From positions 3,168,001-3,232,000 of the forward strand of contig OZ241869.1 of NCBI GenBank assembly GCA_965202805.1: a stretch of DNA of 64,000 nt. The letters are read 5' to 3'. Shown piece after piece: positions 1-64,000 of this stretch. The notes beneath the pieces are model-generated. The model did not search any database. It saw only the letters and a program-made list of their open reading frames with translations, and had not been told where the DNA came from. Within the stretch, counting starts at the first letter, position 1. Each line of letters opens with the position of its first letter. Position numbers and translations under genes: made by a program. The DNA is from Longimicrobiales bacterium. GTDB lineage: Bacteria > Gemmatimonadota > Gemmatimonadetes > Longimicrobiales > Gaopeijiaceae.

Positions 1-1
1 G

Positions 2-598
2 GTGGCGCGCGGCGAGGGCGCCATCCTGGTCACCGGACACATCGGCAACTGGGAGGTGGGGGGCGGGGCGCTCGCGTGCCGCGGCCTTCCGCTGGACGTG
101 GTGGTGCGCTCCCAGAACAACCCGCTCTTCGACCGTGCGCTGGTGCAGGCCCGCCGGCGACTGGGCATGAACGTGGTGTCGCGCGACGACTCGGTGCACG
201 TCCTGCTCCGCCTGCTCCGCAAGGGCCGGGTCGTCGTGCTGCTCGCCGACCAGAATGCCCACGCGGGCGGCCTCATGGTGGACTTCTTCGGCGAAGCGGC
301 CTCGACCGCCCGCGGCGCTGCCCTGCTCTCACTCCGCAGCGGCGCCCCCCTGGTGCTGGGCGTGGCCCTCCACCATCCGGCCGCCCCCGTTCCCCATCAC
401 CTCGTCCTCGAACAGGTCTCCATTCCGCCGAGCGGTGTGCCGGCCCGGGACGTGGAAGCGCTGACGCGAGCGCACGTCGCCGCCCTCGAGCGCTGGGTGC
501 GGCGCTATCCGGGCCAGTATCTGTGGCAACACCGCCGGTGGCCCCGCGCGCGAGCCGCCGGCCGGACGCTGGAACCGTCCCCACGCGGTCAGGTATAA
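2..598 (+). CDS. Lysophospholipid / lipid A lauroyl acyltransferase family (LpxL-like), 5'-truncated by window edge
   Basis: GHIGNWE acyltransferase motif, LADQ, C-terminal PGQYLWQHRRW. Confidence 0.85.
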   Translation: MARGEGAILVTGHIGNWEVGGGALACRGLPLDVVVRSQNNPLFDRALVQARRRLGMNVVSRDDSVHVLLRLLRKGRVVVLLADQNAHAGGLMVDFFGEAASTARGAALLSLRSGAPLVLGVALHHPAAPVPHHLVLEQVSIPPSGVPARDVEALTRAHVAALERWVRRYPGQYLWQHRRWPRARAAGRTLEPSPRGQV

Positions 599-646
599 GC
601 GCCAGCCTGTTGTTCCAACCGCCTGCGGTCCCATTCGGCCCCGATC

Positions 647-1435
647 TTGCAGCGCCGAGCAGACGTACACGGGCCCACGGAGTCCAGCTTGGTCTACATC
701 TGCATACCCGCCCGAAACGAAGAGAACACCATCGGCGTGCTTCTCTGGAAGATCCGTCAGGTCATGGCCGGCTTCGGGCGCGACTACGAGATTCTGGTGC
801 TCGACGACGGCTCCAGCGACGACACGCGCTCGCTGCTGTCGAGCTACCGGCGCGTCGTACCGCTCGTGGTCCTCTACGGGAAAAGGCGAATGGGGTATTC
901 GGGGGCAACGGAAGAGCTGCTGCGCCAGGCCGCGCGCCGGGCCGAGTATCCGAAGCGGGACGTTGCGGTGACCCTCCAGGCCGACTTCAGCGACGACCCC
1001 GCCGGCATCGTGCCCCTCATGAAGACCATCGAAGGGGGCGCGGACATCGTGAGCGTCGCCTGCGCCGGGGAGCCGCCCGGCCTGACCCGTTCCGCCCGCT
1101 TCACCCGCTGGCTCGGGCACCGCTGGCTGCGCAGGGCGCTCAGATCGGCGCCGGTGTCGGATCCGTTCGGGGGCTTCCGGGCGTATCGTGTCGTGGTGCT
1201 CCGGAAGATGTTTGCCGAAGCAGGAGAGGAGGGATTCGGGCTCGCGGAAGGCTGGGCCGGCAACCTGGAGTTGCTCGGGCGCGCGTTTCCCCACGCCCGC
1301 GCGGTCGCCGAGGCCGTGGTCGAGGCACCCCGCAACCGGCGGGTGCGGCGATCGCGCTTCCGGGCGTGGCGCACACTGCGGGGCCTTGGCCGGGCCCGCG
1401 GCCGGGTGACCTTTGCCGCGGCGCAGGGATCATGA
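647..1435 (+). CDS. Glycosyltransferase family 2 protein (true start may be slightly downstream)
   Basis: CIPARNEE, VLDDGSSDDT, QADFSDDP GT2 motifs. Confidence 0.8.
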   Translation: MQRRADVHGPTESSLVYICIPARNEENTIGVLLWKIRQVMAGFGRDYEILVLDDGSSDDTRSLLSSYRRVVPLVVLYGKRRMGYSGATEELLRQAARRAEYPKRDVAVTLQADFSDDPAGIVPLMKTIEGGADIVSVACAGEPPGLTRSARFTRWLGHRWLRRALRSAPVSDPFGGFRAYRVVVLRKMFAEAGEEGFGLAEGWAGNLELLGRAFPHARAVAEAVVEAPRNRRVRRSRFRAWRTLRGLGRARGRVTFAAAQGS

Positions 1436-2271
1436 CCCGCGCGATCGGCCTCGTCGCGCTCGCGCTGGGACTCGCCGCGATCCCGGCGGCCCACGCCCGC
1501 GCGCAGGCGCCGGCGCCCTGGGTGAAGCCGGCGGAACCCCTCGCAGCCCCCGTGCCGTTCGAAGTGGGCGAGTTCCTGGAGTACAAGGTCAAGCTGGGGA
1601 TCCTCAACGCCGGAGAAGGATCGCTCGAGGTCGCCGCCATCGAAGCGGTGCGGGGAACCCCGGCCTACCGTGCCGTCATGCGCATCGACGGCGGCGTGCT
1701 GTTCGCGCGCGTGCGCGACGTGTTCCAGACCTGGTTCGACACCCGCACGCTGACCAGCCTCCGCTTCATCCAGGACCAGAACGAAGTCGGGTCGAAGCGC
1801 TATCGACATTACGAGATGTTCCCGGAGCGCGGGGTCTGGGAACGCAGGGACGACGAGGAAGTGGGCGACCTGCCCACATCCCTGCCCCTCGATGACATCT
1901 CCTTCGTCTACTTCATCCGCACGCTGCCGCTGGAAGTGGGCGACGTCTACACCTTCAACAGGTACTTCAAGGACACCGGCAACCCGGTCATCGTGCGGGT
2001 GCTGCGCAAGGAGGAGAAGGAAGTCCCCGCGGGCATCTTCAAGACGATCGTGGTGCAGCCCATCATCCGCACCCGGGGACTCTTCGGCCAGGGCGGCCGG
2101 GCCGAACTGTACTTCAGCGACGACGACCGCCGGGCGCTCGTGTACATGAGGTCGAGCATCCCGATCGTCGGCAGCCTCACCCTGCACCTCACCAGCCCGC
2201 CCGCCTGGCAGCCCCAGCCCGGGGACACCACCGGCGAAAGCGAAACCACGGACACTCCACCGCCTCCCTGA
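1432..2271 (+). CDS. Secreted DUF3108-like protein
   Basis: ATG overlapping upstream stop (ATGA), signal peptide MTRAIGLVALALG, PFEVGEFLEY and VPAGIFKT patterns. Confidence 0.7.
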   Translation: MTRAIGLVALALGLAAIPAAHARAQAPAPWVKPAEPLAAPVPFEVGEFLEYKVKLGILNAGEGSLEVAAIEAVRGTPAYRAVMRIDGGVLFARVRDVFQTWFDTRTLTSLRFIQDQNEVGSKRYRHYEMFPERGVWERRDDEEVGDLPTSLPLDDISFVYFIRTLPLEVGDVYTFNRYFKDTGNPVIVRVLRKEEKEVPAGIFKTIVVQPIIRTRGLFGQGGRAELYFSDDDRRALVYMRSSIPIVGSLTLHLTSPPAWQPQPGDTTGESETTDTPPPP

Positions 2272-2427
2272 GGGGAGGTCCGCGCGCCGATGCCGGTCAG
2301 CGGCGGTCGGCGTTGCGAACCCGTCTGGAGCCCCGGTTCCCCGAGGGTCGCGCGCACGGTCCCGCGCGACTCCCGCCGGCCCCCGCCGGCATGCCGCAGG
2401 CCCCCGGTTTGTTGTGACCGTCGCACT

Positions 2428-2445
2428 GTATTACAGTCGTAATAC
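2428..2445. promoter_or_regulatory. Probable TA operator, inverted repeat GTATTAC-agtc-GTAATAC
   Basis: Perfect 7-bp arms in AT-rich patch about 35 bp upstream of antitoxin ATG. Confidence 0.55.
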
Positions 2446-2479
2446 GGGTTCCTTCCCTCTGGCCGGGGACAGTTTCTGG

Positions 2480-2743
2480 ATGGCGATTCGGACCGTGCGA
2501 CTCGGGGAGGAAGGGGAGACGACACTGGCCGATCTGCGCGAGCGGACCGGCCTGTCCATTTCGGAGGTGATCCGGCAGGCGCTGCGCACCCTTGCGGCAG
2601 AGCTGGACAGCGAGGCCGCCCGCCGCCCGTACGACGTCTACAGGAACATCGCCCTGCCTCGATCCGGCGGGTACGCCCTGGCGCCCTCCTCCCGGGCGAA
2701 GCAGGCAGTGGTGTTCGTGATCCGACGGAGGCACGCATCGTGA
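2480..2743 (+). CDS. CopG/ribbon-helix-helix antitoxin (VapB-like)
   Basis: Short protein RTVRL...TGLSISEVIRQAL, overlaps PIN gene by 4 nt. Confidence 0.7.
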   Translation: MAIRTVRLGEEGETTLADLRERTGLSISEVIRQALRTLAAELDSEAARRPYDVYRNIALPRSGGYALAPSSRAKQAVVFVIRRRHAS

Positions 2744-3162
2744 TTCTGGTCGACACCGGACCGCTGGTGGCCCTCTTCACTCCCGCCGACGACTACCATC
2801 GGCACTGCGTCTCGGTTCTGGAGTCGATGAACGAGGAACTGGTGACGACGGCGCCGGTCCTCACGGAGGCGGTCCATCTGCTGCGCCCGGGAAGTCAGGG
2901 TCCTCCCAGGCTCGTTGAGTTCGTGCGGCAAGGGGGGCTCCGGGTTCTGCCGATGGACGACGAGAGCCTGCTGCGCGCCTTCCGGTTCATGGACCGGTAC
3001 TCGGACATGGCGATGGACTTCGCCGACGCCTCCATCGTCGCCACGGCGGAGAGTCTCAGGATCCACAGGGTGTTCACCCTGGACCGGCGGCGCTTCGCCC
3101 TGTACCGCGTGAAGCGCGGCCACCGCCGCGTACCCCTTTCGTTCGCAGAGCCCGCCGGATAA
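2740..3162 (+). CDS. PIN-domain toxin (VapC-like)
   Basis: ILVDTG, VLTE, DFADASIV, TLD acidic PIN motifs. Confidence 0.88.
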   Translation: MILVDTGPLVALFTPADDYHRHCVSVLESMNEELVTTAPVLTEAVHLLRPGSQGPPRLVEFVRQGGLRVLPMDDESLLRAFRFMDRYSDMAMDFADASIVATAESLRIHRVFTLDRRRFALYRVKRGHRRVPLSFAEPAG

Positions 3163-3171
3163 AGCGCCGCA

Positions 3172-4923
3172 GTGTCGAAGAAGCCGTCAACGGGGCGCCG
3201 GCTCCGGGTCGAGACGCCCGAGCACGTCCGACTGGACTACGAGCTGGCCGACGTGGGCTCGCGGCTGGCGGCCCTGCTGATCGACATGGCGATCATCGTG
3301 GGCGGCCTGCTCCTGCTCGCGATGGCCTACGCGCTGCTGCGGGGCGGGGGAATGTCGCTGGGCGAGAGTCTCGCCGCGAGCGTGCTGGTGCTCGGCTTCT
3401 TCGTGCTGCAGTGGGGATATTTCCTGCTGTTCGAGCTGCTGCGCGACGGCCAGACCCCCGGAAAACGTGCGCTCCGTCTGCGAGTGCTCCACTCCACCGG
3501 CCAGCCCCTCTCGGTGCGGGGCTCGGTAATCCGCAACGTGCTGCGCATCGTCGACTTCCAGCCGGCCATGACGGGCGTGCTCGGAGGGGGAGTGATCATG
3601 CTCACAGGCCGATCGCAGCGGCTGGGCGACCTGGCCGCCGACACCATCGTGGTGCGGGATGGCGACGCGGGCGACATGGCCTGGCCCGAAGCCTCGCCCG
3701 TCCCGGCCGCCGGCCGCCCGCTCCTCTCGGCCGGGCAGTTCGAGCTGCTGAGCGACTATCGCCGCCGGCGGGAGGACCTCGCGCACGAGGCGATGCACTC
3801 CGTTGCGAGCGCGGTACTGCAGGCGATCCGTCCGGCCGTCGAGGGGCATTCGCTTCTCGGAACGGTGTCGGCTGACGAGTTCCTGGTGCGGCTGTACGAC
3901 GAGGAGGAACCGCGCCGCGCGGCGGCCGGCGGTGTGTGGGGACTGCAGGCGGCCGCACTGGTGCGGGAGCAGCGAGAGGAATGGGCCCGCTACGGCGAGT
4001 TGCTGCGCGAGAGTCGCAGGGGCGGTCTCGGGCGGCTTCCGGAGAGGGAGCTGGGATCCTTCGGCCGCCTGTACCGCGGGATGACCGCCGATCTGGCCCG
4101 CGCCCGCACCTACGGTGCTCCGGCGTCCGTGCTGCGCAGCCTCGAACGCTGGACCGGAGCCGGCCACAATCTCCTCTACCGGGTCACCGGGGAGTCCATC
4201 GTGTCGGTGCGCCGCTGGATGACATCCGGATTTCCGAAGGCGGTGAGGACCCACCACCGGCCCATCCTGCTCGCGGTCCTGTTGCTCTTCGGCCCCCTGG
4301 GCATCTCGTACGGCCTCGTGCGATCGAACCCGGTTCTGGCCCGCTACATGACCTCGTCGGCCATGCTGGAACGGGCGGAGTCGACCCCCGGGGGGGACAT
4401 CGACGCCGAATACGTCGACATCCCCGGCACGCTCATGCCGCTGGCCTCGACGAGCCTCATCACCAACAACGTGCAGGTTGCCCTGCTGGCCTTCGCGGGC
4501 GGCGTTCTGGCGGGATCGCTGACGGTGCTGCTGCTGGTCTTCAACGGCGTGCATCTGGGCACCGTGCTGGGGCTGTACGCGAACGAGGGGCTGTTGGGGG
4601 TCATTCTCGCGTTCGTGTTCCCGCACGGCTTCATGGAGCTCACCGCGATCTGTCTGGCGGGCGGCGCCGGGCTGTGGCTCGGTTCCGCCGTCCTGGTTCC
4701 TGGTCGCCGCACACGCCGGGCGGCGCTGCAGGCGCGAGGCCGGGAAGCGCTCTCCATCCTGGCGGGGGTGGTCGGGTTGCTCGTGATCGCGGGGATCGTA
4801 GAGGGCTTCTATTCCCCGTCGGGCCTGCCGGCGGCCGCGAAGTTCACCTTCGGCGCCGCCACCGCGGTGCTGCTGGCGGTCTACTTCGCGGCGGGCGGGC
4901 GGGGGAAGGCGGGTCGGGCATAG
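3172..4923 (+). CDS. RDD domain + SpoIIM (DUF95) fusion membrane protein
   Basis: N-terminal RLAALLID / GQTPGK / QRLGDLAA (RDD); C-terminal NNVQVA, FNG, PHGFMEL, AGIVEG (SpoIIM). Confidence 0.82.
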   Translation: MSKKPSTGRRLRVETPEHVRLDYELADVGSRLAALLIDMAIIVGGLLLLAMAYALLRGGGMSLGESLAASVLVLGFFVLQWGYFLLFELLRDGQTPGKRALRLRVLHSTGQPLSVRGSVIRNVLRIVDFQPAMTGVLGGGVIMLTGRSQRLGDLAADTIVVRDGDAGDMAWPEASPVPAAGRPLLSAGQFELLSDYRRRREDLAHEAMHSVASAVLQAIRPAVEGHSLLGTVSADEFLVRLYDEEEPRRAAAGGVWGLQAAALVREQREEWARYGELLRESRRGGLGRLPERELGSFGRLYRGMTADLARARTYGAPASVLRSLERWTGAGHNLLYRVTGESIVSVRRWMTSGFPKAVRTHHRPILLAVLLLFGPLGISYGLVRSNPVLARYMTSSAMLERAESTPGGDIDAEYVDIPGTLMPLASTSLITNNVQVALLAFAGGVLAGSLTVLLLVFNGVHLGTVLGLYANEGLLGVILAFVFPHGFMELTAICLAGGAGLWLGSAVLVPGRRTRRAALQARGREALSILAGVVGLLVIAGIVEGFYSPSGLPAAAKFTFGAATAVLLAVYFAAGGRGKAGRA

Positions 4924-4972
4924 AGGATCCGGGAGCGACGGCGAATGCCCTTGGGCTTGCGTCCCCGGGCTG

Positions 4973-6319
4973 CTACAGCAGCCCCCGCTCCTTGACCTCG
5001 ATGTACTTGTCGAGCGTGGCCGCGAGCGTCCGGGATGGCGGCACGTCCACCACGAGGATCCCGGAACGCCTCATGGCCCGGAGCGCGAGCGCACGCGCCT
5101 GCACCAGCTCGGCCGCGGCCGCCCGGCGGAAGGCGTCGGCGTCGGTTCTCACCACCCGGCTTGCCGCTTCCTCCAGGCCCGGGTTGCCGATGGTCACGGC
5201 GAGCGGGATGTGCGCGCGCGCGACCCGGCCCAGCGAGCGCACCAGCGCCCGCGAGACGGTCTCGTCGATCACGTCGGAGAAGAGCACCACCAGCGAGCGC
5301 TTGCTGAAGGTTCGCCCCAGCGTCGCCATGGCCAGGGGATAGTTGGGCTCCACCCGGCGGGTCTCGACACCGGTGAGCGTCTCCGCGAGGCGGGAAAGGT
5401 CCACCCGCCTCGGCGCCGACAGGTGGCGGATGCGCTCGTCGAAGACCATCACCCCGAGTCGGTCGCCGTAGGCCTGCGCGCGGCTGGCCAGCAGCATGCA
5501 GGCGGCCAGCGCGATGTCGGCCCGCTCGCGGTCCAGGATGGTCTCGCGCATGTGACGGCCCGCGTCGATGGCGAGAACGACGTGCTGCCCGCGCTCCGCC
5601 TGATGGTTGCGCACCACGAAGTGCCGGTGCCTGGCGGAAGCCTTCCAGTCGATGGTGCGCGGATCGTCTCCCTTCACGTACTCTCGCAGGCTCTCGAACT
5701 CGGTGCCCTCTGCGCGCATGCGCGTGCGCCGGGGTCCCATCTCGTGGAGGGGGCGGCGAAGGCTGTGCTTTCGGTTCCGCAGGAAGTCACGGATGCCCGG
5801 CTGAACGCGCACCACGTCGGACGCCGGCACGGTGACGCGCGTCCACGCCAGCCCGAGCGGGCCCAGCGCGCGCAGGTGCAGGTCGCCGAGTTCCAGGAAG
5901 CCGCGCGCACGCGGCCGGATCCGGTAGGACCGCGACACCGACCCGCCGGCCGGCACGGTCAGCCGCACGCCCGCGTTCCAGTCTTCGTCGCCCCGCCGGG
6001 GGCCGAGGCGCTCGAACCTGGCATCGATGTCGTCGGTGAGCATCACGCGGACCGCGCGCGGGGCGGGGTTGGCGACCTCGACGACCGCTTCCCGGAAGGC
6101 GCCCAGGGAGGCCATCTCGGGCGCCCGCCGCCTCGCCTCCGGGGCCCGCGTCCGGCGCGCGTCCATCAGGATCAACCCTCCGATGACCAGATCGACCAGA
6201 AGGGCGACCGGAACCGAGACCGCCAGCAGCGGCGAGGCGAGGGCGAGCAGCCAGAGGGCGCGCCGGCTCGGGAAGGCGCGGATGCGTCGTCGCTCGAATG
6301 CCGGGGGAAGTTCGTCCAC
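4973..6319 (-). CDS. DUF58 domain (vWA-like) protein
   Basis: EFESLREYVKGDDPRTIDWKASAR signature; adjacent to MoxR. Confidence 0.88.
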   Translation of the reverse strand: MDELPPAFERRRIRAFPSRRALWLLALASPLLAVSVPVALLVDLVIGGLILMDARRTRAPEARRRAPEMASLGAFREAVVEVANPAPRAVRVMLTDDIDARFERLGPRRGDEDWNAGVRLTVPAGGSVSRSYRIRPRARGFLELGDLHLRALGPLGLAWTRVTVPASDVVRVQPGIRDFLRNRKHSLRRPLHEMGPRRTRMRAEGTEFESLREYVKGDDPRTIDWKASARHRHFVVRNHQAERGQHVVLAIDAGRHMRETILDRERADIALAACMLLASRAQAYGDRLGVMVFDERIRHLSAPRRVDLSRLAETLTGVETRRVEPNYPLAMATLGRTFSKRSLVVLFSDVIDETVSRALVRSLGRVARAHIPLAVTIGNPGLEEAASRVVRTDADAFRRAAAAELVQARALALRAMRRSGILVVDVPPSRTLAATLDKYIEVKERGLL

Positions 6320-6325
6320 GGGCTG

Positions 6326-7273
6326 CTATCGGGGCGCGTCCAGGGTTTCGAGCAACGCTGCCACCTCGTCGTCGGAGGATCGTCCCTCCACCTCCGCCTC
6401 GGGGGTGAGGACCACCCGGTGGCGAAGGATCGGGAAGGAGAGCGCCTTCACGTCGTCCGGGATGGCGAAGTCCCGTCCGTTGAGCCAGGCCTCGGCCTTG
6501 GCAGCCTGCAGCAGGGCCACCCCGGCGCGCGGGCTCGCCCCCAGCGCGAAGACCGATTCCTCGCGCGTCGCGCGCACGATGTCGGTGATGTAGCGGCGGA
6601 TGCGCCGGTCCACGTGCATGCGGTTGACGGCATCGCGCATCGCCAGCAGCTCCTCCCGGGACACCGGATCGCCCAGCGGATAGGTGGCTTCGTCGTCCGC
6701 GCGGAAGCCGGCGTCGTGGCGGTCGAGGATGCGGCGTTCGGCCTCCTCGGAGGGATAGTCCACCGAGATCTTCATCAGGAAGCGGTCCACCTGAGCTTCC
6801 GGGAGCGGATAGGTGCCCTCGTACTCGACCGGGTTCTGGGTGGCGAACACGGTGAAGGCCTCCGGAAGCGGACGGGTTACCCCGTCCACCGTGACCTGCC
6901 GCTCCTCCATCGATTCGAGCAGCGCGGCCTGGGTCTTGGCGGGCGCCCGGTTGATCTCGTCGGCCAGCAGCAGATCGGCGAAGACGGGCCCGGGCCGCCA
7001 GGTGAAATCGCGTCCGGTGTCGTCCAGGACATTCACCCCCGTGAGATCGGTGGGCATCAGGTCCGGGGTGAACTGCACCCGGCCGAAGTCCAGGTTCAGC
7101 CCCCGGGCGAGCGCCCGCACGGCCAGCGTCTTCGCCGTTCCCGGTACGCCTTCGACGAGGGCGTGCCCGCGGGCGAGGAGGGTGATCGTCATCTGCCTGA
7201 GCATGGTGGCCTGGCCGAGCACGATCTGGTCGAGGGCGGCGAGCAGGCGAAGCGCCGGATCCGGCGAATTCAT
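6326..7273 (-). CDS. MoxR family AAA+ ATPase
   Basis: EGVPGTAKT Walker A, QFTPDLMP, LLADEINR, ATQNP, YPLPEAQVDRF. Confidence 0.93.
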   Translation of the reverse strand: MNSPDPALRLLAALDQIVLGQATMLRQMTITLLARGHALVEGVPGTAKTLAVRALARGLNLDFGRVQFTPDLMPTDLTGVNVLDDTGRDFTWRPGPVFADLLLADEINRAPAKTQAALLESMEERQVTVDGVTRPLPEAFTVFATQNPVEYEGTYPLPEAQVDRFLMKISVDYPSEEAERRILDRHDAGFRADDEATYPLGDPVSREELLAMRDAVNRMHVDRRIRRYITDIVRATREESVFALGASPRAGVALLQAAKAEAWLNGRDFAIPDDVKALSFPILRHRVVLTPEAEVEGRSSDDEVAALLETLDAPR

Positions 7274-8643
7274 GCGGACCTTCTCCTTCGGGTGTGGTTG
7301 TCGATGCCCCGCGCGACCTGAATCAGATCCACTGGACTGGCGGCGAGACCCCGGCGGATGAGCCGCAGAGCCCGGAGCCGCCCGGTCCGCTTCTCCAGGC
7401 GCGCCAGCAGCCGCTCGGCTTCCGCGAGGTCACGGGGAGGTGGGAGATGCGCGGCGCGGGCGAGTCGTCCGAGCATGAGGACGGCCGCCGTCTCGCGGGC
7501 CTGCGCGCTCTCGTATACGGCCGCGAGTGCCGTCACGTGTTCGAGCGCGGATCGTCCTGGTCCGCCGGCCGGGGCCAGCGGCGCCCCGAAGCGGAGCCCG
7601 GCGCAGAGGAATGCAAGAAGGACGACCGCACCCAGGTGAAGCGACGCCCGGCCGACGGGCGTGCCGATCAGGAAGTCCATGGTGGCGCGCGCGGGAGAGC
7701 GCGATGCCCCCAGCCCCTGGCTGAACTCGTCGAAAAAGACGGAATCCCCCGGGTTCGTCCAGGCGATGGCCGCGCGCACCGCGAGCACGGCCAGGGGCGC
7801 CTCGCCGGCGAAGCCGTTCGAGAGCGGTTGGGCGTCGGCGAAACTGATGATGCGCCCCTCGCGCAGGGGAATCGAGACGACGACCGCCCAGCGCTGGCCG
7901 GCCGAGTCGGGGGCGGAAAGAAGCAGGGGATCATGTGTCACGGGAGGAGGTCCCGGCCTTTCGCCCCCGTCCGCTTCGTCCTCCGCCTGGCCGCCCTCTT
8001 CGTTCTCGTCGGAGGCCGTGTCGGGCGCGATCACGTAGCGCGCCGCGCCGGCCGTCGGCAGCCCTGCGGTGAGGGGGTGGTCCCCGCTCCAGATCGGGCC
8101 GTCGTCGAGTTCCGGATCCGGCGGCGTGCCCGGTGCCTCTTCCCCGGCGTCCCCCTCTTCCGGGAGCGTGCGGCGCACCAGCCCAAGCGAGTCCAGGATG
8201 GGCGACGCGGGGCGAGGCGCGTGGATGAGGGTGCCCCCGCCTCGCACCCACTCCAGCAGCTCGTGGACCTCGCGCGGGCTCGGGCGCCGCACCGGCTGGA
8301 ACATGACCAGGGTCCCGCGCAGGGGCTCTGCGTCGACGAGCGGCGTCACCCGGGTCGCGGTGGGAGGTCCCAGGCGCGCGATCGCGCGATACAGCCCCGC
8401 GACCCCGTCGGGCGTGGCGCGCAGAGCGCTGCGGCGGACGTCCCCGGCGGTAGAGCCCGAGGGGCGCAGCGCGAACGCCGTCAGCGCGAGGAGCAGCGTG
8501 ACGACCGCGATCCCCGCCAGAACGCCCCATCCCGCTCCGGGGGAAGTGGACTCCCGCGTCGCCCGTTCTCGGCGCAAGGTCGTCCCCGCTCGTGGCCGAG
8601 CCCGCTCCGGGGTCACCTGCCCGCGCCCCGGCGCACGTCGCAC
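7270..8643 (-). CDS. DUF4350 domain membrane protein (start uncertain)
   Basis: N-terminal TM helix, WVRGGGTL, FDE motif, position in MoxR cluster. Confidence 0.65.
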   Translation of the reverse strand: MRRAPGRGQVTPERARPRAGTTLRRERATRESTSPGAGWGVLAGIAVVTLLLALTAFALRPSGSTAGDVRRSALRATPDGVAGLYRAIARLGPPTATRVTPLVDAEPLRGTLVMFQPVRRPSPREVHELLEWVRGGGTLIHAPRPASPILDSLGLVRRTLPEEGDAGEEAPGTPPDPELDDGPIWSGDHPLTAGLPTAGAARYVIAPDTASDENEEGGQAEDEADGGERPGPPPVTHDPLLLSAPDSAGQRWAVVVSIPLREGRIISFADAQPLSNGFAGEAPLAVLAVRAAIAWTNPGDSVFFDEFSQGLGASRSPARATMDFLIGTPVGRASLHLGAVVLLAFLCAGLRFGAPLAPAGGPGRSALEHVTALAAVYESAQARETAAVLMLGRLARAAHLPPPRDLAEAERLLARLEKRTGRLRALRLIRRGLAASPVDLIQVARGIDNHTRRRRSA

Positions 8644-9254
8644 CCCACCTGTCCGGCCAGGTGCTCGAGACCGCGGTATCCGGCGGAATCAGGGGTTTCC
8701 TGGCCGAACGCGAGTTCCTGAAAGGAGCGGATGAAGCGGGTGATGTCGGCCTTCTCGCGTTCGTCGACGATCCCGCCCCCCGCAGCCTCCAGCGCATACT
8801 CCCCGGGGGTCTTGGACGGGTGGAAATCCACCGCGCCCCGGCGCTCCAGGGTGAGGACGAAACCCTGATACAATGCGGTGGCGGCGCGGCGGTACTCGGA
8901 TGCCCGTGCTCTCCCCGCGGCGATGCGAAGCCAGTCCCGCGCCGTGCGGCGTTCGTCGGGCACCGCGTCCGGATCCCGGCGCGCCGATGGGGGATCCGTC
9001 TTCGGCAGCGACCGCAGAACTGCGAAGACGACGGCGCCGAGGCAGACGGTCGCGATGAGCACCGTCAGCAGTTCCTCCTGCGTTTCGGAAATCCCCGGGA
9101 ACATGCCGCGGACCCAGTCCCAGAACCGGATCCACAGCTCGGTGAGCACCCGTTTCAGCAACCCGCTTTCGAAGGCCCGAAAGTCCGGCTCACCGAGGAC
9201 GTCCGCGAGCGTTCGCGACACCTCCTCGGCGGAAGGCAGGTGCTCCTGGGACAC
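8613..9254 (-). CDS. DUF4129 domain protein
   Basis: TM helix then YRRA...SKTPGEY pattern; MoxR cluster context. Confidence 0.65.
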   Translation of the reverse strand: MSQEHLPSAEEVSRTLADVLGEPDFRAFESGLLKRVLTELWIRFWDWVRGMFPGISETQEELLTVLIATVCLGAVVFAVLRSLPKTDPPSARRDPDAVPDERRTARDWLRIAAGRARASEYRRAATALYQGFVLTLERRGAVDFHPSKTPGEYALEAAGGGIVDEREKADITRFIRSFQELAFGQETPDSAGYRGLEHLAGQVGCDVRRGAGR

Positions 9255-10142
9255 TCAGCCCGCCATCGCGCGTGCCGCGGCCTCGAGGTCCGTCCCTTCG
9301 CTCCGCGCCTTCAGGTCCGTGAAGAGCACCATGGCGCACGCCATCAACAGAGGTGTGGTCACGGACTGAAAGCCCAGCGCGACGGTCTGAATGACCCAGT
9401 ACCGGATCAGGCCGATGGTCTGCGCCGGATTGGCCGCGAACAGATCTCCCATCGAGCCCGCGAGGGAGTAGGCGGCCAGCCCGGGCATGAAGCCGATGAA
9501 CCAGGTCACGACGACGACGAAGAAGGTCCGCATGCGACTGCCACGCACCAGCCTGAAGGATCGGCGCAAACCGGAGAACGGCCCGCGCCCTTCGACCACG
9601 GTGGCGGGCACCAGCATGAAGGTGTGGGTCGCCCACCATCCCACGACCGCCACGCCCATGGCAAGCATCACGATTGCCGTGATGATGGCCCCCGCGACAG
9701 AGGCGCCGCGCGTTGCGAACGTAACGAGTCCTACCATGGGCAAGGTCACCACGACGATCACGGCGGCCAGCAGCAACAGGGCCAAAGACCCGGCGGCCAG
9801 CAGCCGGGGAAGGGCAGTGAGCGCCCGCGCGTAGCTGCTCCCGATCGAGGCCGGCGCGTCGCCCATCCGGGCGTCCATGGCCGTCGCGAGTGCCGCCCAG
9901 GTCAGCAGCGAGAACACCATGCCGACGGCCAGGAGTCCGAAGAACGGCAGCATCACGCCAGGGTCGGCCACGATGGCCTCCGGATCGATTTCGGACATGG
10001 TCGGGATCACCGTCGCCACCATTGCCGGCACCAGACCGACGAGGGCGAGCGGCATGTAGAGCCGATAGTCGCGCCGGAAGAGTCCGAAGCCGAGGTCGAG
10101 AACCTCCCCGAAATCCAGAGGTCGCAACGGGATCGCGGACAT
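9255..10142 (-). CDS. Multi-pass membrane protein of MoxR cluster
   Basis: LRPLDFGEVLD start, multiple TM helices, LRRSFRLVRG, DLKARSEGTDL end. Confidence 0.7.
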   Translation of the reverse strand: MSAIPLRPLDFGEVLDLGFGLFRRDYRLYMPLALVGLVPAMVATVIPTMSEIDPEAIVADPGVMLPFFGLLAVGMVFSLLTWAALATAMDARMGDAPASIGSSYARALTALPRLLAAGSLALLLLAAVIVVVTLPMVGLVTFATRGASVAGAIITAIVMLAMGVAVVGWWATHTFMLVPATVVEGRGPFSGLRRSFRLVRGSRMRTFFVVVVTWFIGFMPGLAAYSLAGSMGDLFAANPAQTIGLIRYWVIQTVALGFQSVTTPLLMACAMVLFTDLKARSEGTDLEAAARAMAG

Positions 10143-10257
10143 TGCCTGCTCCTGTGTGGTTCCTGCCTGCGCGCGAGGTCCGCGCAGGCCCTCGTCGGCC
10201 CCGCCGAATGAAACCCTTCGGGCAATTCCGGGCAAGGAACGGCGTTGGAGCTCTGCG

Positions 10258-12132
10258 CTATCGCGGGTTCGGCCGCCGCTCCCGTCCGTCCCGCCCCCGT
10301 TCCGGCGGTGCGAAGCGAGCCCGCGCCTCCCGAACGATCTCGGCGAACGCCGGGTCGCTGCGCAGGGGATCCCAGGTCGGATCGGTGCGCAGCATCATGA
10401 GCCGGGGGTCCGATGTTTCGAGAGCCTCCCGGAGCTGATCGAGGGCGCCTTCGCTGTCACCGGCCCAGAGGCTGGCCTCGGCGAAAGAGGTGGGCGCAAC
10501 CCGCCGGCCCTCGGCCGCGATGGTGTGCAGCCGGTCGAGCTGCCAGGACCAGTACCCGGCGGCGCCACCGGACGCGACCGCCTGTTCGAGCTGGTCGACA
10601 GCCTCCGCGCCGGGAGCATCCGGCCACCCATAGCTGCTCCAGCGGCGCATGGTCGCCACCGCGGCGGCGACGTCTCCCGCGGACGCGTGCATGCGCGCCA
10701 GCGTCTCCCACGCCGCGCTGGCGTTGGGATGGTCGACGAGCAACGTCTCCAGCACGTCAATGGCCGCGTGGATACGCCCGGTCCCGGCCAGCCGGCGCGC
10801 CACGAATACCTGGCGCCCGGTGTCAGTCCGCGTCGTCTGCAGGATACGGCGGCTCACGGCGTCCTCCAGGCCGCGGCCGATCTCCGTCGTGGCCACGGCC
10901 CAGGCGGTATCCAGCTCGGCCAGCGGCATCCCGCGGGGGTCGGACGCAGAGAGGGGAGGAGCGGGGATGGCCGTGTTCGGCGCGGGGATCTCCAGCGGCA
11001 GATTGCGCTCAAGGAACTGGAGCACGTCACGGGCCTCGGCGGAAGCCGGATCGAGCGCCAGGGCACGGGTTGCTTCCTCGCTTGCCTGCCCGACCTCCCC
11101 GGCATCCAGGAAGCCGTCTTCGATATCGGCCAGAAAGCGCGCTCCGGCCAGCCCCGCGAGTGCCCCGGCGAAGCCCGGGTCGCCGCGCAAGGCCTCCTGA
11201 AAGTACTCTACGGCCCGGCGGTATCCCTCGGGTGTGCCCAGCCCGAACTGGTACCGGCCCCTCAGGTACGCCTCCCGCGCCTGCGGATCGCCGCTCGGCC
11301 CGCTGCCCGCGACCAGCGCGACCTCTTCCTGCTGCGCGAGCCTCCCCGGCATTCCCGATGCCACCGTCATCGCCACTTCGCTCTGGAGCGCGAGCGGGTC
11401 GGCCATTTCACGGTCGAACCGGAAGGTCCGGATGTGCGAGTCGCTCGCGGCGTGGATGAGCTGGAGGGTAATGCGCACCTGGTCCCCTGCGCGGGTCACC
11501 GACCCCTCCACCAGAGCGTCGACGCCGAGTTCACGGCCGATCACCGGCGCTGGCGTGGTGATGCCCTCGTACTGCATCACCGACGTGCGGGAAGCCACCC
11601 GAAGCCAGTCGAGCCGGCTGAGCTGCACCGTCAGCTCTTCCTGCAGGGCGGATGCGAAATAGGCCTGGCCCCCGTCGGGGGAGAAATCGTCCAGAGGCAG
11701 CACGGCGATGGACGTGATAGGCTCGGAGGGATCGTACTCCTCCAGCGCGATGACCTCCTCCCCGTTGCCGGGCGTGAACGCGCCCCTGGCCGAGAGCCAG
11801 CCCGCCAGCCCGCCCGCAATGCCGACGGTGAAGACGAGGAAGACGATGCGGGGAAGCATGCCCTCCAGGCCGCCCCGTGTCCGCCGGATGCCCTCCCTGG
11901 TGAACTCGAAGATCCAGGCGAGCGCAATCCCGGGCGGGAAACCCAGCACGACGAGAACGACCAGGATGCGCAATCCGGTGTCGCCCAGACCGAAGGCCGG
12001 AAGGACGATCTCGCCCAGCTGGAGGAGCACGAAGGCGGCGGCGCAATACCCCAGGGCGAAGCGCACGACGCGCCTGCGCCGCATCTCGGCGACGAAGTCC
12101 GCGAAGGCGAATCGACGCTCGAGCTCGCTCAT
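10258..12132 (-). CDS. Membrane protein with TolB-N-like domain and TPR repeats
   Basis: EMRRRRVVR + TM helices, SIAVLPL, LRVASRTS, AYLRGRY, WDPLRSDPAF. Confidence 0.72.
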   Translation of the reverse strand: MSELERRFAFADFVAEMRRRRVVRFALGYCAAAFVLLQLGEIVLPAFGLGDTGLRILVVLVVLGFPPGIALAWIFEFTREGIRRTRGGLEGMLPRIVFLVFTVGIAGGLAGWLSARGAFTPGNGEEVIALEEYDPSEPITSIAVLPLDDFSPDGGQAYFASALQEELTVQLSRLDWLRVASRTSVMQYEGITTPAPVIGRELGVDALVEGSVTRAGDQVRITLQLIHAASDSHIRTFRFDREMADPLALQSEVAMTVASGMPGRLAQQEEVALVAGSGPSGDPQAREAYLRGRYQFGLGTPEGYRRAVEYFQEALRGDPGFAGALAGLAGARFLADIEDGFLDAGEVGQASEEATRALALDPASAEARDVLQFLERNLPLEIPAPNTAIPAPPLSASDPRGMPLAELDTAWAVATTEIGRGLEDAVSRRILQTTRTDTGRQVFVARRLAGTGRIHAAIDVLETLLVDHPNASAAWETLARMHASAGDVAAAVATMRRWSSYGWPDAPGAEAVDQLEQAVASGGAAGYWSWQLDRLHTIAAEGRRVAPTSFAEASLWAGDSEGALDQLREALETSDPRLMMLRTDPTWDPLRSDPAFAEIVREARARFAPPERGRDGRERRPNPR

Positions 12133-12192
12133 GGAAACCTCACGCTCGTCCGGCCCGTCGGCGCATCGTCGCGCCCCCGCGGGCAGCCGCCG

Positions 12193-12612
12193 CTACCCGT
12201 CCGCGGGAGCAACATCGGGATCCTCGAAGAGGTGGAGCGCCGACCCTTTAAAGACACGCCCCTTCGCGCGCACGCTGAATCTGTATCTCCCGGGAACCGG
12301 GAACACCACGTTCTCCACCGGCATGATCAGGCAGGTGCGGGCGGGCGGACGATCCGGCGCTCGCCGGTCGACCTGGGTCTCGCCCTCCACCGTCAGGCAC
12401 GGCTTCCTCGAAGGATCGAGCAGGTCGACCCGAAAACGATAGCTGCCCTCGTCGCTCCGGTCCCATTCGATGCCCGCCACGATCACCATCTGGCTCTGGA
12501 CGGCGGGAAACCCGGGCGCGAACAGGTCGTTGAAGGCGCCCTGGACGTCGATCCGGGTTCCGGAAGATGCCTGCCGCGCCGAGTCGCAGGCCAGCGAGAG
12601 ATACAGTTCCAT
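12193..12612 (-). CDS. Conserved hypothetical protein (DUF6941-like beta fold)
   Basis: LACD...GAFNDLFAPGFP...FPVPGRY pattern; ATG 5 nt after upstream stop. Confidence 0.55.
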   Translation of the reverse strand: MELYLSLACDSARQASSGTRIDVQGAFNDLFAPGFPAVQSQMVIVAGIEWDRSDEGSYRFRVDLLDPSRKPCLTVEGETQVDRRAPDRPPARTCLIMPVENVVFPVPGRYRFSVRAKGRVFKGSALHLFEDPDVAPADG

Positions 12613-12617
12613 CGCGC

Positions 12618-14330
12618 CTACGCTCCGGCGCCGGCCGATCGGTCCGCCGCTTCGCCGGGAGGTCCCCAGCCGCCGCCCCCGGGCGACTGGATGCTGATGA
12701 CGTCCCCCGCCTTCACCTCGAAGGACGCCTTGCCCGGCAGGATCCTCTCCCGGCCGCCGGAAATCAGCGTGTTCACCCCGGGCGCCCCGTCCTCCCCGCC
12801 GCGTGCGCCCGCCGGACCGCGGACACGCCGTTCGCACAGGAGCGTCGAGCCCCCGTCCACCAGCATCATGATATCCCGCCGCAGGCCGTCGCCCCCCCGA
12901 TACCGGCCCCGCCCCCCGCTGCCGCGCCGGAGCGAATAGCGCGTCACCCGGAAGGGATAGGCGTGCTCCAGCGCCTCCACGGGCGTGTTGAGCGAGTTGG
13001 ACATGTGGCAGTGAACCCCGGAGAGCCCGGGTCGGCCCGGACCGGCGCCCATCCCGCCCCCCACCGTCTCGTAGTACGCGAAGCTCTCGCCGCGAAGATC
13101 GACGCCGCCCATGGTGGTGTTGTTCATGGTTCCCTGGCTGAGCGCGGGCACGAGATCCGGCAGCGCCTCCCCGAAGGCGCGCAACAGTGTATCCGTGATC
13201 CGCTGGCTGGCCTCCACGTTGCCCGCGGCGACGCTGGCCGGCAGGCGCGCGTTGACCAGCGAGCCCGGCGGAAGGCGCTGTTCCACGCAGGTCATCGACC
13301 CGCCCCCGGCGGGCAGCTCCTCGCCCAGCAGCCCCTCCACAACGCAGCGCACCACGTAGCGCACAGCGGACGAGGTGATGGCTGCCACGGCGTTGATCCC
13401 GCCCTCGGTCTGGGGCGAGGTGCCCGCGAAGTCGATCACGAGCCCGTCCGGCGACACCTCGAGCGCCACCCGGATGGGCACGGGCCCGTGTCCGAACCCG
13501 TCGTCGTCCATGAAGTCCTCCGCCTCGAAGCGCCCCGCGGGCATGCGCCGGATGCCGGTGAGGAGGAGACGGTCGGCGTAGGCAACGAGCTCGTACATGG
13601 CGCCCAGCACCGCGCCGCTCCCCCGCCGCTCCACCAGGTCGAGCAGCCGGATCTGTCCCGTGTAGAGCGCCGCGATCTGCGCGTGCAGATCGCCCGCCCG
13701 CTCCACCGGGGTGCGCACGTTGGCCAGGATGGTGTCCCACAGCCCCTGCCGCCGCTTGCCGCGCACGAAGAGCCGCACGGGAGGGATGCGCAGCCCCTCC
13801 TGATAGATCTCCCGGGCCAGCGGCATCGATCCCGGGGTCATCCCGCCGACATCGGAGTGGTGCGCCCGCGAGGCGACGTAGCCCAGCAGCACGGCGTCGG
13901 ACCGGGAATACACCGGCGCGATGAGGGTGATGTCGGGGAGATGAGTCCCTCCCCGGAAGGGATCGTTGAGGCAGGCGACGTCACCCTCGGCGAGGGTGCC
14001 CAGCTCCGCAAGCGCCGCCCCGACGCTCATCGGCATGGCTCCGAGATGCACCGGCATGTGGTCTCCGAGCGCGACCGCGACGCCGTCCGGCGTGAAGAGC
14101 GCGCACGAGTAGTCGCGCCGCTCCTTGATGTTGGGAGAGAAGGAGGAACGCCGCAGCGCGGCCCCCATCTCCTCCGTAAGGGCCGCAAAAAGCTGCCGGA
14201 AGATTTCGAGCGTCACCGCGTCCGGGCGAACGCCGGAGATGCCGCGCGGATTTGCACCGCCCGGGGTCACAGCGTAACCTTGCTGGGCTTTTCCGCCGGC
14301 TTCCGAGTCGCCGGCGATGTCGTCATGCAT
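12618..14330 (-). CDS. Hydantoinase B / 5-oxoprolinase family protein (true start probably downstream of ORF start)
   Basis: SPNIKERRDYSCA, NDPFRGGTHLPD, HHSDVGG, YYETVGGGMG, NTPVE, PGGGGWG. Confidence 0.9.
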   Translation of the reverse strand: MHDDIAGDSEAGGKAQQGYAVTPGGANPRGISGVRPDAVTLEIFRQLFAALTEEMGAALRRSSFSPNIKERRDYSCALFTPDGVAVALGDHMPVHLGAMPMSVGAALAELGTLAEGDVACLNDPFRGGTHLPDITLIAPVYSRSDAVLLGYVASRAHHSDVGGMTPGSMPLAREIYQEGLRIPPVRLFVRGKRRQGLWDTILANVRTPVERAGDLHAQIAALYTGQIRLLDLVERRGSGAVLGAMYELVAYADRLLLTGIRRMPAGRFEAEDFMDDDGFGHGPVPIRVALEVSPDGLVIDFAGTSPQTEGGINAVAAITSSAVRYVVRCVVEGLLGEELPAGGGSMTCVEQRLPPGSLVNARLPASVAAGNVEASQRITDTLLRAFGEALPDLVPALSQGTMNNTTMGGVDLRGESFAYYETVGGGMGAGPGRPGLSGVHCHMSNSLNTPVEALEHAYPFRVTRYSLRRGSGGRGRYRGGDGLRRDIMMLVDGGSTLLCERRVRGPAGARGGEDGAPGVNTLISGGRERILPGKASFEVKAGDVISIQSPGGGGWGPPGEAADRSAGAGA

Positions 14331-14346
14331 GGCAACGGAGGTGAAA

Positions 14347-14616
14347 TTGTCGGATTCGAAGCTCCTGGATCGAGCCAGGGATGAACTTTTCAGTCACATC
14401 AACCGGTGTGGCGTGGTCGATGCCAGCGAGGCCGACCAGAGCGAGTGGATGAACGATACCATCGATTACCTCGCGGAACGCTATCCGACGCTCGCGGCAC
14501 ACGAACTACGCTTCCTGCATGCCGTCGGCATGCGCTTCTGTCAGCCCGCCATCGCCCGCGGCGCCGCCACCATCAGCACGGCCGGAAACTCCGCCGCTCC
14601 CGCCGGCCAGGAGTAG
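14347..14616 (+). CDS. Small conserved hypothetical protein
   Basis: GGAGG RBS before TTG at 14347; globular-looking sequence (ARDELFSHINRCGV...GMRFC). Confidence 0.6.
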   Translation: MSDSKLLDRARDELFSHINRCGVVDASEADQSEWMNDTIDYLAERYPTLAAHELRFLHAVGMRFCQPAIARGAATISTAGNSAAPAGQE

Positions 14617-14850
14617 TCGGGCGCCCGAGAATACCGCAGCCCGGCGCACCGGCGCAAATCTGTGCCGGTTCTCATCCAACCCGCACAACCATGCCGCGCA
14701 CAGTTCCGGCGGGACACCCCGGGAGTCTGGTTGCCGTATGGGCGCAAGGTTAGATTTGGCCACGCTCGCGCACGCGAAACTACAGGTATGCAGGTCGGCC
14801 ATCCTGCGGGCAGCCGGGTAGCGCCCCACATCTCCAACAGGAGGATGCGG

Positions 14851-15969
14851 ATGATGCAAGAGCGGTTCCTGAGCTCTGAAGAATACGATGAAGAAGCCTA
14901 CAAGCTGTATGATGAAGGCGATTACGAAGGGGCCCTCGAGATGTTGAAAGAGGGCCTTTCCTTATATCCCAATGCCGTGGAACTGTACGTCGGCATGGGA
15001 TACGCGCGGCTCGCACGCGAGGAATATGCCTGGGCCCGCGAGAGCTTCCAGTACGCCCTGATCCTGGATCCCGATCACGAGGACGCCCTGGTCGGCATGG
15101 GAGAGCTCCTCCTCCGGTTCGGCAAGACGGAACGCGCACTCCGGCTCTTCAGAAGGGTGGAGGCCCTCGGCTACGACACCGACCTCGACCTCATGCTGAC
15201 GATGGGCCGGGCGCTGTTCGGCGCGGGCCTCTACGTGGAGGCGCGCGATGCGTTCGCGAGACTTGTGGCAGCCAGGCCGGAATCGGCCGAGGCGGTCGCG
15301 GCGCTCGGGTACGCGCTTCAGCGCACCGGTAACGAGCTCGAGGCGACCCGCCACATCCGGCGTGCGCTGCGGCTGGCCCCGGAACTGCATGAGGCCCGCA
15401 TCTTCCTGGGTCATATTCTGTATGATCGCGCCGACCGCGAAGGGGCGATGCGGGAGTTCGAGCAGGTGCCGCCGTCCGAGCACTGGGACTCTCGGGCGGT
15501 GTGGCGCGTGATCGAACTGAACGCCTCCCTGAGGGGCATTCCGGTGGGCGATGCGCGCATGGAACCCTGGCAGACCCGGCTTCGGGAACTGGAGCACCTG
15601 TCGGATCCGCTCGACCGTTTGCTGGCCGAAGTGGAGGCGCAGGCTTCGGGCATCGCCGAGTCCGCGACGGACCACCAGCAGCTTGAGCTGTTCGAAGGTG
15701 CGTCGCCCGGGGACCCGGAAGCGCACCAGGTCCGTAACCGCGAAGGCCGGCCCTTCCGCGGAACCTGGCACGAGATCGTGCGCCAGATGCGCGACGACGC
15801 GGGGTTCTCGCACGAAACCGTTTCCCACTACATGCGGCGCCTCTCCGAGCGCTGGCGGGAGCAGTTCGGCCTGGAAGTCCCGATCGTGGATCCGGAGAGC
15901 TTTCTGACCGCGGCCATCCGGGCCGGGCTGATGCAGCGCGTCGACGACGATCCCGCCCCGCCCGAATGA
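14851..15969 (+). CDS. Tetratricopeptide repeat protein
   Basis: AGGAGG RBS; repeated TPR patterns (ALILDPDHEDA, ALRLAPELHEA). Confidence 0.8.
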   Translation: MMQERFLSSEEYDEEAYKLYDEGDYEGALEMLKEGLSLYPNAVELYVGMGYARLAREEYAWARESFQYALILDPDHEDALVGMGELLLRFGKTERALRLFRRVEALGYDTDLDLMLTMGRALFGAGLYVEARDAFARLVAARPESAEAVAALGYALQRTGNELEATRHIRRALRLAPELHEARIFLGHILYDRADREGAMREFEQVPPSEHWDSRAVWRVIELNASLRGIPVGDARMEPWQTRLRELEHLSDPLDRLLAEVEAQASGIAESATDHQQLELFEGASPGDPEAHQVRNREGRPFRGTWHEIVRQMRDDAGFSHETVSHYMRRLSERWREQFGLEVPIVDPESFLTAAIRAGLMQRVDDDPAPPE

Positions 15970-17090
15970 CTCCTCGGACCACATCGAAGCTCGCTTCGGG
16001 AGGCGGGTCCGGCGTGCCTGGGGCCGCAGGCGGGACGGCGCGCGTCGCGGTCATTCCCGGAGACGGCATCGGGATCGAGGTCACGGGGGAGGCGGTGCGC
16101 TGCTATCGGGCGGCGGCCGATCTGCACGGCGCCGAGGTCGACTTCGTCCACTGGGAGCTGGGCGCCGAACGTTTCCTGCGCGACGGTGTGACCATCACCG
16201 ACGACGAGATCCGCCGGCTTGCGGACAACTACGACGCCATTCTGCTGGGTGCCCTGGGCGATCCCCGGGTTCCCGACAACGCCCACATCCGCGACATCCT
16301 CCTGGGACTCCGGTTTCGCCTCGACCTGTACGTGAATTTCCGGCCCTGCGAGCTGCTCGATGCCCGTTACTGCCCGCTGAGGGACATTCCGGCCGGCGGG
16401 ATTCACATCGACATCTTTCGCGAGAGTACCGAGGGCGCCTACGTGAACATGGGCGGCCACTTCAAGAAGGGTACGCCCGACGAGATCGCCATCCAGGAGG
16501 ATGTGAATACCCGCAAGGGGGTGGAACGCCTGGTGCGCGCCGCCTTCGAGTACGCGCGCGGCGAGGGGAGCCGCCGGGTGACGATGGTCGACAAGGCCAA
16601 TGCGCTCCCGGCCGCGGGCGCCCTGTGGCGCAGGACCTGGGACGACGTGCGCGCCGAGTACGCGGAGATCGAGAGCGACGTCATGCTGGTCGACGCCATG
16701 GCCATGGACCTGGTGCGCCGCCCGGAGCGCTACTCCGTCCTTGTCACGTCAAATCTCTTCGGAGACATCATCAGCGATCTGGCCGCCGAGGTGACCGGGG
16801 GGCTTGGGCTGGCCCCCTCGGGGACCCTGCACCCCGGACGCCATGCCCTGTTCGAGCCCGTGCACGGCTCGGCACCGGATATCGCCGGCACCGGACGGGC
16901 CAACCCGATCGCCGCCGTCCGCTCGGCGGCCCTCATGGCACGCCATCTGGGACACGGCGCGGTCGCCGACGACATCGACCGCGCCGTCCGTCTCGCCCTG
17001 GCGGCGGGCCGGATCACCCCGGACCTGGGGGGCACGCTCTCGACCGTCGAGGCCGGGCGAGCCATACGTGACCGGCTGAGCGGGCCATAG
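15966..17090 (+). CDS. Isocitrate/isopropylmalate dehydrogenase family (LeuB-like)
   Basis: GDGIGIEV, NLFGDIISD, FEPVHGSAPDIAG motifs. Confidence 0.88.
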   Translation: MTPRTTSKLASGGGSGVPGAAGGTARVAVIPGDGIGIEVTGEAVRCYRAAADLHGAEVDFVHWELGAERFLRDGVTITDDEIRRLADNYDAILLGALGDPRVPDNAHIRDILLGLRFRLDLYVNFRPCELLDARYCPLRDIPAGGIHIDIFRESTEGAYVNMGGHFKKGTPDEIAIQEDVNTRKGVERLVRAAFEYARGEGSRRVTMVDKANALPAAGALWRRTWDDVRAEYAEIESDVMLVDAMAMDLVRRPERYSVLVTSNLFGDIISDLAAEVTGGLGLAPSGTLHPGRHALFEPVHGSAPDIAGTGRANPIAAVRSAALMARHLGHGAVADDIDRAVRLALAAGRITPDLGGTLSTVEAGRAIRDRLSGP

Positions 17091-17189
17091 CCGGACGCCC
17101 CCGCCGCCGAACCCCCGCCGCCCGGGACGCCACCACAACCCGTTAAGACACCACGAGGGACTGCACATGACCGATCGAGAGAGCCGCAC

Positions 17190-18392
17190 ATGACCGGACG
17201 CGAGAGGGGAATCGTCTTCCTGTCCGGAAAGCGGACCGGGTTCGGAGCGTTCGGCGGATCACTCAAGCATCTGTCCGCCACCGAACTCGGCGTCGCGTCG
17301 GGCAGCGCGGCCGTGGAGGCCGCCGGGCTCACGCCCGACCGGCTCGACCATGTCGTCTACGGGAATGCGCTCCAGACCTCGGGCGACGCCATCTACCTCG
17401 CCCGCCACGTGGGGCTCGGGGTGGGCACGCCCGACCGCGTCCCCGCGCTGACCGTCAACCGCCTGTGCGGCTCGGGCTTCCAGGCGATCGCCAGCGGGGC
17501 CCACGAGATCCTCCAGGGCGGCGCCCGGGCGGTCCTCTGCGGCGGGACCGAATCGATGAGCCAGGCGCCCCATGTGGTGCGCGGCGCGCGCTGGGGCAGC
17601 CTGCGCCTGGGGGACCCCGGCCGTTACTTCGAGGATTCGCTCTGGACCGCCCTCGAAGACACCAGCTGCGGCCTGACCATGGCGCAGACCGCGGAAGAGC
17701 TCGGAGACCGGTACGGGGTGACCCGCGAGTACTCCGACGAAGTGGCGCATCGCAGCCATGTGCGCGCCCGGGCCGCCTGGGAGGAAGGCCGCTTCGCCGA
17801 CGAGGTCGTCCCCATCACTCTCCGCACCCGCAAGGGCGAGAAGGAGTTCGCGGCCGACGAGCACATCCGCCCGGATGTCTCCCTGGAGGGGCTGGCCCGG
17901 CTGCGGCCGTATTTCCGCAAGGGCGGGTTCGTCACCGCCGGGAACGCGAGCGGCATCGGCGACGGGTCGGCCAGCACCGTCATCGCCGACGCGGCATGGG
18001 CGGCCGGCGAGGGGCTCTCTCCCATCGGGCGCCTGGTTTCGTGGGCTTTCGTGGGCGTGGAGCCGAGGATCATGGGCATCGGACCCGCTCCGGCCGCCCG
18101 CGCCGCCCTCGACCGGGCGGGCCTCGCGCTCGACGACATGGAGCTGGTCGAGGTCAACGAGGCGTTCGCACCGCAATACGCGTCCGTCGAGCGCGATCTG
18201 GGACTCGATCCCGACAGGACCAACGTCAACGGCGGCGCCATCGCCATCACCCACCCCCTGGCGGCCTCCGGGACCCGCATCACCATCCACCTGCTTCACG
18301 AGCTGCGGAGGCGCGGCGCGCGCTACGGGCTGGGCTCCGCGTGCATTGGCGGCGGCCAGGGTGGGGCCGTGGTCGTGGAAGCCTTCTCCTGA
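17190..18392 (+). CDS. Acetyl-CoA C-acyltransferase (thiolase)
   Basis: NRLCGSG, NEAF, HPLAASG, CIGGGQG. Confidence 0.93.
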   Translation: MTGRERGIVFLSGKRTGFGAFGGSLKHLSATELGVASGSAAVEAAGLTPDRLDHVVYGNALQTSGDAIYLARHVGLGVGTPDRVPALTVNRLCGSGFQAIASGAHEILQGGARAVLCGGTESMSQAPHVVRGARWGSLRLGDPGRYFEDSLWTALEDTSCGLTMAQTAEELGDRYGVTREYSDEVAHRSHVRARAAWEEGRFADEVVPITLRTRKGEKEFAADEHIRPDVSLEGLARLRPYFRKGGFVTAGNASGIGDGSASTVIADAAWAAGEGLSPIGRLVSWAFVGVEPRIMGIGPAPAARAALDRAGLALDDMELVEVNEAFAPQYASVERDLGLDPDRTNVNGGAIAITHPLAASGTRITIHLLHELRRRGARYGLGSACIGGGQGGAVVVEAFS

Positions 18393-18402
18393 GGAGCAAT
18401 AC

Positions 18403-19281
18403 GTGAACATCCAACGGATAGGGGTCGCCGGTTGCGGCCTCATGGGCAGCGGCATCGCCGAGGTTGCGGCCAGGGCCGGATTCGACGTCGTCGTGAGCGA
18501 GGTCGACGAGAACGCGCTCGAAGCCGGCAGGAGCCGGATCGTCAAGTCGATGGGCCGCGCGGTGGACAAGGAAAAGCTGTCCCCGGAGGCGCGTGACGAG
18601 GCCTGGGCCCGATTGTCCTTTACGACATCGCTCACGGACATGGCCGACAGGGACCTTGTGATCGAGGCGATCGTGGAGGACCTGGCGATCAAGTCGGAGT
18701 TGATGGGCGCTCTGGACCAGCTCACCGGTCCCGAAGCCATCTTCGCGTCCAACACCAGTTCCCTCACCATCACCGAAATCGCCGCCGCGACAAGCCGCCC
18801 CGACCGGGTGGTCGGCCTCCACTTCTTCAATCCGGTGCCGGTGATGAAGCTGGTGGAGGTGGTCCGCACCATCGCCACGGACGAGGAGGTCTTCAACGCC
18901 GCCTACCGGTTCGCGCGCGACCTCGGCAAGGAGCCGATCAGGGCGAAGGACAACTCGGGCTTCGTCGTCAATCTGCTGCTCGTGCCCTACATGCTGGACT
19001 CCATTCGGCAACTGGAGCGGGGCGTGGCCTCGGTCGAGGACATCGACAAGGGAATGATGCTGGGCACGGGCTACCCGATGGGGCCGTTCCTGCTGTGCGA
19101 CTTCGTGGGCGTCGACACGACGTACCGCATCGCGGAGATCATGTTCGAGGAATATCGGGAGGCGAGATACGCCCCCCCGCCGCTTCTCAAGCGCCTGGTG
19201 GCGCTGGGCAGATTCGGGCGCAAGACGGGGAAGGGATTCTACGACTGGAGCACAAAGCCACCGCGTCCGCTACCGCTGTAG
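18403..19281 (+). CDS. 3-hydroxybutyryl/3-hydroxyacyl-CoA dehydrogenase
   Basis: GAGGAG RBS + GTG; GCGLMGSG, SNTSS, HFFNP, GRKTGKGFY. Confidence 0.92.
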   Translation: MNIQRIGVAGCGLMGSGIAEVAARAGFDVVVSEVDENALEAGRSRIVKSMGRAVDKEKLSPEARDEAWARLSFTTSLTDMADRDLVIEAIVEDLAIKSELMGALDQLTGPEAIFASNTSSLTITEIAAATSRPDRVVGLHFFNPVPVMKLVEVVRTIATDEEVFNAAYRFARDLGKEPIRAKDNSGFVVNLLLVPYMLDSIRQLERGVASVEDIDKGMMLGTGYPMGPFLLCDFVGVDTTYRIAEIMFEEYREARYAPPPLLKRLVALGRFGRKTGKGFYDWSTKPPRPLPL

Positions 19282-19355
19282 CTTCACGTCGGGGATTCAA
19301 ACTGCAGGAGCCCTGCCCCACCGGGGGCGCGGGCCGTCGTCGGCTGGTGCGTCCT

Positions 19356-19556
19356 TCAGCGGCGAGACGAGGTTCGCCTCTGGCGCCGCCGCGCGCGGCG
19401 GATCGCGGCTTCCCTCTTCCGCTTGCGTTGCGCGCTCGGCTTCTCGTAGAAGCGGCGCTTGCGCAGTTCCGAGTAGAGCCCCGACCGCTGTACCTTGCGC
19501 TTGAAGCGCCGGAGCGCCCGCTCCAGATTCTCGCCTTCCTGAATCACGACTTCCAA
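19356..19556 (-). CDS. rpsU: 30S ribosomal protein S21
   Basis: [13 protein letters not shown]...[11 protein letters not shown] start after AAGGAAGG. Confidence 0.92.
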
Positions 19557-20152
19557 ACAGAGCCTTCCTTTTCCCTGTACCGCCGTTCCGCTCAACCCCG
19601 GGGGGCGATTGCCCTCGTGTCCGGGCAGGCAATCTAGTCGATTCCCGGTCTTCCCGGAATCCCCACACCCGGATTGGCCTGCGGCCGGGGACGGGCGGTT
19701 GACCCGGTCCGGTCATGGGCCGGCACCGTTCGGACTCACATTTTCTTCCTCCCCGGCATCGATGAGTGCGAAGGGCCGTTTTTTGTAAAACATCTGTATC
19801 GGAGCGATGTTCGAAGCGTCACGAACCACTTGATGGAAGGCGAACTCCGGCACCAACTTATCGAAGCACTGCGATCACCTCCGAACGTGCCTGCAGCTCT
19901 TGGGAACAAGTGAATTATGGTTTTTGTCCATATCTTGTAACTCGTTGTCATATCATGGGTTATAATATTTGGACCGCTGGCATTCATTTCGTTTTGAAGC
20001 TCTTGCGCACGCGCTCCGGACCTTATAGGATCGAAGCCTTGCGGGACGATCCCGCCGAAATGGATCCCGCTCCTTCGCGGGTTCTGCGGGAAGGCGTTGC
20101 CGGCGCCTCGATTCCAGTTCCGTTCACATCAGCCTGGGAGCCAACCGACAAG

Positions 20153-20347
20153 ATGTGGGAAACCCGATCCGTCAACCTCAACATCCGCCTGCCGCGCGAT
20201 GTCGCCAGGAAAGCCGAAGCAGTTCAGGAATCAAATCCGGAGTTTCTCAGCCATGTCCTCATCGGAGGACTCACCCGGCACAGCATCTACGAGCACCTGA
20301 AGGAGTACGAGGAGTCTCTCTCCCACTGCACCGGGGACGCCCGCTGA
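20153..20347 (+). CDS. Small hypothetical protein (possible RHH-like N-terminus)
   Basis: GGGAG upstream; SVNLNIRLPRDVA followed by amphipathic helices. Confidence 0.5.
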   Translation: MWETRSVNLNIRLPRDVARKAEAVQESNPEFLSHVLIGGLTRHSIYEHLKEYEESLSHCTGDAR

Positions 20348-20483
20348 GCCCAGGCCCGCCGCGTCCCTCCTCACGCAGGTCATCCGCGCATTCCGCAAGG
20401 TATCCCGACACTCCAGCCCCGCGCCCGCATTCTCCGCTTGTGGATGTTGGCCACGGGGGCGTTGCCGAGCCCTGCGCAGCCAT

Positions 20484-20499
20484 CGGCATGCTCCTTGCT
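20484..20499 (+). promoter_or_regulatory. Candidate sigma-54 -24/-12 promoter
   Basis: CGGCATgctccTTGCT has exact GG-N10-GC spacing, about 130 bp upstream of ORF 20627. Confidence 0.45.
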
Positions 20500-20626
20500 T
20501 GCATCCGGCATGGCATTGCGGAACCGGTTCTCATACAATAGACCCGCCTGAAAGAGGTCTCCTGCTCCAGACCTCGTCGGGCCGGAAGTCCGACGCACAC
20601 CGGATGCGGGGACAACAGGAGGAGAC

Positions 20627-20983
20627 GTGGCTGGTATCGATGGGCCGGCTGGCACCGGGGCCCACTCCTCACGACGCGAGCCGCTCGCTGTCTTGCGCGC
20701 GAAGCACCGTGACTACTGTTCCGCGCGTGTATTCCGCATCATTCAGCGCATGTCACCCGACGAGATGTTCGTCTTCGTCAAGGATCTGGCCCACGATTCG
20801 CGGGAGAGCGGGGAGCCCTCCTACGATGAAATGGTTCGTCTGGCTACGACCCGCATCTACGCGGAGGAGGGGCTGCCCTCATTCGAGGACTGGGTCGAGC
20901 AATACAGAACCAACCCGGAGCACTTCGACGCCGTGCTGCTCGATCTCTGGCGGTCCGAAGAGGGCAGACAGCCTCCGGGCTGA
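20627..20983 (+). CDS. Hypothetical protein
   Basis: AGGAGGAG RBS + GTG; non-repetitive composition (LPSFEDWVEQY). Confidence 0.65.
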   Translation: MAGIDGPAGTGAHSSRREPLAVLRAKHRDYCSARVFRIIQRMSPDEMFVFVKDLAHDSRESGEPSYDEMVRLATTRIYAEEGLPSFEDWVEQYRTNPEHFDAVLLDLWRSEEGRQPPG

Positions 20984-21037
20984 CGGGCGCCGGCGTCCCT
21001 CGCTGCTCCCGGCGCGCGTGGATTCAACCACGGACTG

Positions 21038-21481
21038 CTAGAAGGGCAGATCGTCGTCGGGTTCCTGCATCGCGCCTCCCCGCCTGGCCGGATCCGCGGC
21101 CGGGCGTTGCGGACGGCCCCCCGCATCGCCCATCTCGGGGGTTCGGCCTCCCGATCCCAGCATGATCATGTCCCGCACGATGATGTCGGTCCAGTAGCGC
21201 GTCTCACCCTGTGGAGTCTGGGTCTGGGAGTACTCGAGACGGCCTTCGACGTAGAGGCGGTCTCCCTTCTTGACCCACTGTTCGACGATGTCGGAGAGCC
21301 GGCCGAAGAAGGTAAGGCGGTGCCACTGGGTGCGTTCCTGCTGGCGCCCGGAGCGGTCGTTGAAGGTCTCGTTGGTGGCGACGGAGAACTTCGCCACCTT
21401 GGTACCGGAAGGCGTCATGCGGATGTCGGGATCCGAGCCGACGTTGCCGATGAGGGTGACCTTGTTCAGCGAGCGGCTCAT
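21038..21481 (-). CDS. ssb: Single-stranded DNA-binding protein
   Basis: SLNKVTLIGNVGSDP, QWHRL, acidic tail DDDLPF. Confidence 0.96.
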   Translation of the reverse strand: MSRSLNKVTLIGNVGSDPDIRMTPSGTKVAKFSVATNETFNDRSGRQQERTQWHRLTFFGRLSDIVEQWVKKGDRLYVEGRLEYSQTQTPQGETRYWTDIIVRDMIMLGSGGRTPEMGDAGGRPQRPAADPARRGGAMQEPDDDLPF

Positions 21482-21710
21482 GGGCAAGCCTCCCTGGAGC
21501 GGGTGGGTGTTCAAGAGGCGAAGTGTAATCTAACCGGCCCGGGGTGGCCATGCCGATGGAGATTGGGGACCGTACGACCGACCGCTGGCGCCGGGAAGCG
21601 CTCGGGCCCTAGTTTCGTGCCGACCCGGTGGAGCCCGACGCGGGACCGATTCTGGTTCGGGGCAAGCCTCCTCCGACACTTCCGTCACCTCCTGCCAGCG
21701 GATTTCTGCG

Positions 21711-22496
21711 ATGCCGGAACGGCAATATGTGCGTATCGACCGGGACCGGGAGATCGCGATCGTGACCATCGACCGGCGGCGCAAGCTGAACGCCCTCAAT
21801 CAGCAGGTCGTGGCCGAGATCGGCGACGCGTTCGAGTCGCTGGGCGAAGACGACGGCGTACGGGGCGTCATCCTGACCGGGGCGGGCGAGAAGGCCTTCG
21901 TGGCGGGGGCGGACATCGGCGTGCTTGCGGAGATGACGCCTCTTTCGGCCGTGGAGGTGAGCCGCCGGGGACAGGAGGTGCTGGCGGCCATCGAGCGATT
22001 CCCGAAGCCGGTGCTGGCGGCGGTGGGCGGCTTCGCTCTCGGCGGGGGATGCGAGCTGGCGATGGCCTGCCACCTTCGCATCGCTTCCGCGAACGCGCGC
22101 TTCGGGCTTCCGGAGGTAACGCTGGGCATCCTCCCGGGATACGGCGGCACGATTCGGCTGGCGCGCATCGTCGGGCTGGGACGCGCGCTGGAGATGACGC
22201 TCACGGGCGACATGATCGACGCGCCGACGGCGGAGCGCTACGGCCTGGTTTCCCGCGTTGTGGAGAGAGCGGAGCTGCACGACGCGGCGGTCGCGCTGAT
22301 GCGCAGGATCACGAAGAACGCGCCGGTCGCGCTCCGGTTCGCCCTCGAGTCCATCTACTCCGCCCTCGACAGCGCCGAGGCCGATGCGCACGCCTTCGAG
22401 TCATCGCTCTTCGGCGTGCTGGCGGCCACCGAGGACATGCGCGAGGGGATGGGGGCGTTTCTGGAGCGGCGAGGGGCGAACTTCCACGGACGTTGA
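21711..22496 (+). CDS. Enoyl-CoA hydratase (crotonase)
   Basis: KLNALN, AFVAGADI, GGGCELAMAC, PGYGGT. Confidence 0.92.
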   Translation: MPERQYVRIDRDREIAIVTIDRRRKLNALNQQVVAEIGDAFESLGEDDGVRGVILTGAGEKAFVAGADIGVLAEMTPLSAVEVSRRGQEVLAAIERFPKPVLAAVGGFALGGGCELAMACHLRIASANARFGLPEVTLGILPGYGGTIRLARIVGLGRALEMTLTGDMIDAPTAERYGLVSRVVERAELHDAAVALMRRITKNAPVALRFALESIYSALDSAEADAHAFESSLFGVLAATEDMREGMGAFLERRGANFHGR

Positions 22497-22503
22497 AGCG
22501 CCG

Positions 22504-23619
22504 GTGCGTCTGAGCCGTCTTACGCTGTATCACTTCCGCAATCTCGGCGTGCAGGAACTCGAGTTCCCTCCCGAGGGCGTCGCCGTCGTGGGCCCCAACG
22601 CACACGGCAAGACGAACCTGCTGGAGGCGATCTACTATCTGGAGACCTTCCGGTCGTTCCGCGCGGCGAGGGACGAGCAGCTGACGGCCTTCGGGCAGCC
22701 GGTCTTCCGGCTGGCGGGCCGGTTTGCCGGAGAGGACGAACCCGTGGAGGTGACCGCGGCGTTCCAGCGGGCCGGACCGCGCAAGAAGGTGACCATCGAC
22801 GGACACGAGCCCGACCGCCTGGGCGATGCCCTGGGGCGCACGGCGGCGGTCGTGTTCGCTCCCTCGGATGTGAAGGTGGTCGCAGGAGGGCCCGCCGAAC
22901 GGCGCAGGTTCCTCGACATCGTGCTCTCGCTGGCGTCGCCGGGATACCTGCGGGCGCTCCAGCAGTACCGGCTCGTGCTCGCCCAGCGCAACGCGGCGCT
23001 CAAGGCGCGAAGCGACCGCGCGACCGTGGCCGCCTGGGACGACCCGCTCACCTCGCTCGGCGCGAAGGTGATGAGCGCGCGGCGCGGCTGGATCGCCGGT
23101 TCCGCGAAGAGGTTCCGGGCCTACTACCGCGAGATCTCGGGAGGCAGGCCCGCGCGCATGTCGTACCGGCCATCGGTGGGCGATGCGGCGGACGCGGAGC
23201 AGGCGGATCTGCCCGAGCGGTTCGCGCACGCGCTCTCGCGCACGCGCGGCAGGGAGCGGAGGCTGGCCACCACGGTGGTGGGCCCGCACCGCGACGAGAT
23301 GGCGATCAGCCTCGAGGCGGACTCGGGAGACCTCGATCTGCGCACCTTCGGTTCCGGGGGGCAGCAGCGCACCGGCGCCCTGTCCCTTCGTCTCACCGAG
23401 GCCGCCACGGTGCGCGAGGTGCGCGGGAAGACCCCCATCCTGCTGCTGGACGACGTGTTCTCGGAGCTGGATGAGGGCCGATCCCGGCGCATCCTGGAAC
23501 TCATCGAGGGGAGCCTGCGCCATCAGGTGATTCTCACGGCGCCCCGGGAGACGGATGTGCAGGTGCGCCGGGAGACGATTCCGCGGTGGCGCGTCGACAA
23601 CGGAGTCGTGAGCACGTGA
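22504..23619 (+). CDS. recF: DNA replication/repair protein RecF
   Basis: FRN, GPNAHGKTN, RRRFLD, GPHRD, SGGQQR, LLLDDVFSELD. Confidence 0.93.
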   Translation: MRLSRLTLYHFRNLGVQELEFPPEGVAVVGPNAHGKTNLLEAIYYLETFRSFRAARDEQLTAFGQPVFRLAGRFAGEDEPVEVTAAFQRAGPRKKVTIDGHEPDRLGDALGRTAAVVFAPSDVKVVAGGPAERRRFLDIVLSLASPGYLRALQQYRLVLAQRNAALKARSDRATVAAWDDPLTSLGAKVMSARRGWIAGSAKRFRAYYREISGGRPARMSYRPSVGDAADAEQADLPERFAHALSRTRGRERRLATTVVGPHRDEMAISLEADSGDLDLRTFGSGGQQRTGALSLRLTEAATVREVRGKTPILLLDDVFSELDEGRSRRILELIEGSLRHQVILTAPRETDVQVRRETIPRWRVDNGVVST

Positions 23620-24077
23620 GCGAGACCCGTGAGGAGATCGCGCGCATCCTGGCCCGCCGAAGACGTGCGGCCGGTCCGGACGGCGAACCGGAGGGATCCC
23701 CGGAAGGTGTACCGGGCCGGTCACGGCCGGGCGCCCGGCGGGCCGGGGCAACCGGTTCCACGCCGCGGGGTCCCGAGAAGGTGGCAGACGTTCTCGGGCG
23801 CGTGCTCCGGCGACGGGGTCTCGACAGGCAGTTGGAGTATCAGAAGCTGGTGGAGGACTGGCCCCGGCTGGTGGGCCCGGGTTTGGCGCGCGTGACCCGG
23901 GCGCGCTCGGTCAGGAACGGGATCCTGATCGTGGAGGTGCCCTCCTCCGCGTGGGCCATGGAGCTCAACATGCGCAAACGGCAGATCATGGCGCGGCTGA
24001 ACGCCGGCCGGAGCGTTCGCATCAAGCGCGTGATGTTCGTGCTCTCCGCCGGCGATGAAGAGGGGGGTGGATGGTGA
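23616..24077 (+). CDS. DUF721 / DciA family protein
   Basis: WPRLVG...GILIVEVPSSAWAMEL pattern; typical position after recF. Confidence 0.75.
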   Translation: MSETREEIARILARRRRAAGPDGEPEGSPEGVPGRSRPGARRAGATGSTPRGPEKVADVLGRVLRRRGLDRQLEYQKLVEDWPRLVGPGLARVTRARSVRNGILIVEVPSSAWAMELNMRKRQIMARLNAGRSVRIKRVMFVLSAGDEEGGGW

Positions 24078-25564
24078 AGCGCGGATTCTTCGGCCGCGCC
24101 GCGCGATGGCTTCTGGTCGGGGTGGGAGCCTACTTCGCGGTCGTGTACGTCGACGCGCGCCTGGACTGGGTGGCGATGGAGGAGGGGGGGGCCTCCGCCC
24201 TCCCGCCCCCCGCCCCATCGACCCGGGTGGCCGGCGCGATCCACGTGCACACGCGCCGCTCCGACGACGCCATCGGGACCGAAGCCGAATTGGCGCGAGC
24301 GGCGCGCGCGGCCGGTCTGGACTTCGTCTTCCTCGCCGACCATCGCGACGCAAGCTCCCCCCCGGCCGAGTGGGAACGCACCGCCCGGCGGGTGGAGGGG
24401 GTGCTGCTGGTCCGCGGCCAGGAGATCCGCGTGGAAGGGGTCGGCAAGGTGCTGGTCGACCGCCTGGATACCGCGGTGGTGTCGTGGACGGGCGGAGCGG
24501 AGAGCTTCCTCGCCCGGGTGGAGCGCGACTCGGCCTTCGCGGTGGTGGCGCACCCGCGCGGCCGTCCCTCCGACAGGTGGCGGCCCGCCGGCGCGCCCGG
24601 GATGGCCGCCTGGGAGGTGTTCGACTTCGCGGACGTGGCCCGCCGCCGACTGGCGAGCCCGAGCGTCCTCTACCACCTGGTGGCGTTGGCGGGCGGGGAG
24701 CTGACCGGCCGCGCCGAGCACAGCTGGCTGCGGCTCTACCGGGACGGGTTCCGCGCCCCCGGGGTGGCCGCCTTCGACTCCCTGTGGGCTGGCGGCGGAT
24801 CGGGGCGGTCGCTCCCGCTCGAGCGGCCGGCGTCGACCGGCGGGATTCGGCCCGCCGCGGCCGGCCAGGGTGGTCGGACCGTCCTGGAGGGCTCCCGGCC
24901 CGCGATGGTCGGACGGCCCGGCCCCACCGCGGTCGGAGGGCTCGACATGCACCCCAAGGCCCGGCTGCCGGGGGGCAGGCTCTTCCCCTCGTACACGTCC
25001 TCGCTGCGCACGATGATCAACCACGTCGCGCTCGACGCACCGCCGGACTCCGACCCGGCCGAGGCCGCCCGCGCGCTGGGGGCGGCGATCGGGCGCGGCG
25101 ACGTGTTCGTGTCGTTCGGCGATGCGGAAGGGGCGCGCGCGTTCCGGGTCGGGGTGGCCGACCCGGGTCGCGGGGCCACCGGGCCGGGCGTCGCCGTCTC
25201 CGCCGCCGGGCCGGGCGCCACCCCCGCCGGGCCGGGCACTACCCCCGCCGCCGGCGAATCCGCAACCCCCGTCCCCGCTTCCGGCCACGTCCCTCCCGGC
25301 GGAGCCACCCGCATGGCCGCGGGGCTCCGCCTGGAGGCCGGATTCGCGACCGCACCGGGCCGGGTCGCCTACCGGGTCGTGCGCGACGGCCGGGAGGTGG
25401 GGTGGTGGCGGGGGCCCGGCCTGTCTCGGGCGGTCGACGGACCCGGAGCCTACCGGGTGGAGGTGTTCAGGTACTCGGCCCGCCTGGGCCGACTGGTGTG
25501 GAACCTGCGCCCGTGGATCTTCGCCAATCCCGTGCTCGTGCGGCCATCGGCCGGAGGGCGCTGA
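24071..25564 (+). CDS. Membrane-anchored PHP-domain metallohydrolase-like protein
   Basis: HVHT..SD, ADH, AHP, GGLDMH PHP motifs; C-terminal YRVEV...WIFANPV. Confidence 0.65.
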   Translation: MVKRGFFGRAARWLLVGVGAYFAVVYVDARLDWVAMEEGGASALPPPAPSTRVAGAIHVHTRRSDDAIGTEAELARAARAAGLDFVFLADHRDASSPPAEWERTARRVEGVLLVRGQEIRVEGVGKVLVDRLDTAVVSWTGGAESFLARVERDSAFAVVAHPRGRPSDRWRPAGAPGMAAWEVFDFADVARRRLASPSVLYHLVALAGGELTGRAEHSWLRLYRDGFRAPGVAAFDSLWAGGGSGRSLPLERPASTGGIRPAAAGQGGRTVLEGSRPAMVGRPGPTAVGGLDMHPKARLPGGRLFPSYTSSLRTMINHVALDAPPDSDPAEAARALGAAIGRGDVFVSFGDAEGARAFRVGVADPGRGATGPGVAVSAAGPGATPAGPGTTPAAGESATPVPASGHVPPGGATRMAAGLRLEAGFATAPGRVAYRVVRDGREVGWWRGPGLSRAVDGPGAYRVEVFRYSARLGRLVWNLRPWIFANPVLVRPSAGGR

Positions 25565-27733
<2,169 letters not shown>

Positions 27734-27795
27734 CGCAGGTCGGCGATTGTCCGCGGCTCCTCGGCCGCCGCCCGACTACCTCTCGTCCAGCAACG

Positions 27796-28608
27796 CTACG
27801 GAGCGTTTCTCCGTCGCGCCGCATTGGCCAGGATCGCCTCCCGGAAGAACGCCGCCAACCCGGCTCCACGCTTCTCGAAGTGCTCGGTAAAGCGCGGATC
27901 CGCGACGTACATGTCGGCCAGGCCCGCGTGCATCGCGTGGCTGCACGGGTAGAACCAGCGGTCGATGTGGCAGCGGTGCTCCTCGGCGAGCTCTCTCGCG
28001 GCCCTGCTCGCAGCGTGGGCGCCCCCCTCCAGCAGCGCGGCGAGGCGAGCCATCACGTCCTCGGCTTCGGCCTTGATGCGCGTCCAGTCGTCCCCGTTGT
28101 AGCGCCGGGTGCGCCGCATGGATTCCGTGTAGGCGTCCGTCCGACCCCAGCGCTCGCGCGCCTCGTCCTCGTAGCGCTCGTGGTCGGAGTCCTCCAGCCC
28201 CTCGAACATCGTCGTCGTCTCCATCGGCTTCTCCTCCTCCATCGCCGCGAGCGCGCGGTCCACGCCCGCGATGATCCTGTTCGTCCTCTCCTGCCGTTCG
28301 CGCAACAGCTCCCGCTGGGCGATGAGAGCGCGCCGCTGGTCGTACGCAGCGGCATCCACCATCTCCGCGATGGCATCCAGCCGGAACCCCAGCTCGCGCA
28401 GCAGCAGGATCTGCCGGAGCCGCTCCAGATCCTCGTAGCCGTAGAGGCGGTAGCCGTTGCCCGCCCGCCGGGACGGGACCAGGAGTCCGATCCGGTCATA
28501 GTGGTGGAGGGTGCGCACCGTGACCTTGGCCAGGGTTGCGACCTCGCCGACGGTGTGTAGCTCTTCACCGGAGGGATCGTGCACCGCCAGTGGTTTTTCG
28601 GTGTTCAT
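27796..28608 (-). CDS. MerR family regulator with TipAS antibiotic-recognition domain
   Basis: TVRTLHHYDRIGLL, NGYRLY; C-terminal EARERWG, YVADPRF. Confidence 0.9.
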   Translation of the reverse strand: MNTEKPLAVHDPSGEELHTVGEVATLAKVTVRTLHHYDRIGLLVPSRRAGNGYRLYGYEDLERLRQILLLRELGFRLDAIAEMVDAAAYDQRRALIAQRELLRERQERTNRIIAGVDRALAAMEEEKPMETTTMFEGLEDSDHERYEDEARERWGRTDAYTESMRRTRRYNGDDWTRIKAEAEDVMARLAALLEGGAHAASRAARELAEEHRCHIDRWFYPCSHAMHAGLADMYVADPRFTEHFEKRGAGLAAFFREAILANAARRRNAP

Positions 28609-28614
28609 GGACGG

Positions 28615-28645
28615 AAGTTAAACCCTGACGTTACGTCAGGGTCAA
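28615..28645 (-). promoter_or_regulatory. MerR-type promoter TTGACC-N19-TAACTT with perfect dyad operator
   Basis: 19-nt spacer; ACCCTGACGT-T-ACGTCAGGGT at 28622-28642; -10 ends 6 nt before the ATG. Confidence 0.85.
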
Positions 28646-28647
28646 GG
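28629..28647 (+). repeat. Left att-like direct repeat CGTTACGTCAGGGTCAAGG
   Basis: 18/19 identical to 47499-47517. Confidence 0.8.
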
Positions 28648-28885
28648 GGGGCGGAAATCAAGGCAAGGAATCGTCCAAGTTGAACTGGGACTGCACGATC
28701 TGCCGTCCTTGCCGATAGGCCGTGTCCAATCCCACTGGGCCGAAATAGCGGGGAAATCGGGTCGAATGGCGGGAAAGCGAACGCCACGAAACTGGTAGAA
28801 GAGCCCTCTCAAGCGGTAGCCCAAACAGGCGGACAAGTCCGACAAGGATGCCCATCCGAAGGAACGTGTGCACGCACAGCTAGGA

Positions 28886-29746
28886 TTAGTGCCAGCGAAT
28901 CGACGCCGATCCGGTGTCCGTGGGGAGGATCATCCAACGAGGGGCAATCAGGAGTTCGCCTCCTCGCCTGCGGCTGGACGCCGAGTAACGGAGAGAATAG
29001 GACCTGACCGTCGCCCACTCCTCGTAGAGCGCTCGCACTTCCGCGCAGTCGTCGTAGGTCAGGACCCACGGTCTGTCGTCCATCGTCCGCAGAACCTGAG
29101 CGAGCCGCGCATGATACGGGGCATCAAGGGCATTCAGGTACAGCGTAGGTCCTTTCCCGAAGTACGGCGGATCGATGAAGAAGAACGTGCCAGCGTCCGC
29201 AAGACTCCGAACGAAATCGATCCCGTCCAGCGCGGAGATGTGGATCCTCGACGCCTGCCGAGCGACTCGTTGACAGCGCTCCACTAGACCCTGCCGGTTG
29301 AAACGAGCGTCAAGGCGCCACTTCCCGGTTTGCCCGATTCCGCCGATTGGACCCCCGTTGCGGATAATCCCAGAGCGATTACAGCGGTTCAGGTAGAACG
29401 CTGCGAACGCCCGTTCCAGCCGTGAGGCCGAGCTAGGATCACGGTAGATCGCCCGCTGGCGGAGCCATTCGTCTATCGTGAGCGGCGCGGTATGGATCAT
29501 CTCCGAGAACTGGTCGATCCGCTCCAGGACCGCCCACCAGATATCCGAAACAGCTTCATCGACATCGTTGATGTGGACTGCCGGTGCCTCCCGACGAAAC
29601 AACAGCGTCAACGCCGCACCAGCGCCACCCGCATACGGTTCGGCGAAATCCCGATCTCGAAGTCGATTGGCGACGCGTACGCGGTTCAGGAGCCCCGCCA
29701 TCGTGGACTTCCCTCCCGGATACCGTAGAGGGCTAGCGGTCCCCAT
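28886..29746 (-). CDS. DNA adenine methyltransferase, D12/Dam class
   Basis: SPLRYPGGKS, EPYAGGAG, INDVD, DPPY motifs. Confidence 0.92.
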   Translation of the reverse strand: MGTASPLRYPGGKSTMAGLLNRVRVANRLRDRDFAEPYAGGAGAALTLLFRREAPAVHINDVDEAVSDIWWAVLERIDQFSEMIHTAPLTIDEWLRQRAIYRDPSSASRLERAFAAFYLNRCNRSGIIRNGGPIGGIGQTGKWRLDARFNRQGLVERCQRVARQASRIHISALDGIDFVRSLADAGTFFFIDPPYFGKGPTLYLNALDAPYHARLAQVLRTMDDRPWVLTYDDCAEVRALYEEWATVRSYSLRYSASSRRRGGELLIAPRWMILPTDTGSASIRWH

Positions 29747-29838
29747 ATCGCGCCAATCCTACCAAGGAGCCATCGTCGGCGCGTGGTCGCCGGTTTGCCG
29801 ACCTGAAACCAGCCGCCCGGAGCCCTCCCCAACGGATT

Positions 29839-30780
29839 CTAGTCGGCGTCAAGGGCGTGCCTGGCTTGCAGTGAGACCCCGATCCACTCTCGGAGCCGCT
29901 CGTCAAGTTGACTGTCCATGGCATCCGAACATAGCGCTGAGATACGGCATCGGTCGAGCAGGATCTGATCGGTCCCCGCGTCGCTCGCGTCCGGTTCCGA
30001 CAAGGCCCTTGGGACGAAGAACGCGGGAATCGGGTCCACGGCGACCGGTCCGGCGAAGTTCCGCTTGCACCAGCGTCCGGGTTGAAGTTCGTGTGTCTTC
30101 GTCTTCCAATGCTGGCCGACCGCGCACTGGCCAAACAGTATCAGTTTCGAGGCTCTCCGGTCTGGGAATTCCTTCCACGCCACGACATCGAGGCCATCGT
30201 CCTTGCTCTGGCTCAGGTTCTCGCGATCCGCGCATGCCTTCCCCTCCCGCAAGAGATTGGCCAAGTGGGCGACCGCGTCACGGAAGCCTGCCGGAAGGTC
30301 ACGCCGCGGCGCTCCGAACACCACTGCCGTCCTACTGTCACCGAGGTATCGACCGGCAGCCGTGGCGCTCAACTCCTCGAAAAGCTTGTAGACCGTGGTT
30401 CCATCTTGGTGGTCATCCGTGAAGCCAAGAGACACGAGCAACTGAAACAGGTAGGGCGAAGGGTGGCCACGAAGCTGAAGCCCATGTTGGCTGATATCAA
30501 ACGGGTAGGCGTCACCCGGTCCGCACGCTTGAGCCCTGTCGCCAAGGGCTTGGATCCACTCGTCCAGTAGCGTCTCGAATGGCTCAATGTCTCGCCATCC
30601 TGCCTCGGGCGGTTCCCTCCCGCGCTCCGAGTAGGTCGCGGTCGCTTCCTCCTCGGAGACCGTACGCCGGAGTTGTCCGATCACGTCGGCCCAAGCGAGG
30701 TAGCCTGAGGAGTCCGCCAAGCAGGTCCACTCCAGGCGATCGGCAGCGTCCTCGACCGCCAGGCTCGTGTCCGCGGTCAA
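29839..30780 (-). CDS. Putative PD-(D/E)xK restriction-endonuclease-like protein
   Basis: FEEL...KDDGLDVVAW...LILFGQC pattern; 4-nt overlap with upstream ParB gene. Confidence 0.55.
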   Translation of the reverse strand: MTADTSLAVEDAADRLEWTCLADSSGYLAWADVIGQLRRTVSEEEATATYSERGREPPEAGWRDIEPFETLLDEWIQALGDRAQACGPGDAYPFDISQHGLQLRGHPSPYLFQLLVSLGFTDDHQDGTTVYKLFEELSATAAGRYLGDSRTAVVFGAPRRDLPAGFRDAVAHLANLLREGKACADRENLSQSKDDGLDVVAWKEFPDRRASKLILFGQCAVGQHWKTKTHELQPGRWCKRNFAGPVAVDPIPAFFVPRALSEPDASDAGTDQILLDRCRISALCSDAMDSQLDERLREWIGVSLQARHALDAD

Positions 30781-31838
30781 GGCTCGTCGCGCGTCATGAG
30801 AGTCTTGAGTGACTCGGCCTGCCGAAGGAGGCTATTCACCGTTTCCACCAATTCTTCCTCGCCTTTGAACCCAGTCGAGACAAAGAGCATGGCCTCCCTC
30901 GCGCTGGCCTCGGCCTTGGTGAGTGCAGCCCGGAAAAGGTGGGCGTCGCCGAGTGAAGCGTCGAGCGCCACCGAAAGCGAGCTTCCGCTCTCCAGCAAGT
31001 CTATGCCCTTCTGCACCTCAAGAGTCCGCGCAAGGCGACGAAGGTCCGGGTTCTGGCGGCGAACCGTCGCGTCGATGTTCTCTGACTGGCTCCCGAAGAG
31101 CCATCGCATGAGGTATCCCAATTGCCGCAGGTGGCTTGGGGGAACCGGGTTTTCGTTCTCCAGCGCGTCGGGGTCGACTCCTAGGTACTTCCTGATGGAC
31201 ACATAGCCGAGCGCGGTCCACAGGTGGGAAAAAGGGAATCGTTTGTGCTGGGCGTCGGTCGTATCGAAATCGAGCTGCTCCTGTGCCTGCCGGAGGACCA
31301 CATATCCTCGGTACAGGCGCGCCACCGTCTCGTGGCGGTCTCCGATCCCCGACGCGATCTCAGCGAGACTCACGCCGAAGTCCCGCCGGACGCCAAACAC
31401 GTAATCCGCCTTGGCGATGGAATCCCAAGCCTGCGGGCCGTTGACGTGCTTGAAGCCAACGAAACCCCAAAGCTCCTCTCTTGTCGCGTGAATCACCGGG
31501 AGCTCTCGGATTGATTCCAGCACCGCCTCTGATGGATGTTCCTTGAGCGCGATACTGAGCCGCTCCCGTAGATGAGCATCCGAGAGGATCTTGACGGCCG
31601 CGAGCCGTCGGTTGCCCTCGACTACGACGAGACGACCGTCCTCCTCGGTCGCGAAGAGCTCCTCATGCTGCCAGAAACCGTTCGCCAGAATGGAGTCGAC
31701 CAGCTCGTTCACCGACTTGTTTCGCCAGAGCCAGAGCAGGATATCGTCCTGCTTTTCGACAGAGAGTCCTTCGTCCGCAAGCCGCGGGTTCGCGGGATCG
31801 AGGTACAGCTCGGCTGGGGCGTAACCAACGACCGCCAA
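30777..31838 (-). CDS. ParB/Srx N-terminal domain protein with HTH-like segment
   Basis: LYLDPANPRL, LVVVEGNRRLAAVK, SLAEIASGIG; AAAGGA RBS before TTG. Confidence 0.78.
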   Translation of the reverse strand: MAVVGYAPAELYLDPANPRLADEGLSVEKQDDILLWLWRNKSVNELVDSILANGFWQHEELFATEEDGRLVVVEGNRRLAAVKILSDAHLRERLSIALKEHPSEAVLESIRELPVIHATREELWGFVGFKHVNGPQAWDSIAKADYVFGVRRDFGVSLAEIASGIGDRHETVARLYRGYVVLRQAQEQLDFDTTDAQHKRFPFSHLWTALGYVSIRKYLGVDPDALENENPVPPSHLRQLGYLMRWLFGSQSENIDATVRRQNPDLRRLARTLEVQKGIDLLESGSSLSVALDASLGDAHLFRAALTKAEASAREAMLFVSTGFKGEEELVETVNSLLRQAESLKTLMTRDEP

Positions 31839-32041
31839 GGCGAATCATCCTTTCTGGAGAGGAGCCGTGAACCGGAGCGGTACCGGAAAGCCGACGCTGG
31901 TATCCGCAGCACCGCCCTTCAGTTTGCGTGTTCAGAGGACTCGTGGCTACCCCAACCGTGGATCCGACCCGCCACTTCCCTCAGTGGAACCGCGTCTCGC
32001 AGCCGAGCTTTCCTCGATCCCTCCGGGGACCAGTCCGATGG

Positions 32042-32721
32042 TGCGAGGTGGTCCCGGTTTCTTGGACAGGTCGTTAAGGTGGATTCCAGAGCGGAACGGG
32101 AGGCACCGAGATGGCCAGGAAGAGACGACGATTCACGCCCCGGTTCAAGGCACGGGTAGCGCTGGAGGCGTTGCGCGAGAGGGACAGCGTGCAGGCGATC
32201 GCCAGACGGCATGAGCTTCATCCGAACCAGGTGAGCACTTGGAAGCGGCTGCTGCTGGAGGGCTTCCGGAGGTGTTCTCGGGGGGTGCGGGCCGCAAGGC
32301 GGCCAGGGGAGCATGAGGCGAAGATCCGGGAGTTGCACGCCAAGATCGGGGAGTTGACGGTCGAGCGGGTTTTTCGGCGCGGCTCGAGCGAGACCCTGGA
32401 CGACGCGCTGGGCTGGCGGAGATCCCGAACACGGATCAAGGCGCCCAGTTCACCAGCGGGGCCTTCGCGGACCGGGTGCTGGGTGCGGGCGTGGCGTTCT
32501 CGATGGACGGCCGGGGCCGCTTTCACGACAACATCTTCATCGAGCGGCTGTGGCGGTCGCTGAAGTACGAGGCCGTGTATCTTCACGAACTCCGCAATGG
32601 GCTGGACGCGGAACGGATCATCGGCTCGTGGATCGATTTCTACAACGAGGTGTGCCCGCAATCGTCCCTCGGCGGGCGAACGCCGGGCGACGCCTATCAG
32701 GAAGGCGCGGAGGTGTCGTGA
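32042..32721 (+). mobile_element. IS3-family remnant with large internal deletion
   Basis: OrfA RRFTPRFKARVALEAL...VSTWK at 32111; OrfB tail NTDQGAQFTS, DNIFIERLWRSLKYE; IRL-like GTGGTCCCGGTTTCTTGGACA. Confidence 0.85.
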
Positions 32722-33005
32722 CCACGATCCGGTGCGACGCCACGCATGGAGCCGAACCGATGCAAGGGACGCCCGCGCCCGCGGCCGCTTCGGCGGACAC
32801 CGGTTCCCTCCGCCTTATGCTCCGATGTGGCTTTCCGCTCTCGCAGGATGACGGATATGCTTCGAGTGCCCCGGTCGCCTGCCCCGATCACCAGTCGCTC
32901 TCGTCAGAATCGGAAATGCCAACTCGATCTACTCCTTCTCGCGCCGACCGTCGCGATCCCGAGTCGCCCCGGCGCCGCAAGGACGCAGCAGCCGTGCAGC
33001 CAGAC

Positions 33006-33572
33006 ATGACGCCTCTCCAAAGCGTGCCAAGACGAGTCTTCTTGGACACATGTGTGGTCAACTTCATGCTCGACCACGGCGAGCAGATCTACGACGGCGG
33101 CTCGATACCAGCTGACGCCAACCAGCGCGTAGCTCGAGACATCGAGGCCATGGCCGACATGATGCTCGCTGGCAAGCGGGCAATGTGGCAGTTCGCGATT
33201 TCTCCCCATACGTACCAAGAGATCGCAGCGACGCGCGATGGGGGGAGACGCCATCGGCTGGACTCTTGGTTCGAAGACCTATGGCTGTATTGGTTGGGCA
33301 TCATCCACGAGAACGACGACCTTCCAAGCTTCGTGGAAGCAGAGGACACCCGTGTTCGTCTGCTCGGGTCGGGAATCCTTGATGTCCTGTCCGACATGGC
33401 AGACCGAGTACTCGTTTGTGACGCCGTAGTGTACCGGTGTGACGTGTTCTGCACGCGGGACTGGGCAACGATTCTGAGGCATCGAGATCATCTGAGCGCG
33501 TTGCCACTGCGAATCGTCACACCGGTCGAATGGTGGTCGAGTATCCAACCGTACGCGCGGCTCTGGGTGTAG
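33006..33572 (+). CDS. Stand-alone PIN-like domain protein (alternative start 32916)
   Basis: RVFLDTCVV, YQEI, ADRVLVCDA, CDVFCTRD acidic pattern. Confidence 0.6.
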   Translation: MTPLQSVPRRVFLDTCVVNFMLDHGEQIYDGGSIPADANQRVARDIEAMADMMLAGKRAMWQFAISPHTYQEIAATRDGGRRHRLDSWFEDLWLYWLGIIHENDDLPSFVEAEDTRVRLLGSGILDVLSDMADRVLVCDAVVYRCDVFCTRDWATILRHRDHLSALPLRIVTPVEWWSSIQPYARLWV

Positions 33573-33577
33573 AGCGC

Positions 33578-33680
33578 CTACAGCAACCCGAACGCTCTCA
33601 TGGCCTCGTCGCCAAGGTGGTTGATGGCCTTGACCGTGATCCGCCGCGACGCGGGTTTGTAGAACGGGCAAGAGACGTTC
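33578..33680 (-). pseudogene. 3' remnant of Type III Mod-like DNA methyltransferase
   Basis: SCPFYKPASRRITVKAINHLGDEAMRAF resembles the SRPF.KP..GRIAVKVINHLGDE C-terminus I recall for such methylases. Confidence 0.55.
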
Positions 33681-33805
33681 GTTTTACGTCGGCCATGCAT
33701 CCCCGTTGATCTCGTCTCCGGGCGTACCGGAGGGGTGTGACGAAACGTGCGATCAGATCCCCTCACCATCCTGACCCCAGCGCATTCCGCCGGGGGAGGC
33801 CAAGC

Positions 33806-35224
33806 TCATTCATTCATTGCCTCCAAGAGTGGGAATATGTTTCCGAACAACTGACAGACATCCCCCGTGGTCACCGAGAATTTCGGGTTGTGAACCAGCT
33901 GGTTCATGGAGGTCACCGACAACAGACCTTCCGACCGCGCCAACTCGGTCAGCGCTCCGTGTAGCTGCTTGGTGCGTTCCTTGTCGGTCTTGTTCTTCGT
34001 CAAGTGCTTTGTGATGTCCCGGAGGACGTCCACTAGAGGTCGATCCCTGCCATTCTTCTTAGTGGAAGGCCCGCCCGTAGCCCCGTGTTGCCCGCAGTAC
34101 GCCTTCGCGGAAATCTCGAACATGCTACGGACCAGGAAACAGAAAGCTAGGGGGTTGTTCCTGAGGTTCAACGCACGTATCTCGTCTCGCAGGAGAACCA
34201 CCTTCTCACGATCCGGCCCCCGAGGCGTGAAGCTCTTGATGGTAGCCTTGACGGCTCTTGGGTCTCGCAAACTTGCGGCCGGTGCTTTCCCACCCTTCGT
34301 CTTCGCACCAGCTTTGGTCCCGGTCTTGCCAGCCCTTCCCTTCTTTCCGGATTTTCTCTTCGGATCTCCAGAGAGGGGCGGAATCCCGTAGCGTGCTGCG
34401 AAATCCTCGTCCGACTTTCGGATTTCCGTGAACGTCAGGAGCTTGAGGCCGATGTCTTTTGCGATGGCTTCAACGGCGTCTCGATGGGAGATCGATGGGT
34501 ACCGGTTTGCGAGGTCCCGTGCGGAGTCCGCCCCAAGGCGCCCAGCGATCCTCTTCATTGCCTCCGCGAGCACCGTTAGCGGATAGTCACCCGCCCACTC
34601 CTGGGCCTGTTGGGGTGTGCGGTTCTTGCCATCCGCCAGGTAGGCTTCGAGGAGATCGAGCGCCGGTTCGTTGGCGCCGCTCTTGTCGCGACTGTGTCTT
34701 GCACGTGCGACTGCGGTCCAGTTGTTGCGCCCCGCTTTCTGCCCTTTGCCGTGGGCGAGCGTGACGATACGGTCCACGGTGTCGCTTTCCGACGCTGGGT
34801 AGATGATGCAGGGAACCTCGTCAGTCGCAGCCCGCCAACCACTCGGTACAACGGCCAGCTTGCTCTCGATGTTTGCGGGAACTTCGAGGTGTGAACGATT
34901 CAAGAGTCCGTGTGCGATCTTCAGGGCCGCCACGCGACGGTTTCCTTCCTTGACCGTGAAGGTCGGTTTCCCGCCGGAACCCACGCCCTCGAGCACGAGA
35001 ATGTTCTCTATCGGGAGGTACTCGCTGTCCAAGAGGCTCTCCGTTAGCGCCCAAAACCAGTCGGGTCGGATGGACACCATCGCGTCCACCGCTTCCTCTT
35101 CGTTTGATTGCGGGACCGTTCGGAAGTTTCTGAGATCTAGCTGTAGCTGCTTGATCGGCAGGCTCGCGACACTAGGCATGAAGTCTCTGGGTTTCGGCAA
35201 GTGGCTGGAAGTGGAAGCAGACAT
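33806..35224 (-). CDS. ParB/Srx N-terminal + C-terminal HEPN-like protein
   Basis: LQLDLRNFR, TVKEGNRRVAALK; Lys/Gly linker; FLVRSMFE...MNQLVHN helical C-terminal domain. Confidence 0.65.
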   Translation of the reverse strand: MSASTSSHLPKPRDFMPSVASLPIKQLQLDLRNFRTVPQSNEEEAVDAMVSIRPDWFWALTESLLDSEYLPIENILVLEGVGSGGKPTFTVKEGNRRVAALKIAHGLLNRSHLEVPANIESKLAVVPSGWRAATDEVPCIIYPASESDTVDRIVTLAHGKGQKAGRNNWTAVARARHSRDKSGANEPALDLLEAYLADGKNRTPQQAQEWAGDYPLTVLAEAMKRIAGRLGADSARDLANRYPSISHRDAVEAIAKDIGLKLLTFTEIRKSDEDFAARYGIPPLSGDPKRKSGKKGRAGKTGTKAGAKTKGGKAPAASLRDPRAVKATIKSFTPRGPDREKVVLLRDEIRALNLRNNPLAFCFLVRSMFEISAKAYCGQHGATGGPSTKKNGRDRPLVDVLRDITKHLTKNKTDKERTKQLHGALTELARSEGLLSVTSMNQLVHNPKFSVTTGDVCQLFGNIFPLLEAMNE

Positions 35225-35267
35225 GAGAGTCGGGCAGCGCCAAGATGAGAGCTTCGCTGCATCTCAG

Positions 35268-38200
35268 TCAATGGACCGCTTCGAGAACCCCCATCCAGAC
35301 GACCAGATTCACTTCCTCCTCTTCGATGGGATCGAGCGGCTCGGGCGGCTTCCACGGTTGTAGCCCGAGTTCGTTCACGACATCGGCGATTCTGTGCGTC
35401 AACTCTCCGGGGGCGACCCGGTCGGGCGCGAACACCTCCCGGAGCCGCCGTTCCTGACGGATGCCCCACGGCGCTTCGAGGGCGTCCGCAACCCGGTCTC
35501 GATCCTCGATGGAAAACCCGGAGGCCGGGTGCATGCGGACATGGTCGGCAGCGGCCCGGAAGAGCGGACGGATGCTGGGCTGGAGCGTGGCCGGATCGGT
35601 GGCCCGCATCCATTCCTCGTAGATGTCGCCGCGGGCGCGCTCCCAAGCACCGAAAGCTCCTTCCACGAACCCCTCCGGCAGCGCGCGCTCCGTGTGCTCC
35701 GTGCATGATAGGATTCCGAGGCAGGTCAGGGTGTCGCGCTCGATCTCCGCGTCTGCCTCCAAGGGCACAAACCGCATAAACACGCGGTCGAAGACGCGGG
35801 CGCAAAAGACGTGGCCCGTGCGGACTCCGCCCACGAATCCCGAGCCGACTCCCCACGCCAAGTCTCGGATCCGGTCCCCCCAGCGCTCGATCCCCTTTCG
35901 TAGCTCCTGCCGGTACTCCTCGCCGCTGTGCGCGTGCACACCCTCGCCTCCACGCTTGAAGAGCGACGAGTCGCCTCTTCGGAGCGCCTCGATCTGCTTC
36001 CGGTCGTCCGCGAAGACCTGTTGCGTCTGCTCCATGCCGGGTATCGGGGGCTGTTCGACTCCGATGGAGGCAGCGGCTTGGGCCAGCTTCCGGCGGATCC
36101 GCTCTTCGAGGGCCAGAAGGGCTTCGAGTTGGCGGTCGGGAAACACGCAGGTGAGGAACACTTGCTCGTGGGGACTCCCGATGCGGTCTATGCGCCCGTG
36201 CCGCTGCACGAGCCGCATCGGGTTCCAGGGCAGGTCGTAGTTGATGATCCGTCCGCATTGCTGGAGGTTCATCCCTTCGGCCAGCACATCGGTCGTCACG
36301 AGGATGTCGTACCTGTCCTCGGAACGCGACGGTGGGGCCTCCGTGGACTCGGGCGCGAAGCCGAACACCGCGTCGCTGCGGCTGGTCCCGTTGAACGAGT
36401 CGGTTCCCCTGACGACGGCGATGCGGCCACGGTAGCGGGCGAGCCGCCGATCCGTTGCCACCACCTCCCGCAAGCGCTCCGCGATCCACTCGACGGTGTC
36501 GCCGAAGTAGGAGAACACGAGCACCTTGCGGCGGTTGCGGATGTCGCGCTCCGAGATGCCCTTCCGCTCGGCTTCTCCCGCGATACGGGCGAGTTCGCCG
36601 GCGAGGAGCTTGAGCTTGGGGTCGTTCTCCGCCTTTATCGCGGATGCCCGAACCCGGAGGCGTTCGAGAAGCGCCCTGTCCGATCTCACGTCTTCAATGA
36701 GCCTTGCGGTGTCGAGGTCGTCCGCGACCGGCTCACCCTCCCGGAGAAGCTCCTCCCACGCCTCGTCGGAATCGGTCTCGCGAAGGGCCGCCAGCGAATC
36801 GGAGGACGGGATCACCCCGGCCTCGACCCCGCGCACGAAATGGTCGTGTGCGGCGACCATCCTGCTCACGGTCTGGACGAACGCCCGCGCCGACGACTCG
36901 AACCGCTTGAGCAGACCGGAGCGGATGAGCCCCACCAGCGCGGTCTCGCGGGCGTCCGGGGCCCCCTTCCGGCGGTAGCGGGTCGGCCAGTATCTGGCCA
37001 TCGTGAGTCTCGGCTCGCCCTCCCCTGAGTCCAGAACCTCCGCGAACTCGTCAAAGAAGCCGGGCAGCACCTCGTCCAGATCGTAGCTTCGCGAGCCGAC
37101 CACCGGGTCCGGGAACCGGATCGTGACCTCGGTCCCGTCCTTGAGTCGGAAGTTGTCGTTCGGGTAGAAGCGCTGAACGAAGTGCCGCGTTCGCCGCACC
37201 GTGGTCGCGTCGAGGATGTCGAACAGGGTGTCCGGGTTGAGCGTGAACGGGTCCTCCTTGTCGGCCTGCCGGAACCGTTCCTTGAGCGAGCGGATGCCTC
37301 GGTCGGCGAACACCGCGTCATGGCCGACGAAGTAGGTGAGGAGGTCGTAAAGATCCCAGAGCGAGTTGTTCACCGGCGTTGCGGTCAGAAGGACCACTTT
37401 CCGGGGCGGGTCTCCGCGCAGAAGTTGCCGGAGCGCGCGCGCACGCTTCGTGTCCGGGTTGCGAAAGGCGTGCGCCTCGTCGATCACGACGAGCGAGTAC
37501 TCGCCGATGCCGGAGCCCAAGGCGCTCCCATCCCCTTGGCCCAGTTGCCGGTCGCCCGCCAGCTGCTCGAACGACACCACTTCGATGCCGACCTGGTAGC
37601 GCCTTCTGAATTGCCTCCACATCCCGTCCCGGAGCTGGGCCGGTGCGATCAGGAGCGCCCTTTGGCGGTTGCGCTCGATGACTTCCGTGAAGATCTCGGC
37701 CGCGATGAAGCTCTTCCCGAGTCCTACGCTGTCGGCGACCAGAACGCCATTGTACTGGTCGAGGATCCGCTTGGCCCGGAACACACCGTCGGTCTGGAAG
37801 CGCGTGAGCCGGATCCGGCCCGAGTCCCCCGCCTCCTCTTCGAGTTCACCGCCGTAGCGCTCCCACAGGGCGCGCAGGTAGATCAGGTAGGGAGGGTGTT
37901 CGGCGAACTGTTCCCTGTAGATGGCGGCGAGATCGTAGGGACGGGCGTCGTTCCAAAGACGGTCGAACCACTCCTCTACCCTTTCGACGACGCCGGGCTG
38001 GTACTGGCCGAGGTTGAGTTCGAGGTTCGACGTGAGCCCGGCAAGCGTGAAGTTCGACGATCCGGCGAGGACGCCGTGCTTGCCGGAGAACAGGAATGCC
38101 TTGCCATGCAGGAAGCGGTGCTCGTAGCGGCGCACCTCGATCTTGCCCGAGTCGAGGAAATCTAGGAGTTCCCGCACCGAGGCCCGGCTCGGCTCGGAGA

Positions 38201-38537
38201 ACGGGAGCCGGTCGCGGTCCCGCCTGAGTTTGCGCTCCGCGCCGTCGAGTTCTTCGTCCGCCAGCCTCTTCTCGTATCGCTCGCCGCGCGGATCGCCGAG
38301 GCGGCGCTCCGGCAGCCGGGCGGCAGGCAGCGGCTCGGCACCGAGCAGGAGGCGCACGCCCGCGGCGCGACGGAGCACGTCGGCCAGCCGACCGAATCCC
38401 CCCGGATTGAAGTATCCCGTCGCGATGGACGCCGAAGGCGGCTCGCGCAGACTGCCGAGCAGGTGTTCGAGGCGCTGCCGGAGCGCCCGCTCCAGGGTAT
38501 TGCCGTCGAGGTTGTCGACGAACTCCGGGTGGCTCAT
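35268..38537 (-). CDS. PLD-nuclease / SNF2-like helicase fusion
   Basis: ATGYFN, HGKAFLF, GSSNFT, NLELN (PLD); ADSVGLGKS, DEAH, TATP, QRHGRIDRIG (SF2). Confidence 0.9.
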   Translation of the reverse strand: MSHPEFVDNLDGNTLERALRQRLEHLLGSLREPPSASIATGYFNPGGFGRLADVLRRAAGVRLLLGAEPLPAARLPERRLGDPRGERYEKRLADEELDGAERKLRRDRDRLPFSEPSRASVRELLDFLDSGKIEVRRYEHRFLHGKAFLFSGKHGVLAGSSNFTLAGLTSNLELNLGQYQPGVVERVEEWFDRLWNDARPYDLAAIYREQFAEHPPYLIYLRALWERYGGELEEEAGDSGRIRLTRFQTDGVFRAKRILDQYNGVLVADSVGLGKSFIAAEIFTEVIERNRQRALLIAPAQLRDGMWRQFRRRYQVGIEVVSFEQLAGDRQLGQGDGSALGSGIGEYSLVVIDEAHAFRNPDTKRARALRQLLRGDPPRKVVLLTATPVNNSLWDLYDLLTYFVGHDAVFADRGIRSLKERFRQADKEDPFTLNPDTLFDILDATTVRRTRHFVQRFYPNDNFRLKDGTEVTIRFPDPVVGSRSYDLDEVLPGFFDEFAEVLDSGEGEPRLTMARYWPTRYRRKGAPDARETALVGLIRSGLLKRFESSARAFVQTVSRMVAAHDHFVRGVEAGVIPSSDSLAALRETDSDEAWEELLREGEPVADDLDTARLIEDVRSDRALLERLRVRASAIKAENDPKLKLLAGELARIAGEAERKGISERDIRNRRKVLVFSYFGDTVEWIAERLREVVATDRRLARYRGRIAVVRGTDSFNGTSRSDAVFGFAPESTEAPPSRSEDRYDILVTTDVLAEGMNLQQCGRIINYDLPWNPMRLVQRHGRIDRIGSPHEQVFLTCVFPDRQLEALLALEERIRRKLAQAAASIGVEQPPIPGMEQTQQVFADDRKQIEALRRGDSSLFKRGGEGVHAHSGEEYRQELRKGIERWGDRIRDLAWGVGSGFVGGVRTGHVFCARVFDRVFMRFVPLEADAEIERDTLTCLGILSCTEHTERALPEGFVEGAFGAWERARGDIYEEWMRATDPATLQPSIRPLFRAAADHVRMHPASGFSIEDRDRVADALEAPWGIRQERRLREVFAPDRVAPGELTHRIADVVNELGLQPWKPPEPLDPIEEEEVNLVVWMGVLEAVH

Positions 38538-41500
38538 TGGTCACTCTGCCACGCTCGGAAGTGGTGCAGCGTGGCCCTCAGTCGCTCCTCGTGGTCCCAA
38601 CCCTCGTGGAACGTCTCGAAGATGTGGACGAGTTGCGGTTCGGTGAGGCCGTAGATGTGGGCCACCACGGCGTCGAGCTCGCGAACAAGGTCTTCCTTGT
38701 CTTCCGCCTTGAGGGGGCCGTACTCGACGCCGATCCGCCCGGCCCAGTCGGCGAACCGCTCGTCGAGTGCCGCGAGCCTCCCCGCGAGCGCGATGACACG
38801 ATTCCGGCGCCGATCTTGGGGGCTTGGTCGGGGGACCGGCAATGGATTCAGCACGTGATAGTCAACGTGCGTTTCCACGAAACGTCGGGCATACCAATCG
38901 AGTGGAATCGATGTCATGACGCCAAGTAGGTACGCCTCGTCCTTCTCGTCTCCTCGTGGCCAGAGGAAGTACGGTGCGACATCCGTGAGACATGTGTTGG
39001 GGGGAACAAGGGAAGTGCGAACGGTCCGCCTATCGGTCGCTCGTGCAATACGCCGGAAAGCGATCCGTGCGCGCAAGCAAGGCAGCGTCTCAGTGTCGCT
39101 TCTCCAAGCCCGATCGAACTCCGCGAACGCGGAGCGCTTGTTCGCCCGCATCCGCTTGCTTTGAAGGTGGCCGAGCATCCGAGCGGGATCTGCCCACGCG
39201 TAGTACGTCCCCGTGTCGGCTGTCCACAGGTCGAACGACGCCCCCTTGTAGACCGGCCAGAATCCCTCGGGACACTCGTTCGACTCGACGTCCATCACAT
39301 GCTTGTCGTTCGTGGCATCCAGTTCCCTATGTGGCCGCGCCCGCCAACCCACCCCATCGTTGAGGTCCAGACGCGGGCTCTTGCGCAACTGCGCGAACAC
39401 CTCCACCGATTCGTCCGACGGCAGAAGCGGGAGGGACGCCGTGTCGTTCCACGCCTCGACCTCGCGAGCGCGGAACGTCACCGGAGCACGCCGGACACCG
39501 GCCCGAAACCGCTTGAGGTTCGCATACGGCCCGCTCAGCCGAAGCTTGGACTCGCGGCTGTCCTTCGCGCGCGTAATGGCGGTCAGGCCGATGGTGTATT
39601 GCGGATGGACGTTCGGGAACACCCACTCGCGGTTGTTCACCAACATGGTCAGATCCAGCACCTCGGCGCTCGCCAGCAACTCCTTGCGGAATGCCGTGGA
39701 TCCCTTCGCCGCCAGCGCCGAGCGGGGCAGCACGACGCCGATCCGCCCGCCGTCCGGCGACACAAGGTCCCAGAACCTCCAGACGAATGCCTTGTAGAGA
39801 TCGGGGTCGCCCGTACCCATCCCCGGGAACCCTCCAGCCGTGAGAAGGTGGCGCATTGAAGCTGCGCCGTCCTTTTCCGCTTCGAGCCGGTCCGCCAGAT
39901 CCGGGCGCTGGGCCCGATACTGAACCTTCAGCGTCTCCTGCACCCTCTGCGGCCGCGACCGTAACCCCGGGAAGTGTCGCGCCCAGAAAGCGTCCTCTTC
40001 GACGCGGGGTTTTTCCCAAGGCGGATTGCCGAGGATCACGTCGAACCCGTTGCGTCGGCCAAGGAATACGTGTGGGAAAGCGAGCGCGAAGTGCAGTACG
40101 TCCAGTCCCTTGAGTTCCTCGTGTCCCATGTCCATCAACTGGGCTCGGAAGATGTCGCCCGGGTCGTCCAAAGCCGTGGCCACCCGTCCCTCAGCGATTG
40201 CTTCCCGGATGCTACTGTTCGTCCGCGAAGCCGTCAGGAGCGTGAAGAGTTCCTGCTCCGATTGTATAGCCCGCCGCATTCGAGCATAGAGTTCCCGCGC
40301 TTCCCGGATCTCGGCGTCGTTCGCGTCCGTGAGCCGGGCGAGCTTCCCAAGTGGCTCCTGAATGGCTCCGAGGCGCTCACTCGCCACCAGCGAGAAGAGG
40401 TTGCCGCTCTCGGCTTGGAACAGTTCGGACGCCTCCTCGAAGGACGTGATTCCCACGAGCGAGTTCCCTTGAATCAGGTTGTGGTCGAGCAGCGAGAGCG
40501 GAAGCCCCGGCACGAAGGTGTGGATCCAGAGAGACAGTCGCGCCAGTTCGACGGCCATCGGGTTCATGTCCACCCCGAAGATGCAGCGCCGGGCCACCTG
40601 CCTGCGAAGCAGTTGGATGTCCTCGATGGGGTCCCCGGACCAGTCCGGCCCAAGTTCCTCGGCCGCCGTGCGGCGGAGCCGCGCGAACTCCTCGCGCACA
40701 TCCGGCAGCGCACGTCCGGCCAGGTAGTTGGCGAGCCGCCGCTCGATCCGGTCCACCGCGCCGACCAGGAAGTGGCCGGAGCCCATCGCGATGTCGGCGA
40801 CGCGGAACTCAAAGAACCGCCGCCCCGCCTCTCGGTCTGGCATTCCATCGAGCCGCTCGATGTGCTCGTCGAGCGCCGGTTCGAGCGCGCGGTCGAGGAG
40901 GTGTTCCACGGCGAAGGCCGGGGTGTAGTAGGACCCGCTGGACTTCCGCGCTCCCGACTGGTTGTGGAGATATACTTCGCCCGCACGCACCATGACCGTG
41001 TCACCGTATCGGGCCGGGAGGTAGGTCTCCGTCTTGGCGTCCACCGTCAGGTCGGTCTCGGCGAGTGAAAGCTCGCTCTCCAGCAGACCCTCATAGATCG
41101 TTCCGAACTCGCGGATGCCGAGCGACCGGAAGTCCACCGGGCCTTCCGTTTCCTCCGCTGTCCGGTCGAGGAGCAACGCGGCGAGCGCCCGCGCGAACTC
41201 TCGGTCAGGGAGCGAGAGAGCTGCGATCCGTGCTCCAAGCTTCGAGACCGACGCTTGGGAGGCGAAGAGCGTGCCGTTGTACGCCGGCACTTCCCACTCC
41301 GGGTTCCCGAGGCTCACGGCCGTCCAAATCTGCGTGACCTCCGCCCAGAAGAAAGGCTGTTCGCCGAACTCGATATCCTTGCGCCGGGCCTCGCCAAGGC
41401 GCTGGGCGATGCGCTTGAGTGAGTGCTCGCGGTAGCTCCGCGAGGCGTGCAGGGGCAGCAAGCCACGGTCCTCCGCATAGGCGACGAACAGAAGCCTGTA

Positions 41501-42547
41501 GAGGATGCGAAGCGCTGCTTGGTAGGCCTGTTGGAGATCGTCCGCAGTCGGACTCTCTGGATACATCGCCGCCACGACGGCGCGGGCAAGCGACGGCATC
41601 ACTTCGCGGTAGACCCGCTCGCGAAGACGACCGCCGAGATCTGCGGCGTAGTCCTCGCTCGTGCGGAGGATGTCTCCGACGCTCCCGCCCTCCGACAGCG
41701 CGGGCGCGGACAGCAGCAGCCAGAGGTAACCGGCGTCATCGCCCGAAAGGAGGTCGAGGTCGATCTCGACGAACGTCTCGGACCGTCCGCGTCGGCCCGT
41801 GCCGACGCCCGGCTTGGCCGGATAGAGGCGGAGCGTGCCGCGCGCCACAGCCACCACCCAGTCCAGGTTCTCCCGGTCGGCTTGGGCCAAGGCGTAGGAC
41901 ACCGGCGACACGCCGTCGAACCTGGGGCTCGCGGAGTCGATCTCCTCGGGCCGGTCGAGAAGGACGGCCACCGCGGTCTTGCGGTCTCTAGCCAGCAGCA
42001 GCATCGCCGGTCCGGGAAGCTCCTCGGTGGCGAACCCGAGACCCTCGATCAGCGCGCGTCCCCGGAGCGCCCGCACGCCGCGCGCCTCCTCGACCGCGAC
42101 CGCCCAGTCGCCGCGCGCCGGAACCCCCCGCTCAAGTTCCTGCATCGCGAAGAGGCCACCGTTGCGCAGGCCCGGGATCGGCGCGTCCAATGCGGGAAGC
42201 AGCCGATGGAGGAGCCGGATCGCGGCGTGCCGTCCATCCTCCTCCAATGCCATGCCGCACACGCCTTCGACCTGCTCGGCCGGCAGGTCCTGATGCTCGA
42301 CCGGGTTGTGCTCGGTCGGGCCGCACACTGCCGCTCGCCCCGCGCCCCATGGTGCCACGATCAGCACCGGCGCGGCGCGGCGTCCGGACCGCGCCCGGAA
42401 CATCGCCCTGAGATCCGCGATCCGGGGCCGCCCGTCCAACGCGACCACGACGACTTCGAGCGCTAGCGGTCCGCGCCCGAGATAGAGGTTGGCCCGGCGG
42501 TCTCCTACCGTAATGTCGCGATGTTCGAGGTGCTCGAGCATGGGCAC
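38534..42547 (-). CDS. Large Type IIG / Eco57I-like N6-adenine methyltransferase with C-terminal target-recognition region
   Basis: YEGLL, GSYYTP, DIAMGSGHFL, GNPPW, DLYKAF; ATGA overlap with helicase. Confidence 0.88.
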   Translation of the reverse strand: MPMLEHLEHRDITVGDRRANLYLGRGPLALEVVVVALDGRPRIADLRAMFRARSGRRAAPVLIVAPWGAGRAAVCGPTEHNPVEHQDLPAEQVEGVCGMALEEDGRHAAIRLLHRLLPALDAPIPGLRNGGLFAMQELERGVPARGDWAVAVEEARGVRALRGRALIEGLGFATEELPGPAMLLLARDRKTAVAVLLDRPEEIDSASPRFDGVSPVSYALAQADRENLDWVVAVARGTLRLYPAKPGVGTGRRGRSETFVEIDLDLLSGDDAGYLWLLLSAPALSEGGSVGDILRTSEDYAADLGGRLRERVYREVMPSLARAVVAAMYPESPTADDLQQAYQAALRILYRLLFVAYAEDRGLLPLHASRSYREHSLKRIAQRLGEARRKDIEFGEQPFFWAEVTQIWTAVSLGNPEWEVPAYNGTLFASQASVSKLGARIAALSLPDREFARALAALLLDRTAEETEGPVDFRSLGIREFGTIYEGLLESELSLAETDLTVDAKTETYLPARYGDTVMVRAGEVYLHNQSGARKSSGSYYTPAFAVEHLLDRALEPALDEHIERLDGMPDREAGRRFFEFRVADIAMGSGHFLVGAVDRIERRLANYLAGRALPDVREEFARLRRTAAEELGPDWSGDPIEDIQLLRRQVARRCIFGVDMNPMAVELARLSLWIHTFVPGLPLSLLDHNLIQGNSLVGITSFEEASELFQAESGNLFSLVASERLGAIQEPLGKLARLTDANDAEIREARELYARMRRAIQSEQELFTLLTASRTNSSIREAIAEGRVATALDDPGDIFRAQLMDMGHEELKGLDVLHFALAFPHVFLGRRNGFDVILGNPPWEKPRVEEDAFWARHFPGLRSRPQRVQETLKVQYRAQRPDLADRLEAEKDGAASMRHLLTAGGFPGMGTGDPDLYKAFVWRFWDLVSPDGGRIGVVLPRSALAAKGSTAFRKELLASAEVLDLTMLVNNREWVFPNVHPQYTIGLTAITRAKDSRESKLRLSGPYANLKRFRAGVRRAPVTFRAREVEAWNDTASLPLLPSDESVEVFAQLRKSPRLDLNDGVGWRARPHRELDATNDKHVMDVESNECPEGFWPVYKGASFDLWTADTGTYYAWADPARMLGHLQSKRMRANKRSAFAEFDRAWRSDTETLPCLRARIAFRRIARATDRRTVRTSLVPPNTCLTDVAPYFLWPRGDEKDEAYLLGVMTSIPLDWYARRFVETHVDYHVLNPLPVPRPSPQDRRRNRVIALAGRLAALDERFADWAGRIGVEYGPLKAEDKEDLVRELDAVVAHIYGLTEPQLVHIFETFHEGWDHEERLRATLHHFRAWQSDQ

Positions 42548-42716
42548 TGGCAGCAGTCTGGGGTCGGCGGGCTCGGATTCAACCGCCCCAACCTACATGA
42601 CGTGTACGGGGGTGCGCGACTTGGAGTCAGTGCCAGTAGGCCGTCGTCACGGCCACGACGGTCTCCAGTGCTGGATCCTCGGCCCAGGACGATCCGGCAT
42701 ACGAGAAACAGAGCTC

Positions 42717-43800
42717 CTACGCCCAGCGTTGCTTCACATATCCGACGAGATCGGGTCCTTCGAGGGACCGGGTCGAGTTGTTCACTCGGGCGAAGAAGAC
42801 CCTGTCACTCTTGGACACCGTGGCGTAGATCGGTTCGGGTGATGGAGTGACGTGTACGAGGGCGACCTGAATGCCTTTGACAGCCTCCAGTCGGATCCTC
42901 GCCATCGTCGAAACGAGCGGTCCGAGCGAACGCCCGATGGTCGTGGTGAGCGCGCCTACGTAACGGTCCCCGTCCACGTTTTTCTTGTCCAGGTCTGGCT
43001 GGGTCCCAAGGACTTCGCCGTCATCCGCGACACCGATCGTGAGGGTGCCGCCATTGGAGTTGAGGAAGCCCGCGACGGTCTTCAACACGGATTCTGTGAT
43101 TACTCTCTCGTGGACGTTCGGCCTGTAGCTGAGGTACACAGAGGACTTGAACTCGACCCGTTCGGTCTCCATCTCGTCCAAGAGTCCTCGACAGACCACT
43201 CGGGGAGGCCGAACGAGGGAGGCACTGCCTCCTCCTCTGGAACCTGACCCGTGCGGAGCCTGGCGAACGCTGCTCGAACGACCTCGGCGATGAGCACCCG
43301 CCGTTTTGGAGAAAGTCCTGATACTCCGTCTCTTCCCACCCGTCGGGCAAAGCGTGCCAGAACCGAGCTTGTTTCTGCTGCTGCGGCGTAAGCTGCTCGA
43401 AGAGTGCAGGGAAATACTCGCTGGGTGGCGAGTCGCCGATCTTCGCGTTGTCAGGCCATTCGACGAAGGCGGAGTTGGCGATCTGGTTCCGCTGAACGGT
43501 ACGGTCGATACCGATCCGCGTCAGATACGCCTTTGGGAACAGATGATGGCGCTCGACAGCTGATCGAGGAGCGTGGGTGGATGGGTCGAGCAACTCGCCC
43601 AGGTGGAGCGGCGAGAACAGAGGCCGAGCGTTGAGGAGCACGAGGCTGGCAGAGTACGCGAACAGTGTTTCGAGTGAGCTGGGGAGTTGAATGGTCCAGT
43701 AGTCTTCGGTCAGTGCCGTGTCGATGATTCCGCTCGGTGTCGCCATGAAGGCCTCACCGGACTTCGCCTCCGCGATACGGCGGAGATCCTGCTCAACTCT
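42717..43800 (-). pseudogene. Truncated, frameshifted GmrSD-like (DUF262/HNH-type C-terminus) - AlbA_2 fusion
   Basis: ERHHLFPKAYL...NQIAN...N; continues across frameshifts near 43310 (QDFL/KRRVLIA) and 43185 (WSVED/LLDEMETERVEFKSS) into AGFLNSNGGTLTIGVADDG. Confidence 0.7.
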
Positions 43801-44438
43801 GCGCTTCCCACGGCGCACCGAGAAATGCGGAGCAAGTGGCCATAACCACGATCCGGCGCCACGCCACACACGGAGCCAAACCGGCGCAACGCGTCCTGCG
43901 TGCCTGGCCGAGTCAGCGGACGCCGGTTCCCTCCGTGTTCCCATCGGGAGTCGGTCCCGACGGGAACGCGGAGGTCGTCTTCACGCCGTGGCTGGCGGAC
44001 TGCGTTCGCACGGGCCTGCTTGGGACCCGGCGTTCTCCACCCTAGCCGTACAGATTCGCTCGCATCCTTCGTCCGGCCCTCACTCCGCCTTCCGTCTGAT
44101 TCCATCCGCCTCCGTCCATCTGCGACTTGGCTGTGCCGGCTCGACGACGGCCCGACATCCCGCCGGTTCTCGACTGAAACACTAGCGACGAGTCGGAGGA
44201 CGGCGCCCGCGCCCGCTCCAGCACTTTGAGCGGCCCATGGTGGGCGCAGGTCCTGCGCGGACGCCCCCGGATCCACGGAGAATGCGTCCGCCGAGCCGGC
44301 GGCGAAGCCTTCCACCGATCGCGGCGCGTTCTGACACAACCTGACACGAACTCATCACTTAGCAGATTTCCCAATGGTTGACGCGCTTGCGAACGGCTCC
44401 TCACCGTCCGGCCATGAAGGCGCCGGAACGACACGGCC

Positions 44439-44879
44439 GTGGAGACTCTGGAGCAGCAGTTCAACTCTCGGGTGAGCGCGTTCCTCGGCCGGACGGGCAG
44501 GAAACCCACGACCCTCGGCATGAGGGCGGTGGGCGGACCGGGTTGGCCCGCACGTGCCTGTCGCGCAGCACGATCTACAGGTGGCGGGTCGCGGGACGCT
44601 TCCCCTCGCCGGTCGTCATGGCAGGCGCACCGTGGGCAGGATCGAATCGGACGTGGGCGCATGGACCTGCGAGCGCGCCGTGGAGAGCCGGGGCGGCGGA
44701 ACGGCCCTCGCCCGCCGACCCCCAGGACGGAGGGAGAGACGATGAGAGCGTTGACGAGAACGCTGCGGTTCGAGTTCCTGGACTCCGTCCCGCCCGAGCT
44801 GGTCGTCCACAACCCGATGGCCATCCTCATCACCTACCTCCAGGCCGACCTGGCGCTCGTGACCGGGGCGTCGCCGTGA
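44439..44879 (+). pseudogene. Collapsed regulatory module including a frameshifted AlpA-like excisionase
   Basis: LSRSTIYRW...GRFPSPV and GRRTVGRIESDVGAW in different frames, between other short fragments. Confidence 0.6.
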
Positions 44880-45811
44880 TCGCGCACCTGAAGGGCCGCG
44901 AGAAGGCGCTCGAAGCGTTCGGCTGGACGGGCCGCGAGGCCGAGTGGATCGCGCTCGTGTGCCTGCACAGCGGCGTGTTCACCCGCGATCAGATCTCCGA
45001 CTGGCTCGGCATCCACCGCCGCAGCGCCCGCCGGTTCATCCGGGACATGTCGGACCGGAGGCTGGCGGCGAGGGACCGGCTTGCAGGCCGGAGAGTTTGT
45101 CGGATCTACGCGCGGGCGGTCTACCGGGCGCTCGGGGCCGAGGACATCCGCCACCGCCGGATCGCCTCCGTGCCGGTGCTCCTCCGCCGCCTGCTCTCGC
45201 TCGACTACGTGATTGGCCACACCGGCCAGGCGTGGCTCCCGACCGAGCCCGAGAAGGTCGGAGCGTTCGAGGCGCTCGGCATCGAGCGCGCGCTGCTGCC
45301 CGTGCGCGTGTACCGGGGCGGCGGCGGCGATACGCGCCGCTACTTCCCCCTCAAGCTGCCCGTCGCGCTCGATGCCGGAGGCGCGGTGTTCGTCTACGCC
45401 GATCCCGGCCATGACACCGCCTCGGGTCTCCATGCCTGGGGCCGCGCGCACCGGGAACTATGGGGCGCGCTGAGGGACCGGGGCCATCCGGTCGAGGCCG
45501 TCGCCGTCGTCCTGGGCGACGGGGAGTTCGACCGGGCGGAGAAGGTGCTCGGCAACTGGACCTCCCCGGTCCGGTCCACCGGCCGCTCGCGGGCGTCCGT
45601 GACCGGTCGTGAGATCCGCCGTGAGATCGAACGGATCGAACAGGGCATCCGCGACAGGGACGAGAGCGTGATCGAAGAGCACGGCAGCTTCCGGGGCTGC
45701 CTGGCACGGCTCGCCGAACTCCGGGCCGCGCTTCCGACCGCGCCCTCCGAGGCGATGATCGACGGCTTCACGGTGTGGCGTTCGAGCCGGCTGTGGGGGG
45801 ACCTGTTTTGA
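44876..45811 (+). CDS. Element-associated hypothetical protein (possible replication/mobilisation factor)
   Basis: GTGA overlap start; CLHSGVFTRDQ, wHTH-like N-terminus, RRLLSLDYV, RYFP; sits between AlpA remnant and integrase. Confidence 0.6.
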   Translation: MIAHLKGREKALEAFGWTGREAEWIALVCLHSGVFTRDQISDWLGIHRRSARRFIRDMSDRRLAARDRLAGRRVCRIYARAVYRALGAEDIRHRRIASVPVLLRRLLSLDYVIGHTGQAWLPTEPEKVGAFEALGIERALLPVRVYRGGGGDTRRYFPLKLPVALDAGGAVFVYADPGHDTASGLHAWGRAHRELWGALRDRGHPVEAVAVVLGDGEFDRAEKVLGNWTSPVRSTGRSRASVTGREIRREIERIEQGIRDRDESVIEEHGSFRGCLARLAELRAALPTAPSEAMIDGFTVWRSSRLWGDLF

Positions 45812-45814
45812 GCG

Positions 45815-46130
45815 CCGGACGCGGGCGGGGGTGGCAAGTCCTGCGTGTCCGGTTCACCTTGGGGGTCGCCGGACACGAAATGGCCGTTCGACCGGACACG
45901 GCCCCGGCCGTCCATGTCGCTGGCGCGCTTTCGGTTGCGCTACGGACAGCGGAGCGGGGGTGCCGATTCGGGATCCTCGGAGGTGGCTGGGAGCGACCCC
46001 CCATCTCGGCATGCCTCGATTGGCGCCGGGGTGGATGGAGCCGGACAGCCCCATCCCCCCCGCCGCTGCGGGGTCGCTCCCAGCCAGCAGTCCCTCCGGG
46101 AAGGGTGTCCGGCCGATGAGGCCGGGCACG
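45815..46130. repeat. Cluster of CCGGACA(C/G)-type repeats plus 17-bp perfect inverted repeat
   Basis: Copies at 45815, 45844(-), 45869, 45892, 45943, 46041, 46105(-), 46122; IR at 45984-46000 / 46070-46086. Confidence 0.7.
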
Positions 46131-46246
46131 CCCGCCTTCATCCCGCGAGAGGCACACGCACCGCCGCCGCGACTGGCGGAAACACCCCGCCCGCGCGAAG
46201 TTTCGGGCGCGCAGATCGTGCAGTCCATCATCGGAGGAATCGAATG

Positions 46247-47416
46247 ATGGCACGCACGAAACGAAGTCGGCGCAGCTACGGCGCCGGTGAATGGGGCCGG
46301 AACCGGGTGAGGGTGTTTCCCGACCCGAAGACCGGCATGTTCCAGATCGAGTGGCGAGAGAACGGGCGCAGGCTCACCCGGTCGCTGGGACACCGCGAAT
46401 GGTTGAGGGCGAAGCGGCAGGCGGACGAGTTCGCCGCCGGTTTCGTCGGCCCGGAGCTGAACGGCAAGGCACAAGCGGAGCCCGAGCCGCTCACGCTGGG
46501 AAGGCTTCTTGAAATCTACGGTGAGGAGGTGACGCCCACGAAGGCGGAGACCTCTCAGCGGTCCGACCGGGCCGCGGCGAGGATGTTCCTCCAGTTCTTC
46601 GGGCGGGACCGCAAGCCCTCCACGCTCTCCCAGCGCGACTGGGACCGGTTCATCCGGACGAGGCGCGCGGGCAAGGTCGGACCGAGCGGCAAGCCGGTGT
46701 CCGATCGAACGCTCGAACACGACCTGAAGTTCCTGATCGCCGTGTTCAACTGGGCCGCGAGGTCGAAGGACGAGCGAGGCTGCCTGCTCCTCGACAGGAA
46801 CCCGTTGAAGGGCCTGAAGATGCCCACGGAGAAGAATCCCACGCGGGTGGTGTTGTCCGGGGAGGAGTACCAAGCGCTTCTCGGGGTGTCCCGGCAAGTC
46901 GGCTGGCGATTCCGCGTCGCGCTCGTGCTCGCACACGAAACCGGACACCGGATCGGCGCCATCCGTCACCTGCGGTGGTCCGATATCGACCTCGAAGGCG
47001 GAGTCATCCGGTGGAGAGCGGAGCACGAAAAGACCGGATACGAGCATTGCACGCCGGTGACCGCCGAGGCTCTTGCCGCCTTGAATGAGGCGCGAAGGAG
47101 GAATCCCGGAACCGGGGACACTCCGGTGCTACCCGCGTCCACTGACGCCTCAAGGTGCGCGGGCCGGTCGCTGGTCCGCTACTGGTGGAATCGAGCCCAG
47201 AAGCTCGCGGGTCTGGAACCCCAGCGCGGGAGAGGCTGGCACTCGCTGAGGCGGAAGTTCGCCAGCGACCTGATGGACCAGCCCCTGAAGGTGCTCTGCG
47301 AGTTGGGAGGCTGGAAGACGGCCAAGACCGTGCTTCAGTGCTACCAGAGGGCCGACGAGGACCGGCTTCGGAAGGCGCTCGCGAGCCGCCGCACCGGGGC
47401 GCTCAATCCCGTTTAG
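46247..47416 (+). CDS. Tyrosine recombinase / integrase
   Basis: GGAGGA RBS; arm-binding-like N-terminus; TGHRIG, EKT, WHSLRR, LGGW, CYQ catalytic pattern. Confidence 0.92.
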   Translation: MARTKRSRRSYGAGEWGRNRVRVFPDPKTGMFQIEWRENGRRLTRSLGHREWLRAKRQADEFAAGFVGPELNGKAQAEPEPLTLGRLLEIYGEEVTPTKAETSQRSDRAAARMFLQFFGRDRKPSTLSQRDWDRFIRTRRAGKVGPSGKPVSDRTLEHDLKFLIAVFNWAARSKDERGCLLLDRNPLKGLKMPTEKNPTRVVLSGEEYQALLGVSRQVGWRFRVALVLAHETGHRIGAIRHLRWSDIDLEGGVIRWRAEHEKTGYEHCTPVTAEALAALNEARRRNPGTGDTPVLPASTDASRCAGRSLVRYWWNRAQKLAGLEPQRGRGWHSLRRKFASDLMDQPLKVLCELGGWKTAKTVLQCYQRADEDRLRKALASRRTGALNPV

Positions 47417-47498
47417 CGGGAACGAATCGGCGGGAGTCCTGACCGCCAATCCCGTAACCTCAACCATCGCAACACGATGAGAATCTGTTACCTCCCGC

Positions 47499-47517
47499 CG
47501 TTACGTAAGGGTCAAGG
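47499..47517 (+). repeat. Right att-like direct repeat CGTTACGTAAGGGTCAAGG
   Basis: 18/19 identical to 28629-28647; 82 nt after integrase stop. Confidence 0.8.
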
Positions 47518-47618
47518 TGTACCGAGACACGTCACATGCCATAAGTTGGGGGGACGACCGCTCGGCTGGACGGCGCGATCGCGGAACCTGAGGAGTCGCG
47601 GACTCGGAGGGAGGAGCC

Positions 47619-48044
47619 TTGAACATCGACACGACCTTCCTGCGCCGTTGCATCGCCTCGCTCGAGCGGGCGGTGGATGGAATCGAACGGAGCGAGGCGA
47701 ACGACGATGTCATGTACGACATTTATCGTGCCGCGTGCGTCAAGGAGTTGGAACTCGTGCTCGAGCAGTCCGGCAAGCTGCTGCGCAAGCGGCTGGCCGC
47801 TTGGTTCGCGAGCAACCGGCAGGCCGACCGTCTCCACTTCAAGGATCTCTTCCGCAACGCTGCACGCCACGACCTCATTGAGCCCGATGCAGTAGAGAGA
47901 TGGCTTCGCTACCGCGACAACCGCAACTACACGGCCCACGACTACGGCGAGGACTTCGCGGAGGCCACCCTCAGGCTGCTTCCGGAGTTCATCGAGGATG
48001 CGAAGGCTCTCGCCGGCATTATCGAGCAGACCAACGATGACTGA
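47619..48044 (+). CDS. HEPN / nucleotidyltransferase substrate-binding protein (HI0074-like)
   Basis: GGAGGAG RBS + TTG; KDLFR, RNYTAHDY (RxxxxH). Confidence 0.85.
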   Translation: MNIDTTFLRRCIASLERAVDGIERSEANDDVMYDIYRAACVKELELVLEQSGKLLRKRLAAWFASNRQADRLHFKDLFRNAARHDLIEPDAVERWLRYRDNRNYTAHDYGEDFAEATLRLLPEFIEDAKALAGIIEQTNDD

Positions 48045-48357
48045 TCGGCTGCGCCTCTCGCAACGGCACCGGGACATCCTGCTGGCGTTGCTGCGCAAGC
48101 ACCTGCGGGATACCGAGGTGTGGGCCTACGGGAGCCGCGTCAACGGCCGAGGCCACGACGGCAGCGACCTCGACCTCGTGCTGCGGGGAGCCGGGCGCGA
48201 CCAGATTCCGCTCGCACGGCTGATGGACTTTGAGGACGCGGTCCGCGAGTCGACGATTCCCTTTCTCGTCGAGGCGCGGGATTGGGCGAGGCTGCCGGAG
48301 CGGTTCCAGCGCGAGATCGAGCGGGAGCATGTGGTGCTAGTTGGGCTGAGACGGTAA
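48037..48357 (+). CDS. Minimal nucleotidyltransferase (MNT) antitoxin-like protein
   Basis: YGSR...SDLDL motif; overlaps HEPN gene. Confidence 0.88.
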   Translation: MTDRLRLSQRHRDILLALLRKHLRDTEVWAYGSRVNGRGHDGSDLDLVLRGAGRDQIPLARLMDFEDAVRESTIPFLVEARDWARLPERFQREIEREHVVLVGLRR

Positions 48358-48369
48358 ACCGGTCCGTCC

Positions 48370-49899
48370 GTGACCTTCCAGCGCCTCGACCTCGCCGCCT
48401 TCGCCGGCTTCCTCGCCCTCGTGGTGGGGGTGTCGCTGTACGCCTCGCGCGGCAGGCGCGACGCGGCGGGCTACTTCCTCGCGGGCCGGAATCTGCCGTG
48501 GTGGCTGATCGGCTTCTCCCTGATCGCCTCCAACATCTCCACGGAGCATTTCGTGGGCATGGCCGGCCGCGGGTACGATCTCGGGCTCGCCATCGCCAGC
48601 TACGAGTGGATGGCGGCGGTCACGCTCGTGCTGGTGGGCCTGTTCTTCCTGCCGCGCTTCCTCCAGGCCGGCATCTACACGATTCCGGAGTTCCTCGAGT
48701 ACCGCTACGACGCGCGCACGCGCACGCTCATGGCGGCGTACATCATGGCGGCTTATGTGCTGGTCGCCCTGGCCACGGTGCTGTATTCCGGGGCGCTGGC
48801 GCTGGAATCCATCTTCGGGCTGGACATCGCGGCGGGCATCTGGCTGATCGGGATCCTCGCCGGTGGCTACACCATCTACGGCGGCCTCAAGGCCGTCGTC
48901 TGGTCGGACCTCATCCAGGGGGTGGCGCTGCTCCTGGGGGGAGTGCTGGTAACGGTGCTCGGCTTTCGCGCGATCGGGGGGCTCGAACCCTTTCTCGCTG
49001 CCGCGGAGGGGAAGCTGCACACCGTCCTCCCCTGGAATCATCCCGAGATGCCGTGGCTGGCCGTCTTCATCGGCGGCCTCTGGATCCCGAACATCTTCTA
49101 CTGGGGCCTGAACCAGTTCATCACCCAGCGAACGCTGGCCGCGCGCAGTCTGGCGGACGCCCAGCGCGGCATCTTCCTGGCCGGCTTCATCAAGCTGCTC
49201 ATCCCCTTCATCATCGTCTTCCCGGGGATCATGGCCGCGGAGCTGTTCGCCGAGCAGGTGTCGAATCCGGATCAGGCGTACCCCGTCATGATGCGCGAAC
49301 TCCTGCCCGCCGGGCTCACCGGGCTCATGTTCGCGGCGCTCTTCGGGGCGGTGATGAGCTCGCTCGACTCGATGCTCAACTCGGCGGCGACGATCTTCAG
49401 TGTCGACCTCTACAAGCGGCATCTGCGGCCGAAGGCCTCATCGCGCAGGCTGATGATGGTGGGGCGGGTGACGACCGCGGTTCTGGCTGTGGTCGCGTGC
49501 CTGTGGGCGCCGCTGGTGGCCCGCGCGGGGAGCGTCTTCGAGTACATCCAGATGTTCTGGGGCTTCATCTCGCCCGGGATCGTGGCCGCCTTCCTGTTCG
49601 GCCTGTTCGTGCCCCGGACGCCGCCGCCGGCGGCCTTCGGCGGGATGCTGCTGGGGGTTCCGGTCTACGGCCTGCTGCTCTGGCTGCTTCCGGAGGTTGC
49701 GTTCCTGCACCACATGGCGATCACCTTCCTCGTGATCTGCGCGTTCATGGGGATGGTGACGCGGGCCCGTCCGCTGGCGGAGGCGCGCACGCTGCCGCAG
49801 TCCGACGCGGCGGTGGATCTGACGCCGGCGCCGGGCGGGCGGCTCTGGGCCGGCGGGGTGATCGCCGGGGCGGCCGTTCTGTACATCGTGTTCTGGTAA
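48370..49899 (+). CDS. Sodium:solute symporter (sugar-type SSS)
   Basis: YFLAGR, ASNISTEHFVG, YGGLKAVVWSD, NQFITQR, MSSLDS. Confidence 0.92.
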   Translation: MTFQRLDLAAFAGFLALVVGVSLYASRGRRDAAGYFLAGRNLPWWLIGFSLIASNISTEHFVGMAGRGYDLGLAIASYEWMAAVTLVLVGLFFLPRFLQAGIYTIPEFLEYRYDARTRTLMAAYIMAAYVLVALATVLYSGALALESIFGLDIAAGIWLIGILAGGYTIYGGLKAVVWSDLIQGVALLLGGVLVTVLGFRAIGGLEPFLAAAEGKLHTVLPWNHPEMPWLAVFIGGLWIPNIFYWGLNQFITQRTLAARSLADAQRGIFLAGFIKLLIPFIIVFPGIMAAELFAEQVSNPDQAYPVMMRELLPAGLTGLMFAALFGAVMSSLDSMLNSAATIFSVDLYKRHLRPKASSRRLMMVGRVTTAVLAVVACLWAPLVARAGSVFEYIQMFWGFISPGIVAAFLFGLFVPRTPPPAAFGGMLLGVPVYGLLLWLLPEVAFLHHMAITFLVICAFMGMVTRARPLAEARTLPQSDAAVDLTPAPGGRLWAGGVIAGAAVLYIVFW

Positions 49900-50031
49900 G
49901 CCCGCCGCCGCCGCCAGTCGTTCGCCCCGGCCTCGCGGGCTGCGAGCCGGGCGCGCCGGCAATACGTTACGATCGTGCATCGGCCCCTGTGACGGGCTCG
50001 AACCCCGCCGCCCGCCCGGAGGAACCATATC

Positions 50032-50619
50032 GTGATCCGAATCGCTGCCGTTTCCGCATTCACCGCGCTCGTTCTCGCCGCCTGCGCTCCCTCGGGAGGC
50101 GAAGGAGGCGAGGCGGCCGCCGACGGGGCCATGACATCGGCTGCGGACGGAGGCGCGACCGCCTCCGATGCCGTACCGTCCGCGGACCACTTGCCATCGG
50201 ACGCCGACCGGGCAGCCATCCTCGCGACCGTCCAGTCGCTCTTCGACGCCCTGGGCGAACGGGACACGGAGTTGCTGACCGCCATCCTGCATCCCGCCAT
50301 CCTGATGCACTCCGTGGAGCGGTCGGCCGCGGGAGAGCGTTCCGCGTCGACGTCGACGCTGGAAGGCATGGTCGCGCGCCTGGAGGCCGATGGGCCGCGC
50401 ATGACCGAGCGCATGTGGGATCCCGAAGTGCGCGTCAGCGGCGATCTGGCGACGGTCTGGACGCCGTACGACTTCTACGTCGGAGAGGACCTGAGCCACT
50501 GCGGCGCCGATGCGTTCATCCTCATGCGTGAAGGCGGCGACTGGCAGATCACGTCGCTGTCCTGGACCCGGCTTCAGCCTCCGGAGTGCGAGCTGCACCC
50601 GGACGGGCCGCCGGGCTGA
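50032..50619 (+). CDS. Lipoprotein with NTF2/SnoaL-like domain
   Basis: LAAC lipobox; ERMWDPEVRVSGDLATVWTPYDFY...HCG. Confidence 0.72.
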   Translation: MIRIAAVSAFTALVLAACAPSGGEGGEAAADGAMTSAADGGATASDAVPSADHLPSDADRAAILATVQSLFDALGERDTELLTAILHPAILMHSVERSAAGERSASTSTLEGMVARLEADGPRMTERMWDPEVRVSGDLATVWTPYDFYVGEDLSHCGADAFILMREGGDWQITSLSWTRLQPPECELHPDGPPG

Positions 50620-50670
50620 TCGGGCTTCACCCGGGATTCATCGGATGTCGCGTTCCGGACGGAGAATCAG

Positions 50671-51318
50671 ATGGTCTCATCGGCCCGGCAGGCGGAGGCT
50701 GAAGTGACGCGGGCTACCAGGCCGGGCTGGCGCCCCCTGGTGTTTTCCGGTTGGGGGCTGTTCGTGGTATCATTCTTCCTCCCGGCCTTGTCGTATTCCT
50801 GCGACATCCCTCCTCGCCCTTCCCCTCCCCCTCCGCCTCCCCCTCCCGCCAGCGCGACAGCGCCTGAGCCCGCCTCGACCGAACCCGCGCCCCAAGCCGA
50901 TCCGGCATCACCCGTCCCACCCACGTCCACGCCCGAATCTCCTTCTCCTGCATCGATGCAATCCGAGCCCGCATCTTCTTCCAGGGATGGGGCGCACGCG
51001 TCCGAGGACCTGATGGCAGGTTGGCAGGCGTTCTGGTCTGCACTCATTGGCTGGGGTGGTCCCATCGGAATCGTCAGCGCGCTGACCAACCTGTTGATGG
51101 TGGCCACCGGCTTCCACGGCAGGTGGTCGCCTCGGGCCCGATGGCCCGCAATCGCGTTGGCCGCCGCCGGGGCGCTCAATCTGGGTTACTGGCTGTGGTT
51201 GGTCGCGGACGACGGGGAGTTCTCGCTCAAGATCGGCTACTACGTGTGGGTGGCATCGTTCGTGTGCGCAGCCGCGGGATTCCGGCTTCGCGGGCGCCGA
51301 CAGCATGCGCGTGCCTGA
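50671..51318 (+). CDS. Hypothetical membrane protein with Pro/Ser-rich insert
   Basis: SFFLPA, poly-Pro segment, TM helices, IGYYVW. Confidence 0.55.
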   Translation: MVSSARQAEAEVTRATRPGWRPLVFSGWGLFVVSFFLPALSYSCDIPPRPSPPPPPPPPASATAPEPASTEPAPQADPASPVPPTSTPESPSPASMQSEPASSSRDGAHASEDLMAGWQAFWSALIGWGGPIGIVSALTNLLMVATGFHGRWSPRARWPAIALAAAGALNLGYWLWLVADDGEFSLKIGYYVWVASFVCAAAGFRLRGRRQHARA

Positions 51319-51400
51319 GCGCCTGCGCTTTCGCGCCCGAGTCGCCGGGAGGTAGGTTCCAGCCCTGGAATCCGTCCCACCCCTCGGAAGTGATCCGTCC

Positions 51401-53773
51401 ATGAGTATCGTCCGACACATCGCTGCTGTCCGCACCACATCGGCTCCTCGCTCGCGCGTCGTCCACGCACCCATCCTTCTCGCCGCCGCCTGCGGTGTCG
51501 CCCTGATGGCCTTCGCGACCTTCGCGGTCCCCGCTCCCGCTGCCGCCCAACAGCCCTTCACTCCGGAGATCGCGCTCGACGTGCGCACACCCGGCATCGT
51601 GGCGGTGACGGAGGACGGCGCCCGGGTCGCAGTGACGCTCACGTCCCGCCGGGACCGCACCGACGTCGACCACCAGCGCTTCGGCGACCCCACCTACATC
51701 TCCCCCGTGTCGACCCGGCTGATGGTGATCGACACGCGGACCGGACACCCGACCTGGGTTCAGGCGGAACCTGCTGCGCAGATGCGCGGCCATGCCTGGT
51801 CGCCGGACGGAGGGCGACTGGCCTGGTTCATGGTGGAGGATGGCCAGTATCGGCTCCGAATTTACGACGCGGTCACCAGCGCAAGCAGGACCGTCCCTCT
51901 TCGCACCGACAGGGAGATCGCGTCCTCCTCGCCGCTGGTATGGTCGCCGGATGGCGCCCGCGTTCTGCTCGGGCTTCGCCCCGCTGGATGGGCGGAGGAG
52001 GCGCGCGCGGCCTTCCATGCCCTCACGGACGCTCCGGTGATCGTGCAGGACTCGCGCAACGACTTCCTCGCGTGGGACCGGGTGAGGAACCTCGCCAACC
52101 GGCAGGAAACCGTGCTCGTGTCGGTCGTCGACGGCACGGTGCGCGAGGTTCTCTCCGAGGTGACCCCGGTCGGTCCGGGCTTCTCGGAGGAGGGATCCTA
52201 CATCACGTTTTCGACCGCCACACGCACGAAGACGTCGTACACGCGCCGGGACGGCACCGAGTACGAGCTCTTCCGGCTGGATCTCGCGGCGGGTGGAGAT
52301 CCGGTCTCGCTCCGGGACACCGGCGAAGAGCGGCTGAACGTTGCCTGGAACGACGCCCGCGATGCCTTCGCCTACGCCGAGGAAGGATCCGTCTTCGTGC
52401 GGCGGCTGGACGAGGACGAGGCGGTGGATGTGACGGAAGGTCATCGAGACGCTGCGGACGAATCCGGCGCCGGGGACGAAGGCGGCGCCCGGGCGGACGG
52501 CGACGATCCCGCCTCTGAGGAGGAAGAGTCCGATTCCGGCGGAATCCGTTTCGCCGTCGAGCGCTGGAGCCCCTCGGGGGAACAGCTCCTCCTGACCTCG
52601 CAGGAGGCCTGGCACCTCCTCGATCTCGCCAGCGACGACATGCACACCCTCCTCGAGCTTGAAGAGGATGAAGACCAGCGCCCGCGCCGTCAGGTCCAGG
52701 GGTGGAGGGACGATGGCCGGTATCTCTACTTCAGCTACTCGGCGCCGGATCGCTGGCAGCGGGGCCTGAAGCGTCTCGACACGGGGACCGGCGAAGTCGA
52801 GACGCTGATGCTGGACGCCAACCTCTACCGGTCCTGGAACGTCTCCGAGGATGGCGCCACGCTCGTCTACGCCATGTCGGACGGGGACCATCCCAACGAG
52901 ATCTGGGTGGCCCGCGGAGACGGATCGTCACCCCGGCAGCTGACCGAAACGAATGCCGGGCTCGAGGGCGTGGCGCTGACGCGAAGCGAGCTCGTCGAGT
53001 ACCTGGATGTCGACGGCAACACCCTCTACGGCATCCTCTACTATCCGGCCAACTACGAGCCGGGGCGAGCCTATCCGATGGTGGCGGAGATCTACGAGGA
53101 GTACTTCGACAACGGGTTCAACGAGAACATGAACCTGATCACCGCGCAGGGATGGTTCGGGTTCCGGCCCTCGGTGCGCTTCGAGGAGGGTTTCCCCGGC
53201 GAAGCCTGGCTCAAGGCGGTGCCCAACGCGATCAACAAGATCATCGAGCGCGGGCTGGTCGACCCGGAAAAGGTGGGCGTCTACGGGCAGAGCTACGGCG
53301 GCTACGCCACCAACCTGCTCATCACCCAGACCGACCGTTTCGCCGCGGCCGCGAACGTCTCCGGCAAGGTGAACATCATTTCCTTCCTGGGCGACTCGCC
53401 CAAGATCACCACGCGCAACTACGCGGCGGCCGAGGTGGGGCAGGACCGCATCGGCGCCACGCTCTGGGAGCAGCCGCACAAGTACATCGCGCATTCGGCG
53501 GTCATGTTCGCGGACCGCATCGAGACGCCGCTGCTGATGCTCTCGGGCGAGGGCGACTGGAACGTGCCGGCCACCAACCAGCGCGAGATGTATTACGCGC
53601 TGCGGCGGCTGGGGAAGGAGGTGGTGTGGGTGCACTACACCGCGGGCGGGCACGGGGCCGGGCGTGCCAGCAGCGAAACCGACTTCGTGGACCACTGGCA
53701 GCGCATGTTCGACTGGTTTGCCGAGCACTTCGGGGAGGAGCGGGAGCGGAGCGCGGCACAGGACGGCAGCTGA
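51401..53773 (+). CDS. S9 prolyl oligopeptidase family serine peptidase (start uncertain)
   Basis: Signal peptide, WSPDG propeller repeats, GQSYGG, GEGD, GGHG. Confidence 0.9.
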   Translation: MSIVRHIAAVRTTSAPRSRVVHAPILLAAACGVALMAFATFAVPAPAAAQQPFTPEIALDVRTPGIVAVTEDGARVAVTLTSRRDRTDVDHQRFGDPTYISPVSTRLMVIDTRTGHPTWVQAEPAAQMRGHAWSPDGGRLAWFMVEDGQYRLRIYDAVTSASRTVPLRTDREIASSSPLVWSPDGARVLLGLRPAGWAEEARAAFHALTDAPVIVQDSRNDFLAWDRVRNLANRQETVLVSVVDGTVREVLSEVTPVGPGFSEEGSYITFSTATRTKTSYTRRDGTEYELFRLDLAAGGDPVSLRDTGEERLNVAWNDARDAFAYAEEGSVFVRRLDEDEAVDVTEGHRDAADESGAGDEGGARADGDDPASEEEESDSGGIRFAVERWSPSGEQLLLTSQEAWHLLDLASDDMHTLLELEEDEDQRPRRQVQGWRDDGRYLYFSYSAPDRWQRGLKRLDTGTGEVETLMLDANLYRSWNVSEDGATLVYAMSDGDHPNEIWVARGDGSSPRQLTETNAGLEGVALTRSELVEYLDVDGNTLYGILYYPANYEPGRAYPMVAEIYEEYFDNGFNENMNLITAQGWFGFRPSVRFEEGFPGEAWLKAVPNAINKIIERGLVDPEKVGVYGQSYGGYATNLLITQTDRFAAAANVSGKVNIISFLGDSPKITTRNYAAAEVGQDRIGATLWEQPHKYIAHSAVMFADRIETPLLMLSGEGDWNVPATNQREMYYALRRLGKEVVWVHYTAGGHGAGRASSETDFVDHWQRMFDWFAEHFGEERERSAAQDGS

Positions 53774-53848
53774 CGGTGGCGCAAATGGAGTCATGCGGAG
53801 CGGTGGAGCGACAGGCCGCGAGGCCTGGGGACGTGTGAGGAGGCAGGT

Positions 53849-54700
53849 ATGTCCGGTCCTCTGAGCGGGCAAGTCGCGGTCGTGACCGGGGCCAACTCGG
53901 GCGTGGGCCGATCCGCGACCGGGATGCTGCTCGAGGCGGGCGCCCGCGTCACGATGTTGTGCCGTAGCCGCGAACGTGGGGAGCGGGCGCTGGCAGAGCT
54001 GCGTGGGGACGGAGTTCGGGTCGAACTCGAACTCGCCGACCTCTCCCGTCAGGAGGATGTGCGGGATCTGGCCGCTCGGCTGGCCGCCAGACACCCGGCG
54101 ATCGACATTCTGGTGAACAACGCCGGCGTCACGCGACCTCGTTGCGTGTATTCGCCGGAGGAGTTCGAGCTCACCTTCGCAACCAACCACCTCGGACACT
54201 TCCTGCTCACCCGTCTCCTGCGCGAGCGGCTTGAGGCCGGGCGGGGACGAATCGTCAACGTGAGTTCGCGGGGGCACCAGAGCGGCGATCTGCGGCGGGC
54301 GCCGCTCGGAGACATCGCCCGCGGCCGCGCCTGGGAGGGGGCCCTGCAGGCCTACGCCGACTCGAAGCTGGCCAACGTGCTCTTCACCTTCGAGACGGCT
54401 CGGCGCTGGGGCGCCCGGGGAATCACCGCCAACGCGGTCCATCCGGGCGTGCTGGCGACGGAGATCTGGAAGAAAACGTCGCTGGCCGCGCGTCTGCTGG
54501 TCCTTCCCTTCACCTGGTTCATGTCCAGCCCGGATGTGGGCGGGAAGGCGGTGATGAACCTCGTCGCGGATCCCTCCCGGGACGACGTGACCGGCCGGTA
54601 CTTCCACGTCCGGCGGGAGAAGACTCCGAGCGCGCAGGCCCGCGACGAGGCGCTGGCGCGGGAGCTGTGGGAGCGCAGCGTGGAGTGGACGCGCGGCTGA
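53849..54700 (+). CDS. Short-chain dehydrogenase/reductase (retinol-dehydrogenase-like)
   Basis: TGANSGVG, NNAG, NHLGHFLL, YADSK, HPG. Confidence 0.9.
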   Translation: MSGPLSGQVAVVTGANSGVGRSATGMLLEAGARVTMLCRSRERGERALAELRGDGVRVELELADLSRQEDVRDLAARLAARHPAIDILVNNAGVTRPRCVYSPEEFELTFATNHLGHFLLTRLLRERLEAGRGRIVNVSSRGHQSGDLRRAPLGDIARGRAWEGALQAYADSKLANVLFTFETARRWGARGITANAVHPGVLATEIWKKTSLAARLLVLPFTWFMSSPDVGGKAVMNLVADPSRDDVTGRYFHVRREKTPSAQARDEALARELWERSVEWTRG

Positions 54701-54737
54701 TGACAGGGGTGGACCGCGATGAGAGGCCGCCTGGCCC

Positions 54738-55676
54738 TTACTCGTCGAACCCGCCCGGCTCCCAGTTCTTCCATCCCCGCCCGCGGTGTGCGAAGTCGAA
54801 GCGCCCCGGGTGCAGGATCTCCGCCAGGATCTCGGCCGACTCCACAACGCGGGGCCCCGGCCGGTTGAAGTACTGATTGCCGTCCGTGATCGCCACCCGG
54901 CCGGCGCGCACGGCGGAAAGCCGCCGCCATTCCGGACGGGCGGCGAGGGCCGGCATTTCCCGCTCGGCGCGCTCGATGTCGAACCCGCAGGGCATGATCG
55001 CGATGATGTCGGGATCGGCGGCCACGAGTTGCTCGATGTCCATATGGCCGGAGTGTAGCCCCGCCTCCCCGAGCGGATCCGTGCCGCCGGCGCACTCCAC
55101 CAGCTCCGGCACCCAGTTTCCCGCCATCATCAGCGGGTCGATCCACTCGATGCAGGCGATGGAGGGCCGCGGCCGCAGCGTGCGCGTGGCGGCGCGGAGC
55201 ACCTCGAGCCGGCTCGTCAGCCGCCCCACCAGCTCGTCGGCGCGCGCCGGTTCCCCGAGCGCGGCCGCAACCGCGCGGATGTCGCTCCACACGTCGTCGA
55301 GCGCCATCGGTTCGAGCGACACGACCGCCGGCTGCGAGCGCACCAGATCGCACACCGCGCGCTCGACGTCCCGCAGGCTCACCGCACACACCTCGCACTG
55401 GGTCTGGGTCACGATGACGGTCGGGGCCAGGCGGTCGAGCAGGGCCGGGTCGACGCTGTACACGGACAGGCCCTCGCGCACGATCGTCTTCACCTGGTCG
55501 TCGATGGCCCGGCTGGAGGCCGCCACCTCCACCTTCGAACTGGAACAGGTGGGCAGCCGGGCGACGCCGGGCGGATGGTCGCACTCGTGCGATCGGCCCA
55601 CCAGCTCGCGCTCGAAGCCCAGCGCGCACACGATCTCGGTCGCGCTCGCGATGAGCGAGACGATGCGGTGGGGCAT
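54738..55676 (-). CDS. Cobalamin-binding (BtuF-like) protein without evident signal peptide
   Basis: RIVSLIASATEIV, GRSHECD, CIEW.DP, FNRPGPR. Confidence 0.8.
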   Translation of the reverse strand: MPHRIVSLIASATEIVCALGFERELVGRSHECDHPPGVARLPTCSSSKVEVAASSRAIDDQVKTIVREGLSVYSVDPALLDRLAPTVIVTQTQCEVCAVSLRDVERAVCDLVRSQPAVVSLEPMALDDVWSDIRAVAAALGEPARADELVGRLTSRLEVLRAATRTLRPRPSIACIEWIDPLMMAGNWVPELVECAGGTDPLGEAGLHSGHMDIEQLVAADPDIIAIMPCGFDIERAEREMPALAARPEWRRLSAVRAGRVAITDGNQYFNRPGPRVVESAEILAEILHPGRFDFAHRGRGWKNWEPGGFDE

Positions 55677-55722
55677 CCCGGCGTCCCTCGCCTTCCGGGG
55701 ACGAATCCGCGTTTGTTGGCGG

Positions 55723-56328
55723 CTACGTGCGACTGGACGCGAACCGGTAAAGCGGGATGGGCGCCGGATTCCTCAGGGCGACGCGGCTGAACAGGAGCGG
55801 CAGGAAGACCGCCATGCTGACCAGCGTGTTGCGGAAGAAGGGAATCGCGCGGACGTAGCAGTCCACCAGACCGGAGAACGTCTTGGGGTACAGCAGACCA
55901 TCGCCGAAGGCCCACACGCCGAAGTTGGTGATCACGAAGAACCCGACCGACGACGCCAGCCCCGCGCCCGCCACCCGCGTCCACGACGTCTCGCCGCGCA
56001 GCGCGAATCCCGTGGTCGCCACCAGGGCGAGCGACAGGTAGACCAGCGGCTGGTTGGGGTAGAACGCCCAGTCGACCCGGCCGGTCAGCGCCAGGATCCC
56101 CAGATCGCCCAGGAGCCATGCCGCGAACGGGAGGAGATACGCCGTCCTCGCGCGCGCGAAGAACGCTCCCCCGAACAGGCAGAGCGGCAGCATGGGCGAG
56201 AAATTCCACGGATAGGTGGTCCGCTCCGGGTCGATCGACATCCCGAACTGCGCCAGCAGGTACGGCGCCAGCCGCACGCCGACGCTTACGGCGAGCATTG
56301 CCACAATCACGGAAAACCGCGGTTTCAT
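55723..56328 (-). CDS. DUF6580-like membrane protein, putative ECF S-component-type transporter
   Basis: GGAGG RBS; NFSP, FFVITNFGVW, GLVDCY..AIPFF; about 6 TM helices. Confidence 0.65.
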   Translation of the reverse strand: MKPRFSVIVAMLAVSVGVRLAPYLLAQFGMSIDPERTTYPWNFSPMLPLCLFGGAFFARARTAYLLPFAAWLLGDLGILALTGRVDWAFYPNQPLVYLSLALVATTGFALRGETSWTRVAGAGLASSVGFFVITNFGVWAFGDGLLYPKTFSGLVDCYVRAIPFFRNTLVSMAVFLPLLFSRVALRNPAPIPLYRFASSRT

Positions 56329-56440
56329 CTCGATTCCTCCCTGTTTCCTGTTCTCCGTCCGATCAGCGGCCTCTTGCCGGCCATCGGTACTTCTCCCGGC
56401 TACCGCGTCCCATGCCGGGTCGCCGCGGGCTTCCCCCCGC

Positions 56441-58408
56441 CTATCCTTCTCCACCGCCCAGCGCCACGCTTCCGCCAACGTATACGGCGCGTCCGGGCGC
56501 GGCGAATCCCCACACTTCATGGTAGGATTGGTCCAGCAGGTTTTCCATGCGCACGGTCAGCCGCATCCCTGGACGTCCCGGACCCGGGCCCACCTCGAAG
56601 CTCGCCGCCAGGTCCACCAGCGTGTAGGCGGGCAGCGTCACCGGGGTGGCCGGCCAGGCGCTGAAGTCGCGGTCGCTGCGCTCTCCCGTGCGCCGCACGC
56701 TCGCGTCCAGCCCGATCCCGCTCGCGACCTGGACGAAGGCGTTCGCCCCTGCGGTGTGCTTCGGCCTGCGCAGCAGCGGCTCGCCTTCCACGAACGTCGC
56801 CGACGGGCCCTCGTCGAAGCCCGAGTCCTCCACTTCCGTGTCCAGGTACGTGTAGAAGCCCGACAGCCGAACCCGGCTCGCGGCAACCGACGCCTCCGCT
56901 TCCAGCCCGCGGCTGCGTGCCCTGGCCACGTTGTGGTAGTTGGGACCTCCGGGCTCGGGCGGCGAGAAGGTGTACTGGATGAGGTTGCGGTAGCTCTGGC
57001 GGAATCCGGTGAGTGACAGCCGGGCGATGCCCCCCAGTTCCTGGTCCAGCCCGGCCTCGAAGCTGGTCGATTCCTCCGGTTGGAGATCCGGATTGCCGGT
57101 CGCGAAGCCGGTGGCATACGTCTCGTAGAAGGTGGGCTCCTTGATCCCGGTGCCGGCCGATGCACGCACGCGCGTGCCCGAGGCATCCGCGCGCCACGCC
57201 GCGCCCGCGCGCCACGTCATCGCCGAGCCGAAGCGCTCGTTGTCCTCGAGACGCACTCCCGCGTTCAGCGCCGCAGGCCCGCGAAACTCCGACAGCTGGG
57301 CGTAGATGGCCTGGTTTCCACGCTCGTTCCGGGAGTTGCTCGCACTCGGGCCCCACTGGGAAAGCGATTCGCTGAAGTCGCGCACCGACTGCTGCTCCAG
57401 CTCGTATCCGGCGGCGACGGACGTTCGCTCGCCGGCGCGCCAGATCGCCCGTCCGCCCAGCGTCGTCCGGCGCAGGTCGGCGAGGCTCTTGAAGCCATGG
57501 AAGCCGAGCGTATCCGCCGGGCCGTCCGGGGCGTCGTCGGTCCCCGAGTCCGACTCGTGGACGTTGACTCCGAACCGGGTCTCGAAGACGTCGTTCCAGC
57601 GTCGCCCCGCATCGACGTTGACCGACAGCGCGTCCCCGAAGCTGTTGGCGTTCTCGTCCACCAGGTTCCCGGAGCCGTCGGTGGGGTAGTGGAAGCGCCG
57701 ATCCTCGTAGCGCACCGAAACCGAAGCGTCAGTCGCTTCATCGAGCTGCCCCTGGACCCGGCCCGTGGCCGTGGCGTGGCGGAACTGGTTGTTGAACTCG
57801 AGGATGCCGTCGGTCTCGTTCCTCCCGGCGGAGAAGGCGTAGGAAAGCGAGCTCGTCCCTCCCGAGAGTCCCCCCTGCCAGCGCCGGGTGCCGTAGCTGC
57901 CCCCCTGGAACGACAGGCCTCCGCGGGGCCGGCCGCTTCCCCGGCGGGTGAAGATCTGGATGACGCCGCTCACCGCGTCCGAGCCGTAGAGCGCGGAGGC
58001 GGGGCCCCGCACGATCTCGATGCGTTCCACGTTGTCGGTGGTGAGCGAGGCGAAGTCGAAGGCGCCGCCGGGCTCATTCACGCGCACCCCGTCGACCAGC
58101 ACCTGCACGTAGTCCGACTCGCCTCCGCGCAGGAAGAGCGAGGTGATGGCGCCGAACGAGCCGCTCCGGACCAGCGCCACGCCCGGGAGCTGGCGCAGCG
58201 CGTCGGCCACGTACTCGACGCCGGCCCGTTCCAGTTCGGCGCCGTAGACGATGGTCGTGTGGGCCGCGGCGGCCCACTCGGGTTGGGGCAGTCGGTTGGC
58301 GGTGACCACCAGCCCCTGCAGGTTGCCCGGTTCCTGGGCGGCAACGGGCACGGCAAGGCATGCGGTGGCGACGGCGGCGGCAAGGCGGATGAATCGAGCG
58401 TAGCTCAT
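56441..58408 (-). CDS. btuB: TonB-dependent cobalamin receptor
   Basis: VVTANR, RIEIVRGPASALYGSDA, NPDLQPE, ENLLD; downstream of B12 riboswitch. Confidence 0.82.
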   Translation of the reverse strand: MSYARFIRLAAAVATACLAVPVAAQEPGNLQGLVVTANRLPQPEWAAAAHTTIVYGAELERAGVEYVADALRQLPGVALVRSGSFGAITSLFLRGGESDYVQVLVDGVRVNEPGGAFDFASLTTDNVERIEIVRGPASALYGSDAVSGVIQIFTRRGSGRPRGGLSFQGGSYGTRRWQGGLSGGTSSLSYAFSAGRNETDGILEFNNQFRHATATGRVQGQLDEATDASVSVRYEDRRFHYPTDGSGNLVDENANSFGDALSVNVDAGRRWNDVFETRFGVNVHESDSGTDDAPDGPADTLGFHGFKSLADLRRTTLGGRAIWRAGERTSVAAGYELEQQSVRDFSESLSQWGPSASNSRNERGNQAIYAQLSEFRGPAALNAGVRLEDNERFGSAMTWRAGAAWRADASGTRVRASAGTGIKEPTFYETYATGFATGNPDLQPEESTSFEAGLDQELGGIARLSLTGFRQSYRNLIQYTFSPPEPGGPNYHNVARARSRGLEAEASVAASRVRLSGFYTYLDTEVEDSGFDEGPSATFVEGEPLLRRPKHTAGANAFVQVASGIGLDASVRRTGERSDRDFSAWPATPVTLPAYTLVDLAASFEVGPGPGRPGMRLTVRMENLLDQSYHEVWGFAAPGRAVYVGGSVALGGGEG

Positions 58409-58514
58409 GTCGGCTCTCCTCTGCCGCGCGGAAGAAAGAGGAGTTGCCGACCAACGCGATCGCGGTTTGGAAGGCGCCCCTCACCTCCCCGCGGAGGTGG
58501 TGAAAAAGGGCGCC

Positions 58515-58682
58515 GGACGGGCTCGTCTCCTGGCTTGAGGCCTCCGGGCTCGCCTTCCCGGGCCCGCCTGGGAACCCGGTGGCACATTCGAGCCGGAGTT
58601 TTCCGGAAAAAACCCGGACCTCATCACAGTGGCGGGGCCGCGCCGGATTCGCACCGGCTTCCGTGGGCCCCTCCGGCCTCTG
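58515..58682 (-). ncRNA. Cobalamin riboswitch
   Basis: Minus strand GGAAGCCGGTGCGAATCCGGCGCGGCCCCGCCACTGT...GCCACCGGG...GGGAAGGC...AGCCAGGAGAC. Confidence 0.93.
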
Positions 58683-58692
58683 CTACTGCGAG

Positions 58693-58721
58693 ATTCTAGC
58701 CGGGGGTGTGAAGGGGGTCAA
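58693..58721 (-). promoter_or_regulatory. Sigma-70 promoter TTGACC-N17-TAGAAT for the riboswitch/btuB transcript
   Basis: Near-consensus hexamers with 17-nt spacer directly upstream of the riboswitch. Confidence 0.7.
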
Positions 58722-60252
58722 CGGTGGGAATGCCCGGTTCGTGCGGATCTGCGGCGAAGGCGCGCTCTATGGCAGATTCGATGGCAGCCACTTCGCCATC
58801 GCTCAGCTCGCGAAAACGGGGGCGCTTTCTCGCGGAGAGCCGTCCTCCGTTCTGCACGCAGAGCCGTATGAGCAGCGAGGTGCGCCGGTCGGGCATGTCC
58901 ACGATCTCCGAAACCGCTCTGAAGGCTTGATCAAAGCCGGCGATGAAACCGAGTTCTTCCCGAAGATCGTGACGGACCGTCTCGGCCACTCGGTCGTGAA
59001 GGTATTCGGCAAACGCGGTCATATCGATGAACCGATAGAGATCGCGGGTGTCGCCTTCCACCAGCAGGTCTCTGTTCAGACCCCATCGCCAGTCGATGAA
59101 TTCCAGGATCGGCCGGGAGAAACTCTCGAGCACCCGATCGTAGCCGTGACGATCGCGCAGAATGGCCGCGGACACCGGAAAGATGAAGTTCGTGGGCGTG
59201 TATCTCCTCGAAGCGAGCACGTGATGGACGAGGAACCGGTGAATGCGGCCGTTTCCGTCCTCGAAGGGATGAACGAAGACGAAGGCGAAGGCCGAAACCG
59301 CCGCGCCGACGAAGGGCGGAACGCTCTCGTGCGAGACGCGCGCGGTGAGGTTCATCCAACCCTTCATGAGCGAGGGCACGTCGGCTGGCCGGGGGCATAC
59401 GAAGTGGACCTCTTCCCGGAAGCCCGCACCCGTCCGGCCGACGAAATTCTGAACGTCGCGCCAGTCCGTGGCGGCATAGCGCGGGTCGACGATCGACCCT
59501 TGAAGCCGGACCAGCGCATCCTTGACCAGCGGGTTGAAGGTGGCCGCTTCACTAAGCGCGCGCACGAAGCGAGCAGCACGACGGGAAGACGGCTTCTCGC
59601 CTTCGATCGCAAAGGAGGACCGCGTTTCCCTGGTGTACAGATAGTCGACCGCGCGGGTGAGAAGGCTCCGGTCGAAGGCTTCGCAGAGAGCACGCGCCTC
59701 GTCGTCCAGGCGCATCGCCATCTGGCGCAGAAGCTTCGGGGTCCGCCGGACCGTCACACAGAGGCCGGGTCCGCCGAGCAGGTTGTCGATGACGCGGTGC
59801 CGCCGGGAATTGCGGCGCTCGGCGACGATGAATCTCTCTGGATCGAGTGCCTCAACGTAGTTGCCGCTACGAACGTTTTCGAGATCCAGGACATGTCCCG
59901 TAAACGTTTCATAGAAGAACCAGGCACGGCGGCTGTACGCGCCCGTGGGCTCGCTCCTGACCCAATCTTCCAACGTTGCGGGATCGATGGTCTTGAGGGC
60001 GGCGGCCAGCACTCCGAGATCGAAAGGCTCGCGACGAAGCATGAAGCGCAGGTGAGACACGACCGAATCGCCGGGGGCGTATTGCCGGGGATAGCTTTCG
60101 ACCACGCGAGAACCGTGTACTTCCGTCCGCCTTGTTCCGGAGACCAGGTAACTCTCCACGGCTGGCTGGGGGACGGCCAGGTCTAACTCGCGGCGGAGCC
60201 ATGCTTGCCCCACAGGTGTTCTTTTTTGATTCATCGAAAGCTCCCCAGGCAT
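58696..60252 (-). CDS. Fic family protein
   Basis: Canonical HPFEDGNGRIHR; ETRSSFAIEGE. Confidence 0.92.
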   Translation of the reverse strand: MPGELSMNQKRTPVGQAWLRRELDLAVPQPAVESYLVSGTRRTEVHGSRVVESYPRQYAPGDSVVSHLRFMLRREPFDLGVLAAALKTIDPATLEDWVRSEPTGAYSRRAWFFYETFTGHVLDLENVRSGNYVEALDPERFIVAERRNSRRHRVIDNLLGGPGLCVTVRRTPKLLRQMAMRLDDEARALCEAFDRSLLTRAVDYLYTRETRSSFAIEGEKPSSRRAARFVRALSEAATFNPLVKDALVRLQGSIVDPRYAATDWRDVQNFVGRTGAGFREEVHFVCPRPADVPSLMKGWMNLTARVSHESVPPFVGAAVSAFAFVFVHPFEDGNGRIHRFLVHHVLASRRYTPTNFIFPVSAAILRDRHGYDRVLESFSRPILEFIDWRWGLNRDLLVEGDTRDLYRFIDMTAFAEYLHDRVAETVRHDLREELGFIAGFDQAFRAVSEIVDMPDRRTSLLIRLCVQNGGRLSARKRPRFRELSDGEVAAIESAIERAFAADPHEPGIPTVDPLHTPG

Positions 60253-60275
60253 CGCAAACGCGCTTTTGATGGTGG

Positions 60276-60473
60276 CCAGGAAGCACCGCAGAACGGTTAC
60301 GATCTTTTAAAGACGCTTAGAAAAAGCTAGTCCGTCCTCAAAGTGATTACAACAGTTTTCCTCTTGGGTGCGTTTTCTGGAGAGTTGCCTTTCTCCAGGA
60401 AACATCGCAAAACGGTTATGATCGTGTGAGAACGCTTAGCAATAGGGTATCGCGTCCCAAAACGATTACAGCA
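60276..60473. repeat. Two degenerate ~78-bp direct repeats (period 119) containing six AACGNTTA-like boxes
   Basis: Copies start CCAGGAA at 60276 and 60395; boxes at 60292, 60312, 60342, 60411, 60431, 60461. Confidence 0.75.
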
Positions 60474-60507
60474 CCGCGGAAGCGCGCCGAGCGAGAATGG
60501 AGCCGGG

Positions 60508-61638
60508 CTACAGCGGAGCCTCGTAGAGGCGGTAGGTGCGGTAGACCCTGCCCCCCATCCGTTCTATCGCGGCGTTCATTCGGTGGTTGCCCTCGAGGAT
60601 CCAGGACATGTCGGCCTCCCTCATCCCGGCCGCGCTGGCGTTTCGGAACAGCGCAAGGTAGAGGAGCGCATCGATGCCCTTGCCCCGCCACCCCTCGAGG
60701 AGCCCCAGCATGAGGACGCGCAGGCGGGTGATCCTGCGCTTGTGAACCAGCAGCCTGATGATTCCGAGCGGACTGAGCCGCCCGTTGAGCTTGTGCAGAA
60801 CCTGGTTGAAATCCGGAAAGGCGAGCGCGAGCCCGATCGCTTCCCCCGTGGGCGTTTCCGCGAACAGCACCAGGCTCGGATCGATGATCGGCTTCAACTC
60901 GGCGGCGATGTGGTCGATCTCGGCGTCCGTCATGGGAACGAACCCCCAGTTCTTCCTCCAGGCGGAATTGTAGAGTCGCCGAACGAGGGCGAGTTCCTCG
61001 TCGAACTTCGACATTTCCAATGTGCGGATGCGGATGCCGTAGCGGTGCGTCACGATCCTCTCGGCGCGAAACAGGTATTCGGGCCAGTTCCCCGCCACGA
61101 GGTGCCAGGCGTAGAGGTCCTTTACCTTGCGGAGCCCGCAGCCTTCGAGCAGGGCCGGATACCAGGGCGCGTTGTGGGCCAGAAGAAGCGCCGGCGGTTC
61201 CCGGTCTCCGTCGATGAGGAGGCCGGTGGTCTCGTTGGTGGAAAAGCTGGTCGGGCCGCGCATGGCCGTGAGGCCGCGATCCCGAAGCCACCCCCGAACG
61301 GCCTCGAACAGCCCCTCCGCCACCTCCGGGTCGTCGATGCACTCGAACCAGCCGAAGAAGCCGACCGCCTCCCGGTGCACCCGCTCGTGGTTCCGGTTGC
61401 GGATCGCGCAGATGCGCCCCACCACCTTGCCGCCGCGGAGCGCGAGCCAGGGCTGAACCTCGGAGTGCAGATGGAAGGGGTGTTTCGCCGTGTCGAAAGC
61501 GGCGCGGACATCCCGCTTCAGGGGCGGCACCCAGTCGGGGTCGTTGCGGTAGATCGACCACGGCAGGTTGATGAAGCGGCGAAGGTCGGCGCGGCTCCTC
61601 ACGGGCACGACGATGGGCGATGAAGCGGGATTCGTCAT
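60508..61638 (-). CDS. GNAT-family N-acetyltransferase (YghO-like)
   Basis: FINLPWSIY..DP.WVPPL, FFGWFE, NWGFVP, WRGKG, SWILE.N. Confidence 0.8.
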   Translation of the reverse strand: MTNPASSPIVVPVRSRADLRRFINLPWSIYRNDPDWVPPLKRDVRAAFDTAKHPFHLHSEVQPWLALRGGKVVGRICAIRNRNHERVHREAVGFFGWFECIDDPEVAEGLFEAVRGWLRDRGLTAMRGPTSFSTNETTGLLIDGDREPPALLLAHNAPWYPALLEGCGLRKVKDLYAWHLVAGNWPEYLFRAERIVTHRYGIRIRTLEMSKFDEELALVRRLYNSAWRKNWGFVPMTDAEIDHIAAELKPIIDPSLVLFAETPTGEAIGLALAFPDFNQVLHKLNGRLSPLGIIRLLVHKRRITRLRVLMLGLLEGWRGKGIDALLYLALFRNASAAGMREADMSWILEGNHRMNAAIERMGGRVYRTYRLYEAPL

Positions 61639-61677
61639 AGTTGGCGTTCCAAACCGCTTAGCCAGCTGGCAACACGG

Positions 61678-62985
61678 CTACCGCTCCACCTGGTTGCCGG
61701 CGATCCAGACCGACTCTATGGCACGCATGTTCATGATGTCGGTGAGGGGGTCCTCCGCGACGACGATGAAGTCGGCCCACTTCCCGGGCTCAAGGGTGCC
61801 CACGTCGTCGAGCTCCAGGCAGGCGGCGGCGTCGCGGGTGGCGGTGGCCAGGATCTGGGCGGGAGTGAGTCCGGCGTTGGCCATGATCTCCATCTCCATG
61901 TGCTCGAAGAAGCCCTGGAAGCGCCCGACGGGACCGGTGTCGGTTCCGAAGGACAGCGTAACCCCCGCGTCCGCGGCCGCCTTCAGGTTGTCCAGCGCGA
62001 CCTCCAGCCCCTCCTCGTAGAGCGCCGCCGACCGGCTCTCGAGAACCGAGCGGCGGCGGTCCTCCTGATCCAGCCCGGCCACTTCCTCGGTGTTGGCGTG
62101 GCGCGTGAAGAAGTCGTCGAAGAAGAAATCGGGCTGCTCGCGGTAGATGAAGGTGGACACCTCGCGGGTGAGGGTGGGGCAGTAGCAGACGCCGGCCTCG
62201 GCGATGAGGTCGATGAATTCCTGGTCGATCGCCACGTCGCGCACGCTGTGGGCGAGGAAGTCCGCGCCCGAGCGCAACAGGTCCTTGGCGTCGTCCAGAT
62301 AGAAGAGGTGGGCCGCCAGGCCGACGCCCATCTCGTGGGCCGCATCGATGGCCGCGCGGTACGCCTCCGGAGGCATCTTGGTGGTGGTGCCCAGATTGTC
62401 GTCCACCCGCAGCTTGAGCCAGTTCGGGTCGAGGCGCGCGTTGTCGGCGACCTCGGCGCGCACTTCCTCGGCGGTGGATCCGGTGAGGACCGGCCCCGCC
62501 ATGAGCAGACGCGCGTGCGTGAGACCGGAGTCGTCGTTGTGGGCGTCGCGCACGCGCATGCTGGGCTCCGTGCCCCCGCCCAGGCTGTTCACGGTGGTGA
62601 CGCCGTAGGCCGCGTACAGTCCCAGCTCATTGCGGATGGCCTGGTCGGCGGCTTCTCCCTCCAGCCCGCCGGCCGTGCGGCCCACGTGGCCGTGCGTGTT
62701 GATAAGTCCGGGAACAACGTGCCGGCCGCTCAGGTCGACCTGTTCGACGCCTTCCGGGATCTCCACGCCGCCGGCCGGACCCACCGCCACGATGCGCCCG
62801 TCCCGCACCACCATCGCCGCGTTCTCGACCGGGTCGCCTCCGAGCCCGGTGATGAGACGCATGCCGGTGAAGGCGACCAGACGCTCGGGGGCCGGAGCGT
62901 CGGCCGTGGCGCAGCCGGCCGGGGCAAGGACGAGCAGCAGAGCGGCGATGCCGTGGTTCGAGCGATGCCGGGGATGATCGTACAT
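61678..62985 (-). CDS. Amidohydrolase family lipoprotein
   Basis: PAGC lipobox-like, PGLINTHGH, FGTD, GTLEPGKWADF. Confidence 0.85.
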   Translation of the reverse strand: MYDHPRHRSNHGIAALLLVLAPAGCATADAPAPERLVAFTGMRLITGLGGDPVENAAMVVRDGRIVAVGPAGGVEIPEGVEQVDLSGRHVVPGLINTHGHVGRTAGGLEGEAADQAIRNELGLYAAYGVTTVNSLGGGTEPSMRVRDAHNDDSGLTHARLLMAGPVLTGSTAEEVRAEVADNARLDPNWLKLRVDDNLGTTTKMPPEAYRAAIDAAHEMGVGLAAHLFYLDDAKDLLRSGADFLAHSVRDVAIDQEFIDLIAEAGVCYCPTLTREVSTFIYREQPDFFFDDFFTRHANTEEVAGLDQEDRRRSVLESRSAALYEEGLEVALDNLKAAADAGVTLSFGTDTGPVGRFQGFFEHMEMEIMANAGLTPAQILATATRDAAACLELDDVGTLEPGKWADFIVVAEDPLTDIMNMRAIESVWIAGNQVER

Positions 62986-63189
62986 GCGAGACCGTCCTTG
63001 TACGGGGCGAAACTTCGAGCGGGGGTTGCGCGGCCAGCCTGAACGCGGTGACCCCCACCTCATCCAAGAGATTGGCCCGCCACACCCCGGTCAAGGATGC
63101 CCGCGCCGGACCCTGCCCGTCCCGGACTGCCATCCGGGCAGGAGCGGCTGGACGATGTCCCGATCGATCGGCGATGCGGGCGCGCCGGG

Positions 63190-64000
63190 TCAGGGATTCC
63201 CGCCGCCCGCGGCCATAAGGGGATCGGCCAGGCCGATGACGTGCACGGCGATCAGCCCCAGCACGCCGATGACGGTCAGGTAGTAGATGGTGGGCAGGAT
63301 GGTCTTGCGCAGCGTGACCCCCTCCTGACCGAGCAGGCCGACCGTGGCGGATGCGGCCACCACGTTGTGGATCGCGACCATGTTGCCCGCAGCCGCCCCC
63401 ACCGCCTGCAGCGCCACGATCATCGCGCTCGACACCGCCAGCCTCTCCGCCACGCCGTGCTGGAAGAGCGAGAACATGAGGTTGCTGACCGTGTTCGAGC
63501 CCGCGATGAAGGCCCCCAGCGCCCCGGTGACGCCGGCGAACAGCGGCCACACCTGACCCACGTTGTCCGCAACCCAGGCGGCCATGGCGATGGGCATGCT
63601 GACCAGATCGGCCGCGTTCACGCCCGACTGGATGTAGATGCGCACCATCGGCACGGTGAAGATGAGCACGAAACCGGCCCCCAGGAGCACCCGCGACGAC
63701 TTGGTGAACGCCCGCTGCAACTCGGGGAACTTCATGCGGTGCAGGAAGAAGGTCACGGCGACCACCGCGATCAGGATGGTTCCGGGGAGGTAGAGAGGGG
63801 TGGTGGTGGCGGTGATGTCGGTACCGAAAACGTTCGCCCAGGTGAGGGCGGGGGCGCGCAGCCAGTCCTGCACCGGCAGCCCCGACAGCCGGCTGAGCAC
63901 CAGGAGCACCGCCAGCAGCGCGTACGGAGCCCAGGCCATCCCCACGGAGACCCGATCGTCGTCATCGTCCAGGTCCTGTCGGGCTTCCAGTCCGCTGGCC
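63190..64000 (-). CDS. L-lactate permease, 5' part outside window
   Basis: GAFIAGSNTVSNLMF, QAVGAAAGNM, NVVAASATVG. Confidence 0.85.
   Translation of the reverse strand, partial: ASGLEARQDLDDDDDRVSVGMAWAPYALLAVLLVLSRLSGLPVQDWLRAPALTWANVFGTDITATTTPLYLPGTILIAVVAVTFFLHRMKFPELQRAFTKSSRVLLGAGFVLIFTVPMVRIYIQSGVNAADLVSMPIAMAAWVADNVGQVWPLFAGVTGALGAFIAGSNTVSNLMFSLFQHGVAERLAVSSAMIVALQAVGAAAGNMVAIHNVVAASATVGLLGQEGVTLRKTILPTIYYLTVIGVLGLIAVHVIGLADPLMAAGGGNP

Follow-up and report, generated by a model that had tools for sequence, protein, structure and literature searches.

Integrases of the lambda type draw their specificity from overlap homology and from the reading of core sites. In the pdif modules of Acinetobacter plasmids and in integron cassette arrays, modules devoid of an integrase, often toxin-antitoxin pairs, are stacked between short bounding sites, and palindromes of the REP type, which are short, dispersed and often located at the 3' ends of genes, provide IS elements with multi-copy targets. 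Genomic islands are reported often to reconstitute their targets (PMC12884075). Promoters of the MerR-family regulators TipA, Mta, SkgA and AlbA are described as having a 19-bp spacer with a central dyad (PMC9909328), and AlbA, a relative of the regulator encountered here, selects the half-site ACNCTNACG (bioRxiv 10.64898/2026.09.21.753095). Our literature search, for which most subscription papers were beyond reach, returned no element whose attB is an operator.

Here, we analyse a stretch of 64,000 nucleotides ('the window') from a Longimicrobiales bacterium. The island that it contains very probably belongs to an extensive family of small, integrase-bearing elements in the Longimicrobiales (Gemmatimonadota), in which one clade of lambda-type integrases uses the operator dyad of a TipA-type MerR regulator as attB.

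Delimitation of the island

A 19-bp repeat, CGTTACGT(C/A)AGGGTCAAGG, occurs at 28629-28647 and 47499-47517 of the window and delimits an 18.9-kb integrase island, with a tyrosine integrase and defence-type cargo located between the two copies. The pair is real as given in the preliminary description, and the identity of 25/31 between 28617-28647 and 47487-47517 was confirmed by reading. No further copy with up to three mismatches was found in the window (chance mean 0.01, 100 shuffles). A relative (G014) carries the unoccupied allele, matching at 96.7% over 1479 bp from 47499 onwards, and a contig of a different sample has its break at 47499; direct-repeat att cores are present at both ends, and the boundaries are those originally claimed. 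The features of the ends and of the adjacent host region are as follows.

27796..28608, minus strand: tipA, encoding a MerR HTH plus TipAS regulator of 270 aa (Pfam MerR_1 and TipAS); host gene outside the island
28615..28645, minus strand: MerR-type tipA promoter; -35 TTGACC (28640-28645), 19-nt spacer, -10 TAACTT (28615-28620)
28622..28642, no strand: left att junction and operator dyad ACCCT-N-ACGT-N-ACGT-N-AGGGT; crossover core CGTTACG at 28629-28635
28636..28647, plus strand: -35-side operator arm as carried by the element, probably captured from the host, which restores the promoter
28648..28780, plus strand: left end conserved across the element family, found in 17/18 congeners
46247..47416, plus strand: tyrosine integrase, 389 aa; R235, H332-x-x-R335, W356 and Y366 intact
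47415..47498, plus strand: element right end; two GCGGGA direct repeats (47415, 47429), inner arm terminating in CCGC
47499..47517, plus strand: right att junction; core CGTTACG (47499-47505) and a half-operator derived from the flank, as read from the G014 empty allele and the contig break
47506..48362, plus strand: HEPN-MNT pair (ORFs 47619-48044 and 48037-48357), a cassette without an integrase that occupies the same site; its distal dyad is decayed here

The left end likewise contains two GCGGGA-like direct repeats (at 28747 and 28768), and we consider these repeats to be putative arm-type sites. At left ends in non-tipA sites, and at tandem junctions, the -35-side arm also comes after the core, and some other left ends of the family have GCGG in its place. 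Junctions of right end to left end were found in tandem arrays on chromosomes; no excised circle or empty junction was among the joints listed (15 of 47, from contigs only, which drop rare forms).

The tipA operator and its promoter

As initially described, the left copy comprises the dyad and the -35 box of the TipA-like merR gene; the minus strand reads TTGACC-N19-TAACTT. The arrangement, that is, a dyad overlapping the -35 box, a 19-bp spacer and a location before the regulator gene, is that of a MerR-family operator of the TipA type, and the TTGACC-N19-TANNNT dyad geometry precedes 19 of 19 tipA-like genes (26 loci, four families), which substantiates the proposed MerR-family target. The operator is of the TipA type, and no link to the copA and cueR genes of the suggested check was found. 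TipA, SkgA and MtaN are the nearest solved structures to the regulator. Six of the eight listed DNA-contact residues of AlbA recur in the TipA of the window at a constant offset; two of the eight, checked at the same offset, gave one mismatch. The promoter geometry, the AlbA motif and the conserved contact residues suggest that TipA binds the dyad.

The right copy indeed reads TTGACC-N19-TAACAG, but it contains no more than half of the dyad, and the final T is missing from its -10. Antisense transcription from this copy, as had been envisaged, is not borne out: the -35 is derived from the flank, and the closest relatives have TAACAG, TCACAG or TTACAG at the -10 position. We thus reject an antisense promoter built on half a dyad and an unconserved -10. 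A standard sigma-70 scan of 47300-47700, which does not span 19-nt spacers, returned nothing.

Elements occupy 22 of the 44 readable tipA operators. Fourteen of the occupied operators keep the -35 box because the element brings it, and eight have lost it; the idea that integration rebuilds the promoter therefore holds for the former, with the restriction that just the -35 half of the operator travels with the element. Two promoter-restoring types of end occur. It appears that the -35 arm was captured twice, by the left end for direct and by the right end for inverted insertion, which would keep tipA transcribable, and the tipA promoter is likely to be both the original target and a hot spot.

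An integrase clade directed to the dyad

The island integrase retains the R-HxxR-H/W-Y residues of tyrosine recombinases. When 72 of its 342 matches in the genus were read, all 37 integrases of the genus with at least 80% identity were found to end at a dyad or half-dyad, whereas none of the 35 below 80% did so, the latter using tRNAs and other sites. The 37 form one side of a branch with an SH-aLRT value of 94 (unstarred, in a tree from a quick method). Further sets, partly overlapping the earlier loci, gave 22/23 versus 0/57 and 8/9 versus 0/39 dyad ends, and one integrase with 82% identity (L284) ends at a different target. The window contains no tRNA, the att sites lie in no tRNA or tmRNA gene and the clade ends at the dyad, in agreement with the view that the att site is an operator; the use of the dyad is clade-wide, but it does not extend to the whole integrase family, as had been supposed. 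Paralogues in the same genome (74-76% identical) are located at tRNA-Leu and tRNA-Ile, and a second element of the clade resides there at another dyad, for which empty alleles exist in G001 and G006. Among the matches listed, no integrase with at least 80% identity came from any of the seven near-complete genomes without dyads. Searches of a phage and of a plasmid collection each yielded a single weak match (26-29% identity), and the PDB search gave only the distant Xer and lambda integrases.

Insertion occurs in both orientations, and the crossover core comprises 7 bp, CGTWACG, which in its bare form is found 212 times in the genome. The arms of the target are conserved as T (46/47), N, A (46), G (45), G (46), G (42) and T (44) in a logo for which the core belonged to the selecting pattern and one of the 47 rows was mis-parsed. 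In eight of eight elements the middle base of the core is identical at both ends. Only four weak clade-diagnostic columns (100, 111, 305 and 360) were found in the integrase.

Cargo and neighbouring cassette

The cargo is predicted to comprise a PD-Lambda-5 system and a type IIG restriction-modification system. Profiles match both PD-Lambda-5 parts, whose A and B genes lie apart from each other, and the type IIG enzyme.

28886..29746, minus strand: D12-class adenine methyltransferase, PD-Lambda-5 B-like (profile E 1.5e-94)
29839..30780, minus strand: 313-aa protein matching phrog_14650
30777..31838, minus strand: 353-aa protein, N-terminus resembling PD-Lambda-5 A / PDC-M38A
32111..32563, plus strand: transposase HTH remnant (HTH_Tnp_1)
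33806..35224, minus strand: PD-Lambda-5 A-like protein (E 2.5e-187)
35268..38537, minus strand: PLD plus SNF2 helicase, far under the DrmD cut-off (NCBIfam)
38534..42547, minus strand: type IIG restriction-methyltransferase (E 9.9e-290)
42717..43199, minus strand: Schlafen AlbA_2 domain protein
44549..44620, plus strand: AlpA-like fragment, apparently broken (Phage_AlpA 22 bits, cut-off 21)
44876..45811, plus strand: 311-aa HTH-type protein, also in a related element

The AlpA-like fragment is possibly a former directionality factor. No conjugation, relaxase or virion genes, as would mark an ICE, IME or prophage, were found when the proteins of the window were scanned, all but a few of the ORFs being assigned. 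Cassettes that lack an integrase, the neighbouring HEPN-MNT pair among them, have the operator dyad at their borders, and at other loci, in G002 and G010, the HEPN-MNT cassette has dyads on either side. The host is a marine bacterium, the island is a defence-gene island, and the tipA product is of an antibiotic-sensing type.

Discussion

We propose that the two operator arms act as the core sites bound by the integrase and that strands are exchanged across the central CGTWACG, aided by the GCGGGA repeats of the element ends. Since the core is symmetric save for its middle base, this base would set the orientation of insertion. Ends of the sister clades have the form YGC-C-N5-G-GCR, so that the switch to TGA-CGTWACG-TNA would have required just a slight shift in specificity. 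Additional targets are provided by the dispersed dyads, and the positions of integrase-less cassettes between two full dyads suggest that the integrase probably mobilises these as well. TipA, when bound, would cover the same bases and would be expected to compete with recombination. It is improbable, in our view, that TipA instead guides integration actively, with the integrase being recruited to TipA-bound, distorted DNA: the integrase accepts unlike inner arms at its own ends (CCGC, CATGA, CATGC, CCCTGA) and is yet strict on the target arms, and among the matches listed clade integrases were seen solely in genomes having dyads, but both proteins would require the same bases, and specificity is accounted for by overlap homology and core-site reading. 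That the right copy is a MerR box in its own right or matches by chance, with the real island boundaries elsewhere, deserves practically no credence; the HEPN-MNT right flank is mobile too, but the exact empty allele, the low chance expectation and the identical junction in 37 clade members refute this reading.

Operators of tipA are used as targets, as foreseen, but most insertions are located at dispersed dyads without promoter geometry. There are up to 35 such copies per genome, and none of seven non-tipA TTGACC-dyads has TANNNT. A classical MerR regulon was rejected on geometry, promoters with 19-20 bp spacing being found at only 1 of 16 dyad sites in the own genome. We give even chances to the reading that the dispersed dyads are written and refreshed by recombination, the operator being by now a self-spreading recombination site: cassettes and elements carry operator arms, each insertion at a half-matching site would thus create new dyads, and later deletion would leave dyad scars. 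Consistent with this reading, the two operator arms are both part of the HEPN-MNT cassette, which is found at different loci; toxin-antitoxin and single-gene modules bounded by dyads form arrays; 24 of 43 dyads of relatives lack synteny with the own genome within 3 kb (a count without control); orthologous places either have or lack a dyad, with indels; recurring dyad alleles resemble element ends (CATGA); and the atpG copy is altered in several of its 13 holders. However, among the matches listed no integrase of the dyad clade was found in G091 (35 dyads), G254 (34), G205 (29), G150 (18), G018 (12) or G240 (11), the copies in G205 (21 perfect, 8 with one mismatch, none with two and 1 with three) lack a tail of decayed forms, and a same-length replacement inside an SSF gene is inexplicable by simple site-specific exchange. 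Quite conceivable, if somewhat short of an even chance, is that the dispersed dyads are sites selected by the host for TipA, or for a protein lost along with TipA, in a role other than that of promoters, for example as roadblocks or in chromosome organisation, which the integrase clade exploits. In a second genus, all 33 genomes having full-length TipA contain at least two dyads and none of the nine zero-dyad genomes has full-length TipA, but the zero-dyad genomes are the smallest and kin genomes are not independent, and at least two dyads are found in 8 of 20 genomes without full-length TipA, including the near-complete G240 (11). G007 and G009 lack both tipA and dyads, with decayed versions at atpG, the arms alone are enriched (11 versus 0.13 expected), the position left free by TipA promoters is also the most variable one, and the rare codon TTA (0.17% of Leu) in sucA is retained in 15 of 18 genomes. 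Against host selection, dispersed copies are missing from G034 and G038, two TipA-bearing genomes of a different family, and dyad positions are largely lineage-specific.

It is tempting to speculate, albeit at less than even odds, that the integrase clade has turned the operator into a general-purpose, self-copying recombination site, giving rise to dozens of landing pads, arrays of integrase-less cassettes, exchangeable blocks of core genes and rewritten codons. Since, on this proposal, every copy would still be bound by the antibiotic-sensing regulator, its ligand state could control genome rearrangement.

A regulator's operator would extend the target classes of site-specific integrases, and, with the same 21 bp being read by the host's regulator as well as by the element's recombinase, competition or signal-dependent integration becomes testable. 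The switch of targets (tRNA, other elements, operator) among enzymes of 75-85% identity can aid the mapping and engineering of integrase specificity, and genome plasticity and the turnover of defence genes may, in these bacteria, have one of their main routes in the dispersed dyads and the cassettes bounded by them.

Comparison with known systems

Like lambda-type islands targeting tRNAs, the island has a tyrosine integrase at one end, a short crossover core and defence cargo, and a piece of the element rebuilds the interrupted host sequence; the sister clades here use tRNA 5' halves. Unlike in those islands, the target is a multi-copy transcription-factor operator, used in either orientation, and the rebuilt part consists of a -35 box plus half-operator. 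The dyad-bounded, integrase-less modules form arrays like those of pdif modules and integrons, but their bounding site, an operator of 21-23 bp with a 7-bp core, is neither dif nor attC. The candidate enzyme, unlike that of pdif modules, is encoded by the element and is not a XerC/D recombinase (XerC/XerD profiles 30-41 bits versus cut-offs of 220-371), and no dif site is involved. As for REP-type palindromes, the dyads are short, dispersed and sometimes paired or in frame inside genes, and they serve as targets in many copies; in G091 9 of 20 intergenic dyads lie between convergent genes, an approximate count, since some gene calls came from a simple dicodon caller. In contrast to REP sequences, however, the enzyme visiting these sites is a tyrosine integrase, the arms show no compensatory changes and the motif is a regulator's operator; beyond the dyad arms the logo has no apparent shared foot. 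With promoters of the TipA/Mta/SkgA/AlbA group, finally, the locus shares the 19-bp spacer with its central dyad and a half-site fitting the AlbA SELEX motif, but the operator here is a recombination site too, and 2-35 chromosomal copies of it occur without -35 and -10 boxes.

Island Architecture and Boundaries

The 19-mer repeat of the preliminary description occurs twice in the window, exactly where it had been placed (0.01 occurrences expected by chance), and the island between the copies has a G+C content of 65% versus 68–69% in its flanks. The gene to the left of the first copy encodes a MerR_1 + TipAS regulator, for which TipA, SkgA and MtaN are the nearest solved structures, and an intact tyrosine integrase gene precedes the second copy.

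27796–28608, minus strand: tipA, host regulator gene
28622–28642: operator dyad of tipA, with the central core CGTWACG
28629–28647: left repeat copy
46247–47416: tyrosine integrase
47499–47517: right repeat copy
47506–48362: HEPN-MNT pair, integrase-less cassette
Island cargo: type IIG restriction-methyltransferase
Island cargo: PLD-SNF2 helicase
Island cargo: PD-Lambda-5 A- and B-like genes
Island cargo: AlbA_2 protein

Public runs containing the window stretch are mostly sponge metagenomes or coded organisms. The restriction/helicase cluster lies between two direct repeats of 90 bp (78%; 32717–32810 and 43845–43935), of which a third copy is found at G000:C1:1697767 in the own genome, and is possibly a nested module. 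An AlpA-like fragment (44549–44620), in a frame without its own start, lies upstream of a 311-aa HTH gene.

The empty site to be sought in relatives is present in genome G014, where the tipA promoter joins directly to the sequence beyond the right copy; starting at 47499, 1479 bp match at 96.7%. In run X1, a contig agrees with 47499–48090 at every position but has different sequence before 47499, and a contig of run X21 departs from the window at 28628. None of the 15 contig joints listed was an excised-circle junction. Host arm sequence gives way to element ends on both sides of CGTWACG, up to its first C and beyond its last G. The two copies differ at one position, just outside the core, and there the empty allele differs once more; together, these limits point to a probable crossover core of 7 bp. 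The further 10-bp identity between the copies is an operator arm carried by the element. Recombination would need overlap homology, with the middle base of the core fixing orientation, and the identity of this base at both ends in 8/8 elements with two ends read is as expected if so.

The tipA Operator as Target Site

The left copy, read on the minus strand, provides TTGACC and, after 19 nt, TAACTT, with the start codon 6 nt further on; spacers of 19–20 bp with a dyad are described for MerR promoters in passages of PMC9909328 and PMC5045206. A class-wide search of 200 genomes for the operator pattern yielded 26 distinct loci, 19 of which, spanning four families, have a tipA-like gene directly downstream, and TANNNT occupies the –10 position at all 19 versus none of the remaining seven. 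The proposal of a MerR-type promoter/operator as att site is thus upheld in its geometry and narrowed in type to TipA. According to a preprint on the related regulator AlbA (bioRxiv 10.64898/2026.09.21.753095), the latter selects ACNCTNACG, in agreement with the half-site at the window's operator; six of the eight DNA-contact residues listed there are found at offset 15 in the window's TipA, a seventh (Leu) is also matched, and Glu61 is a mismatch. TipA is therewith a candidate for binding the dyad.

Half of the 44 readable tipA operators are occupied (own genus 11/15, second genus 11/29), in a tally to which G010 (inverted) was added by hand, in which G140 was reassigned to empty from its flank and G238 and the G255 relic were scored empty, and which leaves out G132 (unreadable) and G038 (another family). 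That integration rebuilds the promoter, as had been supposed of a promoter-mimicking attP, applies to the 14 of the 22 occupied operators that retain TTGACC, but not to the 8 that lost it. Retention came about nine times via the left end in direct orientation and five times via the right end in inverted orientation, and since the same arm was captured twice separately, it may be selection that keeps tipA transcribed. The antisense promoter envisaged at the right copy was rejected: only half a dyad is present there, the –35 comes from the flank, and the –10 is not conserved. In seven second-genus genomes (G225, G099, G178, G084, G240, G245, G169) tipA matches are confined to the TipAS domain and lack the DNA-binding part, possibly deletions at an insertion hot spot.

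Target of the Integrase Clade

Across 18/19 genomes of the own genus we found 342 matches to the integrase, and downstream flanks were read for 72 (every full-length listed match of at least 79% and a sample of lower ones). A half-dyad stands at the integrase end in 37/37 matches of at least 80% identity versus 0/35 below (one of the 35 masked); of these 35, six are at tRNA sites, including two in the own genome. Targeting of the operator is hence a property not of the whole integrase family, as had been supposed, but of this clade; a branch separates the 37 from the other integrases (one change, SH-aLRT 94, in a quick tree of 71 rows). A further set gave 22/23 versus 0/57, with 14 of the 23 repeating earlier proteins (two of these at new sites), and a second-genus set 8/9 versus 0/39, with three members repeating the preceding set. 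The exceptions are L284, an 82% integrase with another target, and L563, interrupted by another integrase. With clade integrases ending at the half-dyad and no tRNA gene found in the 64-kb window, the att site is, as had been stated, not a tRNA.

The logo foreseen for the integrase flanks was obtained: 47 junctions (37 flank clusters) have the target arm consensus T-N-A-G-G-G-T, the core having belonged to the selecting pattern and one row being mis-parsed. Without its arms, the core is found 212 times in the own genome. Many sister clades have the element end YGC-C-N5-G-GCR, whose close resemblance to the operator core suggests that the clade's target switch was a small specificity shift. The family reaches 30–46 copies per genome (G001, G006, G012, G017 and others) and has many target clades, among them other integrase genes and a mobC-like gene; what is duplicated in elements of the paralogous integrases G000:C1:1003677–1004837 and 2044624–2045787 is the 5' part, not the 3' end, of tRNA-Leu and tRNA-Ile.

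Dispersed Dyads and Dyad-bounded Cassettes

Allowing up to 3 mismatches to a 23-mer, 14 dyads are found in the own genome (none in the control), and the arms alone give 11 versus 0.13 expected. Promoter geometry is found at 1/16 own-genome sites, the tipA copy, and many dispersed dyads lie at gene ends or within genes. One is occupied by a second clade element, for which G001 and G006 provide empty alleles, and in G008 an element sits within sucA at another. Dyads are present in 16/18 congeners and in 44/53 second-genus genomes (up to 35), and 22 sampled genomes of other genera have 0–1 copies each.

The HEPN-MNT pair, of which the distal dyad is decayed in the window and G014, has a dyad on each side where it occurs elsewhere in G002 and G010, and arrays of dyad-bounded modules, several being toxin-antitoxin pairs, occur in G006, G008, G016 and G091; we infer that the clade integrase moves such cassettes. 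The HEPN-MNT cassette is found at other loci in G006 as well. A 10.5-kb metabolic gene block (G000:C1:2388975–2399472 and G018:C60) has two bounding dyads in both genomes and possibly reflects dyad-mediated exchange of core genes; its tested end is 95% identical, compared with about 92% for the ATP synthase region.

The dispersed dyads may be maintained by recombination or by host selection. Cassettes bear both arms, dyad positions are lineage-specific and 24/43 dyads lie at synteny breaks (a count without control set), all of which favours recombination; six genomes, however, have 11–35 dyads without a clade integrase, and G205 has no tail of decayed dyads, as host selection would have it. 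In the second genus, likewise, each of the 33 genomes encoding full-length TipA contains dyads, and this protein is absent from all nine zero-dyad genomes. Yet these nine are the smallest genomes, and 8/20 genomes without full-length TipA keep at least two dyads. G007 and G009, which an ATP synthase tree places among the dyad-bearing genomes, lack tipA and have decayed dyad forms. Neither simple model explains the G091 SSF gene (L492; ortholog of 48370–49899), where a dyad lies in frame at unchanged length (VTRARP to LTLRQG) and the stretch is identical at 12/24 nt versus 83% for the whole gene. At L495/L497 and L501/L502 of G091 and in G223, dyads form tandem pairs 28–42 bp apart, and two genes contain in-frame insertions with a dyad; the peptide LTLRQ is also the mark of dyads within sucA and within a third gene.

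Comparison with Known Systems

Integration-target surveys describe tRNA, coding and intergenic targets, and operators are not named in the survey passages of PMC12884075 and PMC13626063; a literature search, mostly of titles and abstracts, found no described operator-targeting integrase. In its mode of action the window element resembles lambda-type integrative islands that rebuild their target, and on comparative evidence an operator-targeting variation on such islands is well supported. For the dispersed-site system attached to it, pdif modules, integrons and REP sequences are the systems to compare.
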